DNA of 64,000 nucleotides, from assembly GCA_964610875.1 (NCBI GenBank), contig CAZSWP010000009.1, positions 1-64,000 of the forward strand, read 5' to 3'. The position numbers were made by a program, and so were the translations under genes. Source of the DNA: an uncultured archaeon. Lineage in GTDB: Archaea > Asgardarchaeota > Thorarchaeia > Thorarchaeales > Thorarchaeaceae. The notes beneath the pieces are model-generated. The model did not search any database. It was not told the origin of the DNA and saw only the letters and a program-made list of their open reading frames with translations. Positions 1 to 64,000 of this stretch are shown here, piece after piece (positions within the stretch are counted from its first letter, which is position 1; the number at the start of each line of letters is the position of its first letter).

Positions 1-126
1 GGATTTGAACCAGCGACCTCCGCACTTATGAAAACCGTTGGGAGTCAACGATTTATGTCAATGCGGAATATACTAGCGCGTCAGAATGACTCCAACACGT
101 TCATAGCCGGGCTAGACTATCGGCCC
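1..126 (-). tRNA. tRNA-Val(GAC) with two introns (D-arm and anticodon loop); 3' end cut by window edge
   Basis: The reverse complement reads GGGCCGATAGTCTAGCCCGGCTATG..CCGCA-TT-GAC-A..TGCGG-AGGTC-GCTGG-TTCAAAT-CC. The anticodon is at 57-59. There are two hairpin insertions (~69-101 and ~26-55). Confidence 0.85.
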
Positions 127-218
127 ATGGTAGGAGAGATTGCACCGTAAACGGATTAAAAACATTGCGACGGCACCATTTCTGACGAGATTATTAGGCT
201 CGCAGTAGACCAGAGTAT

Positions 219-428
219 ATGGCGACAAAGTGGCGGATGCTAGGAGGCAAGGTCTTCAAGCTCGACCAGGAGTTCCGGTCTCGTGATGAGGCCCTATCCC
301 GAGCTGAAGAGCTGCGCAAAGAGAACCTAGTACATGTATTTCATACAACAGATGGACGCTGGCTAGTCTATTGGCGTTCACGCGACCCGAAGGTCGAATG
401 TCATCTCAGCAACTGGTGGATCAATTAA
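219..428 (+). CDS. small hypothetical protein
   Basis: 69-aa ORF with natural composition, upstream of and co-directional with 466..777. Confidence 0.6.
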   Translation: MATKWRMLGGKVFKLDQEFRSRDEALSRAEELRKENLVHVFHTTDGRWLVYWRSRDPKVECHLSNWWIN

Positions 429-465
429 TTTCCGTCTTTATTAGGCATCATACTCACTATACTAT

Positions 466-777
466 ATGACAACCGAGGCTACTACAGGTGATATTGTACT
501 TGATGCAAGGAAGCAGCGGATAGAACAACTGGGGTGCATCATCACTCCGCGGAGTAAGGATTCGTTCGAGCGATTTGTGGGTGAGATTCGGTTGGATGGA
601 ATCTTCAATGTCACGGACTGGACTCCAGCGGCAGTACACACTCTATTATCAGTGTACCGTGACAATAAGTGGCAATTGGCAATACGGGTTGGTGAGAAGT
701 ATTTTACTCCAATCTTATTTGATAGTGGGCCTGCGTTCGATAAGATGGTCGAACTGATTACTACTGGTAGAATCTAG
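466..777 (+). CDS. hypothetical protein
   Basis: 103-aa ORF ending 3 nt before the convergent dut stop. Confidence 0.65.
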   Translation: MTTEATTGDIVLDARKQRIEQLGCIITPRSKDSFERFVGEIRLDGIFNVTDWTPAAVHTLLSVYRDNKWQLAIRVGEKYFTPILFDSGPAFDKMVELITTGRI

Positions 778-780
778 TTT

Positions 781-1227
781 CTATTTCACTCCGGTACTCC
801 CGAAACCGTCTACTCCCCTCTCAGAATCATTCAGTTCCTCTACTTCTAGGAATTCCACACTGGGCACCCTTCGAATTGCCATCTGGGCTACTCGCATACC
901 CACAGTGACTTCGAATGCTTCTTGCCCATGGTTTATCAGAATGACGCGCACTTCTCCTCTATAACCTGAATCTATGGTCCCAGGAGTGTTAAGGGTAGTC
1001 AGTCCGTTACGGATTGCAAGACCACTTCTCGGTCGTATTTGCGCTTCATAACCAGTTGGTATCTCCAAGGCAATACCCGTCTTCACTGCATATCTTTCGC
1101 CTGGCTTCAACAGGACATCTTCGACTGAATAGAGATCAAATGCCACATCCCCTGGTTTTGCAGCTTTTGGCACTTTCGTGTCTGGAGATAATCGTTTGAC
1201 CTTGATTATGACTTCACACTCAACCAA
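781..1227 (-). CDS. dut: dUTP diphosphatase (trimeric dUTPase)
   Basis: Motifs AFDL, QIRPRSG, GTIDSGYRGE, RVAQM and RGVDGFGSTG. The start is uncertain (TTG 1227; the ORF opens at 1275). Confidence 0.95.
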   Translation of the reverse strand: MVECEVIIKVKRLSPDTKVPKAAKPGDVAFDLYSVEDVLLKPGERYAVKTGIALEIPTGYEAQIRPRSGLAIRNGLTTLNTPGTIDSGYRGEVRVILINHGQEAFEVTVGMRVAQMAIRRVPSVEFLEVEELNDSERGVDGFGSTGVK

Positions 1228-1312
1228 GTAGAGAACACCCTTGATAGTTTGAATTGATAGGACTACATCGTCCATTAGTAGTTTTGGTGCTTAGAAACTA
1301 ATCACAACGGAG

Positions 1313-1672
1313 TCATTTATTACTTCTAGACTGCATCGCCTTGTAAGCTAAATGCTTTGCAGCGTCGCGTTTGACTTTGATGTCGTTTGCTTGTTTTCGA
1401 ATCTCATCAAACAAGGTCTTCTGTGAAAGAATCATACGTTCAACAAACGACGCGACAGCTTCAGACCTACTCTTGAAGATTTCCAACTCGACCATGGCAT
1501 CAAGGACTTCAACAATATAGGAGTTCATCCGGGCCATAACCGCCACCTCTCGGTTATCTAGTCCAAATTTCTCACTGGAGAATCTGCCCATGAGCTCGTC
1601 TCGCAATGCTTCCTGGTTTGGGGCCTCTATTGGTTCCTTGCTGTCATCCGTCATGTCTATCCCTTGCTTCAC
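1313..1672 (-). CDS. ribbon-helix-helix (CopG-like) regulator
   Basis: VAVMARMNSYIVEVLDAMVELEIFKSRSEAVASFVE fits the RHH strand-helix-helix pattern. Confidence 0.65.
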   Translation of the reverse strand: MKQGIDMTDDSKEPIEAPNQEALRDELMGRFSSEKFGLDNREVAVMARMNSYIVEVLDAMVELEIFKSRSEAVASFVERMILSQKTLFDEIRKQANDIKVKRDAAKHLAYKAMQSRSNK

Positions 1673-1681
1673 GGTTCCGTT

Positions 1682-1750
1682 TTACAGTTAAATTAGGACT
1701 GTAATAATTTATAAGGATTCATGTAACAATATTCATGTAATACTATTACA
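1682..1750. promoter_or_regulatory. divergent promoter with repeated TGTAA/TTACA operator motifs
   Basis: Perfect palindrome TGTAATA-C-TATTACA (1736-1750), direct repeat ATTCATGTAA (1717, 1731), inverted pair TTACAGT..ACTGTAA (1682-1704) and a TTTATAA box. Confidence 0.6.
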
Positions 1751-1760
1751 AATACTAGTA

Positions 1761-2762
1761 ATGGTGAACAAATTGTCAGTAGAAAATGCGCACCACCACA
1801 TTAGCACGCTTGCAGAGGAGATCCTTCTTGATGACGGATTTCATCTGGAGGCCCCCATCTCTCAGGTGGGTCTCTCTATCGTTCCAATTCTATCCTCTGA
1901 GGAAGACTCAGGAGATGAAGAATACATCAACGCCGCAATTGCATTGGAACGTGGCGACCTAGTTCTCATTGAAGCGGGAGATGCAGTAGAAACAATCCTT
2001 GCGAGAAATATCGGCAAGGTCCCTATATTGATTGAAGAAAGCGAGGTACTTGTTGCAGCAAACAGTCAAGACCGAATTGTCGTTCAGAGCGTTCTCATAG
2101 AACCAGGTAAAGAAATACGAATTCCTGTGAAATGCGTTCATGCACCACACTTCCTGAATCGTGGAGAAGGATTTAGCTCCATTGGTGCTGGTGGAATCGA
2201 CCTGAAATCAGGGATGAGGAAACAGAAGTACTGCTCAATCATGACAGATGTTGAACACTATGTTCCTGAGAGTGCAGTTGATCAGTCCGAGGTCTGGGAA
2301 CGAGTAGAAAAATACTGTAGAGTAATGGGTGTGGAAGACCCCACACAGTACGCTCAGGCTATGGAAGAAGTACAGAAAAGAGTCAGTGAGATTGCTGACG
2401 ATATCAAGTCCAATCTTCCTAAGAACACCTGTGGCCTTATTATCGTTGATAAGACAGGCGAGGTTGTTGCTGTAGAGCTCTATCGAAGACCAAAAGCTTT
2501 CGAAAAGCGACTCGGATTCATTGAGTCCGTACTCATGGAGTTCTCTGACCCTGAGCATTCCGCTCTTGAGAAAGAAGCCGCGTGGGCAAAAGCCGTACAG
2601 CTTCTTCTATCATTGAAGGACATGACTCCTGAGAGTGCTGCTGCAAAGTCAAACACATCAAACGTTGTTATAGGACTGAAGGACTTGAAAGGCGAAGCAG
2701 TCCTAAAAGATATAGCTCAAAAGAGAAAGAACCGTGTGTTATACTTCTCCCTCTCGAAATAG
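1761..2762 (+). CDS. ARPP-1 / DUF6569-family protein
   Basis: LSIVPI, PILIEESEVL..QDRIV..SVLI, IPVKCV and DQSEVW motifs resemble the ARPP-1-like domain. Confidence 0.65.
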   Translation: MVNKLSVENAHHHISTLAEEILLDDGFHLEAPISQVGLSIVPILSSEEDSGDEEYINAAIALERGDLVLIEAGDAVETILARNIGKVPILIEESEVLVAANSQDRIVVQSVLIEPGKEIRIPVKCVHAPHFLNRGEGFSSIGAGGIDLKSGMRKQKYCSIMTDVEHYVPESAVDQSEVWERVEKYCRVMGVEDPTQYAQAMEEVQKRVSEIADDIKSNLPKNTCGLIIVDKTGEVVAVELYRRPKAFEKRLGFIESVLMEFSDPEHSALEKEAAWAKAVQLLLSLKDMTPESAAAKSNTSNVVIGLKDLKGEAVLKDIAQKRKNRVLYFSLSK

Positions 2763-2775
2763 ATGGATTTCAATT

Positions 2776-2820
2776 GGAGGTATTCGGTATCCGATTGGGG
2801 TATCGGACCTCCTTCTTTTT
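2776..2820 (+). terminator. hairpin plus T-tract
   Basis: GGAGGT..ACCTCC stem followed by TTCTTTTT just after the 2762 stop. Confidence 0.5.
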
Positions 2821-2922
2821 CCAAAACTAGCAAGAAAGAACATATTGAATCCGTTACTAATCAAGAACTTATATTCTCATAATTTGAAAAATCTTCTAGA
2901 CCCAACTGCATTAAGATTTCCC

Positions 2923-3282
2923 TTACTCTTCATATTTGTAGACATTTTTCCCACACTCAGGACATGTTTCTGGTGGAAGTGTATCGATATCGATTTTTAG
3001 GAAGTGTCCGCCAGACCTACATCGGACCCAGTAATATTCCTCTGACTCTGGCGGTTCAAATTCAGCAATGTAGTCTTCAACAGGACCCATCAATCGAAAG
3101 CCATCCGTCTTCATTTTTGTGAATGAGTTCAACCTATCCTCAAGACCTGCAATCACATCATCAATCGTGTCAATCTGATAATCTACAAGCATATACTTGA
3201 AGATGAATATAGGGGGCGAGCACCACAGACAGGGACATTCGATCCTGTCCATTCCTGTGTAGTAACACAGATCATCATCCAT
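2923..3282 (-). CDS. Cys-rich putative Zn-binding protein (paralogue B)
   Basis: Probable start is ATG 3282 (MDDDLC), overlapping the upstream stop. Has CxCxxC and CxxC clusters and aligns with 3275..3664. Confidence 0.7.
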   Translation of the reverse strand: MDDDLCYYTGMDRIECPCLWCSPPIFIFKYMLVDYQIDTIDDVIAGLEDRLNSFTKMKTDGFRLMGPVEDYIAEFEPPESEEYYWVRCRSGGHFLKIDIDTLPPETCPECGKNVYKYEE

Positions 3283-3664
3283 CAGAAATCGCTCCCTCAC
3301 AATTTTCACAAATTCGTGGCTGCTGAGTCCCAACCGGAAGTTCGAGATGATGCCCACAGCCCCTACAACGACCCCAGTAGTATCCGTCACGTCGTGGTGG
3401 ATGAATCTGCAGATAGTCAATTGAAAGTCCTTGCTTGACTGAATATCCCGCTTTTTTCAGCTGTTTGAAATAATCTATCTGTGTCTTGACTGCGTCAATA
3501 ATGTCATCCAATGACTCACATTCGGCCTCAAGAGCCATGAACTTGAATGGATGGATGCTTGGAAAGCAATCAAGGCAGTTACATGTGAACGGGTCCAGTC
3601 CTGTATTCCTGCATCGTTTCAAAGACACTCCAACACCTCGTGGTTCGAACGCACAATCGGGCAT
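3275..3664 (-). CDS. Cys-rich putative Zn-binding protein (paralogue A)
   Basis: CRNTGLD..CNCLDC, YYWGRCRGCGH and CENC. Homologous to the downstream ORF. Confidence 0.75.
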   Translation of the reverse strand: MPDCAFEPRGVGVSLKRCRNTGLDPFTCNCLDCFPSIHPFKFMALEAECESLDDIIDAVKTQIDYFKQLKKAGYSVKQGLSIDYLQIHPPRRDGYYWGRCRGCGHHLELPVGTQQPRICENCEGAISDG

Positions 3665-3770
3665 ATAGCCTCAACGGCTATCTCAAATAATAGACTTCTA
3701 CAAGGACGAATACAATAGAATCATCTATCAAAACCAATCGTTCAGCTTAATCGTGAGGATATAGAAGTAA

Positions 3771-3847
3771 TGGTGCCGAGGGAGTGATTTGAACACTCGA
3801 CAACACGGTCTTCAGCCGTGCGATCTCCCGGGCTAATCTACCTCGGC
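3771..3847 (-). tRNA. tRNA-Phe(GAA), intronless, CCA encoded
   Basis: GCCGAGG..CACGG-CT-GAA-GA-CCGTG..TTCAAAT..CCTCGGC-ACCA. Confidence 0.95.
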
Positions 3848-3903
3848 ATTGTATTTTTTCTTCCTATGCTCTCTTGATATAAAGCTAACTCTGACCCCCA
3901 ATC

Positions 3904-4422
3904 TCAGCGGATCTTATAATTCATGAAACTTGCAATAACAGCTGTGAATATTGCTGCAAAGTTCACTGCTAATGGGTAGACAAGTAATGAGTCCAAGAAT
4001 GATAATGTTGCTAAGAATTGAGGCAGATTTGTAGAATCAGAGATTCCGAAGGGGACAAAGTAGAACATGAAGAATACACAAGTGATTAGAGCTATACCAA
4101 CAAAGGCTGGCATATCAGTAGTAGACCTAGCAAACTGCGAGAGTTTTGAAATCCAACCTCTTTGTGTTCTCTGTCTTCGTCGTACTTTTCTCTTTGATAC
4201 AATATGAGCCCATCTGTACATAGCCTCTGCCATAATCACATATGCACCTCCGAGTACAGCCATTGCACCTAGTGCAACGATGATTTGAAGCTCTGCACTA
4301 AGAATCTGCACATAGGTCGCTGCATGCCACATAAGTGGTATTTGTACAAATCCTGCTATACCAAGCATGATTAAAATCAGTCCGGGTTTGCTACCTCTTT
4401 TCCACCATACTGCAAGGCTCAT
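3904..4422 (-). CDS. membrane protein (about 4 TM)
   Basis: Hydrophobic helices flank a basic loop (KRKVRRRQR). Confidence 0.7.
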   Translation of the reverse strand: MSLAVWWKRGSKPGLILIMLGIAGFVQIPLMWHAATYVQILSAELQIIVALGAMAVLGGAYVIMAEAMYRWAHIVSKRKVRRRQRTQRGWISKLSQFARSTTDMPAFVGIALITCVFFMFYFVPFGISDSTNLPQFLATLSFLDSLLVYPLAVNFAAIFTAVIASFMNYKIR

Positions 4423-4505
4423 GATTATCTACCTAGGCTAATGAACGAACGGGAAAACATTGGGTCCACTCTTTAACCTTTTGGAAAAGAGAGACACTGT
4501 ACCAG

Positions 4506-5075
4506 TCAGGCATGTGCATCAATTTTGAACCAATATTCATGTAATTCTATATTGCTGACTCTGAAGCCAATCTCTTTGAGCAGTTGCATTATCGTGTAAC
4601 TTGTTTGATTCTGGTTTCCCGATACGCGATACCCCGTCTGTACTTGAGAGCCGTCAGGAAGATGAATGATGACTGGGAAAAGGAAGCTATCCGACTGTGT
4701 CTCAATGACACACCCGTAAATTGAGAGCATTCCCCCCTTCTTGAGTAATCGAAAAACCTCACCGAGTACTGCTTGCTTAGTTTCTGAATCTCTGAGATAT
4801 CCCAGAGTAAACCAGATTGTTATGATGTCGAACACAGAATCATTGAAACAGGTTTTTCGGGCATCACCCAGTACCCATTGTGAACCAGGGTCGTATAACA
4901 TCGCTTCACGAAGCTTCAGCATAGAAATATCAAGTGCGGTGACTCTTGCTCCTGCTATTCGAGAAACCAGTCCCTCAGAACCCCCTCCTATGTCAAGTAT
5001 CAATCCTTGTTCTTTGAATTCATTAAGATGAATAATCTGCTGAGGCGGTGTGAACAGGTTTGGGTTTGATGTCAT
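4506..5075 (-). CDS. class I SAM-dependent methyltransferase
   Basis: ILDIGGGSEG, ALDIS, GDA, FDII and RLLKKGG motifs. Confidence 0.9.
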   Translation of the reverse strand: MTSNPNLFTPPQQIIHLNEFKEQGLILDIGGGSEGLVSRIAGARVTALDISMLKLREAMLYDPGSQWVLGDARKTCFNDSVFDIITIWFTLGYLRDSETKQAVLGEVFRLLKKGGMLSIYGCVIETQSDSFLFPVIIHLPDGSQVQTGYRVSGNQNQTSYTIMQLLKEIGFRVSNIELHEYWFKIDAHA

Positions 5076-5095
5076 CTATATTCTCTCTGTGATCT

Positions 5096-5725
5096 CTACT
5101 TTTCTTCCTTATCTCTTGCATAATCGTATATTGATTCAACATAGCTATCAAAATTTGGCACCAATTCTATAGCACGTAGGTATGCCTGTTCAGCTTCTTC
5201 TTCGCGTTTCTCACGGTAGAGGAGTTGTATGAGATTCATCCATGCAACTAAATGATCTGGCTTTTTATCAAGAGTAGTTTTGAGTGCCTTCTCTGCATCC
5301 TCATTTTCTCCCAGAGCCTGGAGGACTACGCCTAGATTACACCAAGCATCTACATTGTCCGAGTCGTATTCTATTGATTTCCTGAATGCATCTATAGCAT
5401 CCTGATAGCGATTGGCAACATTGTACACACAACCCAAATTATACCAAGTATTCCCATCATCCGGGTCAAAGTCCAAAGCTTTTTTGAACGCCTTTTCTGC
5501 CTCAGCATTGTGATTCATAAGTAATTGAGATGCACCAATACCCTTCCATCCTTGTTCATTTTCAGGTTCGATTTCGATAGCAATTAAGAAAGCTTGATGT
5601 GCGAGAGCGACTGAGTTCTCTTCTAGAAGACGATATCCTAGAGTGAGCCAGGTCTCTGCAAGAGTGGAATCTAGGTTTTCCTGCCTAAGTGCTTCTTCAA
5701 ATTGAGTTCTATCAAACTCAGCCAA
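5096..5725 (-). CDS. TPR repeat protein
   Basis: Repeated W..LG..A..A..A..P 34-aa units. Confidence 0.9.
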   Translation of the reverse strand: MAEFDRTQFEEALRQENLDSTLAETWLTLGYRLLEENSVALAHQAFLIAIEIEPENEQGWKGIGASQLLMNHNAEAEKAFKKALDFDPDDGNTWYNLGCVYNVANRYQDAIDAFRKSIEYDSDNVDAWCNLGVVLQALGENEDAEKALKTTLDKKPDHLVAWMNLIQLLYREKREEEAEQAYLRAIELVPNFDSYVESIYDYARDKEEK

Positions 5726-5838
5726 GTGTCAAACCCCCTTATTGGAATGGATATATTGTGATGAACAACATTATGGTGATAAAGTATCCTCTCTCATTTT
5801 GTGCCTCGTTCCTTATGCCACAAAATTTGGGAAGCAGA

Positions 5839-6173
5839 CTATTCTCCATCATATTCGTGTTTGAGCATGCCATAATAGTATGAACCGTGACGCTGTCCAT
5901 TCCCAATCTACATTCACGAGAATGTCCCTCTTTTACAAATCCAAGACGTTCAGCAACATTATTGCTTCTAACATTTGTGTCCCTTGTGATAATCATGACT
6001 TGGTGTGCTTTCAAGTCCTCAAAGAGAAATTATGTTGCACGTCTTGCTGCCTCAGTAGCTAAACCTTTTCCTTGATGTCCAGAATCAAGGTAATAACCAA
6101 TTTCGAACGAAGGCACTTCCCACTTTTTTGGTTCTATCCATATCTGTCCAACATACAGATTTTCCTCTTTCAA
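5839..6173 (-). pseudogene. RimJ/RimL-type GNAT acetyltransferase remnant
   Basis: FEIGYYLDSGHQGKGLATEA, then in-frame TAA at 6030-6032, then NVRSNNVAERLGFVKEG, then a frameshift to YYYGMLKHEY. The N-terminus is missing. Confidence 0.8.
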
Positions 6174-6177
6174 CTAT

Positions 6178-6405
6178 ATGTCCATTACCAGTCTTTTTCT
6201 GGCAACCCCTCCTGATTACAGAGGTAAGGGACTTGCTACAAAGATGCTCATGCTGAGCACGAAACGTGCAAAGAAGAACGGTATGTCCGAAATCACTCTT
6301 GAGGTAGATATCACAAATTCTGTTGCTATTGCCTTATATGAACGAGTGGGTTTTAGTCAAGATAGCGGAAATATTAGCTTTCTCTGGAAGCGGGATGAAT
6401 CCTAA
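6178..6405 (+). pseudogene. C-terminal fragment of a GNAT acetyltransferase
   Basis: Only motifs A/B are present (PDYRGKGLA..LEVDITNSVAIALYERVGF). Confidence 0.7.
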
Positions 6406-6416
6406 ACCATCTATGC

Positions 6417-7013
6417 TTACGATGTTTGTTTTTGTTTCAATTCTAATGCTTGTGAGAGTCTATCTCTTGCAATGGGATTGTTGGGGTTTAATGAAACAGC
6501 TTTAATGAAAGCTTGTTCCGCATCTTCAGCTTGTTCCAACTTTAAATAGATTGATCCCAGAGTTATCCACGTTATTTCTTCTGAGGCATTCAGTTCCAAT
6601 GATTTTTCCACGGCTTCGATTGCTTCATCAGTCCTTTCAGTCATGTCTAGAAGTAAACCCAGTCTGTGCCAGTAGTTTGCATCTCCAGGCTCCAAAGCGA
6701 TTGCTCTCCTTATGTATCGCTCAGCTCTGTCATACTCCTTCATTCGTAAGAGGGACTCTCCAAGCTGTCCCCACGCACTCGCATTATTGGAATCGATCGT
6801 AACAGCTCTAATCAGATACTTAGCAGCATCTCTCACACCATCATCAGTCGTATTGAGAAGAGTACCTAGTGATATCAAAGCATGAACATTATCTGGTTCC
6901 TTGGTAACAACCCGTTTCAGCAGTACCCTTGCACGTCCAATATCTCCTTGGACTGCAGCCGTCATTGCTTCTAGAATTGTTCCCTCGGATTCTTTTGACA
7001 TAATACTGACCAA
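6417..7013 (-). CDS. TPR repeat protein
   Basis: Multiple TPR units (AWGQLG, YWHRLG, TWITLG). Confidence 0.9.
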   Translation of the reverse strand: MVSIMSKESEGTILEAMTAAVQGDIGRARVLLKRVVTKEPDNVHALISLGTLLNTTDDGVRDAAKYLIRAVTIDSNNASAWGQLGESLLRMKEYDRAERYIRRAIALEPGDANYWHRLGLLLDMTERTDEAIEAVEKSLELNASEEITWITLGSIYLKLEQAEDAEQAFIKAVSLNPNNPIARDRLSQALELKQKQTS

Positions 7014-7146
7014 ATCATTAACAAGGTGGACTGTTCTTAGACTTTACCTTATCTCATGTTTCAAATCATTATGCTTTGAACGGAAATATAATGAATTCTC
7101 TTGGTTGAACTCTAAATGTTATTTTAAGTTTGAGAAGGTCAATCAT

Positions 7147-7620
7147 TTGCAGGAGTACACAATTAGAGCGGCAACTGCTTCTGATGCCAAAGCACTGTCA
7201 TTATTGTATAGAAGAGTGTGGGATGATTATAGGGGCCAATTTCCAAGTGAATTACTTATAGAACGCCAACCTGACTCAGATGCGATGCTAAAATGGATGA
7301 AAGAGGCCTACTACTTTTTAGCAACAGTCAATGATAACGTTGTAGGAGTTATTGGTTGTAAATTGGAATATGGCACTTGCCAACTTCTTCGGATGGTCGT
7401 TGATAAGAGCCATCGTCAGCAAGGTATTCGAAGGCGTCTAATGCAGAAAGGAATACTCTTTGCACAGGAGAACAATGCTGCTAAAGTCTGGTTGGATACG
7501 CTTCCTTTTCTTGAAGAAGCTGTTCTCCTCCATAAAAAAATGGGACTGAATAAATGTGGATATCTACAAAAGCATCTATGGGGACTAGATTTAGCGCTTT
7601 ATGAAAAATTGATTGAATAG
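7147..7620 (+). CDS. GNAT family N-acetyltransferase
   Basis: TTG start at 7147 (QEYTIRAA). Motifs VDKSHRQQGI and VWLDT..A..L..KMG. Confidence 0.85.
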   Translation: MQEYTIRAATASDAKALSLLYRRVWDDYRGQFPSELLIERQPDSDAMLKWMKEAYYFLATVNDNVVGVIGCKLEYGTCQLLRMVVDKSHRQQGIRRRLMQKGILFAQENNAAKVWLDTLPFLEEAVLLHKKMGLNKCGYLQKHLWGLDLALYEKLIE

Positions 7621-7647
7621 TCTTATAATATTTCAATCATTGTACAA

Positions 7648-8547
7648 CTACTCACGATGCAACTGAAATTTACAACTCGTATCTCCACAGGCTTTACAGG
7701 ATACCTGCTCTACTGATATAGATGGGTTACCTAGAGCTCCCTCTATGAAACCGCTGAAGAAGTGACACATTGGTATCTCGGACTCTCTTCCTCTACATAC
7801 AGGACATAAAACAACATCATAGAGGTCTTGCTTCTTGTCGTACTTCACAACAGAAATTTCGTTCATCATCTTGAGAACATCGGTCTGATCGATTACCATG
7901 TTGCCCTTGAACCTATCTTTAGAAAGGATATGACCTGCATATCTACCAATGGTTTTGGTCACAAGTGCTTCAATCTCTCTATCATTATCAAAGTAATTGG
8001 GAACTTCTCTGACCAGTTTTATGGTGTCATCCGGAAATTTCTTGATAATATCTAGCCCTAGGTTTAGGACCATATAGAGTTGTGAGAGTGGAATGAAAGA
8101 TGGAAGAAAACCTATGAGTTCAGGATAGTCTTTCCTGATTTTCAGTAGATGATTATAAAGGTCCAAGATATTGGATTTGAATCGTGTATATCTCTCTCCT
8201 CGCACATAGGATGTGTCTTGCTTGAGATAATGTTCGAACTCTCTAAAGAATTGGTGTTCTATCTGCTTGACTAATATCTTTGTGAACTGTTCGTATTTTG
8301 GATTTTCAGTGTGGACTACAAAAAGCACTGGCTCTCTCGAGCTGTAGACAAGGAGGCCATCGCCAGCAGAGATTGACTTCAATTCTTTGTGACCTAGTTC
8401 TTTTAGGAGGGTAGCAATAGCGCTTGAAAGACCACCAAATAACTCTTCAAAGGTCTGTGCTTGGTCCTTCGACCCATCGATGTTCAAACTGAGTAATGGG
8501 ACACCATCAAGGTGGATGATGTAGACCGTTTTAATCATTTCATCCAT
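7648..8547 (-). CDS. N-terminal longin-like domain plus C-terminal V4R domain protein
   Basis: VYIIHLDGVPLL..LFGGLSSAI..LFVV is longin-like. CPVC..MCHFFSGFIEG..SCKACGDTSCKF is V4R. Confidence 0.75.
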   Translation of the reverse strand: MDEMIKTVYIIHLDGVPLLSLNIDGSKDQAQTFEELFGGLSSAIATLLKELGHKELKSISAGDGLLVYSSREPVLFVVHTENPKYEQFTKILVKQIEHQFFREFEHYLKQDTSYVRGERYTRFKSNILDLYNHLLKIRKDYPELIGFLPSFIPLSQLYMVLNLGLDIIKKFPDDTIKLVREVPNYFDNDREIEALVTKTIGRYAGHILSKDRFKGNMVIDQTDVLKMMNEISVVKYDKKQDLYDVVLCPVCRGRESEIPMCHFFSGFIEGALGNPSISVEQVSCKACGDTSCKFQLHRE

Positions 8548-8929
8548 CTATGTCTTCTCCGAAGAGTCGTTTTGAAAAATCATAGAACTGACTAAATGCT
8601 ATGACCAATATGAAGATGCCAACTAGCAACAATGTAAGTCTTATTGGTTTCCAAATGAAATTGTAGAATTCACCTGGTGAGAACCAATACCACTCATCAA
8701 ACGCATCCATTGCAGTACTGATCATTCCAAAGATAGCAAACACCACAAGAGGCCAGAATGTCCTTTTTCTCTCTATTATGGGGTATTCTCTCGCAGCATA
8801 AACAATGATTACCAGCAATATAATGAAGGCAACGAATGTTGTAATATCGAGAATTGCTTTTAGTATTTCAAGTGGTTCGGTCGGAGGATGAAAATCTATA
8901 GTTACATCTTGCAGCGTTACAACCTCCAC
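8540..8929 (-). CDS. small membrane protein (3 TM)
   Basis: Three hydrophobic helices; overlaps both neighbours, as in an operon. Confidence 0.75.
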   Translation of the reverse strand: MEVVTLQDVTIDFHPPTEPLEILKAILDITTFVAFIILLVIIVYAAREYPIIERKRTFWPLVVFAIFGMISTAMDAFDEWYWFSPGEFYNFIWKPIRLTLLLVGIFILVIAFSQFYDFSKRLFGEDIDG

Positions 8930-9258
8930 TGTTTTGCTCCAAACACTGCAATCTGATAGATTCCAACAGCAAAGAGAACAAGTCCCACTACAAATGCGGA
9001 ACCATCAATAATATTGAGTAAATCCACAACAAGGTCATCCAACTGAAGCGTGTCTAGAACATCTGCAATTGAATGTATGATTAAGAACACAATACCAATA
9101 ATGATAAGGGACCAGCCATGCGAAGTTAATTTAGGATATCTCTTTGTTACTCTATAGGCAAGCATCATTGCAACTAGGAGGCCTATTACAATAAGTGACT
9201 CCATAGTGATGAGAAACCAATCTTCTGGGTCTAGCAGGCCGGTCTGAATAATAATCAC
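8917..9258 (-). CDS. small membrane protein (3 TM), similar in layout to 8540..8929
   Basis: TM1-(R/E)YP-W-TM2-D..D-TM3 pattern. The start is uncertain (GTG 9258 or ATT). Confidence 0.7.
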   Translation of the reverse strand: MIIIQTGLLDPEDWFLITMESLIVIGLLVAMMLAYRVTKRYPKLTSHGWSLIIIGIVFLIIHSIADVLDTLQLDDLVVDLLNIIDGSAFVVGLVLFAVGIYQIAVFGAKQWRL

Positions 9259-9455
9259 CCGGGAATAAAAAACCACTAAGGCTGAATTAAGTCTTCCTGA
9301 GATTTCTTATTTTCTTATGAAAGAGATGAATTGATGCTATAGTATTAACAAACATTCAAAATAAAGATGATATTTGGATATGGACACACCAGTTTCATTT
9401 TCTTACGTGAAAAATTCAGACTCGCAACTCTTATTGAGTCGTTCGTTCTTATGGT

Positions 9456-11453
9456 ATGTGTTTCAATATAAAAAAGCCGCAGAATAGGAGTCGCGTACTA
9501 ACCTTGATTAACAGAGAATTCATCAACTCAGATGATTTTTTTGATGAATTCCAAGTAACAATAGAATCCGCGAACTTTCAGCGGACTCTTATTGAACTAC
9601 AGGAATTTGAGAAAACTGAGAATATTACAAGTGATGAGATTCTGCGAATAAAACTCCTCAAATGCCAAGTGCTCAATACTCTTGATCCCGCACGCTGCAT
9701 ACGAATAGCACAAGATATACTGAACTCGATTTCTTCTGATGTTTCACCTATATTGTGGTTCAAAGCCATGACAGTATTGGCCAACGGTCATTATCGTTGT
9801 GGGCATCTAGAAGAAGCTCTCTCAACTGTAGAATTAGAAAGTGCATACCTGAATACATCAACATCAATCCAAGAAAAGGAGAAGATGAAATGGCAAGCTC
9901 ATGTTCTTCAAATCAAGGCTAGTATATTGCTCAGGCAAAACCAACGACCTGAGGCTCTTAAGATATACGAGAAAGCATTAGATCTCAAACGAGCAGTAAA
10001 TGATCAACTAGGTATAGCCATGATTCTCAACTATATGGGGATAACTGAGAGAGGGATGGGAAACCTTGATACTGCAATGATGTATTTCGAAGAGAGTATC
10101 ACTGTTTCTTCGACAATTGGTGCCAAACGTACAATGTGTGCTGCAATGAACAATGTTGCTCTTATCTACAAAAGACGTGGTGACTTGGATGATGCATTGC
10201 AGCAATACTGGACATGTCTTCAACTGAATATAGAGTTGGGACAGATACAGGGTGAAGCCGTCAACCTTCTGAATATTGGAAATGTATTAGCAGCAAAGGG
10301 CGATGTTGACGCTGCACTTGAACATCATTTCAAGTCGTTAGAAATCCGAAAAAACATTGGAAATGCAGCAATGATAGCAATTGCCCTATATAGTATTATT
10401 ACCCTTGCCAGTGAGAATGGCATGGATGATCTTGTCACATCTACATATTCTGAGATGAAAGACCTATCTGCAAATTCTTCAATACTTGAAGTACAAATCT
10501 ATTCCAAATTAGCAAGAGGTATTATCCATAAATTCCGTGGACGTGTCCGAGATCAGGCAATAGCTCAGGATATCTTCGAAACAATCAGTCATAATCAAGC
10601 GGTTCATGCAGAACTCAGGACAGATGCAATGTTGTATCTTTGCGAGTTACTATTAGTCGAACTCACTAACAATCAGGACACTGAGATACTTGAAGAAATC
10701 AATGAAATCATTCACATTCTAAAATCAATAGCAAGAAGACTGGCGCAATATCCTCTTCTGGCAGAGATTTATCTAATCGAGGCGAAGCTATTATTGATTG
10801 AACTAAAGATTGACGAAGCCAAGGCTATTCTTGGTGAGGCACAATCTATAGCTGAGGAAAAGGGTCTTACTAAACTGGCAAGAATAATTTCAAAAGAACA
10901 TGACAAAATACTGGAACAGATGAATGATTGGTCCAAAATGCAGACTACCGAGGACAGTCTATCTGAGAGGATTAAGCTTGCAGCAGTTGAAGATATCTTG
11001 TCTAAAACCCTACACGGCTATGATATCAAGCTAGATGATATTGAGAACGAACATGCTATCATGATTTTGATAATGTCCATAGACTCAGGACTTGCACGAT
11101 ATTCCAAACGTTTTGAATCTAGGACAAAAGTCGACGAACAGGCCTTAGGAGCTTTCATTTCAGCTCTGAATACTTTCAGTCAGGAAACTCTATCTGTTTC
11201 CGGTATGATTGAACGCATTCGACATAATGAATATACAATGCTCCTTGAACCAAGTGATGGTATTGTTTTTTGTTATATATTCCATGGAGAAAGCTACCCT
11301 GCTCTGGAAAGACTAAGTAAATTCATCAAAGCTCTTCGTGAAGATGATAGTACTTGGACACGACTCGTTACAGAGATGGCTGCGCTTGATGAGAAAACTC
11401 GTAAGCAAATTGACAACAACATCGCTAGTATCTTTGAAGCAGCTATATACTAG
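9456..11453 (+). CDS. TPR (MalT-like) protein with C-terminal longin-like domain
   Basis: 40-aa TPR repeats (A..LN.MG, A.NNVA, A.NLLNIG). C-terminal IMILIM..SGL..LGAFISALNTFS..FCYIF. The start is uncertain. Confidence 0.8.
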   Translation: MCFNIKKPQNRSRVLTLINREFINSDDFFDEFQVTIESANFQRTLIELQEFEKTENITSDEILRIKLLKCQVLNTLDPARCIRIAQDILNSISSDVSPILWFKAMTVLANGHYRCGHLEEALSTVELESAYLNTSTSIQEKEKMKWQAHVLQIKASILLRQNQRPEALKIYEKALDLKRAVNDQLGIAMILNYMGITERGMGNLDTAMMYFEESITVSSTIGAKRTMCAAMNNVALIYKRRGDLDDALQQYWTCLQLNIELGQIQGEAVNLLNIGNVLAAKGDVDAALEHHFKSLEIRKNIGNAAMIAIALYSIITLASENGMDDLVTSTYSEMKDLSANSSILEVQIYSKLARGIIHKFRGRVRDQAIAQDIFETISHNQAVHAELRTDAMLYLCELLLVELTNNQDTEILEEINEIIHILKSIARRLAQYPLLAEIYLIEAKLLLIELKIDEAKAILGEAQSIAEEKGLTKLARIISKEHDKILEQMNDWSKMQTTEDSLSERIKLAAVEDILSKTLHGYDIKLDDIENEHAIMILIMSIDSGLARYSKRFESRTKVDEQALGAFISALNTFSQETLSVSGMIERIRHNEYTMLLEPSDGIVFCYIFHGESYPALERLSKFIKALREDDSTWTRLVTEMAALDEKTRKQIDNNIASIFEAAIY

Positions 11454-11655
11454 TATGGAAGTTTGCTTCACATGAATGAACTGCTACGCAATGGTCCTCC
11501 ACTTTCTTCTATGCTCCGTAATTCCGAGGATAATTTAATCATAATATAGAGCATAACCAATTATGCAGTTTTTGCAAGTAAAATATATAAAGGAGATTGT
11601 AAATCGTGCGGCATCTGGTTTAGTAAGGCTGGACCAGTTCGCGTGGTGCGATAAT

Positions 11656-13071
11656 ATGAAAAAAACGAAAATTCTATCGATGCTCTTTCTTTGTACGTTA
11701 GTCTTGACAGTGCTACCTGCACTAGGTAGTGCGAAAGTTGTGGCGACTGACATCGATCAAGGAGCTATAACAGAGGCGGGTGTTTCACAAGATGGAGCAA
11801 ATCGTCAGGCATTTACTCTTGAATCGCTAACAGTGGTGCCATATGACCTCCAATCAGCACACCCATACAGCAACAATTTTGACTATACATGGAGTCTCAA
11901 AAAGGATGGTGCAACTCAGATAAGAGTGCATTTCACAAGAATTGACACTGAGAGATACTACGATTACGTGTATGTCTATGACTACAACAACAATCGTCTT
12001 CACAGCCTCTCAGGACTCTACTCATCTGGTGGCTGGACACAGTGGAGCTATGGCGACACAATAAAGATACGCCTTGATACTGACTATATGATAACTGATT
12101 GGGGTTTTGCCATCGATCAGGTTGAATATGAAGGCGGTGGTGGCGGTGGTGGCGACAACGAATTAGAGAATGGAGTCACTGCAACAAGCTCACTCTCTGC
12201 AACTGGTGCTACTGAGATGTGGACAATGGAGGTCGATTCTGGTGCAGTTAGTATGGAATCTATCCTCACTTGTGGATCAGCTGACTTTGACCTCTACGGT
12301 CGACTTGGAGCAGAACCAACTACTTCCACTTACGACTGGAGGGGCTACACTTCTGGTGGTGAAGAAGTCACTTTCAACAATCCTGGTGCAGGCACCTGGT
12401 ATTTCATGGTCCGCTCATACAGTGGGTCTGGCTCATACCAGCTGACTGTAACAATTGACTATGATGGTGGCGGCGGTGGTGGAGGCTCTGAAAAGATTGC
12501 TGCATTCTTCTGGGCAAGTGATGCAGGTACTGCTTCGGTCATAAACGAGTACCAGAATATTCTCGAAGATGAAGGCTATACGAAGTTCTTCTATTTTGAA
12601 GACACCAGTAACTTCCAGTATGACTTCAATCAAGTTGCAGCATATGAAGACTCGGATGATATCGTCTTCTTCTATCTCTTCGGTCATGGCAACAATGATG
12701 GATATCACTCATATACTGCATTTGCGCCCTCAAGCAGTTTTGTCTACTCTGATGATTTCAGAGCCATGTGTGATACCTTGGACAGTTCAAGCGTAGGGTT
12801 GTTAATCTCATCTTGTCACTCAGGTGACTGGGCTGATGATATGAGAGGTGGTGGCTATCTAGCTATCTCCTCTTCCGATGAAACACACAATTCTTGGGCT
12901 GTAGGAGCACTACCTGGTGAAGAGGTATTTGCAAATTACTTCTGGAACTATGTAGCTCAGGGTTACAGTGCTGTGGAAGCATTCTATCTAGCAGAGGATA
13001 ATATGCCAACTGGCTATTATGCTCAGTACCCAAAGCTCTGTAACGAGTGTGCATACAACTTCTTTGGCTGA
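11656..13071 (+). CDS. secreted protein: CUB domain, PPC domain and caspase/hemoglobinase-fold (clan CD) peptidase
   Basis: Signal peptide MKKTKILSML; CUB-like SAHPYSNN..IRVHF..TERYYDYV..WGF; PPC-like DFDLY..PGAGTWY; His-Cys dyad LFGHG / SSCHSG; poly-Gly linkers. Confidence 0.8.
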   Translation: MKKTKILSMLFLCTLVLTVLPALGSAKVVATDIDQGAITEAGVSQDGANRQAFTLESLTVVPYDLQSAHPYSNNFDYTWSLKKDGATQIRVHFTRIDTERYYDYVYVYDYNNNRLHSLSGLYSSGGWTQWSYGDTIKIRLDTDYMITDWGFAIDQVEYEGGGGGGGDNELENGVTATSSLSATGATEMWTMEVDSGAVSMESILTCGSADFDLYGRLGAEPTTSTYDWRGYTSGGEEVTFNNPGAGTWYFMVRSYSGSGSYQLTVTIDYDGGGGGGGSEKIAAFFWASDAGTASVINEYQNILEDEGYTKFFYFEDTSNFQYDFNQVAAYEDSDDIVFFYLFGHGNNDGYHSYTAFAPSSSFVYSDDFRAMCDTLDSSSVGLLISSCHSGDWADDMRGGGYLAISSSDETHNSWAVGALPGEEVFANYFWNYVAQGYSAVEAFYLAEDNMPTGYYAQYPKLCNECAYNFFG

Positions 13072-13088
13072 AGTCGACCACTATCTAT

Positions 13089-13137
13089 GACACAGTCAGT
13101 AGGATCAATCCTATCGTCTGTGTCTATCTCTTTTTTT
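13089..13137 (+). terminator. hairpin plus T-tract
   Basis: GACACAG..TAGGAT..ATCCTA..CTGTGTC followed by a T7 run. Confidence 0.55.
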
Positions 13138-13165
13138 CAAGTACTCATCAGGATTATCATTGTTC

Positions 13166-14101
13166 CTAGAGATAGATTGGCTCTTCTGGAACTTTTGGGA
13201 AAAGAGTGATCTCTCTAATATGAGGTCGTCTTGTAAGGAAACGAATTAATCTCTCAATACCCAATCCCCCTCCTGCACTTGGTTTGAGAATACCTTTTCT
13301 TGCTAGTTCAAGATATGGTCTGTAACTATCTGTCCTCTGTCCTCTCTCTAGGATTTTCCTAACTAGGATGTCATACTCAAAATCACGTTCTCCACCAGAC
13401 AATGCCTCTCCAAAGCCCTCTGGATAGAACAAGTCATAGTTTACATAATGCCCTCGTCGAGCTTCTTCCTCTTTATCGTAAAACTCTCTCTTGTAATCTG
13501 TAATCCAGAACAGGTCTTCTTCGCGCTGTGATATCTTTGTTTCAAACTCATCACCATATTTTTCATAGAGGTCTCTTGAGGAATACACTCTAAATGGTTT
13601 CTCTGGTATTTTGATATCTGCGCCCAGATCTGCAAGTTCTCTGGAACAGGTGTCCAACACCCTAGAGAAGATGTGGACCATCAGGTCTTCGATAAATGAA
13701 CGGAATTCCTTTGCTTTCATTCTCTCAATCTCAATGTCCAACTGTGAGAACTCCAGCAGATGCATGTCACTTCGACTCTCTTTTTCGAGTCGCACGTTGG
13801 GGGATACTATATAGACACCTCTGGCTTTCAATTGCGATATTGCAATCTGTTTGTGTAGAATCATGCTTTTCGTGAGCTGTAATCTTTGACCTAGATATTC
13901 GATAGATGCATCATGGACAGGATGATTGAGTGGGTCCGTTATAGGGGACAGAATCACTGGCATCAACTAAATGATTCCTTCCTTGTTAAGAAACTCGTGT
14001 GCTGCAAGTAATGCTTGACTCTGTATCTTGAGTATGTCTACAAGTTGTTCACTCTGTTCTCGATATGTTGTCTGTTGTTGTGATATTTCTTGATACGTCA
14101 T
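13166..14101 (-). pseudogene. asnA: archaeal asparagine synthetase A (AsnRS-like) with an in-frame TAG
   Basis: EGII*LMPVILSPITDPL, LTKSMILHKQ, SPNVRLE, HLLEFSQLDIE, GEALSGGERD and GGGLGIER. TAG at 13967-13969 with the frame preserved. Confidence 0.85.
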
Positions 14102-14232
14102 TACAATAACCTGACTATGATGTTCTATAGCAGAATGAAGGATAACAACATAACAAATAGTTTTACTAAGAATTTTCGTTAGATAAGCAAAAAACACAGC
14201 ATTAATAACATATAATGGAATAATATTCCATT

Positions 14233-14682
14233 ATGAGCGGAATTGACAGAAAAGATTACAAGATTTTGACCCTCCTTGAGGAGAATGCACGAATGACAAC
14301 CAGTGAGATGTCAAAACGTCTCAATATACCCCAGACTACAATCTACAATCGGATAAAGCGGATGCGTGACAATGGAGTGATTGAGCGATTCACTATAGAC
14401 ATCGATCGAAAAAAAATTGGTAAGGGTCTGGTTGCATTGATTCTCTGTACAGTTAGTTATCGCACCACAAAGGGAGCGAAGATTGACCAGTATGAAGTGG
14501 CACAATTGATTAAGCAATTGCCAGAGGTTGAAGAGGTTTCTATTGTGACTGGTGAGATTGATCTCATTGTCAAAGTTGCTTTAAGAGATGTCGATGAGCT
14601 GAACGATTTTGTCATATTCAAACTGAGGGATATTGATGGTATAGAGAAGACCATGACTTCTGTAGTATTATCAGAGGTGTGA
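14233..14682 (+). CDS. Lrp/AsnC family regulator
   Basis: IDRKDYKILTLLEENAR..HTH..VTGEIDL; divergent from asnA. Confidence 0.95.
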   Translation: MSGIDRKDYKILTLLEENARMTTSEMSKRLNIPQTTIYNRIKRMRDNGVIERFTIDIDRKKIGKGLVALILCTVSYRTTKGAKIDQYEVAQLIKQLPEVEEVSIVTGEIDLIVKVALRDVDELNDFVIFKLRDIDGIEKTMTSVVLSEV

Positions 14683-14772
14683 CATAATCTCCTCATTTTA
14701 CTCTGATTTCAGAATGTCTTATATCTCCACTTAATCTCAAAGAAATCTGTGTGCCCCCTTGGTCGTGATTAA

Positions 14773-15423
14773 TTGCCTGAACAGGAAATAGATGATGAAG
14801 AGAAACAATCAGTATATTGTGGGATTCATGCAAGGTATAGTAGTAAGGATGCAAGATGGTTCGCTATCATCTCATTCGCAACGATGATAGTCGCCTATAT
14901 TGGAATTGCTTCTTCAAGTATTAGCTACGTTGGCCTATCATTTGATATAGGTGTATTTCTTGGTCTTGACTCATTTGTATTGACTGAAGCGATGATTATC
15001 ATTCCAATACATCTGATCATAGCAATGATATTCTTTGGTGGTGCAGAGTGGTATGTTCTCTGCAGGCACTGTGTCTGTTATGAACACTCAGGTAAAGAAC
15101 ACGGGGATGAGAACAAGTTCTATTGTCTTGCTAACTGGGGAAGTCCCAAGCTCTTCAAGTATGAACCATCACCAGTGAGTACAGCAGGTAGAGCTGTATT
15201 CCTAATCTGGGGAATTGGATTCAGTTTCTTGTTTCCAGTGCTCTACCTCTGGGATAGGTTAGATTGGCTGATTGCATACCTTCTAATGACATTCGCTTTT
15301 CTAGTGACTCTGAGGCACTGGGGATGTTCGAGTTGTCCAAACTTTGGATGTGCATTGAATTGCGTTTCCGAAGAAAACAGAAAGGCGTTCGAAGAGAAAC
15401 TGATAGCAGGTGAAGTCTATTAG
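14773..15423 (+). CDS. Cys-rich membrane protein
   Basis: TM helices with CRHCVCY and CSSCPNFGCALNC clusters. Confidence 0.75.
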   Translation: MPEQEIDDEEKQSVYCGIHARYSSKDARWFAIISFATMIVAYIGIASSSISYVGLSFDIGVFLGLDSFVLTEAMIIIPIHLIIAMIFFGGAEWYVLCRHCVCYEHSGKEHGDENKFYCLANWGSPKLFKYEPSPVSTAGRAVFLIWGIGFSFLFPVLYLWDRLDWLIAYLLMTFAFLVTLRHWGCSSCPNFGCALNCVSEENRKAFEEKLIAGEVY

Positions 15424-15647
15424 ACGTATATCTTGAATTCTATCCTTCTAATTCATACTCTTCCTCTGTATTAACTCGTAGGGTCTTACAATGCTTTGAA
15501 AGGAGAAACATGCCTCTCCTAACCCTTAAGTGATGCATTGTGCTATGTAGAAGGTTAACTCAGGGAAGGTTTGTGAAATGAAAAAGAAGAAGGGTTTCGT
15601 ACAGCTCCCAGAATTCCAGACAGACCTAGACATCAGTGTATAGGCAC

Positions 15648-15654
15648 TTATATA
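15648..15654 (+). promoter_or_regulatory. TATA box for the structured RNA, copy 1
   Basis: TTATATA lies 20 nt upstream of the first stem, in the same position as in copies 2 and 3. Confidence 0.6.
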
Positions 15655-15674
15655 CTCCTGACAAGAACAACTTG

Positions 15675-15782
15675 GTGAGGGTGTATTGACACACGAACGT
15701 GCTCTCACAAAGCCATTCCCAGTACCGCTCCTGGGAGGACAATGCTTTGGTGTCCAGAATTGTCCAGCTTACAATGAACGGT
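15675..15782 (+). ncRNA. structured ncRNA, copy 1
   Basis: Stems GTGAGGGT/GCTCTCAC, AAAGC/GCTTT, TCCCAG/CTGGGA and GGACAAT/ATTGTCC; 3' end TACAATGAACGGT. Confidence 0.7.
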
Positions 15783-18374
15783 ATCAATCTTGCACTCTCA
15801 CTGATTGGACCGATTGCTATGATTATTCTCCTGACAATGCCAATTGGTCCATTGGCAGGAGGGCTTGGAATCTTACAACCCATTGGTGGAATTTTTGATG
15901 TTGGCATCGGATTGAATGAAGCTCCACAAGAAACCATACAAATTGAAGGTCTGGAGAACGAAGTGACAATTCTCATAGATCAGTATGGTGTTCCTCATAT
16001 CTATGCTGATTCAGCAGCAGATGCATACTATGGTCTTGGCTATATGCACGCAAAGGACAGACTCTTCCAGATGGTGATGCAAAAATATCTTGCTGCAGGA
16101 AGGGTCAGCGAACTTGTGGGTGGTTATGCCAATAGTTCTGACAAGATATATCGCACTATTGGCCTTGAGAGGACTGCTCGTAAGACTCTGAACTGGTTCC
16201 TTGAGAATTCTGATACAAATCCAGATGTCGCATTTGCGCTTGAGCTAATGGATGCACAAGTGAAAGGTATTAACACCTTCATTGAGAGAATGACCTCTGC
16301 AGATACACCGATAGAATTCCGATTGCTAGGGATAGCTCCCGAGCCATGGAGCAAGATCGACATGTTCCTTGGTGCGTCCTTCATCACTTGGAGTCTAACA
16401 GGTGACTTTGATGATTTGGTACGCTTATGGTTGCGACAGAATATTCAGAACGACACCATGTATAACGAACTCTACCCTGATCTAATGCCCTATCAAAAAT
16501 ACGTGGTTCAAGAACAGACCAACTTGAGTCTAACTGATTATCCTGACGCTCCTGGTGGTTATCCTATGGAGTTTCCTTTTGAATCTCAGAGTGTCATTGA
16601 TGATATTGCTGTAATCGAACTGGAGAAGCTTGAGGAAATACTGGGCTATCTCCTTCCCATTGTTGATCCTTATGGACTGAAAGATAGTTTTGGAAGCAAT
16701 AACTGGGCAGTTTCTGGAAATCGTAGCAATACGGGCAACCCCATGCTTTGTAACGATGCCCACATGCCGATTGTTGCACCGAACTTGGTCTATGAAGCAC
16801 ACCTATCAGTCCTGAATTTGATGAATGTGATGGGCGTGACTCTTCCAGGAATGCCATCTGTGGAAACTGGTTTCAATGATTACATTGCTTGGGGCTTCAC
16901 GAATGGTGGGCTAGATGTTCTGGATATCTTTGCAGAGCAACTCAACCCATCAAATTCGAGTGAATACTATTACAATGGGGAATACCGTGCCTTTGAGATA
17001 ATAGATGAAACAATCCATACCAGAGAAGGTATTGATATCCCCTTCGAGGTGAAAGTTTCAGTTCACGGACCACTCATTGACAGTGTGGTCAGTAGAGATG
17101 ATAGTGGTCTTCCATATCTGGCAATGAACTGGACAGGAAATAGTGTCAGTCACTTGATAATTGCAGCTACAAAACTGAACAAGGCACAAAACATCGATGA
17201 CTATTTTGATGCTATCTCCTGGTGGGATAATCCAGTCTTCAACTTTGCATATGCTGATGCTGTGGGTAACATTGCAATGACTGTGTGTGGTCGCATTCCT
17301 ATCCGTAGTGGCTATAGTGGCATGTTCCCAGTGACAGCACTAAATGATTCTGTAGGCATGGTAGGCAATGTGCCCTATGCCCATCTTCCTAGAGAAGTTA
17401 ATCCTTCCAAGGGTTATGTGTCCTCAGCAAATCAACGGTCAATTGATCCCAATAAATACGGATATCCACTGGTTGGACCCTATGTTGACGGGTATCGTGG
17501 AAGAAGAATCAATGAACTTCTTGCTGCCGATGATGACATCACAACAGAAGACTTGATGCGATTCCAAGCAGATGCAATCGAGATTCGAGCGCGTAGTATC
17601 ATCCCTGAGGTGATTTCTGCATGGGAGAATCTGGGTGGTACCAATACAACTGTTCAGATGGTAATTGATTGGTTTGAAGAATGGGACTATGAGATGGACA
17701 CTGTACTTGAAGCACCTACTGTCTGGATGCATCTCTATGATGCCATTAGATATGAAACATTTGATGAGTTGCAGTTCTTAGAGGATGCAATTGAAGATTC
17801 GTCTAGCAAACAGGTTGCACTCCCGTCGAATCCCTATCCACGTGCTCCAATTCTCGAGCAACTAATACTTGAGAACACCTCTGTCTATTTCGATGATACG
17901 AGAACTGATGAGATATTAGAAACACGAAATCACATTCTGGTTAGGTCGATGCATTTGGCAATCGACAAGATGCATGCATTATATGGTTCCAATACAACCA
18001 ACTGGAAATATGGTATTCATCATACCATCAATGTCGAGCACATTGCAGGTCTGAAAACTATTGAAGGTGGTGCTATACGCGGACAACACACACTCTTTCC
18101 ATCATATGGATGGGAAATGCGTTCTGGACCGGTTCTACGTCATATCATTGATCTAGGGAATCCCCTCAACTCGAGGAGTGTCATACCTGGAGGACAGAGT
18201 GGCAATCCATTCAGTGAACACTTTGATGATCTGTTTCAGCTCTGGTTCTCATTTGACAGGGACAAAGGACACTATCTCTACCAAGAGATTTACACCTATT
18301 CCACACCTGAAGCATTCTTGGCTGCAAACACGGATGGGACACTGATTGAGAGAAGACTCACTCTAATTCCATAA
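15774..18374 (+). CDS. penicillin acylase family Ntn-hydrolase, membrane-anchored or secreted
   Basis: DQYGVPHIYA, GYMHAKDRLFQM, catalytic GSNNWAV, NDAH and PGGQSG. The current ATG lies inside the inserted element. Confidence 0.92.
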   Translation: MNGINLALSLIGPIAMIILLTMPIGPLAGGLGILQPIGGIFDVGIGLNEAPQETIQIEGLENEVTILIDQYGVPHIYADSAADAYYGLGYMHAKDRLFQMVMQKYLAAGRVSELVGGYANSSDKIYRTIGLERTARKTLNWFLENSDTNPDVAFALELMDAQVKGINTFIERMTSADTPIEFRLLGIAPEPWSKIDMFLGASFITWSLTGDFDDLVRLWLRQNIQNDTMYNELYPDLMPYQKYVVQEQTNLSLTDYPDAPGGYPMEFPFESQSVIDDIAVIELEKLEEILGYLLPIVDPYGLKDSFGSNNWAVSGNRSNTGNPMLCNDAHMPIVAPNLVYEAHLSVLNLMNVMGVTLPGMPSVETGFNDYIAWGFTNGGLDVLDIFAEQLNPSNSSEYYYNGEYRAFEIIDETIHTREGIDIPFEVKVSVHGPLIDSVVSRDDSGLPYLAMNWTGNSVSHLIIAATKLNKAQNIDDYFDAISWWDNPVFNFAYADAVGNIAMTVCGRIPIRSGYSGMFPVTALNDSVGMVGNVPYAHLPREVNPSKGYVSSANQRSIDPNKYGYPLVGPYVDGYRGRRINELLAADDDITTEDLMRFQADAIEIRARSIIPEVISAWENLGGTNTTVQMVIDWFEEWDYEMDTVLEAPTVWMHLYDAIRYETFDELQFLEDAIEDSSSKQVALPSNPYPRAPILEQLILENTSVYFDDTRTDEILETRNHILVRSMHLAIDKMHALYGSNTTNWKYGIHHTINVEHIAGLKTIEGGAIRGQHTLFPSYGWEMRSGPVLRHIIDLGNPLNSRSVIPGGQSGNPFSEHFDDLFQLWFSFDRDKGHYLYQEIYTYSTPEAFLAANTDGTLIERRLTLIP

Positions 18375-18395
18375 CCAATAGGAGGAAAAATAAAA

Positions 18396-18803
18396 ATGAA
18401 TAAGATAGATAATACATTTCCCAAACTCGGAGTTTTACCAACACTTGTAGTCACCATCATTCTAGCTGTAGTCTTACAGTTGAGTGGAATTTGAATCATG
18501 ATGCTAGGAGTTGGAATAGCTAGTTCCCTATTCTTACGTAACCATCTTCAGAGTTTCATTGTAGGTTTTGTAGGAGTGTTCTTTGGATGGCTACTTCTGT
18601 TCGTGGTTCTCATATTCAGTGCACAGGCATTAGTGATAGCAGACTTCTTCATAGGCCTCTTAGGTTTGAGTGGACTAGGTCCTCTGGTTATCATTATCAG
18701 CTGTCTTATCGGTGGAGTTCTTGGTGGTTTTGGAGGTGTATTAGGAAGGTCTCTTGTAGAGATGATTGATGAGTTTCTTCAGTCGTCAGAAGAAATGGCT
18801 TAA
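18396..18803 (+). pseudogene. Gly-rich membrane protein with an in-frame TGA
   Basis: GGAGG SD, then ATG 18396 MNKIDNTF..LQLSGI*IMMLG. TGA at 18492-18494 is in frame with 18498..18803. Confidence 0.65.
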
Positions 18804-18878
18804 TGGTTATCATTTTAGAGGTGATTCTAACATTCGTTGGGAAGAGTTAATCTTCTTTCAAAACAATGTTTGAGTGAG

Positions 18879-19163
18879 ATGGGCGAATTAAAAGAACGCC
18901 CTCGAAAAGGGGAGTATGGGTTTACTACTGGCAACTGTCATTGGTGTGGAAAAGATGATACTTGACATTGAGGTATGTACTGCTCGAGGAGATGTACTGC
19001 AGCTGGATCATTTTACCAATATGTGATTATGACTTCTTTCATATTGATTATTGCTGTTGTGTTGCTTCTCGAGGCGAACATCATCGGATTTGCATTTTTC
19101 TCGCTACTCAGTCTATTACTATTCTACTATGTTTTGGTAGGATTTGGAATGAGAAGCGCATGA
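18879..19163 (+). pseudogene. Zn-finger (CxxC..YCSxxC) membrane protein with two in-frame TGA
   Basis: MGELKERP..CHWCGKDDT*H*GMYCSRRC followed by two TM helices. TGA at 18963 and 18969. Confidence 0.6.
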
Positions 19164-19389
19164 ATTAGTATAGGTGGAAATTCAACTGGAAGATTACTTA
19201 GATTCTATTCATCTTCTTCTATACCAGATTACACCAAGTGTGACAATAGTTGTGGTGACAAGTAAAACAAGAACTATTACGTATGGACAAATTCCAATGC
19301 ATGAAGGGTGATTACTGCTGAAGATTAATGGAATGAGCATGATCTGAACACATGTACCAATTCAAGTCAGCATGATTCCAAAACTAGAA

Positions 19390-19496
19390 TGGTGGACCGA
19401 GCGTGATTTGAACACGCGACCTCTTCCATGCCAAGGAAGCGATCTAGTTCCCTGCAACTTCTTAGTGAAGTCACAACCGAGCTGATCTATCGGCCC
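19390..19496 (-). tRNA. tRNA-Ala(GGC) with D-loop intron, CCA encoded
   Basis: GGGCCGA/TCGGTCC acceptor stem with G3:U70; CTTCC-TT-GGC-AT-GGAAG; ~28-nt hairpin insertion in the D-loop. Confidence 0.9.
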
Positions 19497-19666
19497 ATTG
19501 CGTGGGTTCGAGTGCACAATCGAACGGTTAAAAGAATTGTGGAGTGCAACTACTTGGAAGTACAAATTACTTTCCAAAGACAAAGAGAAGAGAATATGCC
19601 ATTTTTGCCTTCAAACAAGTACTCTAGTATTGTGCAACTTTGAATATTCTCAACTGCAATCCGGAA

Positions 19667-21052
19667 CTATGCACCACGCTCTTTTTGGTGTCTTGGGTCT
19701 GTTGCTTCAATTATGACCGATACCGAGTCTTGATTGAATCCTTTGAAACCTTGCCCTCTCTGTATAATTTCAAGATGATTCCCAATTGCTCCATTCTCTA
19801 CGAAATTATCGAACTGCTCCTTTGAGATGAGCTCTTGTTTGAGCGCTCTTTTGGCTCTATCGAGCCGTACTTTTCTTCTTTCTACTTCGGTGAACGCCTG
19901 TTTCAGGAATTCAAAGTCTGAGAATGGTCTAAGTGTATCCACGCATCGATTCTTCAATTCGGGTCGCACTCGTTCGAAATTCACTCTTACTGCAAGGTGA
20001 TGGAGTCCAGCTTCAAGAATACTCTCTCCGTGCAGTGTAGTCCAGAGCCCAACTGTTCCCAGTTTATCAGATGTATCAAGTTTCTTATGAGCAAAGTCCA
20101 TCTCCTGTTCTTCATCTGTGATATCAATGTCTGCGAACACAATAAAATCACAGATTGGTTGCTCAAGCACTTGTGCCCCCCACCCCGCTTTCTTTCCAGC
20201 AAAGAATCTCTCTCGTGAATGAAAGCCAAGTGTTTCTAAAATTTCAATTAGTACATGGAACACATCACGTGAGGAGCGATATGTGTGGTGGTCATGATTA
20301 CCCCAACCAAGTCCTAATCGGTCTTGTCTTAGTTTTTGGGTTGCTCCAGCTAGACAATGATTTTGCCAATAGATACGCTCCGCATGGAAAAATGCATCAG
20401 TTACTCTTTCCTTAGAGAGGTCTTTCAAATGGGATTTTACTAGAGAAAAGGTGTCTTTCATCCCTTCTTCTGTGGAATTATTGATTCGCGGGCGTACTAA
20501 GAAATTTTCAAGGGCTGATTGGTAATAATCGATATCGCTAGATGAATCTTTAGCAACAAATCCATTGTATCCTCGTCTTTCAACTGCTTTCAAAACATAA
20601 TCATCATGAGAGGAAATAGGACTCATTCTGTAAGGCGAGAACATTTCCCCCTGAATATCACCTTGTCCTTCTACCATCTGAATGAAATTGGTGAGATTTT
20701 CCACCTTGAGGGCGACTTCTCTACTGGAATCGTCAGTCATTATGATAGGAAACAGGGTCGTACCATTGGCAATGTAGACATCCTGAGACTCTTCTGTTTC
20801 CCTACCATCGCTCGGTACGTACCCACTGTTTTCTAGTTCATTTCTGACGTCCTCGGTGTCTGGAATTACGATATGGTCAATCCAGTCAAAGAATCTGGTA
20901 GAGGTTAATTCCATCATCTTTTGTGCTAAGCAGCTTCCAAAAGGATGTTTACTCATAAACCTATTAATCTCCCTTTCAAGAACACGCTCAGCTTGTGGAT
21001 AAAGTGTCCAATTATAAGAATCAGAAGTAGATACTTTAGTTGGAGAAGAAAT
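19667..21052 (-). CDS. uncharacterised VOC/glyoxalase-like putative metalloenzyme
   Basis: WIDH, WGNHDHHTYRSS, HGESILEAGLHHLA and HLE motifs. The frame stays open upstream of ATG 20956 to ATT 21052, which follows GAGGAGG. Confidence 0.65.
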   Translation of the reverse strand: MSSPTKVSTSDSYNWTLYPQAERVLEREINRFMSKHPFGSCLAQKMMELTSTRFFDWIDHIVIPDTEDVRNELENSGYVPSDGRETEESQDVYIANGTTLFPIIMTDDSSREVALKVENLTNFIQMVEGQGDIQGEMFSPYRMSPISSHDDYVLKAVERRGYNGFVAKDSSSDIDYYQSALENFLVRPRINNSTEEGMKDTFSLVKSHLKDLSKERVTDAFFHAERIYWQNHCLAGATQKLRQDRLGLGWGNHDHHTYRSSRDVFHVLIEILETLGFHSRERFFAGKKAGWGAQVLEQPICDFIVFADIDITDEEQEMDFAHKKLDTSDKLGTVGLWTTLHGESILEAGLHHLAVRVNFERVRPELKNRCVDTLRPFSDFEFLKQAFTEVERRKVRLDRAKRALKQELISKEQFDNFVENGAIGNHLEIIQRGQGFKGFNQDSVSVIIEATDPRHQKERGA

Positions 21053-21210
21053 CTTCTTTGCCTCCTCATCCCCTACATTATACTGATAATGTTTTGTTGT
21101 TTTCGTTAGGTCACTTTCTTAATCACAAAATAATCATCTTGGAAAAGAAAAACGCCTCAGAAGTTTTAATGAACTGTCTTCTTCTGATGCATAAAAGGAA
21201 GTGGAATTAG

Positions 21211-21317
21211 ACCGTTCATTGTAAATTGTACAAACTTGGACACCAGAGTGATGTACCTCCATAAACGGTAATGGATCGTACTCTGTGAGGTTATTCTATG
21301 TGTCTGGTCAACCTCAC
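21211..21317 (-). ncRNA. structured ncRNA, copy 3 (most diverged)
   Basis: The reverse complement has GTGAGGTT/AACCTCAC, AGAGT/ACTCT, TCCAT/ATGGA, GTACA/TGTAC, GGTGTCC and ends TACAATGAACGGT. TTTGTATA box at 21339-21346. Confidence 0.7.
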
Positions 21318-21381
21318 AATACTATGATTATCTTTTGCTATACAAAGACCTACAGATGTACATTCTTTATTCAATCATTCA

Positions 21382-21540
21382 CTAAAGAAATGTCCAACTT
21401 TGACCAGATCTCTTGTAACTGTTGGCAACCCCTGACCAACCAATACGCAAAGTATCTTCTATCAATGGAGTATTTCTGGAGTTCCTTCGAGTCTTTCCAT
21501 TCTTGCGTTTACGTCCGCTAGAATTATTGTGTCTGCCCAT
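21382..21540 (-). CDS. small basic hypothetical peptide (52 aa)
   Basis: GGTGA SD, then MGRHNNSSGRKRKNGKTRRNSR. Below the ORF-track cutoff. Confidence 0.3.
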   Translation of the reverse strand: MGRHNNSSGRKRKNGKTRRNSRNTPLIEDTLRIGWSGVANSYKRSGQSWTFL

Positions 21541-21884
21541 CCTTTCACCTTCTTTCCCACAGGTCGAATGTATATTTTGCTCCTTTCACGTGAGCAGCAA
21601 TTCTTGTAAGAGGAAGTATGGGCTGACCCCTCAACCAAACTGTAAAGTCATGGTTGGATTTCATTTCATTACGAAGTAATGTATCAATCATGTAACGGCA
21701 TTCGCCTTGCCATAAAAATTGGTGATTACAGAAAATAAAACTTGTTCTACATAATTTAGTTCATTCTAATGTAATCAAAGGGCAAACTGAAAAGGCGTTG
21801 TTCAAAATGAAATTTTATTCGGATGGAATATATTCTCTTTTTCAGAATATATATTGTTCACAAAGTTGAGATGCTCTCAGAAAT

Positions 21885-22073
21885 TCAGCCTCGGACACGT
21901 GTCCCATGGACGTTCTTATGTGCCCATTTGTACTGCCGTAACTTGCTTGAACTCCCAAAACCACAGGCCGCACATCTCTTATGTCTTACATGATATGATC
22001 TACGTCCGCAGCGTCTGCATCTAATGTGGTGTGGATTGTTTTTCTTACCTTTTGCTGGAGTACCCTTACCCAT
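21885..22073 (-). CDS. rpl37e: 50S ribosomal protein L37e
   Basis: [26 protein letters not shown]. Confidence 0.97.
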
Positions 22074-22079
22074 TTTCTA

Positions 22080-22355
22080 CTACTCCTTCTTACGTACGGT
22101 CTTTGGAGGCGGACTTACAATTACAACATTGTCGCCTCGTACAATGACGGTGTGGATGACTTCCACGTATTCCTCATCGGTTTCAGGATCTGTGGTAATC
22201 TCATCAGCATCCTCAAGGATGAGATTCAGATGCTGGTCATATCCTCGCAGTTTGCCCTTTATTTTCCTTCGTCCCTTTAGCTCCACAAGAACCTGTGAGC
22301 CAATTGACTTTGATAATAGTTCCATAGGCTTCCCTGCGTTCAATAATATCACCAT
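22080..22355 (-). CDS. Sm-like (Lsm) protein SmAP
   Basis: VLVELKG..GKLRGYDQHLNLIL..IVRGDNV; next to rpl37e as usual. Confidence 0.95.
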   Translation of the reverse strand: MVILLNAGKPMELLSKSIGSQVLVELKGRRKIKGKLRGYDQHLNLILEDADEITTDPETDEEYVEVIHTVIVRGDNVVIVSPPPKTVRKKE

Positions 22356-22493
22356 ATAGAAACTCGTCAGAGTGATATGCTCTTGACGGTTGCGCTAGTC
22401 TTCTACCTCATCTTTTAAACATGACGATGTATTCTATCAATTCCGACCATTAATCCGGAGCTTTCAAAAGGCTGGTAACCACTCTATGAATCG

Positions 22494-23000
22494 ATGCCAA
22501 AGATAGAACGAATCAAAAAACGTCATTTCTTGAAGAAACGAGACCAACGAGCCGAGCTTGAACGTATTGAAAAGATTCTCAAGTCTTCCATATCAAAACT
22601 GGATGAAGTTCAGCTGGAAGCAGGAGAACTTGATGATGGAACGAATATTCTTCTTGCTGATGGAGATATTCTTTTCTTTGAAACGGACGGGCAGCTCTTT
22701 CCAAGTCTTCATGCATTACTTAAAGAAATCATTCGCATTCCTACAGTCACCGTAGATATGGGTGCTGTACGTTTCGTAGTAAATGGAGCGGATATCATGC
22801 GGCCTGGGATTACCAAGGTGGATGATGGAATATCTAAAGGTTCTGTAGTAGCTATTGTTGATGAAACACACGGAAAACCCTTAGCTGTAGGGATATCCAA
22901 AATGAGTTCAGAAGAACTGAAAGAAGCATCAAAAGGCAAGGTCATACAATCGGTTCATCATGTGAATGATGATCTATGGAATTTTAGCAAGACCCAATGA
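22494..23000 (+). CDS. PUA-domain RNA-binding protein (Tma20/MCT-1-like)
   Basis: VTVDMGAVRFVVNGADIMRPGI..PLAVG..HHVNDDLW. Confidence 0.92.
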   Translation: MPKIERIKKRHFLKKRDQRAELERIEKILKSSISKLDEVQLEAGELDDGTNILLADGDILFFETDGQLFPSLHALLKEIIRIPTVTVDMGAVRFVVNGADIMRPGITKVDDGISKGSVVAIVDETHGKPLAVGISKMSSEELKEASKGKVIQSVHHVNDDLWNFSKTQ

Positions 23001-23002
23001 TA

Positions 23003-25696
23003 TCAATCGTCTTCTTCCATTCTTGAACGGACTTCGGCAAGTGCGGATTTGTAAACCTCAAGAGCAAACTCCGTTTCCAATCCACTATTTTCTGCAAAAC
23101 GGTCTCTTGCAAGACCTTTCTTCTTTGCACCAATATCTTTTCTTACTACTTCGGAGATTGTAGTGTATCCATTATCAAAAAGAACACGGGCATCTTTTCT
23201 GAGCAAGGGTTGTATATGGTTATCATCATACTGGACATCAAGCTCTAAGAGGTCCGAAGTTGCCAAGTCTGATTTTACACCATAAAGGAGCTGTCTTGAA
23301 AAGATATGTAATCGTTCAGCTGCATTTTTCTGTTTCATCAAATGAAAGTACGAGCTGAGATTCTCTGCGACATTACTACATATCTCTATAAGTGACGCAA
23401 AATCACCTTCATCTATCTCATTTCCACCAACTGGTTTTCCCTCACTACTCATCTCACCAATGAGCTCGTATGCTGCTCCCATAACCTCCTTCAATGGTTT
23501 CTCCTCTAACCAGTCTGTTAGCACCTGTGTTTTGATACGCGTCCTATAATTCACGAAATTGAGGTACCATTCGTCTGGTGGTTCTAGACCTGTAGCTTTG
23601 ATTTCAATCTCTAATGCTATGGAAGTCCTCGGTCTTACAGCTTGTGGTAGTTCAAATTGTAGTATCAAGTACATCAACGACTTGTCCGCTTCATTATCCG
23701 TTATATTCTCTAAATCCTCTTTTACATCAAGATACCTCAGTATATCAAGACCTGATTCTGCAGCATATTTAGTACTCATGGCTAATTTCATACTGCTCTT
23801 GTTACCTGCAAAGGCACTGTTATTCAGCATCCATTCGAAAATGGCTCCAAACATATTCGCAACATTCTCAAGGTATTCTGGGTCATTCATTGAACGGAAG
23901 GTCTTCTCCACAGTGCCCATAACTGCATCTATCATTGTATCATAAGAGAAATCCCTCTTCTTTGCAACCTCTCTAACCATTAGACTCGTTAGTAGGGATG
24001 GGAAAACAGTTCCGGGATCAAGTGGTTTCAAAGGTCTGTACAACAAAGTTTCGACAATTCGGTCAATCTCTTGTTTCTCTTTGGGTGGGAAATAGAAAAG
24101 TACATACACACTTCCACCACTCTCAGACAGATGATACTCACCAATCCTTCCCGCAATTTGTAGATATCGTGAACGTGCTATCAAGTATCTCATTGAACGA
24201 TCCAGATTCAAAAATACTGCATCAAATGGAAAACTAGTTCCTGATGTTATCCCTGTTGTTGAAGCTACAGTTCTTATTTCTCCAGTTTTTATTTTCTCCT
24301 CAAGACGGCCTCTAATGTCAGGTGGAACTCCTGCATGATGAAATGCAACTCCTTTCTCTAGGACGTTTCTTAGTCGCTCCACAACTGGAATATTAGTGTC
24401 CAGACCTATCACATAGTCTATGACCTCATCATCAATCTTTCTAGGTCTTGATTTTGATAGTTTTTCTGCAACATACTCTGACATTGACCTATATCCTACA
24501 ACAACAAGAACTGATTTTTCATCATAGTTACCCATGTGATTTAAGCCTGATTCAAGCATATCTTCAGATTCGATCTCTGTATATAACGCCCCATCACTAC
24601 TCTCTATTGTAATCACGTTCTCATCACGAGTCACTATATACTCGTCAGGTGAAAGAATGACACTGGGTCTGAATACTTGCGCATTCAACCAGTCTGCCAC
24701 CATTTCTGTTCCACCAAAACGTGATGATAAAGTGATGATCTGTGAACTCTCTTGCAGAAGTGTAATCAAGACATCAAGTTTTGTACTCCTATCAGTACCA
24801 AGATTGCCAACTGACAACTTTGATGACCATGAACTCAGATGAGTCAATTCATCTACTACAACAAGATCAAATTCCTCCGTCCAGTCTTTTCTACCCAATG
24901 CTGCAATCAATGCAGACTCGTAAATGGCCACAACAAAATTCGCATCTTCTAGTTCCTCCTCAGTAGCTCTACATGAACCATCCAATCTAATCATAGAATA
25001 TCCTAATTCCTCGAAAAGCTCTCCATATTCATGAACCACTTGTCTATTGATGGAGATGTACGGGCTAAGGTACAGACAACGACCTCCATTCTGAAGCCTG
25101 AGTAAAACTGCTATCATTGCTAGGAAAGTCTTACCAGAACCTGGTGGCATCTGAATTATCAAATTTCCATCAATATCACCAATCTCCTCTAGGAATCTCT
25201 TCTGAGCTGGTAATAGCCTGATGAAGTTCTTATGTTTCAGTAATATTTTTGCAGCACGTGCAACTTCGGTATCTTCTATTATGGGTCCTAGCATTCCTTG
25301 AATCGCATTTAGTGCTAATCTTCCATCATGCGTGATCATGAAAGTACGTTGTTTTTTCCCCCTTTCACCGCTTGCTATCACAAAACCTGCTTCTACCAGT
25401 TTGTTCATGCTTTCGTAGAGGGTTCCACCGGATGTGTAACGTTGCTTCTCCTCCTCATACTCTGCTTCACTCTGAGTTCTCTCGCTCTTAGTTCCACTAC
25501 TCTGTTTCTTGTAACCCTTTATCTCTAATATACCCTCTACAATCTCTTCCCAGCCTAGATGTGGTATTATCTCTCCAGCTTTTGGACTCAGGACTTGAAG
25601 GATTTCTATGGAGTATCTATTACCCAATGATTTCAAATGGCTTCTTACATCATCCATGTAATCGCCTTGGTTCTTCTCCCGAGTCAAAGTTATCAC
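23003..25696 (-). CDS. Ski2/Hel308-like SF2 helicase with N-terminal winged HTH
   Basis: PPGSGKT, VVDELTH, GVAFHHAG and QIAGRIG. N-terminal SGGTLYESMNKLVEAGFV..FMITHDGR. Confidence 0.85.
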   Translation of the reverse strand: MITLTREKNQGDYMDDVRSHLKSLGNRYSIEILQVLSPKAGEIIPHLGWEEIVEGILEIKGYKKQSSGTKSERTQSEAEYEEEKQRYTSGGTLYESMNKLVEAGFVIASGERGKKQRTFMITHDGRLALNAIQGMLGPIIEDTEVARAAKILLKHKNFIRLLPAQKRFLEEIGDIDGNLIIQMPPGSGKTFLAMIAVLLRLQNGGRCLYLSPYISINRQVVHEYGELFEELGYSMIRLDGSCRATEEELEDANFVVAIYESALIAALGRKDWTEEFDLVVVDELTHLSSWSSKLSVGNLGTDRSTKLDVLITLLQESSQIITLSSRFGGTEMVADWLNAQVFRPSVILSPDEYIVTRDENVITIESSDGALYTEIESEDMLESGLNHMGNYDEKSVLVVVGYRSMSEYVAEKLSKSRPRKIDDEVIDYVIGLDTNIPVVERLRNVLEKGVAFHHAGVPPDIRGRLEEKIKTGEIRTVASTTGITSGTSFPFDAVFLNLDRSMRYLIARSRYLQIAGRIGEYHLSESGGSVYVLFYFPPKEKQEIDRIVETLLYRPLKPLDPGTVFPSLLTSLMVREVAKKRDFSYDTMIDAVMGTVEKTFRSMNDPEYLENVANMFGAIFEWMLNNSAFAGNKSSMKLAMSTKYAAESGLDILRYLDVKEDLENITDNEADKSLMYLILQFELPQAVRPRTSIALEIEIKATGLEPPDEWYLNFVNYRTRIKTQVLTDWLEEKPLKEVMGAAYELIGEMSSEGKPVGGNEIDEGDFASLIEICSNVAENLSSYFHLMKQKNAAERLHIFSRQLLYGVKSDLATSDLLELDVQYDDNHIQPLLRKDARVLFDNGYTTISEVVRKDIGAKKKGLARDRFAENSGLETEFALEVYKSALAEVRSRMEEDD

Positions 25697-25803
25697 TCAC
25701 TACAACCGAGATGCGGTTCCGTAAATCTGTTTCGTGAAGTGGATAATACTCGCTCTTTTCTTCATATTTCTATTCAATGATGTTGAGAAATAGGTGACAA
25801 GTA

Positions 25804-26193
25804 ATGCGATTCTTATTTGGACGAAAGCGCAATCATAATGATGAAGAATCAGAGGACTCCCATTCCGGTCTAGGTGTCTTTTCACCAGCAATCGAAGATA
25901 CACAACCAGATCCTCTTCATGAATGCAAACGCCTTGGCGAGCTTGATCGCGTCTTCATTAGGTCTAAACGCTTGGATTCACTAGATGATGTACCGTTTAT
26001 TGTGAGCCAGATTAAGGATGGTAATATCGTACTACTTGATATATCTCACCTTAACGATGGACGTGATCAGACTCATCTAGAACTGAAACGCATTGTGGAG
26101 AGAATTCGTGGTGAAACACGTAGCTATCGTGCAGACATAGCATTGGTAAATGATAATTGTATAATAGTAGCTCCATCGTTTGTTAGCTTCTAG
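25804..26193 (+). CDS. sepF: cell division protein SepF
   Basis: LDSLDDV..IKDGNIVLLDI..LKRIVE..DIA..IIVAP. Confidence 0.85.
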   Translation: MRFLFGRKRNHNDEESEDSHSGLGVFSPAIEDTQPDPLHECKRLGELDRVFIRSKRLDSLDDVPFIVSQIKDGNIVLLDISHLNDGRDQTHLELKRIVERIRGETRSYRADIALVNDNCIIVAPSFVSF

Positions 26194-26243
26194 ACTAAAT
26201 TGTGTCCTAGAATGAATCAGGTATGGTTTCCCGTTTGGTATAT

Positions 26244-28157
26244 CTACCTAAGTTTGATTGATTCAGTGACTTGTAGGGCTTTCGTTTCAATATTCAGAGC
26301 TTTATGGATTGTTGATGCAAGATTTAGACACTTACTCGACTCACCATGACAAGTTAGTACACGTTCTGGTGTTGGACTTACCCTCTTAACGAAATTCAAG
26401 ATCTGTTTACGGTCTGAGTGTCCTGAGAAGCCTTCCACGGTTTCTACTTGTAGGTTTATTGGGACAACATTCATGTTACCATCACGATTTCTCATCTGGA
26501 CTTCTTTCCATCCCTTCTGAATACGCCTGCCAAGTGTTCCTTCACCTTGGTATGAAACGAAGATAAGTGTGTTCTTTTCATCTGGTGCTAGTAGTCTGAA
26601 GTATTCAACACTGGGTCCACCTACTAGCATACCTGACGTTGCCATTATAATGCAGGGGTCACCTTCAACAATTTCTTCTCTCTGGTCAGGATTGTCTACT
26701 GGAGTGAAAATCTCATTCAAGAATGGATTAATTCCCTGATGAAAGATCATCTCTCTAATCTTCTTACTCAAGGCTTCAGGATGAGTTGTGTGTATTGCTG
26801 TTGCTTGAGCAATCATGCCTTCAATGTATACTGGAATCTTTGGAATACGATTCTTACTCACAAGATCTTCAATTACAAGCATAATCTCTTGAGCTCGACC
26901 TACTGCAAGTACTGGAATCAATACCTTACCACCACGCTCGACTGTCTTTCTAATTAATGATGCAAATTTCTTCTCCACCTCTTGTCTAGGTGGCATCTTA
27001 TCCGTTGGGTGTCCATATGTGGACTCCACAATGAGGGTTTCTAACCGTGGAAATGTGAAGGTGGCTGGTTCAAGGAGTCGCGTTCTTCCAAATTTGAAGT
27101 CGCCAGTATAAGCAAGATTATACTGCCCATCACCAATATGGAGGTGAATTATTGCTGAACCAAGAATATGTCCAGCATTATGAAGAGTAAGACGGACATC
27201 TGGTGAAATATCGGTGACCTCTCCATATTCTAGGGGTATTGTGTGAAGAATAGTATCTTTTACATCTCGATCACGGTATGGCCGTAGTTTCCCTTCGCGT
27301 TCTGCAACATCAAGATAGTCAAGTTGCAATAGTGTTGACAGGTTGAGAGTTGGTGCAGTCATATAGACTGGGCCACGATAGCCATACTTGAAGAGGAAGG
27401 GAACCATTCCACAATGGTCTAAATGTGCATGTGAGATAATGACCGCGTCCAGTTCTTCGATGTTGAACTCTGGCATATCCAATCGTGGAAATGCTCTGTT
27501 TGGCGTTCCCACATTCACACCACAATCTATCAAGATATTACTCTCTGGAGTCTGCAGAAACATACTCTGTCTCCCGACTTCCCTGAATCCTCCTAGTGCT
27601 GTCAATCGAATCCATGTGTTCTCCACAAGGGGTTGACGGTGAATTCTTCTCCCAATTTCACGAAATGTCTTATTGCGTCTTTGGGCTTCAGATTGAATGA
27701 TGTAACGAATCTGTTTGATTAGTTTACTCTCAATTGGTGGAGTTCTCTGTACACTTGGACGCCAGAATGTCTGGCGAGTGATCTCCCTGAGTGTAGAACC
27801 ACTTCTACCAATAACTAATCCTGGTTTCTGTGCTTCAATTATCACCTCTCCTCTGGAATCATCAAAATCTATCGAGGTGATTTCAGCATCTACTGGGACC
27901 AACTCCTTTACAGCTTTTTCAGCTTCTTCATGAGTCAGTCTAACTTCTGGAGCTGAACGTACGACGATCCTTTTGCGCATCTTTCTAGCGAGAGCTTTAA
28001 TCTTGTCTCCGTCATCTAATAGAATCTTCGGAGCTTTGGAGTAAATAGCAATCTCAGGTCCTTCATATTCAACTGAACTAATTGCAGCTGAACGAGGTAA
28101 GGCCTTCATCACTGACTCTCTGATATCAACGTATTCTTTAATATTGTCAGAAGCCAT
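26244..28157 (-). CDS. fttA: beta-CASP ribonuclease aCPSF1 (termination factor FttA)
   Basis: KH domains, LGGFREVGR, SHAHLDH, AGHILG and FSGHSD. Confidence 0.96.
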   Translation of the reverse strand: MASDNIKEYVDIRESVMKALPRSAAISSVEYEGPEIAIYSKAPKILLDDGDKIKALARKMRKRIVVRSAPEVRLTHEEAEKAVKELVPVDAEITSIDFDDSRGEVIIEAQKPGLVIGRSGSTLREITRQTFWRPSVQRTPPIESKLIKQIRYIIQSEAQRRNKTFREIGRRIHRQPLVENTWIRLTALGGFREVGRQSMFLQTPESNILIDCGVNVGTPNRAFPRLDMPEFNIEELDAVIISHAHLDHCGMVPFLFKYGYRGPVYMTAPTLNLSTLLQLDYLDVAEREGKLRPYRDRDVKDTILHTIPLEYGEVTDISPDVRLTLHNAGHILGSAIIHLHIGDGQYNLAYTGDFKFGRTRLLEPATFTFPRLETLIVESTYGHPTDKMPPRQEVEKKFASLIRKTVERGGKVLIPVLAVGRAQEIMLVIEDLVSKNRIPKIPVYIEGMIAQATAIHTTHPEALSKKIREMIFHQGINPFLNEIFTPVDNPDQREEIVEGDPCIIMATSGMLVGGPSVEYFRLLAPDEKNTLIFVSYQGEGTLGRRIQKGWKEVQMRNRDGNMNVVPINLQVETVEGFSGHSDRKQILNFVKRVSPTPERVLTCHGESSKCLNLASTIHKALNIETKALQVTESIKLR

Positions 28158-28278
28158 CTAATGTCACTTCTCTATTATGGGTTAATTACGTCCCTTATAG
28201 GCCAGATTATCTGGTCCCTTGAAACAATAAATGACTCATGACAGACTAGAGAATCCTAGTGTGTTTAAAATAGAATCA

Positions 28279-28914
28279 CTATTGTTTCCAAATTTTCATA
28301 ATTGTGTCTTTGGACACTTCCTCATAGCCATCCTTATCGATAACGCTACAGAGTATTGAATTGCCTGAAGCAGCATCACGTTCGATAGCTGCGGCAACCG
28401 CACGAATCGCAAGTTCCATGGCTTTCTTTTTAGGAAGGTCGTCCTTGTACTCAGCTTCAAGTACACCAAAAGCTACTGGTGAACCAGAACCTGATGACGT
28501 ATACTTGTCTGGTAGCACTGACCCAATAAAGTCGGTATAATAGACCTGTGGGCCGTCATCATCAAATCCTCCGACGATACATCCTAGCATATAGACGCCT
28601 CGAGCCTGGAACATTATATTGCTTAACAATCGAGTAAGCGCTTTCACACGAATGGTTCGGCCTCTTTGAATCTCAAACAGTTTAGCTTCAGCCTTTAGCA
28701 GATCCATGATATTCTGAGCATCTGCTACAGAACCTGCAATTGTAGCTCCAATCTGATCAGTGATTTTGTAGATCTTCTTTGCTGTTTTATTTGCAATGAG
28801 AAAACCCATTGTTGCTCTCTGATCACTTGCTAGCACTACGCAGTCTTTACCGATTAGACCAACAGTTGTTGTACCAGTCTTGAGCTCCGCCGGAGGCTGA
28901 GTTGAATATTCCAT
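28279..28914 (-). CDS. psmB: proteasome beta subunit
   Basis: KTG-TTTVG, GSVADAQ and GSGS. Confidence 0.97.
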   Translation of the reverse strand: MEYSTQPPAELKTGTTTVGLIGKDCVVLASDQRATMGFLIANKTAKKIYKITDQIGATIAGSVADAQNIMDLLKAEAKLFEIQRGRTIRVKALTRLLSNIMFQARGVYMLGCIVGGFDDDGPQVYYTDFIGSVLPDKYTSSGSGSPVAFGVLEAEYKDDLPKKKAMELAIRAVAAAIERDAASGNSILCSVIDKDGYEEVSKDTIMKIWKQ

Positions 28915-29082
28915 TTCGAGTAAACTCCTTGTTACAACGAGTAAAATCTCGGAGAACTAGTGACAGATAGCGATTTCCAAATAATGCATTAAAAGGTTTC
29001 TTATGGGACACTTTCTCGGAAATTTCTACTCTGATGACAATAGAAGGGCATCTCTGGAGAGATATGCCCTGCCAACTATAGA

Positions 29083-29925
29083 CTATGTTGTATTCTTCTT
29101 CGGTTCTTCAGGTCGTTCGTACGTGACAACAAATTTGACCTCTTTTGCATCATCAATGACTTTCAGTGCATCGCCAGCTATGCCTATCTCTGCATATTGG
29201 ATGTTTTCGATGTAGCGCGTTTCTTTTGGCAGTTCGATCGTGACCACTTTCGACTTTATTGTCACTGAGTATTTATCTGCAGGAAGTCCTGGTACTCTTC
29301 TCTTTACTACAGCCTTAATTTTCTCAACAGGATCTGAAATGACCTCTCTAATGGTAACATCAAAGACTAGTGTCTTTCCTGCTAATGGATTGTTGAAATC
29401 TATTACAACTGTTCGACCAAGAACTTGTGTAATAACTCCTCGTTCTCTTCCGAAAGTTACCTCTGCTCCTTTGACCGGTCTGTCGCCTTGTTTCATCAGT
29501 TTTGTCTTTGCGACACGTTTGATTTTCTTCGGGTCCTTTTCTCCTGCACCTTTATCTGGAGGAATGTCTATGGTCTTTGATTCTCCTGCTTTCATTCCAA
29601 CTAGTTCTTCTTCAATTGCAGGAAGTAACCAATTCCAACCCACAGCAACTAATGTGGGTTCGTAACGGTCATCCTCTTTGTATAGGCCCTCTTTCTTCGC
29701 GATGTCCTCAAGAGTCAGGTCAAATATTTTATCATCTTCCTTTGTTTTTCCAATATAATCAACATAGACCAAACTACCTTCACTGACAACAGTCTCTTTC
29801 TCTGCAGCTTTCTTTTCAGTAGTCTTCTTGGTTGTTTTTTTGGTACTCTTCTTAGTTGTGGTCTTTTTCTCTGCAGTTTTTTTGGTAGTTTTCTTCTTGG
29901 TCTTCTTATCTTTCTCTTCAGGCAT
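29083..29925 (-). CDS. slyD: long-type FKBP peptidyl-prolyl isomerase with Lys/Thr-rich N-tail
   Basis: VYVDYIG, IFDLT and IDFNNPLAGKTLVFDV. Confidence 0.9.
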   Translation of the reverse strand: MPEEKDKKTKKKTTKKTAEKKTTTKKSTKKTTKKTTEKKAAEKETVVSEGSLVYVDYIGKTKEDDKIFDLTLEDIAKKEGLYKEDDRYEPTLVAVGWNWLLPAIEEELVGMKAGESKTIDIPPDKGAGEKDPKKIKRVAKTKLMKQGDRPVKGAEVTFGRERGVITQVLGRTVVIDFNNPLAGKTLVFDVTIREVISDPVEKIKAVVKRRVPGLPADKYSVTIKSKVVTIELPKETRYIENIQYAEIGIAGDALKVIDDAKEVKFVVTYERPEEPKKNTT

Positions 29926-30008
29926 TTATAGTTCCCCCGGGGAAGATATGACTGTATTTCAGCCGTCCAGCTCGGTGAAGTTATAAAACGGTTTCCTTAG
30001 GGCGTCTT

Positions 30009-30587
30009 TCACCGATTTGCTAAGTAAATCATGAGGGTTTCAAAGAAAATAGTGACCTTTGCAATTATTCTTTGGTTGAATCCGTTTTTCTTGAAGACCT
30101 CTTCAACACGTTCAGGCTTTCCGAGAGATGAAACCAGAATGTATATTCTTCCATTTTCTACAAGATGTTCTACTGATTGTTCAATAAAACGTTCAGCTAA
30201 TTCGGTTCCTTGTTCTCCACCAATTAGGGCATGATCCAAATTTGTGACATCTTCATCTGCTGGAAGATAAGGAGGATTAAAAATTACTACAGAAAATTTT
30301 GCTTTTGGCGATATGGCTCCAAGTAGATCGCCCTGAAACACTTCGGAAGCCGTTTCTGAGCTATGATTTGCTAGATTTCTCTTTGTATTGATTACTGCAT
30401 TCAATGAGATGTCCACTGCAACTATTCTCTTTACTCTATCAGCAAGTGCTACAGTTAGATAACCCGATCCACTTCCCATCTCAAGGACTGAGTCATATTT
30501 TGCGACCTCGATATTTTCTAATAATAACCTTGAATCTTCTGAAGGTGGGTATACACCATTATCGACACCGAATTCTTTGTTGCCCAT
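30009..30587 (-). CDS. HemK2/PrmC-related methyltransferase
   Basis: VYPPSEDS, LEMGSGSG and FNPPYLP. Confidence 0.93.
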   Translation of the reverse strand: MGNKEFGVDNGVYPPSEDSRLLLENIEVAKYDSVLEMGSGSGYLTVALADRVKRIVAVDISLNAVINTKRNLANHSSETASEVFQGDLLGAISPKAKFSVVIFNPPYLPADEDVTNLDHALIGGEQGTELAERFIEQSVEHLVENGRIYILVSSLGKPERVEEVFKKNGFNQRIIAKVTIFFETLMIYLANR

Positions 30588-30589
30588 AG

Positions 30590-31447
30590 TTATTCCCTTC
30601 TTGGATGAGAAATAATATCATCCTCTATCGCAGAAGTAAGTGAGTCTGCAATACAAACTAGAGTTTCTATTGGAAGATTTCTAAGTCGTTCATCTAGAAT
30701 ATCCTCTGAGATATAGCTTACAATCTGATTGTAGTGCTTCAATAGTTTGATACGTTTGAGCCAGAATTTCATAGCTTTTCGCAATTTCTTGTTGGGATAT
30801 GAATAGATTCCATGAATTAACCAAAAAAAGACATCAGAATCTTTTGCTTTTGGTCCTCCTTCTCTGTGACAGACACGTAGTACCGAGGAATCCACTGCTG
30901 GTTCTGGATAAAAATCCGTTGCTGGCACATCAAAGAGCCATTCAGCGGAACTAAGATAATTGAAATCAATAGTAAGTCTCGAGTAGTCTGAGGAACCTGG
31001 TTCCGCTAATAATCGATTCGCAAACTCCTTTTGATACATAAGTATTGCATATTCAAAACTGAATTCCTTTAGAAGACGAAACGTGATGTTGGAAGCAACT
31101 GAATAAGGCAAGTTTGCTATAATCTTGTTAAAACTTGGCAAGCCGTGCGTCAATATATTTCCCTGAATGACCTCTATTCGGTCATTATCGCCAAACATAT
31201 CCAAGAGTGCTTGTACTAGACCAGGATCAATCTCTACGACAATCACTTTACCTGCTTCGCGTGCCAACCATTTTGTTAGAGCTCCAAACCCGCCTCCTAT
31301 TTCTAGAACAGTATCATCAGAAGATAGTTTTCCTGATTGTACAATGTTTTTTGCCACTTGGGCATTTATGAGGAAACTTTGTCCTGATTTCTTCTGTGGT
31401 TGTATGGAATACTTTCGTAGAAGTGCTTGAACCTCTGTGCGAGTCAA
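30590..31447 (-). CDS. rsmA: 16S rRNA adenine dimethyltransferase KsgA/Dim1
   Basis: GQSFL, LEIGGGFG, ANLPY, MYQKE and PAVDS. Confidence 0.95.
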   Translation of the reverse strand: MTRTEVQALLRKYSIQPQKKSGQSFLINAQVAKNIVQSGKLSSDDTVLEIGGGFGALTKWLAREAGKVIVVEIDPGLVQALLDMFGDNDRIEVIQGNILTHGLPSFNKIIANLPYSVASNITFRLLKEFSFEYAILMYQKEFANRLLAEPGSSDYSRLTIDFNYLSSAEWLFDVPATDFYPEPAVDSSVLRVCHREGGPKAKDSDVFFWLIHGIYSYPNKKLRKAMKFWLKRIKLLKHYNQIVSYISEDILDERLRNLPIETLVCIADSLTSAIEDDIISHPRRE

Positions 31448-31474
31448 AGGAACTCACCTCTTCTTGATGATGTG

Positions 31475-32080
31475 CTATCTTCGAGGTGGACGGTCTCGTT
31501 CATTTTCATCTCGTTTCGGTGCCTTGACGAAGAGCCACCGTTTTACATCTTCTTGCAGCTCATCTATTATTCTGGCAGAGATGACCTTCTTAGGATTTTG
31601 AAGTTTCGTTCTTTCAGCAATATCATCGAAATTTTTGAACGACTTCTTTTTGCGTTCTTCAAGGATTGCCCACATTAGCGTTTGACCAATGCCTGGCAAT
31701 AATTGCAAAGAATGTTGTCTAGTTGTGATTGGTTTGGCTTCATTGAAGAATTGTACAAATCGATGCTCATGCTTTGTGACTATCATTTCGATAACTAGTG
31801 GTAACTCTGCCGCACTCTCAGGAGCTAAATCTTCGTAGAAAATTCTTCTCTTGACATGGTCTATCTTTCCTCGTGCATCACGAGATATTGCCACACGTTC
31901 CTGCGGGTTTAAAGATGCTCCTCTTCGCGGAGCAAGTTCTAGAAGTGTGAATTGTGACTCGCCAATAGCTTGAGCTACGGTTTCACCTCTGGGCCTGCTA
32001 TCGCGGAGATATACTTTTGGAGGAACAACTGCAAGGATGTAAGCGTGTGTTTCAAATGCTCTATTAGATGTATCTTCCAT
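31475..32080 (-). CDS. DUF655 RNA-binding protein
   Basis: AQAIGESQFTLLE and HSLQLLPGIG; conserved rpl21e-rpo4-DUF655-ksgA order. Confidence 0.9.
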   Translation of the reverse strand: MEDTSNRAFETHAYILAVVPPKVYLRDSRPRGETVAQAIGESQFTLLELAPRRGASLNPQERVAISRDARGKIDHVKRRIFYEDLAPESAAELPLVIEMIVTKHEHRFVQFFNEAKPITTRQHSLQLLPGIGQTLMWAILEERKKKSFKNFDDIAERTKLQNPKKVISARIIDELQEDVKRWLFVKAPKRDENERDRPPRR

Positions 32081-32176
32081 TCGTTATCGCCCCTAATTAT
32101 TACAGGCCACATATATAATGAATTCACTTACTTGTGTTAAAAGTCAATCGGGACTAGCAATCCCGTTTTCGTATTT

Positions 32177-32512
32177 CTATGACCGAGCTTTTGTGATTAT
32201 CTCAACAATCTCCTCCAACTGCTCATCCGTAAGCTCGACACTGCGCATATCAAGAACCGATTTTAGTTCTTCTATGGAGGTAGGTGCAATATTCACAATT
32301 TGAACCGCCTGAAAGCGTGTCAAATCATAGCTCTTCATAATTCGTTTCGTAGTCTTTCTAGAAACCGCGGGAGCCATCTTTGCAAAAGAAGATGCGTGTT
32401 CCAAGGTTATAGTCTGTTGGAAGGAGAGCTCGCTCTCTTTTCCGCGCTTACTCAGAATCTTCTTGACTTGAGGTAATGTAACTTCCTCTTCTTTTACAAC
32501 TTCTTTGGGCAT
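32177..32512 (-). CDS. rpo4: RNA polymerase subunit Rpo4 (F)
   Basis: ELSFQQ..AVQIVNIAP..EELKSV; gene order. Confidence 0.9.
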   Translation of the reverse strand: MPKEVVKEEEVTLPQVKKILSKRGKESELSFQQTITLEHASSFAKMAPAVSRKTTKRIMKSYDLTRFQAVQIVNIAPTSIEELKSVLDMRSVELTDEQLEEIVEIITKARS

Positions 32513-32524
32513 CCGCCTTTCCCC

Positions 32525-32821
32525 CTATTCTCTCACCGGTTGAAGATGCTCAGGTCGTATAATAAGAGTCTTTGTGGCTTTACCAACTTGCACATCAACA
32601 ATAATCCCTCTTCCTCTGACACCTTTCACGATACCAGTTAGGCCGTGGTATCTACTGTGTGGCATCCCTTTATGCACACTGGGATTGATAACAATATTGA
32701 CGCGTTGACCCTTCTCATAGTCGATAAGGACCGCACTAAGTGGACTTAATCCTCTTTTCCTGACTCTCTTTGACATCAGGTCACGAGTTCTTGCACGGAA
32801 TCCATGACTCTTTTTGACCAT
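32525..32821 (-). CDS. rpl21e: 50S ribosomal protein L21e
   Basis: SHGFRARTR..HKGMPHSRYHG..RPEHL. Confidence 0.97.
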   Translation of the reverse strand: MVKKSHGFRARTRDLMSKRVRKRGLSPLSAVLIDYEKGQRVNIVINPSVHKGMPHSRYHGLTGIVKGVRGRGIIVDVQVGKATKTLIIRPEHLQPVRE

Positions 32822-32930
32822 AGGGCATCATCTTTTTCATTTGTTGTTCCTGGTATCTAGAAATAGTTAGTACTTCCTGACCAAGACTCAGCAAGACCTC
32901 TTGGGTGTTAACTTAAAGATTATGGTCTGT

Positions 32931-34289
32931 TTATGTCGACTCTATTGCAATCACATTAAGTTCGGTACATTCACAAAAACGGTCTAAAACGGAACTAACT
33001 GATGGCACAGTCCTACCCTCATCGCCAGATATCAATTCTTTTACATATGTCCCTCCCTGAACACTAAATCTGGCAGATAGCATATTGTTTGACTCTCTCT
33101 CTAATGTGACTTCATGGACAATCTTCTCTCGTATCAAATCAGAACGCCTGTGTGAAACTCGTTTTGGAGTTCTCTGTTTTATGGTAACACCGGTCAGCTC
33201 TCTCTCTGCTTTTTTCAACATCTCTTCTGTTACTTCGCCTTCGACCCTGATCTTTGCTTTGTACTCCTTTATGTTTTCAGAGGCTTCCAGCTTTAGTCCC
33301 TGAGCCTCACTTCTTTCCGACATACGGAGTCCAAGAACCTCAATCTTTTCCGAAGCATGATGATTGATGACTTTTCGTAATTCATCTAAATCAGGATGAC
33401 GTATCCTTGGTTCTGACACCTCTAAAACGAATGGTCTTCCCGTTCCTAACATTAGAACATCGATATCCTCTCTTCCTGCCGCATGCACTTTGAAGCGAGT
33501 TCCATTTAGTATTTCGAGCGATGGTGTTCCAATATACTCTGATACCGAATCAGGATATTTACGACCCGTATTATTACATTCTTCGCACCCTTTTCCTCCA
33601 CATGATTTACAGTCCCATCGACTTTGTGGTATTCCCCGTACCAGCTTACGGTATCGCCCGTAGATGAACACTGGATTTATCTGAAGTTTGAAATCATCCT
33701 GAGCCATATCATAGAGGACTACTACATCAGGCTGTTTGAAGTCCACCTCTTGTGGCATCATGGTATCGAGATATTTTCCAATTTCTCGATTAAAATCCGA
33801 CTTGAAAGTCTCTCCATATAACAAGTTGTTATTAGCACGTAGTTCATCCTCTCGTTCTGCCAATTCAGCTATTGGAATAGTGCCTACAAGAAATGTATCG
33901 AATTGGATTTCATCTAATTGTTCCATCACACGTTTAGAAATAGATGGAATTCTTTCAAAGACAGAATGGTTGTTTTGAGAACATAAATAGCACGACTCCT
34001 TTTTCTCATATTCGATATCATATCGCTTGCATAAGCTACCAGCTTGTTCGGATAGCCCATTTGAAGCTAGATTCCTTAGAAGATGCACACCGTTCTCTTT
34101 CAAGCCAGAACGTATTTGCTCGTCAGCAGTCATTACAAGAACGGTTTTCACTGCTTTTCCACGTTCATCATTCGTTGTTTCTGTGCTCAACCATGCAAAC
34201 TGTCTTCCCAGACATTGATCACATAGGACATGGTTATGTAGTAGCTTCTCAGCTTTTTGTAAAACATCTGATTCTACTACCTTTGCCAT
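32931..34289 (-). CDS. pus10: tRNA pseudouridine(54/55) synthase Pus10
   Basis: CDQCLGRQF, GRYRKL, AGREDIDV and GGTYVKELISGD. Confidence 0.95.
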   Translation of the reverse strand: MAKVVESDVLQKAEKLLHNHVLCDQCLGRQFAWLSTETTNDERGKAVKTVLVMTADEQIRSGLKENGVHLLRNLASNGLSEQAGSLCKRYDIEYEKKESCYLCSQNNHSVFERIPSISKRVMEQLDEIQFDTFLVGTIPIAELAEREDELRANNNLLYGETFKSDFNREIGKYLDTMMPQEVDFKQPDVVVLYDMAQDDFKLQINPVFIYGRYRKLVRGIPQSRWDCKSCGGKGCEECNNTGRKYPDSVSEYIGTPSLEILNGTRFKVHAAGREDIDVLMLGTGRPFVLEVSEPRIRHPDLDELRKVINHHASEKIEVLGLRMSERSEAQGLKLEASENIKEYKAKIRVEGEVTEEMLKKAERELTGVTIKQRTPKRVSHRRSDLIREKIVHEVTLERESNNMLSARFSVQGGTYVKELISGDEGRTVPSVSSVLDRFCECTELNVIAIEST

Positions 34290-34325
34290 ATAGACATCCC
34301 CATTTCATTTGTAGTTGTCTTGGGT

Positions 34326-34513
34326 CGCGAACAGATACTAATAATCAGGACAAACCTTGACATTATTGTGTAGGTGCTTATATAGGACCGGTAAGGATAT
34401 TTTAGTGAGGGTGTCTTGACACACGATCTTACCCTCGCAAAGCCAGTCCCAGTACCGTTGTCTGGGAGGACAAAGCTTTGGTGTCCAGATTTGTCCAACT
34501 TACAATGAACGGT
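34326..34513 (+). mobile_element. 188-bp non-autonomous cassette, copy 2
   Basis: Collinear homology to 15596-15782. Preceded by GGGT and ends AACGGT. Intergenic between pus10 and the GGR-like gene. Confidence 0.65.
34405..34513 (+). ncRNA. structured ncRNA, copy 2
   Basis: GTGAGGGT/ACCCTCGC, AAAGC/GCTTT, TCCCAG/CTGGGA, GGACAAA/TTTGTCC and ACCGTT/AACGGT. TTATATA at 34378-34384. Confidence 0.7.
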
Positions 34514-34538
34514 TCTTGATATAGATGTAGCTATGGGG

Positions 34539-35750
34539 CTATACAAATGGATTCAGGTGTACTATTATTCTAAATGCGAGAAAAATCATTCTTGGGTCCT
34601 TGAATATATCAAGAATGACCTTCTTTTGCATATCCATATCTCCTTCACGCTTGATTATATTAACAAGTCCAAATTCATTTGCAGATTCGATTAGACGATT
34701 TAGTCCAGTATCTGAGAGTGATATGATTGCTCTCTGCGCATAGTACATTGTACGTAGCTCTTCAATGAATTGACCTCTCCATCTCTTATCATAACTCCTC
34801 AAATCAGGCAGCTTGTCTGATAGAAATGTGGCTGCAGTCTTTCCCGCAATTTTAGATGTTAGCCCTCCCAATATTACGCCTCCTCCAGTAGTTGCTTTTA
34901 CAATACCCGCTGCATCTCCTAGAACCATGCTTCGGTTCTTGGCGGTCTCTCTGATTGGTTTCCCAACCAATACGGTTCCTCCCATACTTCTGGTGATTGT
35001 GATATTGCTCAGACGTTCTTTCATGACTCGATGATGTTTAATTGCGGCATCAAGTCGTTTTTTTGGAAAGTCTTTAGACGCAACACCAATCCTTGCTTTT
35101 CTCTCTCCGAGTGGAATGATCCATGCAAAGAATCCTCTTGATATGCGCCTTCCATAGAACATCTCCACGAAATCAGTGTCAAAATTACCTCCCGTAACTT
35201 CATACTGGAATGCAGGTAGTTTTTGTTTCCGTGGGATTATTGGAAACCCCAATTGCGATGATATCTTGCATTTTGATCCTTCCGCACTCAATACGATTTT
35301 TCCCTGTATGTCTGTTGTTTCATTTCGTAGTAACACTTTGAAAAGGCCAGATTTTTTTTGTCGTATTACGTTCACATGAGTCCCTGTGAATAACTTAACA
35401 CCTCTCTCAGTTGCTCTACTTGCTAACCAGCGGTCAAACTCTCTGCGGTCAACTACATGTGCTTCACGTTTCCCTCTTTCTACCGTTATATTGGACCCAT
35501 TAGGAGCGAAAATACGGGCGCCCCGCACAACATGCTGGACGACATCTTTTGGTGGATTCAGTCCGAGTCGTTTTAATCCAGTTGAACTGAGAAGTCCCGC
35601 ACAATGATCTGGCTCTCCAATGACATCATGTTCTTCAAAGATACACACATCGTGTCCACTTGCTGCAATCTCCGTTGCTGCAAGTAATCCCGAAGGACCT
35701 GCACCTACGATGATAGCATCTCTTTTCAACGGTTTTTCCTCTTGATTCAT
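34539..35750 (-). CDS. geranylgeranyl reductase family FAD oxidoreductase
   Basis: IIVGAGPSG, HCAG, FAWIIP and LGDAAGIVKATTGGG. Probable start is ATG 35750. Confidence 0.9.
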   Translation of the reverse strand: MNQEEKPLKRDAIIVGAGPSGLLAATEIAASGHDVCIFEEHDVIGEPDHCAGLLSSTGLKRLGLNPPKDVVQHVVRGARIFAPNGSNITVERGKREAHVVDRREFDRWLASRATERGVKLFTGTHVNVIRQKKSGLFKVLLRNETTDIQGKIVLSAEGSKCKISSQLGFPIIPRKQKLPAFQYEVTGGNFDTDFVEMFYGRRISRGFFAWIIPLGERKARIGVASKDFPKKRLDAAIKHHRVMKERLSNITITRSMGGTVLVGKPIRETAKNRSMVLGDAAGIVKATTGGGVILGGLTSKIAGKTAATFLSDKLPDLRSYDKRWRGQFIEELRTMYYAQRAIISLSDTGLNRLIESANEFGLVNIIKREGDMDMQKKVILDIFKDPRMIFLAFRIIVHLNPFV

Positions 35751-35816
35751 CCTTACCAAGACCCTTTTTAATCTCTCACAACTGCCCGGTATAAGAACAA
35801 CAAATCGGTGATAGCA

Positions 35817-36185
35817 ATGAATGAACGGTCTTTCAAATACAAACAAGTTATTGCTGTCAGGACAGACATTGGAATGAGTAAAGGAAAGATGGCCGTTCAG
35901 GTTGCTCATGGTGCTGTATCTGCGGCTGAGCACTGTAGGGTTTCCAAACAGGAAGTTTGGAAATCTTGGCTCCATGAAGGACAAAAGAAGGTGGCAGTGA
36001 AAGTATCTTCGGAAGAGGAGCTACAGAGTCTACTAAGGGAAGCTGTCAATCATCGCTTACCTTATGCTCTCATTCGTGATGCTGGAATGACTGAGCTTCC
36101 ATCTGGAACGGCGACGGTGTTGGGCATAGGTCCTGGAATAGCTGAAGATATTGATAGAGTGACGGGCGAATTAAAACTCCTATGA
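35817..36185 (+). CDS. pth2: peptidyl-tRNA hydrolase Pth2
   Basis: KQVIAVRTD..GKMAVQVAH..DAGMTE..LGIGP. Confidence 0.96.
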   Translation: MNERSFKYKQVIAVRTDIGMSKGKMAVQVAHGAVSAAEHCRVSKQEVWKSWLHEGQKKVAVKVSSEEELQSLLREAVNHRLPYALIRDAGMTELPSGTATVLGIGPGIAEDIDRVTGELKLL

Positions 36186-36197
36186 GAGGAACATTAC

Positions 36198-37544
36198 GTG
36201 CACGAAGCTAATTTTCCTCTTGAGAAATCCATTGGCATGGAACTCTATAGTACCGACTTCGAAGGAATCGGGGGTATTCTGAAACATAGGCCTAGTGATT
36301 TTATTGTTGAAGAGATTACCGAAGATGGTAGTGTCCAATCAGTTCATCCGTTTACTAAAGAAATACGTCCTCCTATTGCAATCAATGGGGCAAGGAAGAA
36401 AGCTCGCAATATCCATCTCACTGTTCAGAAAGAGAATCTGACAACGATGGATACTGTAAATTTGATGTGTGCTGCTCTTCGTCTTTCAAGAAATATGGTT
36501 TCATATGCTGGTCTTAAGGATAAAAGAGCCATCACCTGTCAGAGAATGTCTGTTCCTGTCCAAGTAGAAAATGAACTCAAAGAACTAAAGATTGCAGGAG
36601 TACAATTTCGTGATTTCGAATATTCTCGGCAACCTATTAAGATTGGTGACCTATGGGGTAACCGATTTACCATTCTGCTTCGAAATTCAGATTATGAGCC
36701 AGAAACTGTAGTTCAGTATTTCAAAGCAATGGCTAATACTGCCCTCATCAACTTTTTTGGTGTCCAACGATTTGGTGTAGTAAGACCGGTCACACACAAG
36801 ATAGGGAAAGCACTGGTGCAGAAAGACTACGAAAAAGCAGCTAAGGTTATTTTATCAACTCCGGGGAAGTACGAGTCAGATACTCTTCAGGAAGCACGGA
36901 AAAGAATGGAGGATGGTGAATTTTCTGAAACCGTTCTCAAGGAATTGCCTCGGGATATGAGATATGAGCGAATCGTTCTCAAGGAATTGATAAACCATCC
37001 TAACGACTTCAAGAGAGCCATATTCAAACTATCACCTCGCCTTCAGACTCTCTTTGTTCATGCTTTTCAATCCTATTTATTCAACAGATTGATCAGCAAG
37101 CGTTGTAGACTTGGCATGCCAATTAATAGACCCAGCGTTGGTGACTTCTTGATTGGACTTGATGATGCCCACACAGGTCGAGATGATTGGATATTTGTTA
37201 CAGACCAGAATCTCTCTCAATGTATTGCTCTCACTACTGAGAAAAAATACGGTGTGGCAATAGTCATACCTGGCTACGCTTCAAAGATGCCAAATACCCG
37301 TCAAACAGAATTAGTCAAGAAGACGCTCACAGAAGAGGAGATTTCTTTTGGGGATTTTCGAAATCCTGAGAATAGACATCTTGATTCACTTGGTGGATTG
37401 CACCTTGCTAGTATTGACATAAGAGAGCCCAGAGTAGATATTTTGGAAGAGGGTCCCCAGTTCTCGTTTAAATTGAGAAAGGGTTCATATGCTACAGTCG
37501 TTATGCGCGAGATTATGAAGAATGAACCCGTGAATCGTATCTAA
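36198..37544 (+). CDS. truD: tRNA pseudouridine(13) synthase TruD
   Basis: DFIVEE, YAGLKDK, GNRF, NFFGVQRFG and GSYAT. Confidence 0.96.
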   Translation: MHEANFPLEKSIGMELYSTDFEGIGGILKHRPSDFIVEEITEDGSVQSVHPFTKEIRPPIAINGARKKARNIHLTVQKENLTTMDTVNLMCAALRLSRNMVSYAGLKDKRAITCQRMSVPVQVENELKELKIAGVQFRDFEYSRQPIKIGDLWGNRFTILLRNSDYEPETVVQYFKAMANTALINFFGVQRFGVVRPVTHKIGKALVQKDYEKAAKVILSTPGKYESDTLQEARKRMEDGEFSETVLKELPRDMRYERIVLKELINHPNDFKRAIFKLSPRLQTLFVHAFQSYLFNRLISKRCRLGMPINRPSVGDFLIGLDDAHTGRDDWIFVTDQNLSQCIALTTEKKYGVAIVIPGYASKMPNTRQTELVKKTLTEEEISFGDFRNPENRHLDSLGGLHLASIDIREPRVDILEEGPQFSFKLRKGSYATVVMREIMKNEPVNRI

Positions 37545-37545
37545 C

Positions 37546-38127
37546 TTATCCAGAACGACTTGAAAAGTCCTTCATTCGCTCATCAAATTCGTCAGGTTCC
37601 TTTTCATCTTCCTTCTCAATACGTTCATCTTGATATTGGAAGATTACCGATTCACCTACAACAGCTGAAACAATCTTTCTGAGTTGGTCCTTAGAGTATT
37701 TTATTCTGGATCTATCTTCTGGCCGAAGCATTACTATGCTTTCTTTGAATCCATTTGGCAAATAGAGACTATTAACGCCCACTTCTACCGCGGGGCGGAT
37801 AAGATATCTGACGATAGTCCTAAGGTTTGCTGGACCTTTTACAATCATGACATCCCCATATTCGTCCTTTAAGGTTTCAAGAAGCTCTTCATCGTCCTCG
37901 AGTAATTCTTTGCTCTTTTTCTTGACAACAAGCACAAGTAAGTTGTCCAATTTCAGGGCTCTTACTAAATTCAAGTCATTAAGGTTGGGGTGCTCCTTTG
38001 ATAGTTCTAATATCCACTTACAAAATTCGATATCAAAATCTGTGATTTCACCTCTATCCAATCGCTCTTGACAATTTGGACAGAGCATATCGGACTCCAA
38101 ATCAAAGACACATACAGGTAGGCGCAT
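37546..38127 (-). CDS. NusA-like KH-domain protein with N-terminal Cys motif
   Basis: PVCVFD..LCPNCQ..GEITDFD, typical of the archaeal NusA paralogue next to alba. Confidence 0.7.
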   Translation of the reverse strand: MRLPVCVFDLESDMLCPNCQERLDRGEITDFDIEFCKWILELSKEHPNLNDLNLVRALKLDNLLVLVVKKKSKELLEDDEELLETLKDEYGDVMIVKGPANLRTIVRYLIRPAVEVGVNSLYLPNGFKESIVMLRPEDRSRIKYSKDQLRKIVSAVVGESVIFQYQDERIEKEDEKEPDEFDERMKDFSSRSG

Positions 38128-38201
38128 AGACTTATCCTCTCTAAATTAAGGGGCTCGATAGTATTCGAGCAGTAATGAAGGCAATATGAGATTTGCGACA
38201 A

Positions 38202-38528
38202 CTACTTAGATAATATGATATCTATGGTTGAAACGTTCAAGTCACTACCTTTGTCAGTTTGAACAGTGGTAGTATCTATGATAATGTCTTTTACTGTCAG
38301 TCCTTCGATGAATCTGTGCCTTGTTATCTCTGCAACATCGACTGCTCTGCTAATCAGTCTCCCTCTTGCTTTGATAACAACTTCTGTAGCTCCTTTGTTA
38401 AATAATGTTACACATGCAAGCACATAGCTCATTACATTCTTGGAACCAACTAAGATGGTAGAATCACCATGCTCGTTGCTCTCATTGTTTTTACTTGTCT
38501 TTTCCTCCGCCACACGCAGACTCTCCAC
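38202..38528 (-). CDS. albA: DNA/RNA-binding protein Alba
   Basis: [29 protein letters not shown]. Confidence 0.96.
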
Positions 38529-38734
38529 TAGCTGTCAACGGGTCAACTCATATGTGGAACATTGTTGCTTCTGATATAGATTTCGTTTACGATAATTCCT
38601 GCTTCCAGTGTTTTCGAATGCCTTCATTACCTGAAACACCATTTATGAGTACATACATTACTATTGGATAGTGAACCCTCAATCGGAATGCTTTTCTTAT
38701 GAACAAAGGGCTTTGGGTTTGGATGTCTATATAG

Positions 38735-40003
38735 ATGACAAAACTATCATTCTTAGGTTCCTGCAGAGAGATTGGTCGCTCTGGTTTTGTTTTAGAAGAA
38801 GCTGAAGAGAGCATTCTTGTTGACTACGGTACTAAATTCACAAATCCCCCTTCATTTCCCGACTTACCACCAATCGAAACTTTACAAGGTGTAACAATCA
38901 CACATGCCCACCTTGATCATTCAGGAGGCATTCCCCGGGTTCTTGCTCAGGATAGCAATATCTCACTTTTTTGCACTCCTGCCACAAGAGACCTCAGTCT
39001 ATTACTTTGTAGAGATATGCTGAAGATTTCTGGTGGACGCTTACCTTATGATAAAAAAGACATCACTCGTATACGGCGACAGTATCAACATATGTCCTAT
39101 GAGGAAACTGTACCATTAGGGCGCCGTTTTGAAATGACATTATTCAATGCTGGTCATATTCCGGGAAGCTCAATGGTTTCTGTGCGTGTTAACGGAAAGC
39201 GTATTCTGTTCACTGGAGATTTCAATGCAACAGAATCCAGACTAAATCTCGGTGCAAGGAAGAACCTGCCCAAACATGATATTGTTGTCACAGAAAGCAC
39301 ATACGCTCAAAGAGTCAATCCTAACAGAGAGGAGATAGAGAAAGCTCTTGTTGACAGTGTGATCCAAACTCTGGAAAGGGGTGGTGTCGCACTGATTCCC
39401 GCTTTTGCTGTTGGTAGAAGTCAGGAGGTCATGTGTATACTTGAACAATATGGCATCCCTTCAAAGTATCCCATCTATGTTGATGGAATGGCACGAAAAG
39501 TGAATGATGTTGTAGTAAAACATCCAGAATATATTGGCTCACCACGTGCTTTTACACGAGCTGTCAAGCGAACCCGTGTAATTCGTGATAATCGAGATAG
39601 AAACAATGCCATGAAAGGCCCTAGCATTATCATATCACCAGCTGGTATGTTAAAAGGCGGCGCCTCACATTTATACTTCAAAAAACTACATGATGATGAG
39701 AAGAATTCTATCATTCTTGTGTCATTTCAGATTCCAGGCACTCCTGGTGCTCAGCTTCTGGAAAAAAGAAAGGTCACTATTGGAAACCGTGATTATAGGG
39801 TTGAAGCAGATTTATTCTATCATCATCTTAGCAGTCATTCAGACTCAAGAGGAATAATGGACATGTTGATGAACATTCCTGGCAATCCAGAGTTTTATGT
39901 TGTGCACGGTGAGAGCGAGTCATGTGATAAACTAAAAGAACGAATCGAAAAGAAAGGTCGAAAAGCATATGTGCCTGAAAGAAATCAAATCTTTGAAATC
40001 TAG
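38735..40003 (+). CDS. MBL-fold beta-CASP ribonuclease
   Basis: LGSCREIGRS, THAHLDHSG, AGHIPGS, TGD, ESTY and VHGE. Confidence 0.92.
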   Translation: MTKLSFLGSCREIGRSGFVLEEAEESILVDYGTKFTNPPSFPDLPPIETLQGVTITHAHLDHSGGIPRVLAQDSNISLFCTPATRDLSLLLCRDMLKISGGRLPYDKKDITRIRRQYQHMSYEETVPLGRRFEMTLFNAGHIPGSSMVSVRVNGKRILFTGDFNATESRLNLGARKNLPKHDIVVTESTYAQRVNPNREEIEKALVDSVIQTLERGGVALIPAFAVGRSQEVMCILEQYGIPSKYPIYVDGMARKVNDVVVKHPEYIGSPRAFTRAVKRTRVIRDNRDRNNAMKGPSIIISPAGMLKGGASHLYFKKLHDDEKNSIILVSFQIPGTPGAQLLEKRKVTIGNRDYRVEADLFYHHLSSHSDSRGIMDMLMNIPGNPEFYVVHGESESCDKLKERIEKKGRKAYVPERNQIFEI

Positions 40004-40215
40004 ATTTCTTCTGTCTTTGGTCTCGCTTCTACTATCTGGCAGCTGATATTCTCTAGTACCTTTTCAGCCTTCTGGGGTTCAAGAATGATTGTGTAAAGAT
40101 ATTTAGATGTGCGTAGTTTTAGCTTCACTCTGTTGCTTTCCCTTTTTACACGACATTCAATAGCATCCTCACTCATTTCGAGGAATTGATCAGCATCGTA
40201 CATTTGCTTTGGCAT
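40000..40215 (-). CDS. rpl38e: 50S ribosomal protein L38e
   Basis: MPKQ..F..VKLKLRTSKYLYT. Confidence 0.88.
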   Translation of the reverse strand: MPKQMYDADQFLEMSEDAIECRVKRESNRVKLKLRTSKYLYTIILEPQKAEKVLENISCQIVEARPKTEEI

Positions 40216-40242
40216 TCTATTTGTACCCCTTTTGACTGATTA

Positions 40243-40349
40243 TGGTGGGCCGGACGAGATTCGAACTCGCGATATTGGCGATAATCAAGGGAAGTCCCTG
40301 ATATATCCGCCGTGTGAAGGCGGCGTCATAGCCGCTAGACCACCGGCCC
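40243..40349 (-). tRNA. tRNA-Val(CAC) with intron in the variable loop, CCA encoded
   Basis: GGGCCGG..CCGCC-TT-CAC-AC-GGCGG, then a ~31-nt insertion with an ATCAGGGA/TCCCTTGAT hairpin, then GCGAG-TTCGAAT-CTCGT. Confidence 0.88.
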
Positions 40350-40377
40350 TCTCTCGAGCGGCTTCCCATAGAAGGAA

Positions 40378-40536
40378 CTATGTCTTCTTCCTTCTTTTTG
40401 GTCTGAGATCCTTATTCTTGCACTTTCTACACTTTTTCGCGTTCATTGGATTTGTCGCACCACAGTCCCGACAAATTTTCTTGTATAGCAAATAGTGTTG
40501 TGCTAGTCTTCGTTTCTCAATATCGGAAACTGGCAT
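40378..40536 (-). CDS. rpl40e: 50S ribosomal protein L40e (not in the ORF track)
   Basis: MPVSDIEKRRLAQHYLLYKKICRDCGATNPMNAKKCRKCKNKDLRPKRRKKT. Confidence 0.95.
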   Translation of the reverse strand: MPVSDIEKRRLAQHYLLYKKICRDCGATNPMNAKKCRKCKNKDLRPKRRKKT

Positions 40537-40640
40537 TTTTTGGACCTCACGATTAGCTTTTGGACTGATTTGTATTGTGTCCGCTCAGCCCTTCCGATAA
40601 GCTAGTCATTTAAACCTATTCCTTTAACAAAATAGATTCA

Positions 40641-40672
40641 GGAGTGGAGGGATACACCATTCCCTCTACTCC
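40641..40672. terminator. inverted-repeat hairpin downstream of sucD
   Basis: GGAGTGGAGGGA..TCCCTCTACTCC. Confidence 0.45.
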
Positions 40673-40692
40673 AATCTGCTGTAATCTAGTTT

Positions 40693-41562
40693 TCACATGA
40701 GATCTTTGAGAATCCGTGCAACATCACTCGGCTTTTCAGCAACCTGTACTCCTGCTTTATTCAGTGCTTCAATTTTAGCCGCAGCAGTGCCACTACTCCC
40801 ACTTACAATGGCTCCCGCATGTCCCATTCTCTTTCCTTTTGGAGCAGTGCGTCCTGCTATAAAACCTACAACAGGCAAGTCATAGTTTTCTTTAATATAA
40901 ACAGATGCACGTTCTTCTGCATCTCCTCCAATCTCACCAACTAAGACCAATGCTTTCGTATCCTTATCTGTTTCAAAGAGTTTGACTGCTTCAATTGTTG
41001 TTAGGCCAACACATGGGTCGCCTCCCAGTCCAATAGCAGTAGAAATACCAATTTTTGCATTCGTCATGCCTGCAGCTATTTCGTATGTCAGTGTGCCACT
41101 ACGTGACATTAACCCCACTTCCCCTGCTGAGAATACATGTCCCGGCATGATTCCTAGCTTCTGTTTCGCACCAGGCGTGATGATACCAGGAGTGTTTGGT
41201 CCGATAATTGCAGTACCTTTGCGCTTAGCCGCATATATCATTCGAATTTCGTCTTGGACTGGAACATGCTCTGTGATTACAACAACTGGGTCAAGGTCTG
41301 CAGCAATTGCTTCCAGAGCCGCATCCGCAGCAAATGGGGCTGGTACAAAAATCACTGAGGCTGTGACATCATTCTCTTCTTTTGCTTCGAACACGCTATC
41401 ATACACGGGAATTCCATGGATTTCTTGTCCACCTTTTCCTGGTGTTGATCCTGCAACAATCTTGGTTCCATATTTCAGCATAGCTTCTGTGTGGAAAGTC
41501 CCCTGTCCACCTGTGATTCCCTGCACCAATACTCTCGTGTCTTTCTTAACAAGCACGGCCAT
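40693..41562 (-). CDS. sucD: succinyl-CoA ligase alpha subunit
   Basis: VQGITG, IGPNTPG, SRSGTLTYE and MGHAGA. Confidence 0.96.
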   Translation of the reverse strand: MAVLVKKDTRVLVQGITGGQGTFHTEAMLKYGTKIVAGSTPGKGGQEIHGIPVYDSVFEAKEENDVTASVIFVPAPFAADAALEAIAADLDPVVVITEHVPVQDEIRMIYAAKRKGTAIIGPNTPGIITPGAKQKLGIMPGHVFSAGEVGLMSRSGTLTYEIAAGMTNAKIGISTAIGLGGDPCVGLTTIEAVKLFETDKDTKALVLVGEIGGDAEERASVYIKENYDLPVVGFIAGRTAPKGKRMGHAGAIVSGSSGTAAAKIEALNKAGVQVAEKPSDVARILKDLM

Positions 41563-41563
41563 T

Positions 41564-42709
41564 CTATTTGACCTCCTTTACGAGTTCGACGACTTTCGAT
41601 GCCGCATCTTCCATTGTTTTTAGGAATGGAATTCCTGCATCATTCAGAATTTCTTGCCCTCTCTGTTCATTTGTTCCGACCATTCTGATTACCATAGGCA
41701 CATCGATTCCTTTGTCTTCTCGAGCTGCAATTATTCCCCTTGCAACATCATCACACCGTGTGATGCCTCCCATGATGTTTACGAGGATTGCTTTCACCTT
41801 GTCATACATTAGAGCAATCTCGATGCCTTTCTCGACTCTCTCTGCATCGGAGCCGCCACCAAGATCAAGAAAAGTACAGGCTTTGCCTCCATAAAGCTCA
41901 ACTGCATCCAAAGTGGCCATAGTAAGACCGGCACCATTACAGATACAGGCAATATCACCATCAAGTTCAACATAGGCCATTCCCTCCTCAGATGCCATAC
42001 GTTCACGGTCATTCTGTTCGAGGGGTTCTCTCTGAAGTTTTTCGATTATATCTTTGTGACGGTACAGTGCATTATCATCAATATTCAATCGAGCGTCTGC
42101 AGCTAGAAATCTGCCATCCTTTGTAAGAATGAGTGGATTGATCTCAGTAAGTTCGACATCATATTTTTCCACAATGTTCCACAGTTTTAGAAAGAAACTA
42201 CCGAGTTTGTTGATATCCTTTCCCTTGAATCCCATGTCAATTGCCAACTCTCTAGCTTGATATGGTTGGAAACCAAGACCTGGGTCCACATGCATTTTGA
42301 TTATTTTCTCAGGACTCTCCTCAGCTAGTTCTTCAATTGACATGCCTCCTGCTGCACTCCCAATAACTACGTATTTTCTTTCGTTGCGATCAACTGTGAT
42401 ACCCACATAGATTTCCTGTGCAATATCGAGTTTTTCTTCTATCAATACTGCTTCTACAGGTAAGTCATTGATTCGCATTGCGAGTATTTCTTCAGCCAGC
42501 TTTTCAGCTTCCTCTGGAGTATCAGCAAACTTGACTCCCCCTGCTTTTCCTCTCTTTCCTGAGAGGACTTGGGCTTTTACAACCACAGGTTTTCCTACTT
42601 CTGCAGTCACCCTTTTTGCTTCTTGCGGAGTCATTGCTACTCCGCCTGGGGGTATTGGCATGCCAAAGTTCTGGAAGATCTCCTTTGCTTCATGCTCAAA
42701 CAGCTTCAT
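41564..42709 (-). CDS. sucC: succinyl-CoA ligase beta subunit
   Basis: KAQVLSGKRGKAGGV, EINPL, NGAGLTMATLD and GGITRCD. Confidence 0.96.
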   Translation of the reverse strand: MKLFEHEAKEIFQNFGMPIPPGGVAMTPQEAKRVTAEVGKPVVVKAQVLSGKRGKAGGVKFADTPEEAEKLAEEILAMRINDLPVEAVLIEEKLDIAQEIYVGITVDRNERKYVVIGSAAGGMSIEELAEESPEKIIKMHVDPGLGFQPYQARELAIDMGFKGKDINKLGSFFLKLWNIVEKYDVELTEINPLILTKDGRFLAADARLNIDDNALYRHKDIIEKLQREPLEQNDRERMASEEGMAYVELDGDIACICNGAGLTMATLDAVELYGGKACTFLDLGGGSDAERVEKGIEIALMYDKVKAILVNIMGGITRCDDVARGIIAAREDKGIDVPMVIRMVGTNEQRGQEILNDAGIPFLKTMEDAASKVVELVKEVK

Positions 42710-42811
42710 TGGTTCATTCCTTCCTTTTATCGAGGACTATCTATGGTCCTTACAATCTAGTGCGGCATCAATAGATGCTACATAAAAACGTTTCAACATA
42801 CCAATATCTAA

Positions 42812-45013
42812 TCAATCGATAGTATCAAGTGCTTTTTGAAGGTCTTTCCTTATTTTATCGAGTTCTTTTAATAGAAACTCTTGTTCACCACTTACTAAAC
42901 TACACAGTATCTGACTCATATATTGTGTTTCTTCCAGTATGTTTTCAACAACACCCGGTCTGTCATTTTCACAATATTCTATCTCTCCAGATTGAACCGA
43001 ATTAATTATTCTCCTGACGGTTTTGATAGACACATCTGATCTGGAAGCAACCAGCCCTTCAAGCACATCATGGATTTTTGCTCCTCTCTTGGAAATAGCG
43101 CGAAGTGCTATTGTAGCATCCTTAACTGGAACTCCTAGTAATGCAATTTTTTCTCCTAGTGAGGTACACTTAATGGATTCCTTATCCCGCACTATCAACC
43201 GTTCTCTTTCAAGTCCACTGTAAACTTCAAGACCTCGTAAAGCTTGAAAGATCACTGAAACTCCGTATTGCCTGATTTCCTCCCTTTCTATAGCAAATTC
43301 CGTAAATTTCAGAAGATGTTTGCACAGACGATGTCTACGAATTCCTTGATATTTCCATGACTCGCAAGTGCATGATACCCCTTCTTTTGCTTTCAAAACA
43401 ACATGGTGCCATAAGTCCCTACTGCGACTATGGACAAGTCCCTCAATTTTTTCAGGAGTCACAGATACAAGTCGAACATCATCATCAGGGATTTCGTTTG
43501 TTCTAGTAACTGTTGATTTGGTTATCCGTCGTGAAATTAGGTCCCTTGCATTCTCAACTGTTTCCAGCAGAGATGATTGTAGATCAACACTTCCTACACG
43601 ATTACTTGCTGCCCAAAATGTTCGACTCAGAATCATAAATGGGTCATCATCCACTCGGATTCTGCCACATAATTGACTTAGAACAAGATCCTGAACATTC
43701 TCCGGGTCATCCATAGCACTGTCAACTTCTCCTTCTCTTGGAGTAATGAAACCATCTGGTTGTTGAATAAAGTATTTTGACAACACCCGTTGACGTTCCG
43801 ATTCATTATCAACAATGACAGTACCAAATCCTTCATTATCCTTTCCTGTTCTTCCTGCTGATTGAAGTACATTATTCATTTGCCACTCAGATAGGATAGT
43901 GAGCCCCTCATCATCTAGAGTTCCTCTCTCTACTTCTTGCATATACACTCCCAGAAGAAAGACATCTGTAGCTCGGAGTCCGCTAGCAAGAACAAATCGA
44001 GTAGGTAAGATAAGAACAGGTAGTAATTCATCCTCCCATGCTGCTGTAATTGCTCTTCTCTGGGTTCTTGAAACTCCAGAATGCATGAACGCTACCCCTG
44101 ATGTAATCACCTGTTTGAGATTCTGAGTCAGTTTGCACTCAGGATAATACTGTTCGACTTCAGAGGCAAGCTCTCGTAATTCTTCACGATGCCCTAGCGT
44201 GAGATCAAGGTCAAGTATCCTATTCTCCTTTTTAGTACCGGTTAGTTCCATGGCTAATCGTTCTGCCTCTTTCATACTTGCACACAGAATCATCACTTGC
44301 TCCTTTCTTCCATGCACAAATTCCACAAGGTCAGCAACCGACTCGTTGATATTCTCAAATGATTTAACACCAAAGATACGTTTGACATCTGCTTTTCTAT
44401 CTCTAACAATGCGTCCTGACAACCAATTGGCCAAGTCTTCTACGTCTGCAACTGGTGAACAAACAGCTATATATTGTGGTTTCAGTCCTTGACCTCTAAT
44501 TGTCACTAGTGCTGTTTCGAGTCTTGCACCAATCTCCGGTTGTCCAATAAGGTCCAGGCGTTCAATAAGAATACAGTCTAAATCCTCCATTATTCTGGGA
44601 TGTGATCTAAGCGCTATACTCAATGAACGGAATGTCGATACGATAATCCGCCCTTTGATTTCACCCTCTGATGTTGCCATACGCCTTCTCGTAATTGAGG
44701 AAACAGGAATTCCAAGTCTTCTGGCTCTTTGACTCAGCGTTCTCAATCTTTTTTCTGCTTGATGTGGGTTTGGACAGATAATCAATACCTTTGTTCTAAA
44801 ATTCGAGGCTACTTTGTTTAGAACTGAGATCTCTCCAATCTGATACGCTTCTTCATAGTCATATGTGATAAGTATTTGACTGATGTTTCTGGTGATACCC
44901 TCTTCTACAGCTGTCTTTTGGAAGTCTGTAAGACTCGCGAGTCCCTCCCTTCTCAGAATCTCAAGTAGTCTAGGTGAGATTCTTACAAGCTCCAATTCTC
45001 TGAGGGTACTCAC
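42812..45013 (-). CDS. degenerate Ski2-like helicase with SWIM zinc finger
   Basis: Q-motif LTDFQ, GVAFMHSG and SAGRTG are retained. No GKT or DExH. SWIM motif CTCESW..CKH. Confidence 0.75.
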   Translation of the reverse strand: MSTLRELELVRISPRLLEILRREGLASLTDFQKTAVEEGITRNISQILITYDYEEAYQIGEISVLNKVASNFRTKVLIICPNPHQAEKRLRTLSQRARRLGIPVSSITRRRMATSEGEIKGRIIVSTFRSLSIALRSHPRIMEDLDCILIERLDLIGQPEIGARLETALVTIRGQGLKPQYIAVCSPVADVEDLANWLSGRIVRDRKADVKRIFGVKSFENINESVADLVEFVHGRKEQVMILCASMKEAERLAMELTGTKKENRILDLDLTLGHREELRELASEVEQYYPECKLTQNLKQVITSGVAFMHSGVSRTQRRAITAAWEDELLPVLILPTRFVLASGLRATDVFLLGVYMQEVERGTLDDEGLTILSEWQMNNVLQSAGRTGKDNEGFGTVIVDNESERQRVLSKYFIQQPDGFITPREGEVDSAMDDPENVQDLVLSQLCGRIRVDDDPFMILSRTFWAASNRVGSVDLQSSLLETVENARDLISRRITKSTVTRTNEIPDDDVRLVSVTPEKIEGLVHSRSRDLWHHVVLKAKEGVSCTCESWKYQGIRRHRLCKHLLKFTEFAIEREEIRQYGVSVIFQALRGLEVYSGLERERLIVRDKESIKCTSLGEKIALLGVPVKDATIALRAISKRGAKIHDVLEGLVASRSDVSIKTVRRIINSVQSGEIEYCENDRPGVVENILEETQYMSQILCSLVSGEQEFLLKELDKIRKDLQKALDTID

Positions 45014-45199
45014 GATTTCTACGCTCCCGCCTTTCTTTTGCGCATTTTTTCTTATAGGGTGTTTTATTTTATGCTATTATCCTTTTTTAATCATGCTTGT
45101 CGATTCATATCAATCTCTTTCTATTTTTAGAAATATTAGATACACTATGACACTTTAGAAGACTTTAATTCTAAATACAATCTCTAAAGACATGGTGAG

Positions 45200-45865
45200 T
45201 TGATTATGGAAATCTCTCAGTCAATATGTTGCAAAGAACTGAAGAATTCGGATGTATTGGATACAACCGGCAATAAAATAGGTCGTATTGGTGACTTCAC
45301 ATTCAAATTCGATGGTGAGTTGAAACTTGCACAATTTATCCTGGCGGGGCCACGGTTTGAGGAGTTTTTGGAAGCTGTTAAAATAAAACCGGACAAGGAT
45401 CCTATCTTTGATGCTTCTCTCATAAAGAAGCTCGGTGATGAAGTTCATCTTGATACAACAGCCAACACATTGAAGACAACTCTAGACGACTGTGCCATAA
45501 CAGATGACGAAATACGCTTATCTGATTTACAAAAGCTGGAGATATATGATAAGAAAGGAGAAAAAATAGGTAAGACACTTGATGTTGACTTCGATACAGA
45601 TGGTTCTGCATCATTGATTGTAGGTGGAGGGTTCTTTGAGGAGAAACTTGAAGCTCTAGGGTTCAAAAAAGATGTTGACTTGATTGTTCCTGGAAATGTT
45701 ATCGAGGAAGTCAGTGATAAAATCACTTTGAAAGTGGAAAAAGATGAACTAAACAAGACAATGGAAGAATCTTTTGAACCAGAGGAGAAGAAGAAAGCTC
45801 GTACTGAAAAGACTATACATAGAGATGTGGCAAAAGTACGTCTGTTTACACACAGACCATTCTGA
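45200..45865 (+). CDS. tandem PRC-barrel protein
   Basis: Two repeats: LKNSDVLDTTGNKIGRIGD and LQKLEIYDKKGEKIGKTLD. Confidence 0.85.
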   Translation: MIMEISQSICCKELKNSDVLDTTGNKIGRIGDFTFKFDGELKLAQFILAGPRFEEFLEAVKIKPDKDPIFDASLIKKLGDEVHLDTTANTLKTTLDDCAITDDEIRLSDLQKLEIYDKKGEKIGKTLDVDFDTDGSASLIVGGGFFEEKLEALGFKKDVDLIVPGNVIEEVSDKITLKVEKDELNKTMEESFEPEEKKKARTEKTIHRDVAKVRLFTHRPF

Positions 45866-46018
45866 TTCTGTAGGAAATGATTGGTGGGGCTATTTGCCCC
45901 CACCGAAACCTATCTGATAGATATACTGTGCATTATCAGAGTCATATACACATACAAAAGACAATCTGCTTGTCAAATTAGTAGCAGATGATGGTTTTAA
46001 GATTCATAATATAGAGGA

Positions 46019-46768
46019 TTGAAGATTATGGCTTTCGTGGCAACAAAAGACACGAGTTTCAAAATAATACTAAAAGATGGCTTTAAAGTAAAACCGGGTT
46101 CAAAGTTCATAGTGGGATTTCATGGTCTTGGTGAAGTCGGGTTTCTAAGTACAGCACATTTGACCCGTGCATTAGAAGCTGAAAGGGTAGGATTCATCAA
46201 GAGTGACATGCTTCCATTATTTGTATCCATGGAGGATGGAAACCTTGTTCTTCCTTTCGAATTATACTCCTATGAGGACAAGAAAATGGTATTCTTAGTT
46301 CCTCGGTTTCAACCACATCAAGCTGAACAATGGCAATTCATAGAAAGATTAGCGGAATGGATTATGGAACAAAAATTCGAAGAAGTATTGCTATTGGGGG
46401 GGCTTGATGCCAGTTTCAAGGAAGATGGTGATGATATGCGTAGCGTTCCGACAGCGGCATACAAAAAACACTTGGAGAAATGGAATATTCCCCTTCTTGA
46501 AGAAGGCCTTTTTGTGGCTGGTCCTTTAGCATTGTTGATTGCAGAGCTTGAGATGCGAGGTGGTTCCGCAGTGGGAATATTATCCTATGCTACCCGTGGA
46601 AGACCAGATCCCAGATCGGCTGCTACCATGCTTGAGAAGATAAATGAGGTCTATGGTGTTTCAGCTAATGTTGACCAGCTCATTGAAGAGAGCAAAGAGA
46701 TAGAACGCTTAGAAAAGATGAGAAAATCAATTGAATCTGATACAGACCCATCTCAAATGTATCTCTGA
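46019..46768 (+). CDS. PAC2-family proteasome assembly chaperone
   Basis: GFHGLGEVG, LLGGL, GPLALL and PDPRSA. Confidence 0.88.
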   Translation: MKIMAFVATKDTSFKIILKDGFKVKPGSKFIVGFHGLGEVGFLSTAHLTRALEAERVGFIKSDMLPLFVSMEDGNLVLPFELYSYEDKKMVFLVPRFQPHQAEQWQFIERLAEWIMEQKFEEVLLLGGLDASFKEDGDDMRSVPTAAYKKHLEKWNIPLLEEGLFVAGPLALLIAELEMRGGSAVGILSYATRGRPDPRSAATMLEKINEVYGVSANVDQLIEESKEIERLEKMRKSIESDTDPSQMYL

Positions 46769-46796
46769 TGAGATGACCGTTTTGGGTCTCTCATCC
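46767..46796. terminator. hairpin between convergent genes
   Basis: GATGAGA-TGACC..GGTC-TCTCATC. Confidence 0.4.
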
Positions 46797-47369
46797 CATC
46801 TTTCTAATATACCATCCAATATCAACGAGATTCTTCCCAATGAGGTCATTGTTCTTTAGTCTATTCACCATTGATGAAGAAACTGTCAACACAGCTAACC
46901 CAAGTACTTCTCCAGATTCAAGTTTGACTACAACCTTTTGCCCTCTTTCCAATCCCTTCCCTACTTCAACAGTTGATTCTTTCAATACACTTCTACCATA
47001 GGTAAAGACTTCGCCGCCATGTTCTGTTACAATCAGAATGTTCCTGGTGATGTCTGCAATCCTCTCTAGAACCCCTAGACTGATTCGGAAACCCTTTTCT
47101 GTTTCATCTCCTAACCATATTCCCAAGGATTGAACATCATAATCCCCAAAATCTATCTCTGTCATCCCTCTCCATTCATTTGGAATCAAGTACACAGATT
47201 TGTTCTTATTCCGTTCAATAGAAACTGGTAACATGTTCCCTGCAAGGGATTTAGTCACACCTTCTCCAAACTCACTGTCTATACTCTCAACAATATTATT
47301 CCAATTGGCAGGCTCCATATGTACCGGTTTCATCAGTAACACTTTAGCTCTGTAATATTCCATCCGCAC
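46791..47369 (-). CDS. Nip7-like PUA-domain ribosome biogenesis protein
   Basis: SLGIWLG..FTYGRSV..VLGLA..DIGWYIR. Confidence 0.8.
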   Translation of the reverse strand: MRMEYYRAKVLLMKPVHMEPANWNNIVESIDSEFGEGVTKSLAGNMLPVSIERNKNKSVYLIPNEWRGMTEIDFGDYDVQSLGIWLGDETEKGFRISLGVLERIADITRNILIVTEHGGEVFTYGRSVLKESTVEVGKGLERGQKVVVKLESGEVLGLAVLTVSSSMVNRLKNNDLIGKNLVDIGWYIRKMG

Positions 47370-47397
47370 TTAAGGTTGTGTCACAATCTTTTGAAAT

Positions 47398-49053
47398 CTA
47401 TTCTGGGTTAGATAATCGAAGCACACCCCCGGCAACTGTCAGTGCACCAAATAGCAGCAGTGGGAAACCGCTAATCAGAATGACACTAATTGTGACTCCT
47501 GATATAATTGTAAGTGCTAGAGAGTATGAGAAAGAGATCAGCATAATGACCATAACACCTGTTATTGTTATGATGGTGTTCAAATAGAATGCACTACTCT
47601 TTGTGTTCTCATACGTAGGATTCAAAGCAGTGATTCCTGTAGCGAATAGAATAGATCCAAGCACGATTATGTATGCTTGAAATATGAGTAATAATAAACC
47701 AATGAAATCGATTCTAACGAGCATTGCCACAATAACTGAAGGAATTATTGAGATGGGTATTCCAAGAAATGATGATTGTATAAGTCTTGCCCTAACGTAT
47801 TTTCGTACACCTTGAGGAGCACTTCGTATTATCCAGAGTTGGTCTTTTGATTCAATAAATCCAATACCACCAAACGTGATTCCGCAAATCATTCCAAGCA
47901 TCATACTTACCATTAGCGATGACATTACAAATACAAATTCTGGATCGCCAAGATCGTTTACAAAACTAGCATTAAGAATCACAGGTAAGAGAATTGATAG
48001 AAATATCCCGTATACCACTCTCGATAGGTTCTGCACCTTTCTAGTGAACTCCTTAATCATCGTCACCAGAAGCACACCATGTGCACCACTCTGTGTTCTT
48101 CTAAGCAGTCGGAGCACAAGATTCTCCTTGCCAATTGTTGTTATTCTCTCACTCCTTACATTCCCTCCTAAGGAAAACAGCTTGTCCGCGAACAGCACTC
48201 CTCCTAGAGATACTATGATTGAGAAAACCAAGATGAGTATTCCATATACCGCAATCGGTAGAGGAAGCATTCCAAACAACGATTGAAGCACTATTTCAGG
48301 AACAGTGATTGTCCTGAACTGCAATGTGGACCAGGTAATGATATCCGCACACCAAGAAGAAGGAAGAAGGAGAAAGAGATCAAGCCCCATCACTTCTGCT
48401 AGTGGTTCTGCAAAATATATCATACCATACATTGGTAGAAGCACAACCAATGCGATCAGCACACTGAGTGCTTTTGCTAAATCATTACCCCGTTCTGATT
48501 CCCCTAATCTTCCTTGAATTGCTGAACTGATAACGACTGATAACCAGAGTGTTGCAATAGATAATAGGTATAATGTTCCATACATTATTGTCTGTCCAAT
48601 AAGGTCCACTCCGAAAATCACAACAAATGGGGTCAAGAGTATTGGAGCTCCAAATAGCACTAGTAGCGAATATGTAGGAATCTTTCCAAGAAATGTTCCA
48701 AGAAGGAGTGATCTCGCGCTAACATTATTACTCAAAACAATCTCCCATTGGCCAATCTTGATGTCCCTAAGTGAATATGTGATTGGGTACACCAATACCA
48801 AGACCCAGAGAAGGAGAATGACTGAACGCATAACACCTGGTAAGGTCGTCATGAGAATTGAACTGGTTTGTTGTCCTAACAGATTCACAACACCTGTGAC
48901 TATTGTGGGTATCAATACCATTGCCCAGAATACACCAAATGCAAAAACTCCCAATGTAGCTATTTTCCTGATTGCACGAAATTTCGCTGTCTGAACAAAG
49001 AACTCAGCTTTGGCGATTGCCCACCAGCCCTTTGTCAGTCCTATTCCCTCCAA
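47398..49053 (-). CDS. ABC-2 type exporter permease
   Basis: About 12 TM helices in two halves; overlaps the ATPase gene. Confidence 0.8.
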   Translation of the reverse strand: MEGIGLTKGWWAIAKAEFFVQTAKFRAIRKIATLGVFAFGVFWAMVLIPTIVTGVVNLLGQQTSSILMTTLPGVMRSVILLLWVLVLVYPITYSLRDIKIGQWEIVLSNNVSARSLLLGTFLGKIPTYSLLVLFGAPILLTPFVVIFGVDLIGQTIMYGTLYLLSIATLWLSVVISSAIQGRLGESERGNDLAKALSVLIALVVLLPMYGMIYFAEPLAEVMGLDLFLLLPSSWCADIITWSTLQFRTITVPEIVLQSLFGMLPLPIAVYGILILVFSIIVSLGGVLFADKLFSLGGNVRSERITTIGKENLVLRLLRRTQSGAHGVLLVTMIKEFTRKVQNLSRVVYGIFLSILLPVILNASFVNDLGDPEFVFVMSSLMVSMMLGMICGITFGGIGFIESKDQLWIIRSAPQGVRKYVRARLIQSSFLGIPISIIPSVIVAMLVRIDFIGLLLLIFQAYIIVLGSILFATGITALNPTYENTKSSAFYLNTIITITGVMVIMLISFSYSLALTIISGVTISVILISGFPLLLFGALTVAGGVLRLSNPE

Positions 49054-49811
49054 CTAAGTAAGGTCTTTTTATCAACTTCTTGACCTACAATCTTCAGATA
49101 TGCTTCTTCCAGATTGGATGTATTTGTTCTCTCCATAATCTCTTTCGGAGAACCTTTGATTTGTAGTCGTCCTTCATTCAGGATTCCTATAATGTCACAT
49201 ACATCTTCTGCAAAATCTGTCATATGTGTACAGATGAAGAAAGTAGTATCTGTTTCATTAGCCATTGCCATAATGAGTTCTTTTACTAGCGCGCTTGCAG
49301 CTGGATCCAATCTTGAAGTTGGTTCATCAAGGAAAACTAGCCGTGGTTGATGAATTATTGTTGAAGCAACAAGGACTTTCTGTTTCATGCCAGAACTATA
49401 ACTCTCCAGAAGATTGTTTCGCCTACCTTCCAGTCCAAGAATTCCAAGAAGTTTCTCAATGCGTTTTCCGAGTATTGTTCCACTGAGATTATTCAAACCT
49501 CCAATGAACTCTAAAAACTCTACTGCAGATAGTTTTGAGTATAGTCCGGGTGTTTCTGGTAACAAACCGGTTACCGCTTTGATTGCGTCCCGTTGAGTTT
49601 CAATATCATATCCACAAACTGTTGCAGTCCCATTTGTTGCCCTTAAAAGTCCTGATAGGATTCTTACAGTAGTTGTTTTACCTGCACCATTTGGTCCCAA
49701 GTACCCGAAAGTATTCCCTTTGATTAATTCTAAATCTAAGCCAATCAAAGCATGTATTCTATCAAAGGTCTTACTCAATCCGGATGTTCTAATCACAATA
49801 TCCTTGCTCAT
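49041..49811 (-). CDS. ABC transporter ATP-binding protein
   Basis: GPNGAGKTT, YSSGMKQK and FLDEPT. Confidence 0.95.
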   Translation of the reverse strand: MSKDIVIRTSGLSKTFDRIHALIGLDLELIKGNTFGYLGPNGAGKTTTVRILSGLLRATNGTATVCGYDIETQRDAIKAVTGLLPETPGLYSKLSAVEFLEFIGGLNNLSGTILGKRIEKLLGILGLEGRRNNLLESYSSGMKQKVLVASTIIHQPRLVFLDEPTSRLDPAASALVKELIMAMANETDTTFFICTHMTDFAEDVCDIIGILNEGRLQIKGSPKEIMERTNTSNLEEAYLKIVGQEVDKKTLLSWRE

Positions 49812-49865
49812 ATACCTCAGGACCTCATTGAAGCTTTCAAAGATATAGGTCTTAAGAATTCCCTC

Positions 49866-50864
49866 CTAAGCAGTCTTCACCAATTTACAGATGAAGAAAC
49901 CTTCAGTACCGTGCAGATGCGGGAGAAACCGTCGCGCAAGTTTGAGGGACTCGTCCAATTGTACTCCATATGGTGCATCATACCCTTTAGTACCAAATTC
50001 TAATTCAATGGGTATGAGTTTCATTTCAGAATGTCTTCTTAAAATTTCATCAATGATGAACTCATTCTCTTCAGGTGCAATAGAACAAGTTGAATAGACA
50101 AGAGTGCCTCCTGGTTGCAACTTTTTGATTGCCCTCTCAATTAGTCTATCCTCACGAGTAGCGCAGTATCGTATATCTGCCATTGATTTACTTGTCTTTC
50201 TGGTGGGATCTATTGGAATCAACCCTTCTCCAGAACATGGTGCATCAAGTAGGATTCTATTCGGCTCTATAGGAAGAGTATCTAACTTCATAGCATTTCC
50301 TCGAAGAACGATGCTATTACTCACTCCACATCTTACTATGTTACTATGCAGACTTTGAATTCTTTGCCTATCCATCTCTATAGCAACCACAATTCCTGTG
50401 TTCTCCATTATCTGTGCAATATGAGTGGTTTTTCCACCTGGTGCTGCTGCAAGATCGAACACAGTCTCTCCCATTTGTGGTGCTAGTACTTCTACAACTG
50501 TCATTGAGGGGATGCCCTGTATGTAGTATTCCCCTAACATATGCTCAAACAAAGCTCCTGGTGAGAAACCTTGGAAGTCCGCATAGAACCCAGACGGAAT
50601 CCAAGGTATTCTCTCCAAGTTGACCCCTTTCTCACTCAGTCTTACTTTTGCATCTTCGATATCAATTTTCAAGGTGTTAATTCTAATAGCAGTTCTAATG
50701 GGATTCTCACATGCTTCAATGAAATTGATAGTTTCTTCTTCTCCCCAGAGTGCTAGATATCGTTCTATCATATATGCTAGATATCCATGAATTTTTGCAA
50801 TCTCCTTAGCTTTATCTTTTCGTTCACGTCTGGATAGTTTTTCTGAGGAGTCATGTGTTTTCAA
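49866..50864 (-). CDS. RsmB/NOP2 family RNA m5C methyltransferase
   Basis: DLAAAPGGKT, LLDAPCSGEG, YSTCS and EENE. Confidence 0.95.
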   Translation of the reverse strand: MKTHDSSEKLSRRERKDKAKEIAKIHGYLAYMIERYLALWGEEETINFIEACENPIRTAIRINTLKIDIEDAKVRLSEKGVNLERIPWIPSGFYADFQGFSPGALFEHMLGEYYIQGIPSMTVVEVLAPQMGETVFDLAAAPGGKTTHIAQIMENTGIVVAIEMDRQRIQSLHSNIVRCGVSNSIVLRGNAMKLDTLPIEPNRILLDAPCSGEGLIPIDPTRKTSKSMADIRYCATREDRLIERAIKKLQPGGTLVYSTCSIAPEENEFIIDEILRRHSEMKLIPIELEFGTKGYDAPYGVQLDESLKLARRFLPHLHGTEGFFICKLVKTA

Positions 50865-50869
50865 AATAA

Positions 50870-51313
50870 TTACTCACCAATATCTTCATTCCAAAGTTCG
50901 CGATTGTTCCTTATGAAGTCGGTCATAAGACTGGTGCATTCTTCGTTTTCGAGAATCACGAGTTCAACTCCTTGTTCTTTAAGATAGTCTTCAGGTCCCT
51001 GAAATGTTCGGTTCTCTCCAATCACAACCTTCTTGATTCCATAGAGGAGAACCGCTCCGCTGCACATATCACATGGTGAGAGCGTTGAATAGAGTGTGGC
51101 TCTTTGGTATTCTTTTGCTTTCAAACGTCCTGCATTCTCAAGACAATCCATTTCTGCATGTAATATTGCACTGCTCTTTTGCACCCGTCTATTATACCCT
51201 CTCCCAACTATCTTGTCATCGAGGACAAGAACAGACCCAATGGGAATTCCTCCCTCATCAAGACCTTTCTTTGCTTCCTCGATTGCCGCGGTCATATAGG
51301 TTTCATGTGACAT
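50870..51313 (-). CDS. cytosine/nucleoside deaminase (Fcy1-like)
   Basis: EGGIPIG, HAEMDC and SPCDMC. Confidence 0.9.
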   Translation of the reverse strand: MSHETYMTAAIEEAKKGLDEGGIPIGSVLVLDDKIVGRGYNRRVQKSSAILHAEMDCLENAGRLKAKEYQRATLYSTLSPCDMCSGAVLLYGIKKVVIGENRTFQGPEDYLKEQGVELVILENEECTSLMTDFIRNNRELWNEDIGE

Positions 51314-51332
51314 GGTTTGTCAAATCCTTTTT

Positions 51333-52586
51333 TTATGTTTCATATTTTTGAAGCCCTTCTTTGAGGTCCGTAATCTTAGGCATGATTACAGGAACATCAG
51401 GTAGCAGTCTGTCAGGAGTTGAAAGATCTTTGAATCCGGAACCAGTGATTGGTACAATAACACAATCAGAGGTATCTATAACACCCTCATTTTGTAGTTT
51501 CTCCAATCCTGCAAGTGCAGCAACACCGCTCGGTTCTGCAAAAACACCCTCGTACTTTCCAAGTAAAACTAGATATTTTTCAATCTCTTCATCAGATACT
51601 GCAACTACTTCACCATGTGCAATTTTGAGGTACTTTATTGCTGCATCACCATCCCAAGGAAACGGATCTGCAAGCCCTCCTGCTACTGTTTCATTGGAAT
51701 CCCATGGAGTTATGTCTAATGGATCATGGTTTTCTTTATACGCTCTTACTATTGGAGCACACCCTTCGGGTTGAACTACCACTGGCTTTGGAATGTCATC
51801 GATAAATCCCATTTCTTTGAATTCCCAGAACCCTTTCATCGTACCAGCCATAAGTCCTCCACTACCAGTGGGGAATAAGATCCAATCAGGAACTTTCCAA
51901 TTGAGATGTTCTGAAATCTCGTATCCCATGGACTTTGTACCCTCAAATTGAAATGCGTTGAACGGCCCGAATGAAGGACATGGTGTCCATCTAAGAGTGC
52001 TGCAGGCTTCTCGCAATAGGGTAGTTGTTGGATCAACACCCTCCTTTTCCTTTCGCACCCTGAAAACTTTCGCTCCCAAAGTTCTAAGATGTATGAGTTT
52101 CCCAGCTGGTGCATTCTCAGGTACAAATACTACTGCTCTAAGTCCGGCTTTGGCAGAATATGTTGACATTGCTGCAGCTGCATTACCTGAAGATGCAGCT
52201 GACACTGTATCTGCTCCATCTTCTACAGCTCTTGACACTCCTACACAGATTGGTCTGTCCTTAAAAGACCCCGAAGGATTAGAGGTTTCGAGTTTCAACC
52301 ATAGTTCTTTCATTTGAAGAAATTTGCCTAATCTGTTCGCCTTTACGAGAGCTGTGCCACCTTCTCCCAAAGTCACAATATTCTCCCTTTTGCGAAGTGG
52401 CATAAATTCGAAGTATTTCCAGAGTCCTTGTGTACGCTTCTCAAGTGTTTCCCTATTGATTGAATCCTTAATTGTTTCTAGGTCCAAAGTGATATCAATA
52501 CGACCACCACATCCATCATTTGGTGGAACATTGTCTTCACTGTATGTCTTTCCACATTTTGCGCATTTGTATCGCCGGTATGTCAA
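51333..52586 (-). CDS. thrC: threonine synthase
   Basis: TLGEGGT, NPSGSFKDR, ASSGNA and ITGSGFKD. Confidence 0.92.
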   Translation of the reverse strand: MTYRRYKCAKCGKTYSEDNVPPNDGCGGRIDITLDLETIKDSINRETLEKRTQGLWKYFEFMPLRKRENIVTLGEGGTALVKANRLGKFLQMKELWLKLETSNPSGSFKDRPICVGVSRAVEDGADTVSAASSGNAAAAMSTYSAKAGLRAVVFVPENAPAGKLIHLRTLGAKVFRVRKEKEGVDPTTTLLREACSTLRWTPCPSFGPFNAFQFEGTKSMGYEISEHLNWKVPDWILFPTGSGGLMAGTMKGFWEFKEMGFIDDIPKPVVVQPEGCAPIVRAYKENHDPLDITPWDSNETVAGGLADPFPWDGDAAIKYLKIAHGEVVAVSDEEIEKYLVLLGKYEGVFAEPSGVAALAGLEKLQNEGVIDTSDCVIVPITGSGFKDLSTPDRLLPDVPVIMPKITDLKEGLQKYET

Positions 52587-52696
52587 TCTGTCACCAACCT
52601 CTAATCAATGATGCAGCTTGAATAAGTGGATTACGCCAGTACCACAAACAGAAATACATAACTCATCTTTCCCTCTCTTTTGGACTCTGGTGATAC

Positions 52697-53269
52697 TTGT
52701 TGGATACTCAGGTCTATGAAGCAGAGATCAAATTACCTGTAGATAACCTGGAAGAGGTCAAGAGGAGTCTCATAAATAAAGGAGCTACATATCTCAAAAC
52801 TGAAACACAAATTGACACCTATTATGCACATCCCTGTAGATCCTTTTCAGAAACGGATGAGGCATTCAGAACTAGAGTCATACATTGCAAGAAAAATGAC
52901 ACTCTCACTACTACTAATGAGGCAACTTACAAAGGTCCAAAAATAGATGAAAAAACAAAGACTCGAATAGAAACTAGTATAACAATCTCTGAACTTGCAT
53001 CTTTCGTAAAACTGCTGGAACATTTGAGTTTCGAGAGGGTGGCCAAAATAGAGAAGACTCGGATGTTTTATACTCTTGATAATATCACAATCGGTCTTGA
53101 TGATGTGAAAAACCTTGGTGGTTTCATTGAACTGGAATGCATCATAGATGAGAAAGCAAAGCTCGAGTCTGCAAGCAAGGCTCTTTTTGCATTGGCGAAA
53201 GAGTTAGCTTTGCCGCTTGAACGAACGATACGCGAATCATATCTTGAGCTGCTGCTATCTCAGGAGTGA
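52697..53269 (+). CDS. cyaB: CYTH / class IV adenylate cyclase family protein
   Basis: EAEIK, QIDTYY, TYKGP and LDDV..LG.FIELE. Confidence 0.9.
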   Translation: MLDTQVYEAEIKLPVDNLEEVKRSLINKGATYLKTETQIDTYYAHPCRSFSETDEAFRTRVIHCKKNDTLTTTNEATYKGPKIDEKTKTRIETSITISELASFVKLLEHLSFERVAKIEKTRMFYTLDNITIGLDDVKNLGGFIELECIIDEKAKLESASKALFALAKELALPLERTIRESYLELLLSQE

Positions 53270-53862
53270 ACATCCTCTGACAATTCCACTCTTAGTTCAT
53301 CGACGAAATTTCTGAGTACAGTATGTCTTTTTCTCGCCAATTTTCTTCCATGGTCCGTGTACATCAAATCCTTCAGTTTCAATAGTTTCTCATCAGCATG
53401 ACTAAGAAAACGCTCTACTCCCCCTTCGTTCTCCACTGCATGTGCAATAGCTCTAAAGACACCAATAGCTCCTAATGCATCTAATTTGTCTGCGTCACTG
53501 AGAATCTTTCCTTCTATAGAGCTTGGTGTCAATCCTTCACTAAACCGATGTGTTCTGATTGCATCAACGACTGCATCAATCTCACACTCATTGTAATGAA
53601 GTTTTGTCAAAAGGGGTATTGATAGTTCTCCAGAAACAATGGAATGTGACAATCCTGTTTCTCTCTCTTGAGGCCTCCCAATATCGTGCAGTAGTGCAGC
53701 TGCTCCTAGTATTTTGATATCCGCCTCAGTGCTCTCAGCAATTCTAAGGGCTATATTATACACACGTTTCGTATGATCGTATGCATGAGCTCCTGCTTTT
53801 TCTTTAGCAAACAGATTTTTTATGAAGTTATCAATCTCTTTTTCGGGGAACAATTCAACCAC
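53260..53862 (-). CDS. HD-domain protein
   Basis: AHAYDH, LLHDIG and SDADKLDALG. Confidence 0.92.
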   Translation of the reverse strand: MVELFPEKEIDNFIKNLFAKEKAGAHAYDHTKRVYNIALRIAESTEADIKILGAAALLHDIGRPQERETGLSHSIVSGELSIPLLTKLHYNECEIDAVVDAIRTHRFSEGLTPSSIEGKILSDADKLDALGAIGVFRAIAHAVENEGGVERFLSHADEKLLKLKDLMYTDHGRKLARKRHTVLRNFVDELRVELSEDVHS

Positions 53863-54050
53863 TCCATATTTAGGAATTAATGATGAGGTCAGAAAAACAT
53901 CTCGCTACTGAACATTCAATTCGAAAAATAAACGACCCTAGTCCTAGAAAGCCTTTAATCATTAGGTCTTTTCTAAAGTATATTGAGTGATGAACAGAAG
54001 TTCCCTCACCAGAAGCCTGCCACCGACCTGGCAACCGAGAGGCCATCTAC

Positions 54051-57000
54051 TTGAGTGCCGCAGAAGAACTTGCAAAGAAAAAGATGAGTAAGACTACTAT
54101 TATTAGTACACTCGCTATAGTCATAATGCTTGTGTTCAGTGTAGTGACAGTGATACTCATCCAGTTTGACTCTGTAAGAACGAAAACACCACATACACAA
54201 TATGAGCAAGTCGCTGATTGGCCTTATGATATTGATTGGGCTGGTGGACGCAGTAGTTGGTTTGATAATATAAATTACACAGACCTTCCGTTAGACCAGG
54301 AATTACCCGAAGACCTCCTTGAGCAGATGGAGAATGTTGTATTCGTTGCAGAACCTGATGCTCCTCCACAGTTATGGAGGCGCAGTGCATATGATGCCTA
54401 CGATGGTTCGGGCTGGGCGAAGACCCTTACTGGTGAAGAGCCTATCTCATTGATATCCTATGATACTGCTGTATCTCAGGGTAATGAAATCTATACAGTA
54501 TATCTCAATATCACTGTTGGACCAAATGTTGGTTCAATCGAGCTACCTATACTCTTTCCTGGAATCCAAGTAATTGATGGTACATTTAGAACCGATCCAG
54601 ATGATGCATTACTCAGCTACGAGGTCAGTACGGATGACTATGACACCTTACTCGTGAGTCCTTTTCTCAGGGGTGAAACTGGTGAAACCGTTCTATTGAG
54701 TTATGATGTTACTTACGAAAATCAAGACCTCGAAGCCATTGCAGCGAACGCACTAGAGGGTATCTCAGCTCCTCCCGGCATTGCTAATGTCTACTCTGTT
54801 CTACCATTCACACCCACTCAACGTGTATTAGATGAGATAGATCCTTTCCGTCTTGTAGGCGAAAACGCCTATGAAAAAGCTCGAACTGTTGAAGTCTATT
54901 TCCAGAGCCAATATGATTTGATTCTTGATGAAGATCGGGTTATGGAACGACCTTCAGAAGGACAAGAGGTGACTGATTGGTTCATAGAACGTGGTGGTGG
55001 CCTCCCAATGGACTTCGCCACAGCTTATTGTGTCTTCATGAGGGAACTTGGAATCCCTGCTCGAATGGTGACAGGGTACGCAGTTGGCGATGCAGTAGAT
55101 GGCCAACGTATAATACGAGTTCGGCACATGATGTTCTGGGCAGAAGTATTCATCCCCTTATCTACAGGTGATGGTGAATGGATTCAAGTTGTTCCAATAG
55201 CTCTACCATCAAATATGGGTGGAGGAGAACTTCCTGAGAATACTGAAGAATCACAGGTCGAATTATTAGTGCTACAACCAACATGGGGATTCAGAGGCGA
55301 TACGCTCAACTTCAGTGCTATTCTTCTCGCTAACATGGTCGCAATATCAGCTCCTGAAGATATTTACTTCTATGATGACACTGATGGTGTTGAGATGGGT
55401 GCGGCTACTATTCAACCTGATATGATTCAAGGAATAATTCCTGCGGCAAACATCTCATATGATATTCCACTAGATGCATCTTTTGGAATTCATAATGTTT
55501 CAGCAACTTGGATATCTCCAACTTACTCGATCACCAATTATACATATTTCTACACGGTGGGAAGCGCAAGTCCTCTTAGTAAGACCACAACAGAAAATGG
55601 TCCTACTTCGTATTTTACTCCAAGTGAAACTTTTGATATTAATCTCAGACAGGGTCTCGATAATCATATTGCTCATTGGAATGATACACTACACGTGTTT
55701 GGTGTTCTCAGAGATGCTGATGGCAATCCAATTGATGGAACTACTCTTGAAAATGATCAGGTCCTGATATATTGGGATGAAGATATCTATGGCTCAGCAA
55801 CAGTTCAGTCAGATGGAAGTTATTCATTGGATATCTTTGTTGATGCAACAGATTTGATACGGATGATGGTTGGCGACCATCTTGTATGGGCAGAATATCT
55901 TGGGGAATACGATTCCGAGTCTGGATTACCAATTCTCTTACCGGGCCGTTCTGCTGATAACTCTACAGTTGAAGTACGAGGACTTCCTGAATTTACCCTA
56001 AACAGTCAATCAATTGCTTATCGTGGTGGAAACCTAACCTATCAAGGCACGATGCTGCTGCAGAACGGTACAGCTTTCGCAGGAGAAACAATAGGTCTTA
56101 TACTTGATGGGGTGCTAGTTGGTACTTCTCTCACTGATGCATCTGGCAATTTCCTTGAAAACTACACGATTCCTAGTGGCTATCCAACAGGATTCAGCAC
56201 TTTTCAGGTAAATTGGACCTCTCCATATTCGTTGCTTGATGGTGGAATAAGTGTGACTGAATCTGTCGAGATTGTCAGTGGGGCGACGAATCTTACGATT
56301 GATTCTAATCCGAAGAGTCCTGATCCTGTCCATCTCTCAGAAAATATCACCATCTTTGGTTATCTTACTGAAGCAATTAGTGGTGATGGAATAGTTGGAT
56401 ACACTATCAATATCTATTGGGACAACGGGACTGGACCAGAGTTAATCGGTACTCCCACCACAGTAGCTGGTGGATATTATGAGTTCAATTTTACTGTTCC
56501 TACAGACTACGAAGGTACTGTGACTTACTATTCTGAATTCATTTCTTCGACTCAACAATATATTGATGCACAGTCAGATAACATGACCATTCTTGTGAAG
56601 AAATATGATTTGGCCATATCAATATCCGTCGCGCCCAATCCTGGACATGTGACTGAAGATATCACTATCCAAGGTGTTCTTTATCTTCCTGAATTTCTAC
56701 CAACTCTTGCGGTTCTTCCAAATGAACATCTGAATATCTGGTGGCAAAATAGCTCGGGTGTCTTTAACCTGACAGGCATCTATACAAGTGCTGTAGATGG
56801 CACCTACTCGTATACATATAACATCCCATTGAATCATGCATTTGAAACAGTCCAAATTTGGGTAAATTACTCTTCGCCGTACGTTGAAATATCAAGTAAT
56901 CAATCGATTGTAGAATTCTTGCCAGTGACATATTTTACATCAAATATGACAATACAGACAAATGCAACAAGCAATATTTTCTACCTGAATGAAACTGTAT

Positions 57001-60000
57001 GGATATCTGGTTATCTAAGCTTAGAAAATGGAAGTGCTCTAACTAGTGCTCTAGTCAATGTTTCATGGACCAATGCTACTGATACATACTATTATACAGT
57101 GTATACAAATGGCACTGGTTGGTATAATTTCTACTACAATTGTTCAGTTACTACCGACTCTGCAGGCTCTATCACTGTATCTGCAATACACAATAATCTC
57201 ACACGCGTCTATGATGGTTGTTCTGTTTTACTATCACCTAATGTTTCCTTAGAACTCTATCAACTAACAATAGATGCAAATACCAATGCTACAGAGATAC
57301 ATCAAGATGAGGTTCTTCAATTCTCTGGAACCATCACCTTTGACAATAATGGTGCTCCCCTCTCAGGCGGAACCGTTGTTGTTTATTACAAAAATAATAC
57401 TGGCACCTACCTATTTCCAAAAGTGACTGATGCTGCTGGTAATTTTTTGTTTCTATATAATTATTCAATAAATGATGCATTAGGTGCAGTATATCTATGG
57501 GCTAGATATACGAGTTCAAATCCCCTCTGGGACAATGCCGAGTCACTTAACCGAACTGTAAATATCATTCTCTATCAACTCACTATTACAACCCTCACAA
57601 ACAGTACGTCTTATCACCAAGATGAAGTCGTACATGTCTATGGCAGATTAACATTTTCTCATAATGGAACTCCATTGGAAAATCAGCCTATACGTGTCTA
57701 TTGGAATAATGGGACCGAATATTATTTCCAATGGTACATTACAAACTCAACTGGATGGTACAATTTCTATTATAACTTGTCGCTAAATGATGGCCTTGGC
57801 AGTGTAGATATATGGGCCACTTACAACAATTCGATTGGTCTACTAGACAATGCTACCAGTTACCCTGGTATTTCTATTGATATTATTCTTTATTCATTGA
57901 CTTTAACCACTACAACTGATTCAGGTACATATTATTTGGACGAAGTAGTGTATGTAACAGGACAACTGTATCGGGATGGTGTTGGACCAGTTGTTGGGGA
58001 AACTGTAGAGATTTATTGGTTCAATGGGACTGAATATATCATTGCAAGTCGTATCACGAACACCACGGGTTATTACAATTTCACCTATGTTGTTTCGACA
58101 GAAACTGATGATGTGGGTTCGGTTTCAATCTGGGCAACATATACTTCGACCAACCCTCTATGGGATAATGCAACTAGCTACCCCGGTGTCACAATAGACC
58201 TCAATCTCTATTCTCTTACTCTAACTACATCTACTGATCTTTCAATATACCACCTTGATGAATCGATATTTGTAGTAGGACGATTGACTTTCAATGTAAA
58301 CGGAAGTCCTATCAGCGGAGCTTCAATCAGGCTCTATTGGAACAGTACTGGTACATATTTTGATGGTATCATCACAAACTCAACAGGATACTTCAATTTC
58401 ACATATGACTTGTCACCCCTTACTGATAGTACTGGGCCTCTAACAATATGGGCCACTTACACAGCCTCTAATCCTCTCTGGGAAAATGCAAGCTCGTCTC
58501 CTGGTAGCACCGTAAATATTGTACTTTACACACCAATTATGGACATTTTCCTCAATCCGAATCCTGTGTACCTGAACGAAACTATAGAGATAGCTGTTCG
58601 TCTATATTTCTCAAATGGTACTGGCATTGCTGGCGAATTGGTATCCTTCTATTGGAATAATGGTACCGAGTATCTCATAACATCCGTATCAACGAATGCT
58701 TTGGGTTGGGCCAACATTACTTATGATCAAATGGATGAGGATGCTGTTTGGACGGTAACCATTCGAGCCGATTTTGCAGGAAATGACTATGTTGCAAGTG
58801 TGCAGGTAACTGACATACTAACACTGCAACAATGGTTGACTTACATTTCTGGCTTTGGTACAGGTGGCATCACTGACTATTATCTTGGTGAAACGATAGT
58901 TGCAACTGGCAATCTCTACTATGACACTGGTGGTTCTGACCCTCCATATTATAACATAATCGTAGAGCTGATTTTTGATGGATTAGTCGTTGCCACTGAT
59001 GTGACCGCGCCTGATGGATCTTTTTCAATATCATGGGTGATTCCACAAGACACAACACCAGGCACGTATGATGTCTACGTCAGATTCAATTCATCATTAA
59101 ATTGGATTGCTGATTCTGCAGCCACACCAATTTCAATCAATCTAGACGCATACTATCTGATCTGGCAATTTGACCTTTCCAGAAATGTAGTATATCGTGG
59201 AGAGTACATAGTAATATCCGGTAATGTCACCATAGACAATGGTACTGCATATGCTTCTCAAGCTATACTTCTTTATTGGATTAGGGCTGGAACTGGTGGA
59301 CAGGATGAACTCATAACATCAGTGTTAACACAGTTAGATGGTACATTTTCGTACTCGCTGTTAATTGAGGTAGATGCAAATCTTGGTACATATGAATTTT
59401 GGGCAGGTTGTGTACCTAGCCAGCCAACAATCACAGCAAGTAATTCGTCATCAAGCTTTGCTGATATAGAACTTGTACCTGTTTATCTGACACTAATTAC
59501 TAACTCCTCAGTAGTGTATCGTGGCAATACTATAACATTCTCTGGCACGTTGACTTTTGGTGATGGTATATCCAGCGGCAATGGTTCCGCAATGGTTGGA
59601 TACGACGTTGAAATATTTCTAAACGATGAATTAGTCGCAACAATAACGATAACAAATTCCTCAGGTTACTTTACATACTCGCATCCAATTGCATGGGATC
59701 AAGACATTGGTGTCAATTTCTATTATGGTGAATTTTTGCAGCCGTCTATTGCTTTTGAGGATGAAGACACATCAGATGAGAGTCGGTCATTTGAAGTTCG
59801 TGATATGCTTACAGTAGAATTGGATACTCAAACGGTTACCATAATGTTTAGAGGTGACACTATAGATGTTACCGGTATTATCTCGAATCAACAGGGTGGT
59901 ATTTCAGATGTCACGGTCGAATTGGTTGTGGATGGTGTAGGCCAACAAATCTATGATATAACCTCGTCAACCGGATCATTTTCTGTCAGCTGGGATGTAC

Positions 60001-60869
60001 CATCATCTGCTACCATTGGCACATATAATTTTACGATTAGTGTCGGTGCTATATATTATGACATTGATTCGAATTCGGATTTCTGGGAGATTGACCTTCA
60101 TCTTCTCTCACAAATAACCGGAGAATTATCAAGCTATCCCGATATCATGCCTGGTGAGGAGTTCGTGTTCATATTCGGTTTAGCAGATGAAGATGGTAAT
60201 GCTCTGGTCGGCGAAGATGTACAAGTCTTTCTAAATTCGACTTCTTTAGGCACTTGGACTGTTACAAGTGCAGGAAATAACCGAATAACCCATACACTAC
60301 CAGAATCATGGCCTTCGGGTAATGGGTATTATGTCATACGTGTTGTCTATGCGGGAAGTGGTTCCATTAATGGTTCATCCGAATCGGGTGATAACAGGAT
60401 GCATGTTTTCGTAGATATTGTATTTGCGTCTCCTAGTCCATCACAAACAGCTCCAGATGTGCCATTCATAATAAGTGGAATCCTTGAAGATAGTGATGGA
60501 ATTCCCATAGCAGAACGTACTGTAAGAATCACACTAAACGATTCAATTACGCATGAGATACTGACCAATGATCAAGGATATTATGAATATCCGGTAAACG
60601 AAGGTTACCCTGAAGGATCTCTTTACTCTTACAGTGTTGCTCTATTAGATGCAGAGGGTGCAGTAATAGCATCGGAATCATTCGAGATTCTTATTCAAAC
60701 TGGGCCCGGACTTAGCACAGCTTTGTTAATCATATGGGCTGTAGCTATTGGAGCTGAAGTTGTAATAGCACTGCTTGTTGTATTTCGTACAAAACTCTTT
60801 CAGCGAGGTACTGGAATAGGCAAAAGCAGTGATACAAAAGAAACCAAGAAACCAACATTAGAAAGGTGA
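54051..60869 (+). CDS. giant surface protein: transglutaminase-like domain, tandem Ig-like repeats, N- and C-terminal TM
   Basis: LWRRSAYDAYDG, RELGIPARMVTGY, ~105-aa repeats (TNxTGxYNFxY..IWAxY..LWDNA) and many NxS/T sequons. Confidence 0.88.
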   Translation: MSAAEELAKKKMSKTTIISTLAIVIMLVFSVVTVILIQFDSVRTKTPHTQYEQVADWPYDIDWAGGRSSWFDNINYTDLPLDQELPEDLLEQMENVVFVAEPDAPPQLWRRSAYDAYDGSGWAKTLTGEEPISLISYDTAVSQGNEIYTVYLNITVGPNVGSIELPILFPGIQVIDGTFRTDPDDALLSYEVSTDDYDTLLVSPFLRGETGETVLLSYDVTYENQDLEAIAANALEGISAPPGIANVYSVLPFTPTQRVLDEIDPFRLVGENAYEKARTVEVYFQSQYDLILDEDRVMERPSEGQEVTDWFIERGGGLPMDFATAYCVFMRELGIPARMVTGYAVGDAVDGQRIIRVRHMMFWAEVFIPLSTGDGEWIQVVPIALPSNMGGGELPENTEESQVELLVLQPTWGFRGDTLNFSAILLANMVAISAPEDIYFYDDTDGVEMGAATIQPDMIQGIIPAANISYDIPLDASFGIHNVSATWISPTYSITNYTYFYTVGSASPLSKTTTENGPTSYFTPSETFDINLRQGLDNHIAHWNDTLHVFGVLRDADGNPIDGTTLENDQVLIYWDEDIYGSATVQSDGSYSLDIFVDATDLIRMMVGDHLVWAEYLGEYDSESGLPILLPGRSADNSTVEVRGLPEFTLNSQSIAYRGGNLTYQGTMLLQNGTAFAGETIGLILDGVLVGTSLTDASGNFLENYTIPSGYPTGFSTFQVNWTSPYSLLDGGISVTESVEIVSGATNLTIDSNPKSPDPVHLSENITIFGYLTEAISGDGIVGYTINIYWDNGTGPELIGTPTTVAGGYYEFNFTVPTDYEGTVTYYSEFISSTQQYIDAQSDNMTILVKKYDLAISISVAPNPGHVTEDITIQGVLYLPEFLPTLAVLPNEHLNIWWQNSSGVFNLTGIYTSAVDGTYSYTYNIPLNHAFETVQIWVNYSSPYVEISSNQSIVEFLPVTYFTSNMTIQTNATSNIFYLNETVWISGYLSLENGSALTSALVNVSWTNATDTYYYTVYTNGTGWYNFYYNCSVTTDSAGSITVSAIHNNLTRVYDGCSVLLSPNVSLELYQLTIDANTNATEIHQDEVLQFSGTITFDNNGAPLSGGTVVVYYKNNTGTYLFPKVTDAAGNFLFLYNYSINDALGAVYLWARYTSSNPLWDNAESLNRTVNIILYQLTITTLTNSTSYHQDEVVHVYGRLTFSHNGTPLENQPIRVYWNNGTEYYFQWYITNSTGWYNFYYNLSLNDGLGSVDIWATYNNSIGLLDNATSYPGISIDIILYSLTLTTTTDSGTYYLDEVVYVTGQLYRDGVGPVVGETVEIYWFNGTEYIIASRITNTTGYYNFTYVVSTETDDVGSVSIWATYTSTNPLWDNATSYPGVTIDLNLYSLTLTTSTDLSIYHLDESIFVVGRLTFNVNGSPISGASIRLYWNSTGTYFDGIITNSTGYFNFTYDLSPLTDSTGPLTIWATYTASNPLWENASSSPGSTVNIVLYTPIMDIFLNPNPVYLNETIEIAVRLYFSNGTGIAGELVSFYWNNGTEYLITSVSTNALGWANITYDQMDEDAVWTVTIRADFAGNDYVASVQVTDILTLQQWLTYISGFGTGGITDYYLGETIVATGNLYYDTGGSDPPYYNIIVELIFDGLVVATDVTAPDGSFSISWVIPQDTTPGTYDVYVRFNSSLNWIADSAATPISINLDAYYLIWQFDLSRNVVYRGEYIVISGNVTIDNGTAYASQAILLYWIRAGTGGQDELITSVLTQLDGTFSYSLLIEVDANLGTYEFWAGCVPSQPTITASNSSSSFADIELVPVYLTLITNSSVVYRGNTITFSGTLTFGDGISSGNGSAMVGYDVEIFLNDELVATITITNSSGYFTYSHPIAWDQDIGVNFYYGEFLQPSIAFEDEDTSDESRSFEVRDMLTVELDTQTVTIMFRGDTIDVTGIISNQQGGISDVTVELVVDGVGQQIYDITSSTGSFSVSWDVPSSATIGTYNFTISVGAIYYDIDSNSDFWEIDLHLLSQITGELSSYPDIMPGEEFVFIFGLADEDGNALVGEDVQVFLNSTSLGTWTVTSAGNNRITHTLPESWPSGNGYYVIRVVYAGSGSINGSSESGDNRMHVFVDIVFASPSPSQTAPDVPFIISGILEDSDGIPIAERTVRITLNDSITHEILTNDQGYYEYPVNEGYPEGSLYSYSVALLDAEGAVIASESFEILIQTGPGLSTALLIIWAVAIGAEVVIALLVVFRTKLFQRGTGIGKSSDTKETKKPTLER

Positions 60870-61324
60870 TAAAAATGCAACTACTAGAAATCATGATGCC
60901 CGCTGTCGCTTTAACTGGCGCAATCATAGTGGTATTGCTCTACTTGTATTACGTCAAAGGGATGTTTCGAAAGCCTATGAAGACAACTAGTGTTGATATT
61001 CCAGGCAAACTAAGAAACATCAAGAAATTGGCTGATGCAGGAAAGTATGGACAAGCAATTACATTAGCTTATAGAACATTTGAACAGATGTGTGGTACGA
61101 GAATACGTGCTGACCGCTCAAACTCTGAATCAGCAAGAGAATTCATTGAACGGGTTCTCCAGACCTTGCCATTGGATAGCGAGTCTGTAATGGAGTTTGT
61201 GCAAGCCTATGAAGAAGCAAGATTCTCAGGAAAAGAACTCCCTCGGGAAAGATATGAGTTTGCAATCAAAGTATTCTCTGATCTATATCCCCGTGTAGAG
61301 GGTGGATCAATTACCAGTAGATAA
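60866..61324 (+). CDS. DUF4129-like protein
   Basis: TM, then AY..SESAREF..YEEARFS. Confidence 0.75.
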   Translation: MIKMQLLEIMMPAVALTGAIIVVLLYLYYVKGMFRKPMKTTSVDIPGKLRNIKKLADAGKYGQAITLAYRTFEQMCGTRIRADRSNSESAREFIERVLQTLPLDSESVMEFVQAYEEARFSGKELPRERYEFAIKVFSDLYPRVEGGSITSR

Positions 61325-61344
61325 AAGATGATAACTATGTATGT

Positions 61345-62739
61345 TTGGTGAAGTCAATGGGTGTTAAGGAAGCGCTACAAATCACATTATTTATCCTATC
61401 TTGGGTGCCAATTGGTTTCTTGGTAGTAACTCCTCTATTACCATATGATTCAAGCTTTACTCATGACTTCTCGATATACAATACAGAATGGAACGGAATG
61501 AGTGATTTTAGAGAACAAATAGAGAGTGATGGCTATACTACCCAGACCATTCAATCGTCAATGAGTGTTATCACAAGGACCAATGGTAGTGGGGTATTGT
61601 TTATTGTTGGGCCTGTAAGAGACTTTTCGATAGATACGCTAACAATCTTCAATCATCTAATGGCAGGAGGTTCAGTTGTTATAGCTGACGACTTTGGTAC
61701 AGCTAATAGTTCTCTTGCGCTCTTGAACACCTTCTTTGGCGGTTTTGGTGGTTTGGAGAGTCAACTACAGGGTGCTGGTGTAACCGGTATTCTGTCTTTT
61801 GCAGACGGTGTTTTACTTGATTTGGATTCCTACGATCGAAGTCCAAAACTTCCTGTTATCACTGACCTTAGGCCGCATCCTCTAACCCAAGGTGTGACGA
61901 ATATTCACCTGAATAATGCAACAGCTATCACACCTACAAGCGTCTTGGGTGCATTGGGTATTGCATGGACAACTAATCGTGCTTGGTGCGACCGTAATGT
62001 AACACTTGAGAATCCATCTCCAGATGGTAACGAGTTGAACGGAAGTTTACCTGTTATTGGTGCCCTTGATATGAGTTCAGTTGGGACTTCCGGAGGCAAA
62101 TTAATTGCTATCTCTGATCCGAGTATATTCATCAATGATATGTATGATCGATTTGCAGGCAACCGACAACTTGCTAGCAATATCGTCGATTGGTGTACTG
62201 ATGGCAATACATCAATCCCCATAGTATTCTGTGAGCAGCTTCTAGCCACACCAATTCTCTCCGGTGAATTCCTATTTGGGTCTTTTATGGGTCGCATTTT
62301 TTGGGCATCTACAAGCTTCTTTCTTGCTCCTGCTTACCCCTTAATGACTGCTATAGGTATCAAAAAATATCTACCAGATATTCAAAATCCCGAGGTGAGA
62401 AGTGTTTCTGAAGTATTCCTAAGGAAAGGAAGGACGTACTTCAGTGAAAGGATGTCCTACTACAGGTCTGAAGGCAACTACGCTAGGGTGGTGAAAATGC
62501 TTTACCGTCGACTACGACGGGAGACTCGACGAAAATATCAATGGACCGAATTTAAGACTGATCAAGTCTGGGAGCTAATGAAATACAAAGACTCGAAATT
62601 AAAGGAACAAGAATTCTTCAAAGTAATTGACAGGATTGAGGAAATATCCCAAAAACAGGATATGAGAATAAAAGAGGGTGAGATGATGTCCCTCTTTTTC
62701 TTCATGCGTAATATTCAGAATAAATTAATTGAATCATAA
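61345..62739 (+). CDS. DUF4350-like membrane protein
   Basis: SIYNTEWNGMSDF, GGSVVIADDFG and SDPSIFINDM. Confidence 0.8.
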   Translation: MVKSMGVKEALQITLFILSWVPIGFLVVTPLLPYDSSFTHDFSIYNTEWNGMSDFREQIESDGYTTQTIQSSMSVITRTNGSGVLFIVGPVRDFSIDTLTIFNHLMAGGSVVIADDFGTANSSLALLNTFFGGFGGLESQLQGAGVTGILSFADGVLLDLDSYDRSPKLPVITDLRPHPLTQGVTNIHLNNATAITPTSVLGALGIAWTTNRAWCDRNVTLENPSPDGNELNGSLPVIGALDMSSVGTSGGKLIAISDPSIFINDMYDRFAGNRQLASNIVDWCTDGNTSIPIVFCEQLLATPILSGEFLFGSFMGRIFWASTSFFLAPAYPLMTAIGIKKYLPDIQNPEVRSVSEVFLRKGRTYFSERMSYYRSEGNYARVVKMLYRRLRRETRRKYQWTEFKTDQVWELMKYKDSKLKEQEFFKVIDRIEEISQKQDMRIKEGEMMSLFFFMRNIQNKLIES

Positions 62740-62757
62740 TGAGGTGGAACATAAAAA

Positions 62758-63744
62758 ATGACATCTGAAGCGACTCTGCCAGAAGCGGAAGACATTGGCC
62801 CCCCAATGTCCATTCAAGAAGTTCATACTCTGTCTTCAGAGATAATCCGTGAATGTCAGAGGGTAATTGTTGGAAAAGGTGATTTGATGGCAGATGTGCT
62901 TACAGCATTTCTGTCTGATGGTCACGTAGTATTGGAAGGTGTACCTGGTCTTGCAAAGACATACATGGCTCGAACTTTCGCATCTATTCTGGGTTGTGCT
63001 TTCAAACGAATCCAGTTGACAGTTGACACTCTTCCTGCAGACCTACTTGGTAGTAACGTCTTTAATCAGAGTACGGGCGAATTCTGGTTTCGGAAAGGTC
63101 CTGTCTTCTCAAATCTTGTCCTAGCAGATGAGATTAATCGTTGCCCACCAAAATCACAGAGTGCTCTGTTAGAGGTCATGGAAGAACGTCAGGTATCAAC
63201 TGAGGGTGTTACAAGGAAGCTACCACTCCCCTTCTTGATTATTGCGACTCAAAATCCAGTAGAGCAAGAAGGTACCTACCCATTACCAGAAGCACAACTT
63301 GACCGGTTCATGTTCAGAATCATTCTGGACTATCCTACTGCTGCAGAAGAAGCTGAGGTAATCAGACGGAAACACATCGGTGAGGTCACTGACCTTCGAG
63401 TTCTTGCAGATCCTGATAAAATAGTAAGGATGCATCAAGCTTGTAGAACCGTCTTTCTTGATGAGGATATCATCAGCTACATTCGTGATATCATTGTAAG
63501 AACAAGAAATGATCCGCAGATTCTCTTAGGCGGCTCTCCACGTGCTTCTCTTGTATTAATGAATGCATCAAAGACAAGGGCTGCTATGCATGGACGTGAA
63601 TATGTTGTACCTGAAGATGTTCGCAAACTCTGTATACAAGCTCTAAATCATCGATTGATGCTGAAACCAGAAGCTGAACTCGAAGGTCTGACGGTTGAAC
63701 GTGTAGTAAGCAAAATACTAGGTGAAGTTGACTGTCCAAGATAA
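62758..63744 (+). CDS. moxR: MoxR-family AAA+ ATPase
   Basis: GVPGLAKT, ADEINR, ATQNPVE and LPEAQLDRF. Confidence 0.96.
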   Translation: MTSEATLPEAEDIGPPMSIQEVHTLSSEIIRECQRVIVGKGDLMADVLTAFLSDGHVVLEGVPGLAKTYMARTFASILGCAFKRIQLTVDTLPADLLGSNVFNQSTGEFWFRKGPVFSNLVLADEINRCPPKSQSALLEVMEERQVSTEGVTRKLPLPFLIIATQNPVEQEGTYPLPEAQLDRFMFRIILDYPTAAEEAEVIRRKHIGEVTDLRVLADPDKIVRMHQACRTVFLDEDIISYIRDIIVRTRNDPQILLGGSPRASLVLMNASKTRAAMHGREYVVPEDVRKLCIQALNHRLMLKPEAELEGLTVERVVSKILGEVDCPR

Positions 63745-63772
63745 CACAAATACTTCGGAGAGCGAAAAGACA

Positions 63773-64000
63773 TTGATAACACGTAGAGGATTTGTAGTGG
63801 TCTTCGGTGGAGTACTCCTCTTGACAAGTGGATTTGCATTCGTCAATTTCTATCTAACATTAATTGGAGTATATCTTATTGTAGGTTTAGTGATTACTCT
63901 TCCTCTATTCGCTTCAACTGCTAATCTCTCCGGAATTGTGGTTGAGCGGTCTATAGATAAAGTAAAAGTCTTCTCAGGAGATTTTTTGCGGGTCCGGGTG
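63773..64000 (+). CDS. DUF58 family protein, N-terminal part (truncated by the window)
   Basis: TTG start, MITRRGF, two TM helices, VERSIDKVKVFSGD; position directly after moxR. Confidence 0.7.
   Translation, partial: MITRRGFVVVFGGVLLLTSGFAFVNFYLTLIGVYLIVGLVITLPLFASTANLSGIVVERSIDKVKVFSGDFLRVRV

Follow-up and report, generated by a model that had tools for sequence, protein, structure and literature searches.

The window analysed here, the first 64,000 nucleotides of a contig from an uncultured archaeon of the Thorarchaeaceae, carries three copies of a structured RNA of about 108 nt, at the positions and on the strands given by an earlier note made from the letters of the DNA. Copies 1 and 2 differ in 13 of 109 aligned columns, the number counted there, and all three copies end in an identical 13 nt, after which the sequence is unrelated, and have a TATA-like box 24–28 nt before the first helix, P1. 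The RNA copies are thus real, but about 108 nt proved too short for the repeat unit: each copy is the right-hand (3′) part of a complete, gene-less mobile element of the IS607 type, with whole units of 191, 192 and 221 bp. The features are as follows; bit scores refer to R1, a covariance model built only from gene-less copies.

15592-15782, + strand: copy 1, whole element, 191 bp, protein-free, IS607-type; ends set by comparing five near-identical copies
15616-15632, + strand: copy 1, subterminal direct repeats of the left end, two CYAGACA motifs 10 bp apart (putative TnpA sites)
15647-15654, + strand: copy 1, TATA box, positional homologue of the promoter from which autonomous elements express tnpA
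15675-15782, + strand: copy 1, omegaRNA-like scaffold with P1, P2, P3, a GGACAAT/ATTGTCC helix and a putative loop/3′-end pseudoknot, terminating in CGG|T; 111.1 bits
15751-15757 and 15761-15767, + strand: copy 1, right-end TGTCCAG repeats, inside the scaffold
34322-34513, + strand: copy 2, whole element, 192 bp; 117 bits
34377-34384 and 34405-34513, + strand: copy 2, TATA box and scaffold
21211-21431, − strand: copy 3, whole element, 221 bp, diverged subfamily; 104.7 bits
21347-21339 and 21317-21211, − strand: copy 3, TATA box and scaffold
C18:16148-24729 and C18:60599 to contig end: autonomous relatives, on another contig

Copy 1 interrupts a penicillin-amidase-family gene behind its sixth codon (the downstream ORF matches Pfam Penicil_amidase), and the ATG, five codons and GGT upstream of the insertion run in frame into position 15783 onward. 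Copy 2 occupies the intergenic region between Pus10 and a geranylgeranyl-reductase-like gene, with the Pus10 start codon 32 nt downstream. Copy 3 is followed after 255 nt by a 429-aa ORF in the same orientation, and its span, 21211-21431, is covered exactly by a single metagenome unitig. The window holds neither tnpA nor tnpB, as had been reported, and the same is true of its whole contig.

Three copies were correct for the window but not for the genome, which contains 43 complete elements of 158–221 bp and many fragments at contig ends. The elements start at GGGT, about 83–114 nt upstream of P1 in the window copies; 40 of the 43 have GGGT at the left junction, the right junction is ..AACGGT, and the flanks share nothing beyond GGGT. 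Neither target duplications nor terminal inverted repeats were found among the 43 complete elements. This combination, a GGG|T start and a ..CGG|T end with neither duplication nor inverted repeats, is the signature of IS607, published members of which have a GGG insertion site, a GGG TAM and a CGG end (Yoon et al., bioRxiv 10.1101/2023.08.09.552727). Inside the ends lie two CYAGACA motifs on the left and two TGTCCAG motifs, their inverse, on the right, each pair 10 bp apart and each a putative TnpA-binding site.

Insertion can be precise. Removing one copy restores an NMO gene, of which 24 N-terminal residues lie upstream while the downstream piece begins at position 25 of the Pfam NMO profile, which identifies a clean insertion. 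That several copies cleanly split otherwise intact genes would also suit an intron-like intervening sequence, spliced from the mRNA and harmless inside genes. Yet removal restored a spanning ORF of at least 100 aa at only 14 of 43 sites, compared with 83% of random GGGT sites, so that genes carry fewer insertions than chance would give, which fits with insertion there being harmful; an Rfam scan gave no group I or group II intron match, and the element ends are not complementary, contrary to what a bulge-helix-bulge splice site needs. We regard splicing as very improbable.

The sites bear equally on the alternative raised by the earlier note, a riboswitch or cellular non-coding RNA class, in which a cis-regulatory leader or housekeeping RNA would carry, in its conserved ATG, a regulated start codon. 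The compact pseudoknotted fold and the in-frame ATG that copy 1 gives to the penicillin-amidase gene are compatible with such a role, but there are at least 43 copies with unrelated flanks, lying between or inside unrelated genes in either orientation, many of them intergenic or intragenic. Of 12 sense intragenic insertions, 8 have the ATG in frame, which is not above the base rate of 52% set by GGT as a codon at GGGT sites (P = 0.23), and tnpB-linked relatives have ATC in place of the ATG. As there is no Rfam match either, this alternative found no support and has only a slim chance of being correct.

The origin of the elements is indicated by the autonomous relatives, in which tnpA, encoding an IS607 serine recombinase, follows the shared left end, next come an unknown ORF of giant size and a 731-aa tnpB, and the right end is a homologue of the RNA; the CYAGACA-type left-end motifs are common to both kinds of element. 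The C18 TnpA is assigned to the IS607 family transposases (NCBIfam NF033518, 175.5 bits, cut-off 110) and combines an N-terminal MerR-like helix-turn-helix (Pfam HTH_17/MerR) with a Resolvase domain. The 731-aa TnpB matches Pfam Cas12f1-like_TNB (1.7e-13); its catalytic residues D498, E610 and D703 and its four zinc-finger cysteines are invariant across 10 homologues, and its top Foldseek matches are Cas12f/TnpB without exception.

Although built from gene-less copies, R1 matches the 3′ end of the 731-aa tnpB in the same genome (38.6 bits) and, among 30 homologous loci of related genomes, that of tnpB in 27–28, spanning the last ~80 nt of the gene and ~25 nt past its stop. The association with TnpB on which the earlier guide-RNA proposal hinged is therefore present. 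A position at the tnpB 3′ end, overlapping it, and termination at the right boundary of the transposon are marks of an omegaRNA (reRNA) that these homologues show; the window copies, free of tnpB, end exactly at the element boundary. The correspondence has limits: in its 5′ half, the tnpB-linked RNA shares its bases with coding sequence and can be aligned to P1 only loosely, no tnpB-linked copy shows P2 or a GACAC/GTGTC pairing, and the right end of the sole complete tnpB of the genome differs slightly, with C replacing G in the terminal motif and P2 absent.

One other transposon family enters the picture. At C2:158416-159104 a left part of the copy-3 type is followed by an IS110 transposase gene, the rest of which (Pfam DEDD_Tnp_IS110 and Transposase_20) lies at C15:76657-77757 with the same 27-nt end, an arrangement that would fit an IS110 bridge RNA with the short copies as deletion derivatives. 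The gene, however, is flanked only by copy-3-type sequence, and its ATG is preceded by a separate non-coding region of ~190 nt, which marks the IS110 element as a nested insertion that splits a mini-element between its two right-end repeats. An IS110 origin is in effect refuted by the IS607-type tnpA and tnpB that carry the same ends and by the lack of any target shared by the 43 insertion sites beyond GGGT; we give it almost no weight.

The RNA itself is supported by pairings far beyond chance. Among 31 distinct copies within the genome, both partners have changed in 14 pairs, compared with 9.6 in shuffles, and 82.9% of cells are paired compared with 32–47% when the partners are slid, although same-genome copies are related by descent and such shuffle statistics overstate the support. 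Across ~20 genomes (25 sequences), 19 pairs are double-changed against 9.5 ± 1.7 in shuffles (0 of 500 shuffles), with 90.5% of cells paired. The four helices of the earlier proposal, P1, P2, P3 and GGACAAT/ATTGTCC, all covary, also across genera, where compensatory changes affect 7 of 9 P1 pairs and 3 of 5 P2 pairs. Two further proposed pairings fared less evenly. The TACCG loop and terminal CGGT, here loop ACCGUU with 3′-terminal AACGGU, are paired in 88–96% of cells, but both strands are nearly invariant and their covariation is limited to one compensatory double change; GACAC/GTGTC is conserved but lacks real covariation. Some of the ‘pseudoknot’ sequence also serves as 10-bp-phased TnpA-type subterminal repeats. 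An apical-loop/guide-adjacent pseudoknot has been validated for the ISDra2 and ISXfa1 reRNAs, and a reRNA stem that contains TnpA repeats has also been described. Evidence on the transcribed strand is weak, with G-U versus A-C counts of 62 versus 37 across genomes and 63 versus 79 within the genome. About 39 of 43 elements have the TATA-like box 26–28 nt ahead of the P1 reference point, and in other genera most copies have it at −23 to −26.

Of 36 Thorarchaeota MAGs of the same family searched with R1, 25 have gene-less copies, in tens per genome, and 24 genomes outside the family have none; in all, the family comprises hundreds of copies in at least 13 Thorarchaeota genera. Every one of the 21 family genomes that yielded this TnpB also has the RNA, as do 4 others in which this query found no TnpB, one of them with 38 copies at 98% completeness. 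In Rfam, the whole window yielded only two tRNAs at gathering thresholds, and the copy 1 region only one chance snoRNA match at E values up to 10; RAGATH-18, the IS605-orfB motifs and other Rfam guide-RNA families gave no match. The covariance-model search that the earlier note had proposed, in this genome, its relatives and Rfam, thus returned tnpB-linked matches and gene-less copies, and no Rfam family.

We consider it likely that the copies are miniature, protein-free derivatives of IS607 elements, in which a tnpA-type left end with its promoter is joined to a TnpB guide-RNA scaffold. The earlier idea of stand-alone OMEGA-like guide cassettes thus holds for the TnpB-linked scaffold, as indicated by the R1 matches at tnpB 3′ ends and the IS607 ends, but not for a free-standing RNA gene, because the unit is a whole non-autonomous transposon of left end, promoter, scaffold and right end. 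Loss of the coding region would have fused the left end, with its TnpA-type repeats and the TATA promoter of tnpA, directly to the scaffold that forms the right end. The mini-elements would then be moved in trans by the TnpA of autonomous elements, through recombination at the GG(T) core into GGG(T) sites. The internal promoter may start an RNA at about P1 that crosses the scaffold into the flank, yielding a scaffold with a locus-specific 3′ guide. We infer that a TnpB encoded elsewhere would bind this RNA and cut the empty, GGG-flanked site, whereas the occupied site, which reads CGG, would be spared, and repair off the occupied copy would restore the element. A homing and retention cycle of this kind has been shown experimentally for the TnpB proteins of IS605 and IS607. 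The C18 TnpB may or may not accept the mini-element RNA, as its linked end carries C for G and lacks P2.

The elements could instead be ordinary non-autonomous IS607 mini-transposons moved by TnpA only, their RNA an unmade or functionless relic of the parent in decay. The ends and TnpA-type repeats suffice to explain mobility, the presumed protein-binding repeats coincide in part with the invariant motifs of the right end, and the four genomes with copies and no TnpB found fit as well. Against this, P1 and P2, which are missing from tnpB-linked right ends and are not part of the terminal repeats, nevertheless stay paired across genera, and the distance from TATA box to P1 is kept as well; a relic would not retain such features, and we think decay unlikely to be the explanation. 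Going beyond the guide-scaffold derivation, we tentatively suggest that the mini-elements may make up, in each genome, a genome-wide set of at least 40 promoter-equipped guide RNAs, each independent of the others and each directing TnpB from a handful of autonomous elements to protect its own insertion site, in which P1, P2 and GACAC/GTGTC would have replaced the coding-constrained 5′ part so that the remodelled scaffold folds autonomously and competes for TnpB.

These results define an abundant family of structured RNAs that Rfam lacks, and we trace its origin to the guide-RNA scaffold of a divergent IS607 TnpB of ~730 aa. Separated from the overlapping tnpB coding sequence and given its own promoter, this presumed omegaRNA has become a compact, richly covarying scaffold of ~108 nt that can serve engineering and help to establish the least RNA that a TnpB of this clade requires. 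In Asgard MAGs, the elements also account for many ‘split genes’ and contig breaks, and annotators should treat them as transposon insertions, not as introns or riboswitches. If the RNAs are used in trans, they offer a test of whether RNA-guided homing maintains non-autonomous elements in archaea; if they act as a dispersed guide set, they would be an Asgard counterpart of a guide array, scattered over the genome and carried by transposons.

Among known systems, the IS110 bridge RNA is likewise a structured non-coding RNA in a transposon end, complementary to the element's own ends, but the Thorarchaeota elements have no RNA-specified target, and the neighbouring IS110 gene is a nested insertion. 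The RAGATH-18-derived ISFba1 reRNA (Cell Res 2024, PMC11061315) is, as the Thorarchaeota scaffold would be by analogy, a guide RNA of an IS607 TnpB, with a solved structure of three stem-loops and two pseudoknots; it is longer (187 nt), has the TAM AGGAG, and RAGATH-18 has no match in the window copies. Another related system is the IS607 reRNA/omegaRNA of ISXfa1 (bioRxiv 10.1101/2023.08.09.552727), which also forms an IS607 right end, with the CGG junction on the right and GGG (the TAM) on the left, folds into several stem-loops with a predicted apical-loop/guide-adjacent pseudoknot and TnpA repeats in a stem, and overlaps the tnpB 3′ end, as do the tnpB-linked homologues of the Thorarchaeota RNA. 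It differs in length (144 nt against ~108 nt) and shares no detectable sequence or Rfam similarity with the scaffold of this archaeal host, whose window copies have their own TATA promoter and no tnpB, the partner TnpB being about 730 aa long. In organization, there is a parallel with the PATE-like protein-free IS200/IS605 elements (Meers et al. 2023, PMC10055086), which are also minimal, non-autonomous and multi-copy, have ends in common with an autonomous IS, and often retain an omegaRNA that needs TnpB in trans. A Y1 transposase mobilizes PATE-like elements in the form of single-stranded DNA, and they have hairpin ends and TTAC-type targets (PMC10055086), whereas the Thorarchaeota elements have IS607 serine-recombinase ends, a GG core, a dedicated archaeal promoter joined to the scaffold and a 5′ domain that has been remodelled into P1/P2.

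The three copies of the ~108-nt RNA lie in the window where the earlier note had placed them (15675-15782(+), 34405-34513(+) and 21211-21317(-), here copies 1 to 3), and its description of them holds: copies 1 and 2 are identical at all but 13 of 109 columns, a TATA-like box stands 24-28 nt 5' of the P1 helix in all three, and their terminal 13 nt are identical, with unrelated sequence beyond. No Rfam family matches the copies in a search of the whole window at gathering thresholds, or the copy 1 region at E-values up to 10. Across the whole assembly (3.75 Mb in 124 contigs, 40.7% G+C, with the window as C9:1-64000), the terminal 12-mer has 53 exact matches. In an all-against-all comparison taking in 3 kb upstream, similarity ends 158-225 bp 5' of the common 3' end and, on the 3' side, no more than ~10 nt from it (mostly 0-2 nt). 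Alignment by subfamily sharpens these edges, as every unit starts with GGGT and ends with AACGGT, and reveals neither terminal inverted repeats nor target duplications. The assembly holds 43 complete units, whose RNA falls into 31 distinct sequences and at least five subfamilies, together with many fragments at contig ends, where pieces of a repeat present in many copies are expected, since such repeats interrupt assembly. The units in the window, delimited by subfamily alignment, are:

15592-15782, + strand: unit with copy 1
34322-34513, + strand: unit with copy 2
21211-21431, - strand: unit with copy 3

One more right-end subtype, also multi-copy and carrying C for G in the terminal motif, is confined to contig ends (C35 at both ends, C39 and C86) and probably represents the collapsed right end of tnpB-bearing elements that are present in several copies.

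The window sequence is also present in microbial-mat metagenomes; among the data sets listed as containing it, none is of RNA. Word depth in the metagenome contigs is raised several-fold at all three copies, consistent with their multi-copy nature, and contigs part company exactly at 15783 and 21211; among the metagenome DNA contigs examined, none skips an element to give an empty-site allele. Depth is also about ten-fold over the surroundings at 19393-19545(-), probably an intron-containing tRNA gene, which reaches an Rfam tRNA score of 28.5 (gathering threshold 29) only with a stretch skipped and in which ARAGORN finds no tRNA.

The parent of these short units could have been sought in the IS110 family, given that, where contig C2 ends, the left part of a copy-3-type unit continues into an IS110-family transposase gene, the remainder of which, on C15, ends in the same 27 nt as copy 3. 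The loci concerned are:

C2:158613-159104 and C15:76657-77757: IS110-family element (DEDD_Tnp_IS110 and Transposase_20) in a copy-3-type unit
C61:13139-13561: deleted variant

We rejected this parentage. The 43 insertion sites share nothing past GGGT, and IS607-type tnpA and tnpB genes were found with the same ends as the units. The IS110 element, moreover, has a non-coding leader of its own (~190 nt) and splits the right-end repeats of one subfamily only, and is therefore a nested insertion. Its leader holds a stretch resembling the interrupted target, in keeping with IS110 elements whose bridge RNA directs them to a repeat.

The longer versions with the same ends around tnpA and tnpB that the earlier note had suggested looking for are found on contig C18. 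The RNA-region profile matches C18:24659-24729, immediately behind a TnpB-like open reading frame (ORF), and the left-end profile matches C18:16151, on the same strand and 8.6 kb upstream. This IS607 element comprises:

left end: same start as the units, with the same two CYAGACA repeats
tnpA, 206 aa: NCBIfam IS607-family transposase (175.5 bits, cut-off 110); Pfam HTH_17/MerR and Resolvase
giant ORF, 1838 aa, opposite strand: no family match
tnpB, 731 aa: Pfam Cas12f1-like_TNB (1.7e-13); partial NCBIfam guided_TnpB

Its final tnpB codons and the 28 nt beyond them carry a P3 hairpin, an AGACAA/TTGTCT helix and two right-end repeats, and its terminal motif departs from that of the units at a single base. 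Another element, diverged from the first but with its genes in the same order, begins at C18:60599. In the IS607 element ISXfa1, the target-adjacent motif is GGG, copies occupy GGG sites, and a right end reading CGG spares the intact element from cutting (Yoon et al., bioRxiv 10.1101/2023.08.09.552727); the units share this junction pattern, with GGG at the left junction and CGG at the right.

Between tnpA and tnpB, and divergent from the latter, both C18 elements carry the giant ORF (1764-1838 aa; L003:920-6436(-) and L005:872-6166(-) in loci cut from C18), which has no Pfam or NCBIfam match and gave only sub-threshold STAND-NTPase/Mrr-like leads in Atlas. In 16 of the 30 homologous loci from other genomes, its N-terminal 400 aa adjoins tnpB, which makes it a conserved cargo or partner of the ~730-aa TnpB. 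It may be cargo of the sort noted by Altae-Tran et al., who describe serine-recombinase TnpB branches with unknown cargo genes.

Whether the gene-less RNA relates to a guide scaffold was addressed with R1, a covariance model of the 31 distinct gene-less copies that includes only the nested helices P1-P3. The covariance-model search of this and other Asgard genomes that the earlier note had proposed gave matches, among 60 relatives, in 25 of the 36 genomes that belong to the same family, with 2 to 61 in each of the 25 and with 12 of 15 further genera represented; the 24 genomes outside the family gave none. The matches in the loci fetched from relatives also belong to gene-less units that start with GGGT and have left-end repeats; in most, a TATA-like box stands 23-26 nt 5' of the model start. 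The association with TnpB-type genes on which the guide-RNA reading had been made to depend was likewise found, as R1 matches the tnpB strand in 27-28 of 30 fetched tnpB loci, from ~80 nt inside the ORF to ~25 nt beyond its stop. The 3' ~70 nt (P3, the GGAC/GTCC helix, the repeats and the terminus) are plainly homologous between tnpB-linked and gene-less copies. The 5' part of the tnpB-linked copies is coding sequence for a conserved C-terminal motif, in which a P1-like stem is possible; P2 and the GACAC/GTGTC contact were observed in gene-less copies only. Homology and architecture thus support the gene-less RNA as a putative TnpB guide scaffold.

The proposed pairings fared unevenly. P1, P2, P3 and the GGACAA/TTGTCC helix covary, whereas GACAC/GTGTC shows conservation only, and the loop/3'-end pseudoknot, paired in 88-96% of cases, is nearly invariant with one compensatory case. 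Within the genome, 82.9% of cells are paired (32-47% with partners slid), 14 pairs change on both sides (9.6 in shuffles), and 80 cells do so (27 in shuffles), the last measure being used within the genome only. Across genomes, in an alignment fitted to and hence biased towards P1-P3, the pseudoknot helices lying outside the model, 90.5% of cells are paired (32-50% with partners slid) and 19 pairs change on both sides, against 9.5 +/- 1.7 in shuffles (0/500); covarying pairs number 7 of 9 in P1, 3 of 5 in P2, 3 of 6 in P3 and 5 of 7 in the GGACAA/TTGTCC helix. The G-U versus A-C asymmetry is weakly informative on the RNA strand. The right-end partners of the loop/3'-end and GACAC/GTGTC pairings both fall on 10-bp-phased repeats, and their conservation may therefore be partly due to TnpA. 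In ISXfa1, experiments show a requirement for a pseudoknot of exactly the kind proposed for the loop/3'-end pairing, between an apical loop and guide-adjacent nucleotides, and TnpA repeats within a reRNA stem have also been described (Yoon et al., bioRxiv 10.1101/2023.08.09.552727); a solved IS607 reRNA structure contains two pseudoknots (PMC11061315).

The 731-aa TnpB is divergent and unusually large. Ten homologues retain D498, E610 and D703, which lie in the three RuvC motifs, and all four cysteines of the zinc finger. The nuclease is probably active. Foldseek returned only Cas12f, TnpB and other Cas12 structures as top matches of a low-confidence model (pLDDT 65.5, pTM 0.39), for which we used the identities of the matches and not the TM-scores, and the sole match in a PDB sequence search is a weak one to a TnpB/Cas12-like protein, from RuvC-II to RuvC-III. 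A single TnpB sequence as query found no related loci; a TnpB alignment found 70, and the named records are Candidatus Thorarchaeota or Promethearchaeota metagenome-assembled genomes. Of 40 genomes from the same family, 24 have homologues. One relative (G010, rated 98% complete) has 38 R1 matches and no homologue at E <= 1e-20; there, mini-elements may persist without a TnpB of this type or use a divergent nuclease. The assembly also encodes a second, unrelated TnpB family (eight genes, open frames of 379-625 aa, on C78, C3, C37, C25, C16 and C12). These have long C-terminal tails, and we rejected them as cis partners because none has the right end of the units.

An NMO gene becomes whole again when the unit inserted in it is removed (24 residues of its N terminus before the site, Pfam NMO positions 25-330 after). 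Copy 1 follows the sixth codon of a penicillin-amidase-family gene and severs its original start at 15574-15591 (ATG, four Lys codons and GGT); the terminal ATG AAC GGT of the unit substitutes in frame with the remainder from 15783 on, behind the unit's own promoter, and a fusion of scaffold and mRNA may still allow expression of the gene. At 34289-34322, only 32 nt lie between the Pus10 start codon and the left end of the copy 2 unit upstream of it, so that the Pus10 promoter region has probably been displaced or replaced. A spanning ORF is restored at only 14 of 43 unit sites, where random GGGT sites would give 83%; genes are therefore depleted of insertions, which argues against an intron-like harmless element. 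Selection of the terminal ATG to restart interrupted genes was not supported, as 8 of 12 sense insertions have it in frame and the base rate, allowing for the codon bias of GGGT sites, is 52% (P = 0.23). A genome search for trans targets with the 16-nt flanks of ~24 elements gave only chance matches with 1-2 mismatches; the one exact match is an element's own flank at a variant junction.

The units are best read as a PATE/MITE-like IS607 derivative. The left-end promoter, ~20 nt 5' of tnpA in the full element, would directly drive the guide scaffold in the units, and we infer that the RNA is transcribed, captures a guide and is loaded into TnpB. Protein-free IS605-type PATEs often encode omegaRNAs that need to be used in trans (Meers et al., PMC10055086), so that the concept of a protein-free omegaRNA element is already known. 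The units differ from PATEs in their IS607 chemistry (a serine recombinase and a GG core), the fusion of an archaeal TATA promoter to the scaffold, a covarying P1/P2 domain released from coding constraint, a ~730-aa TnpB as partner, an Asgard host and a high copy number throughout a whole family.
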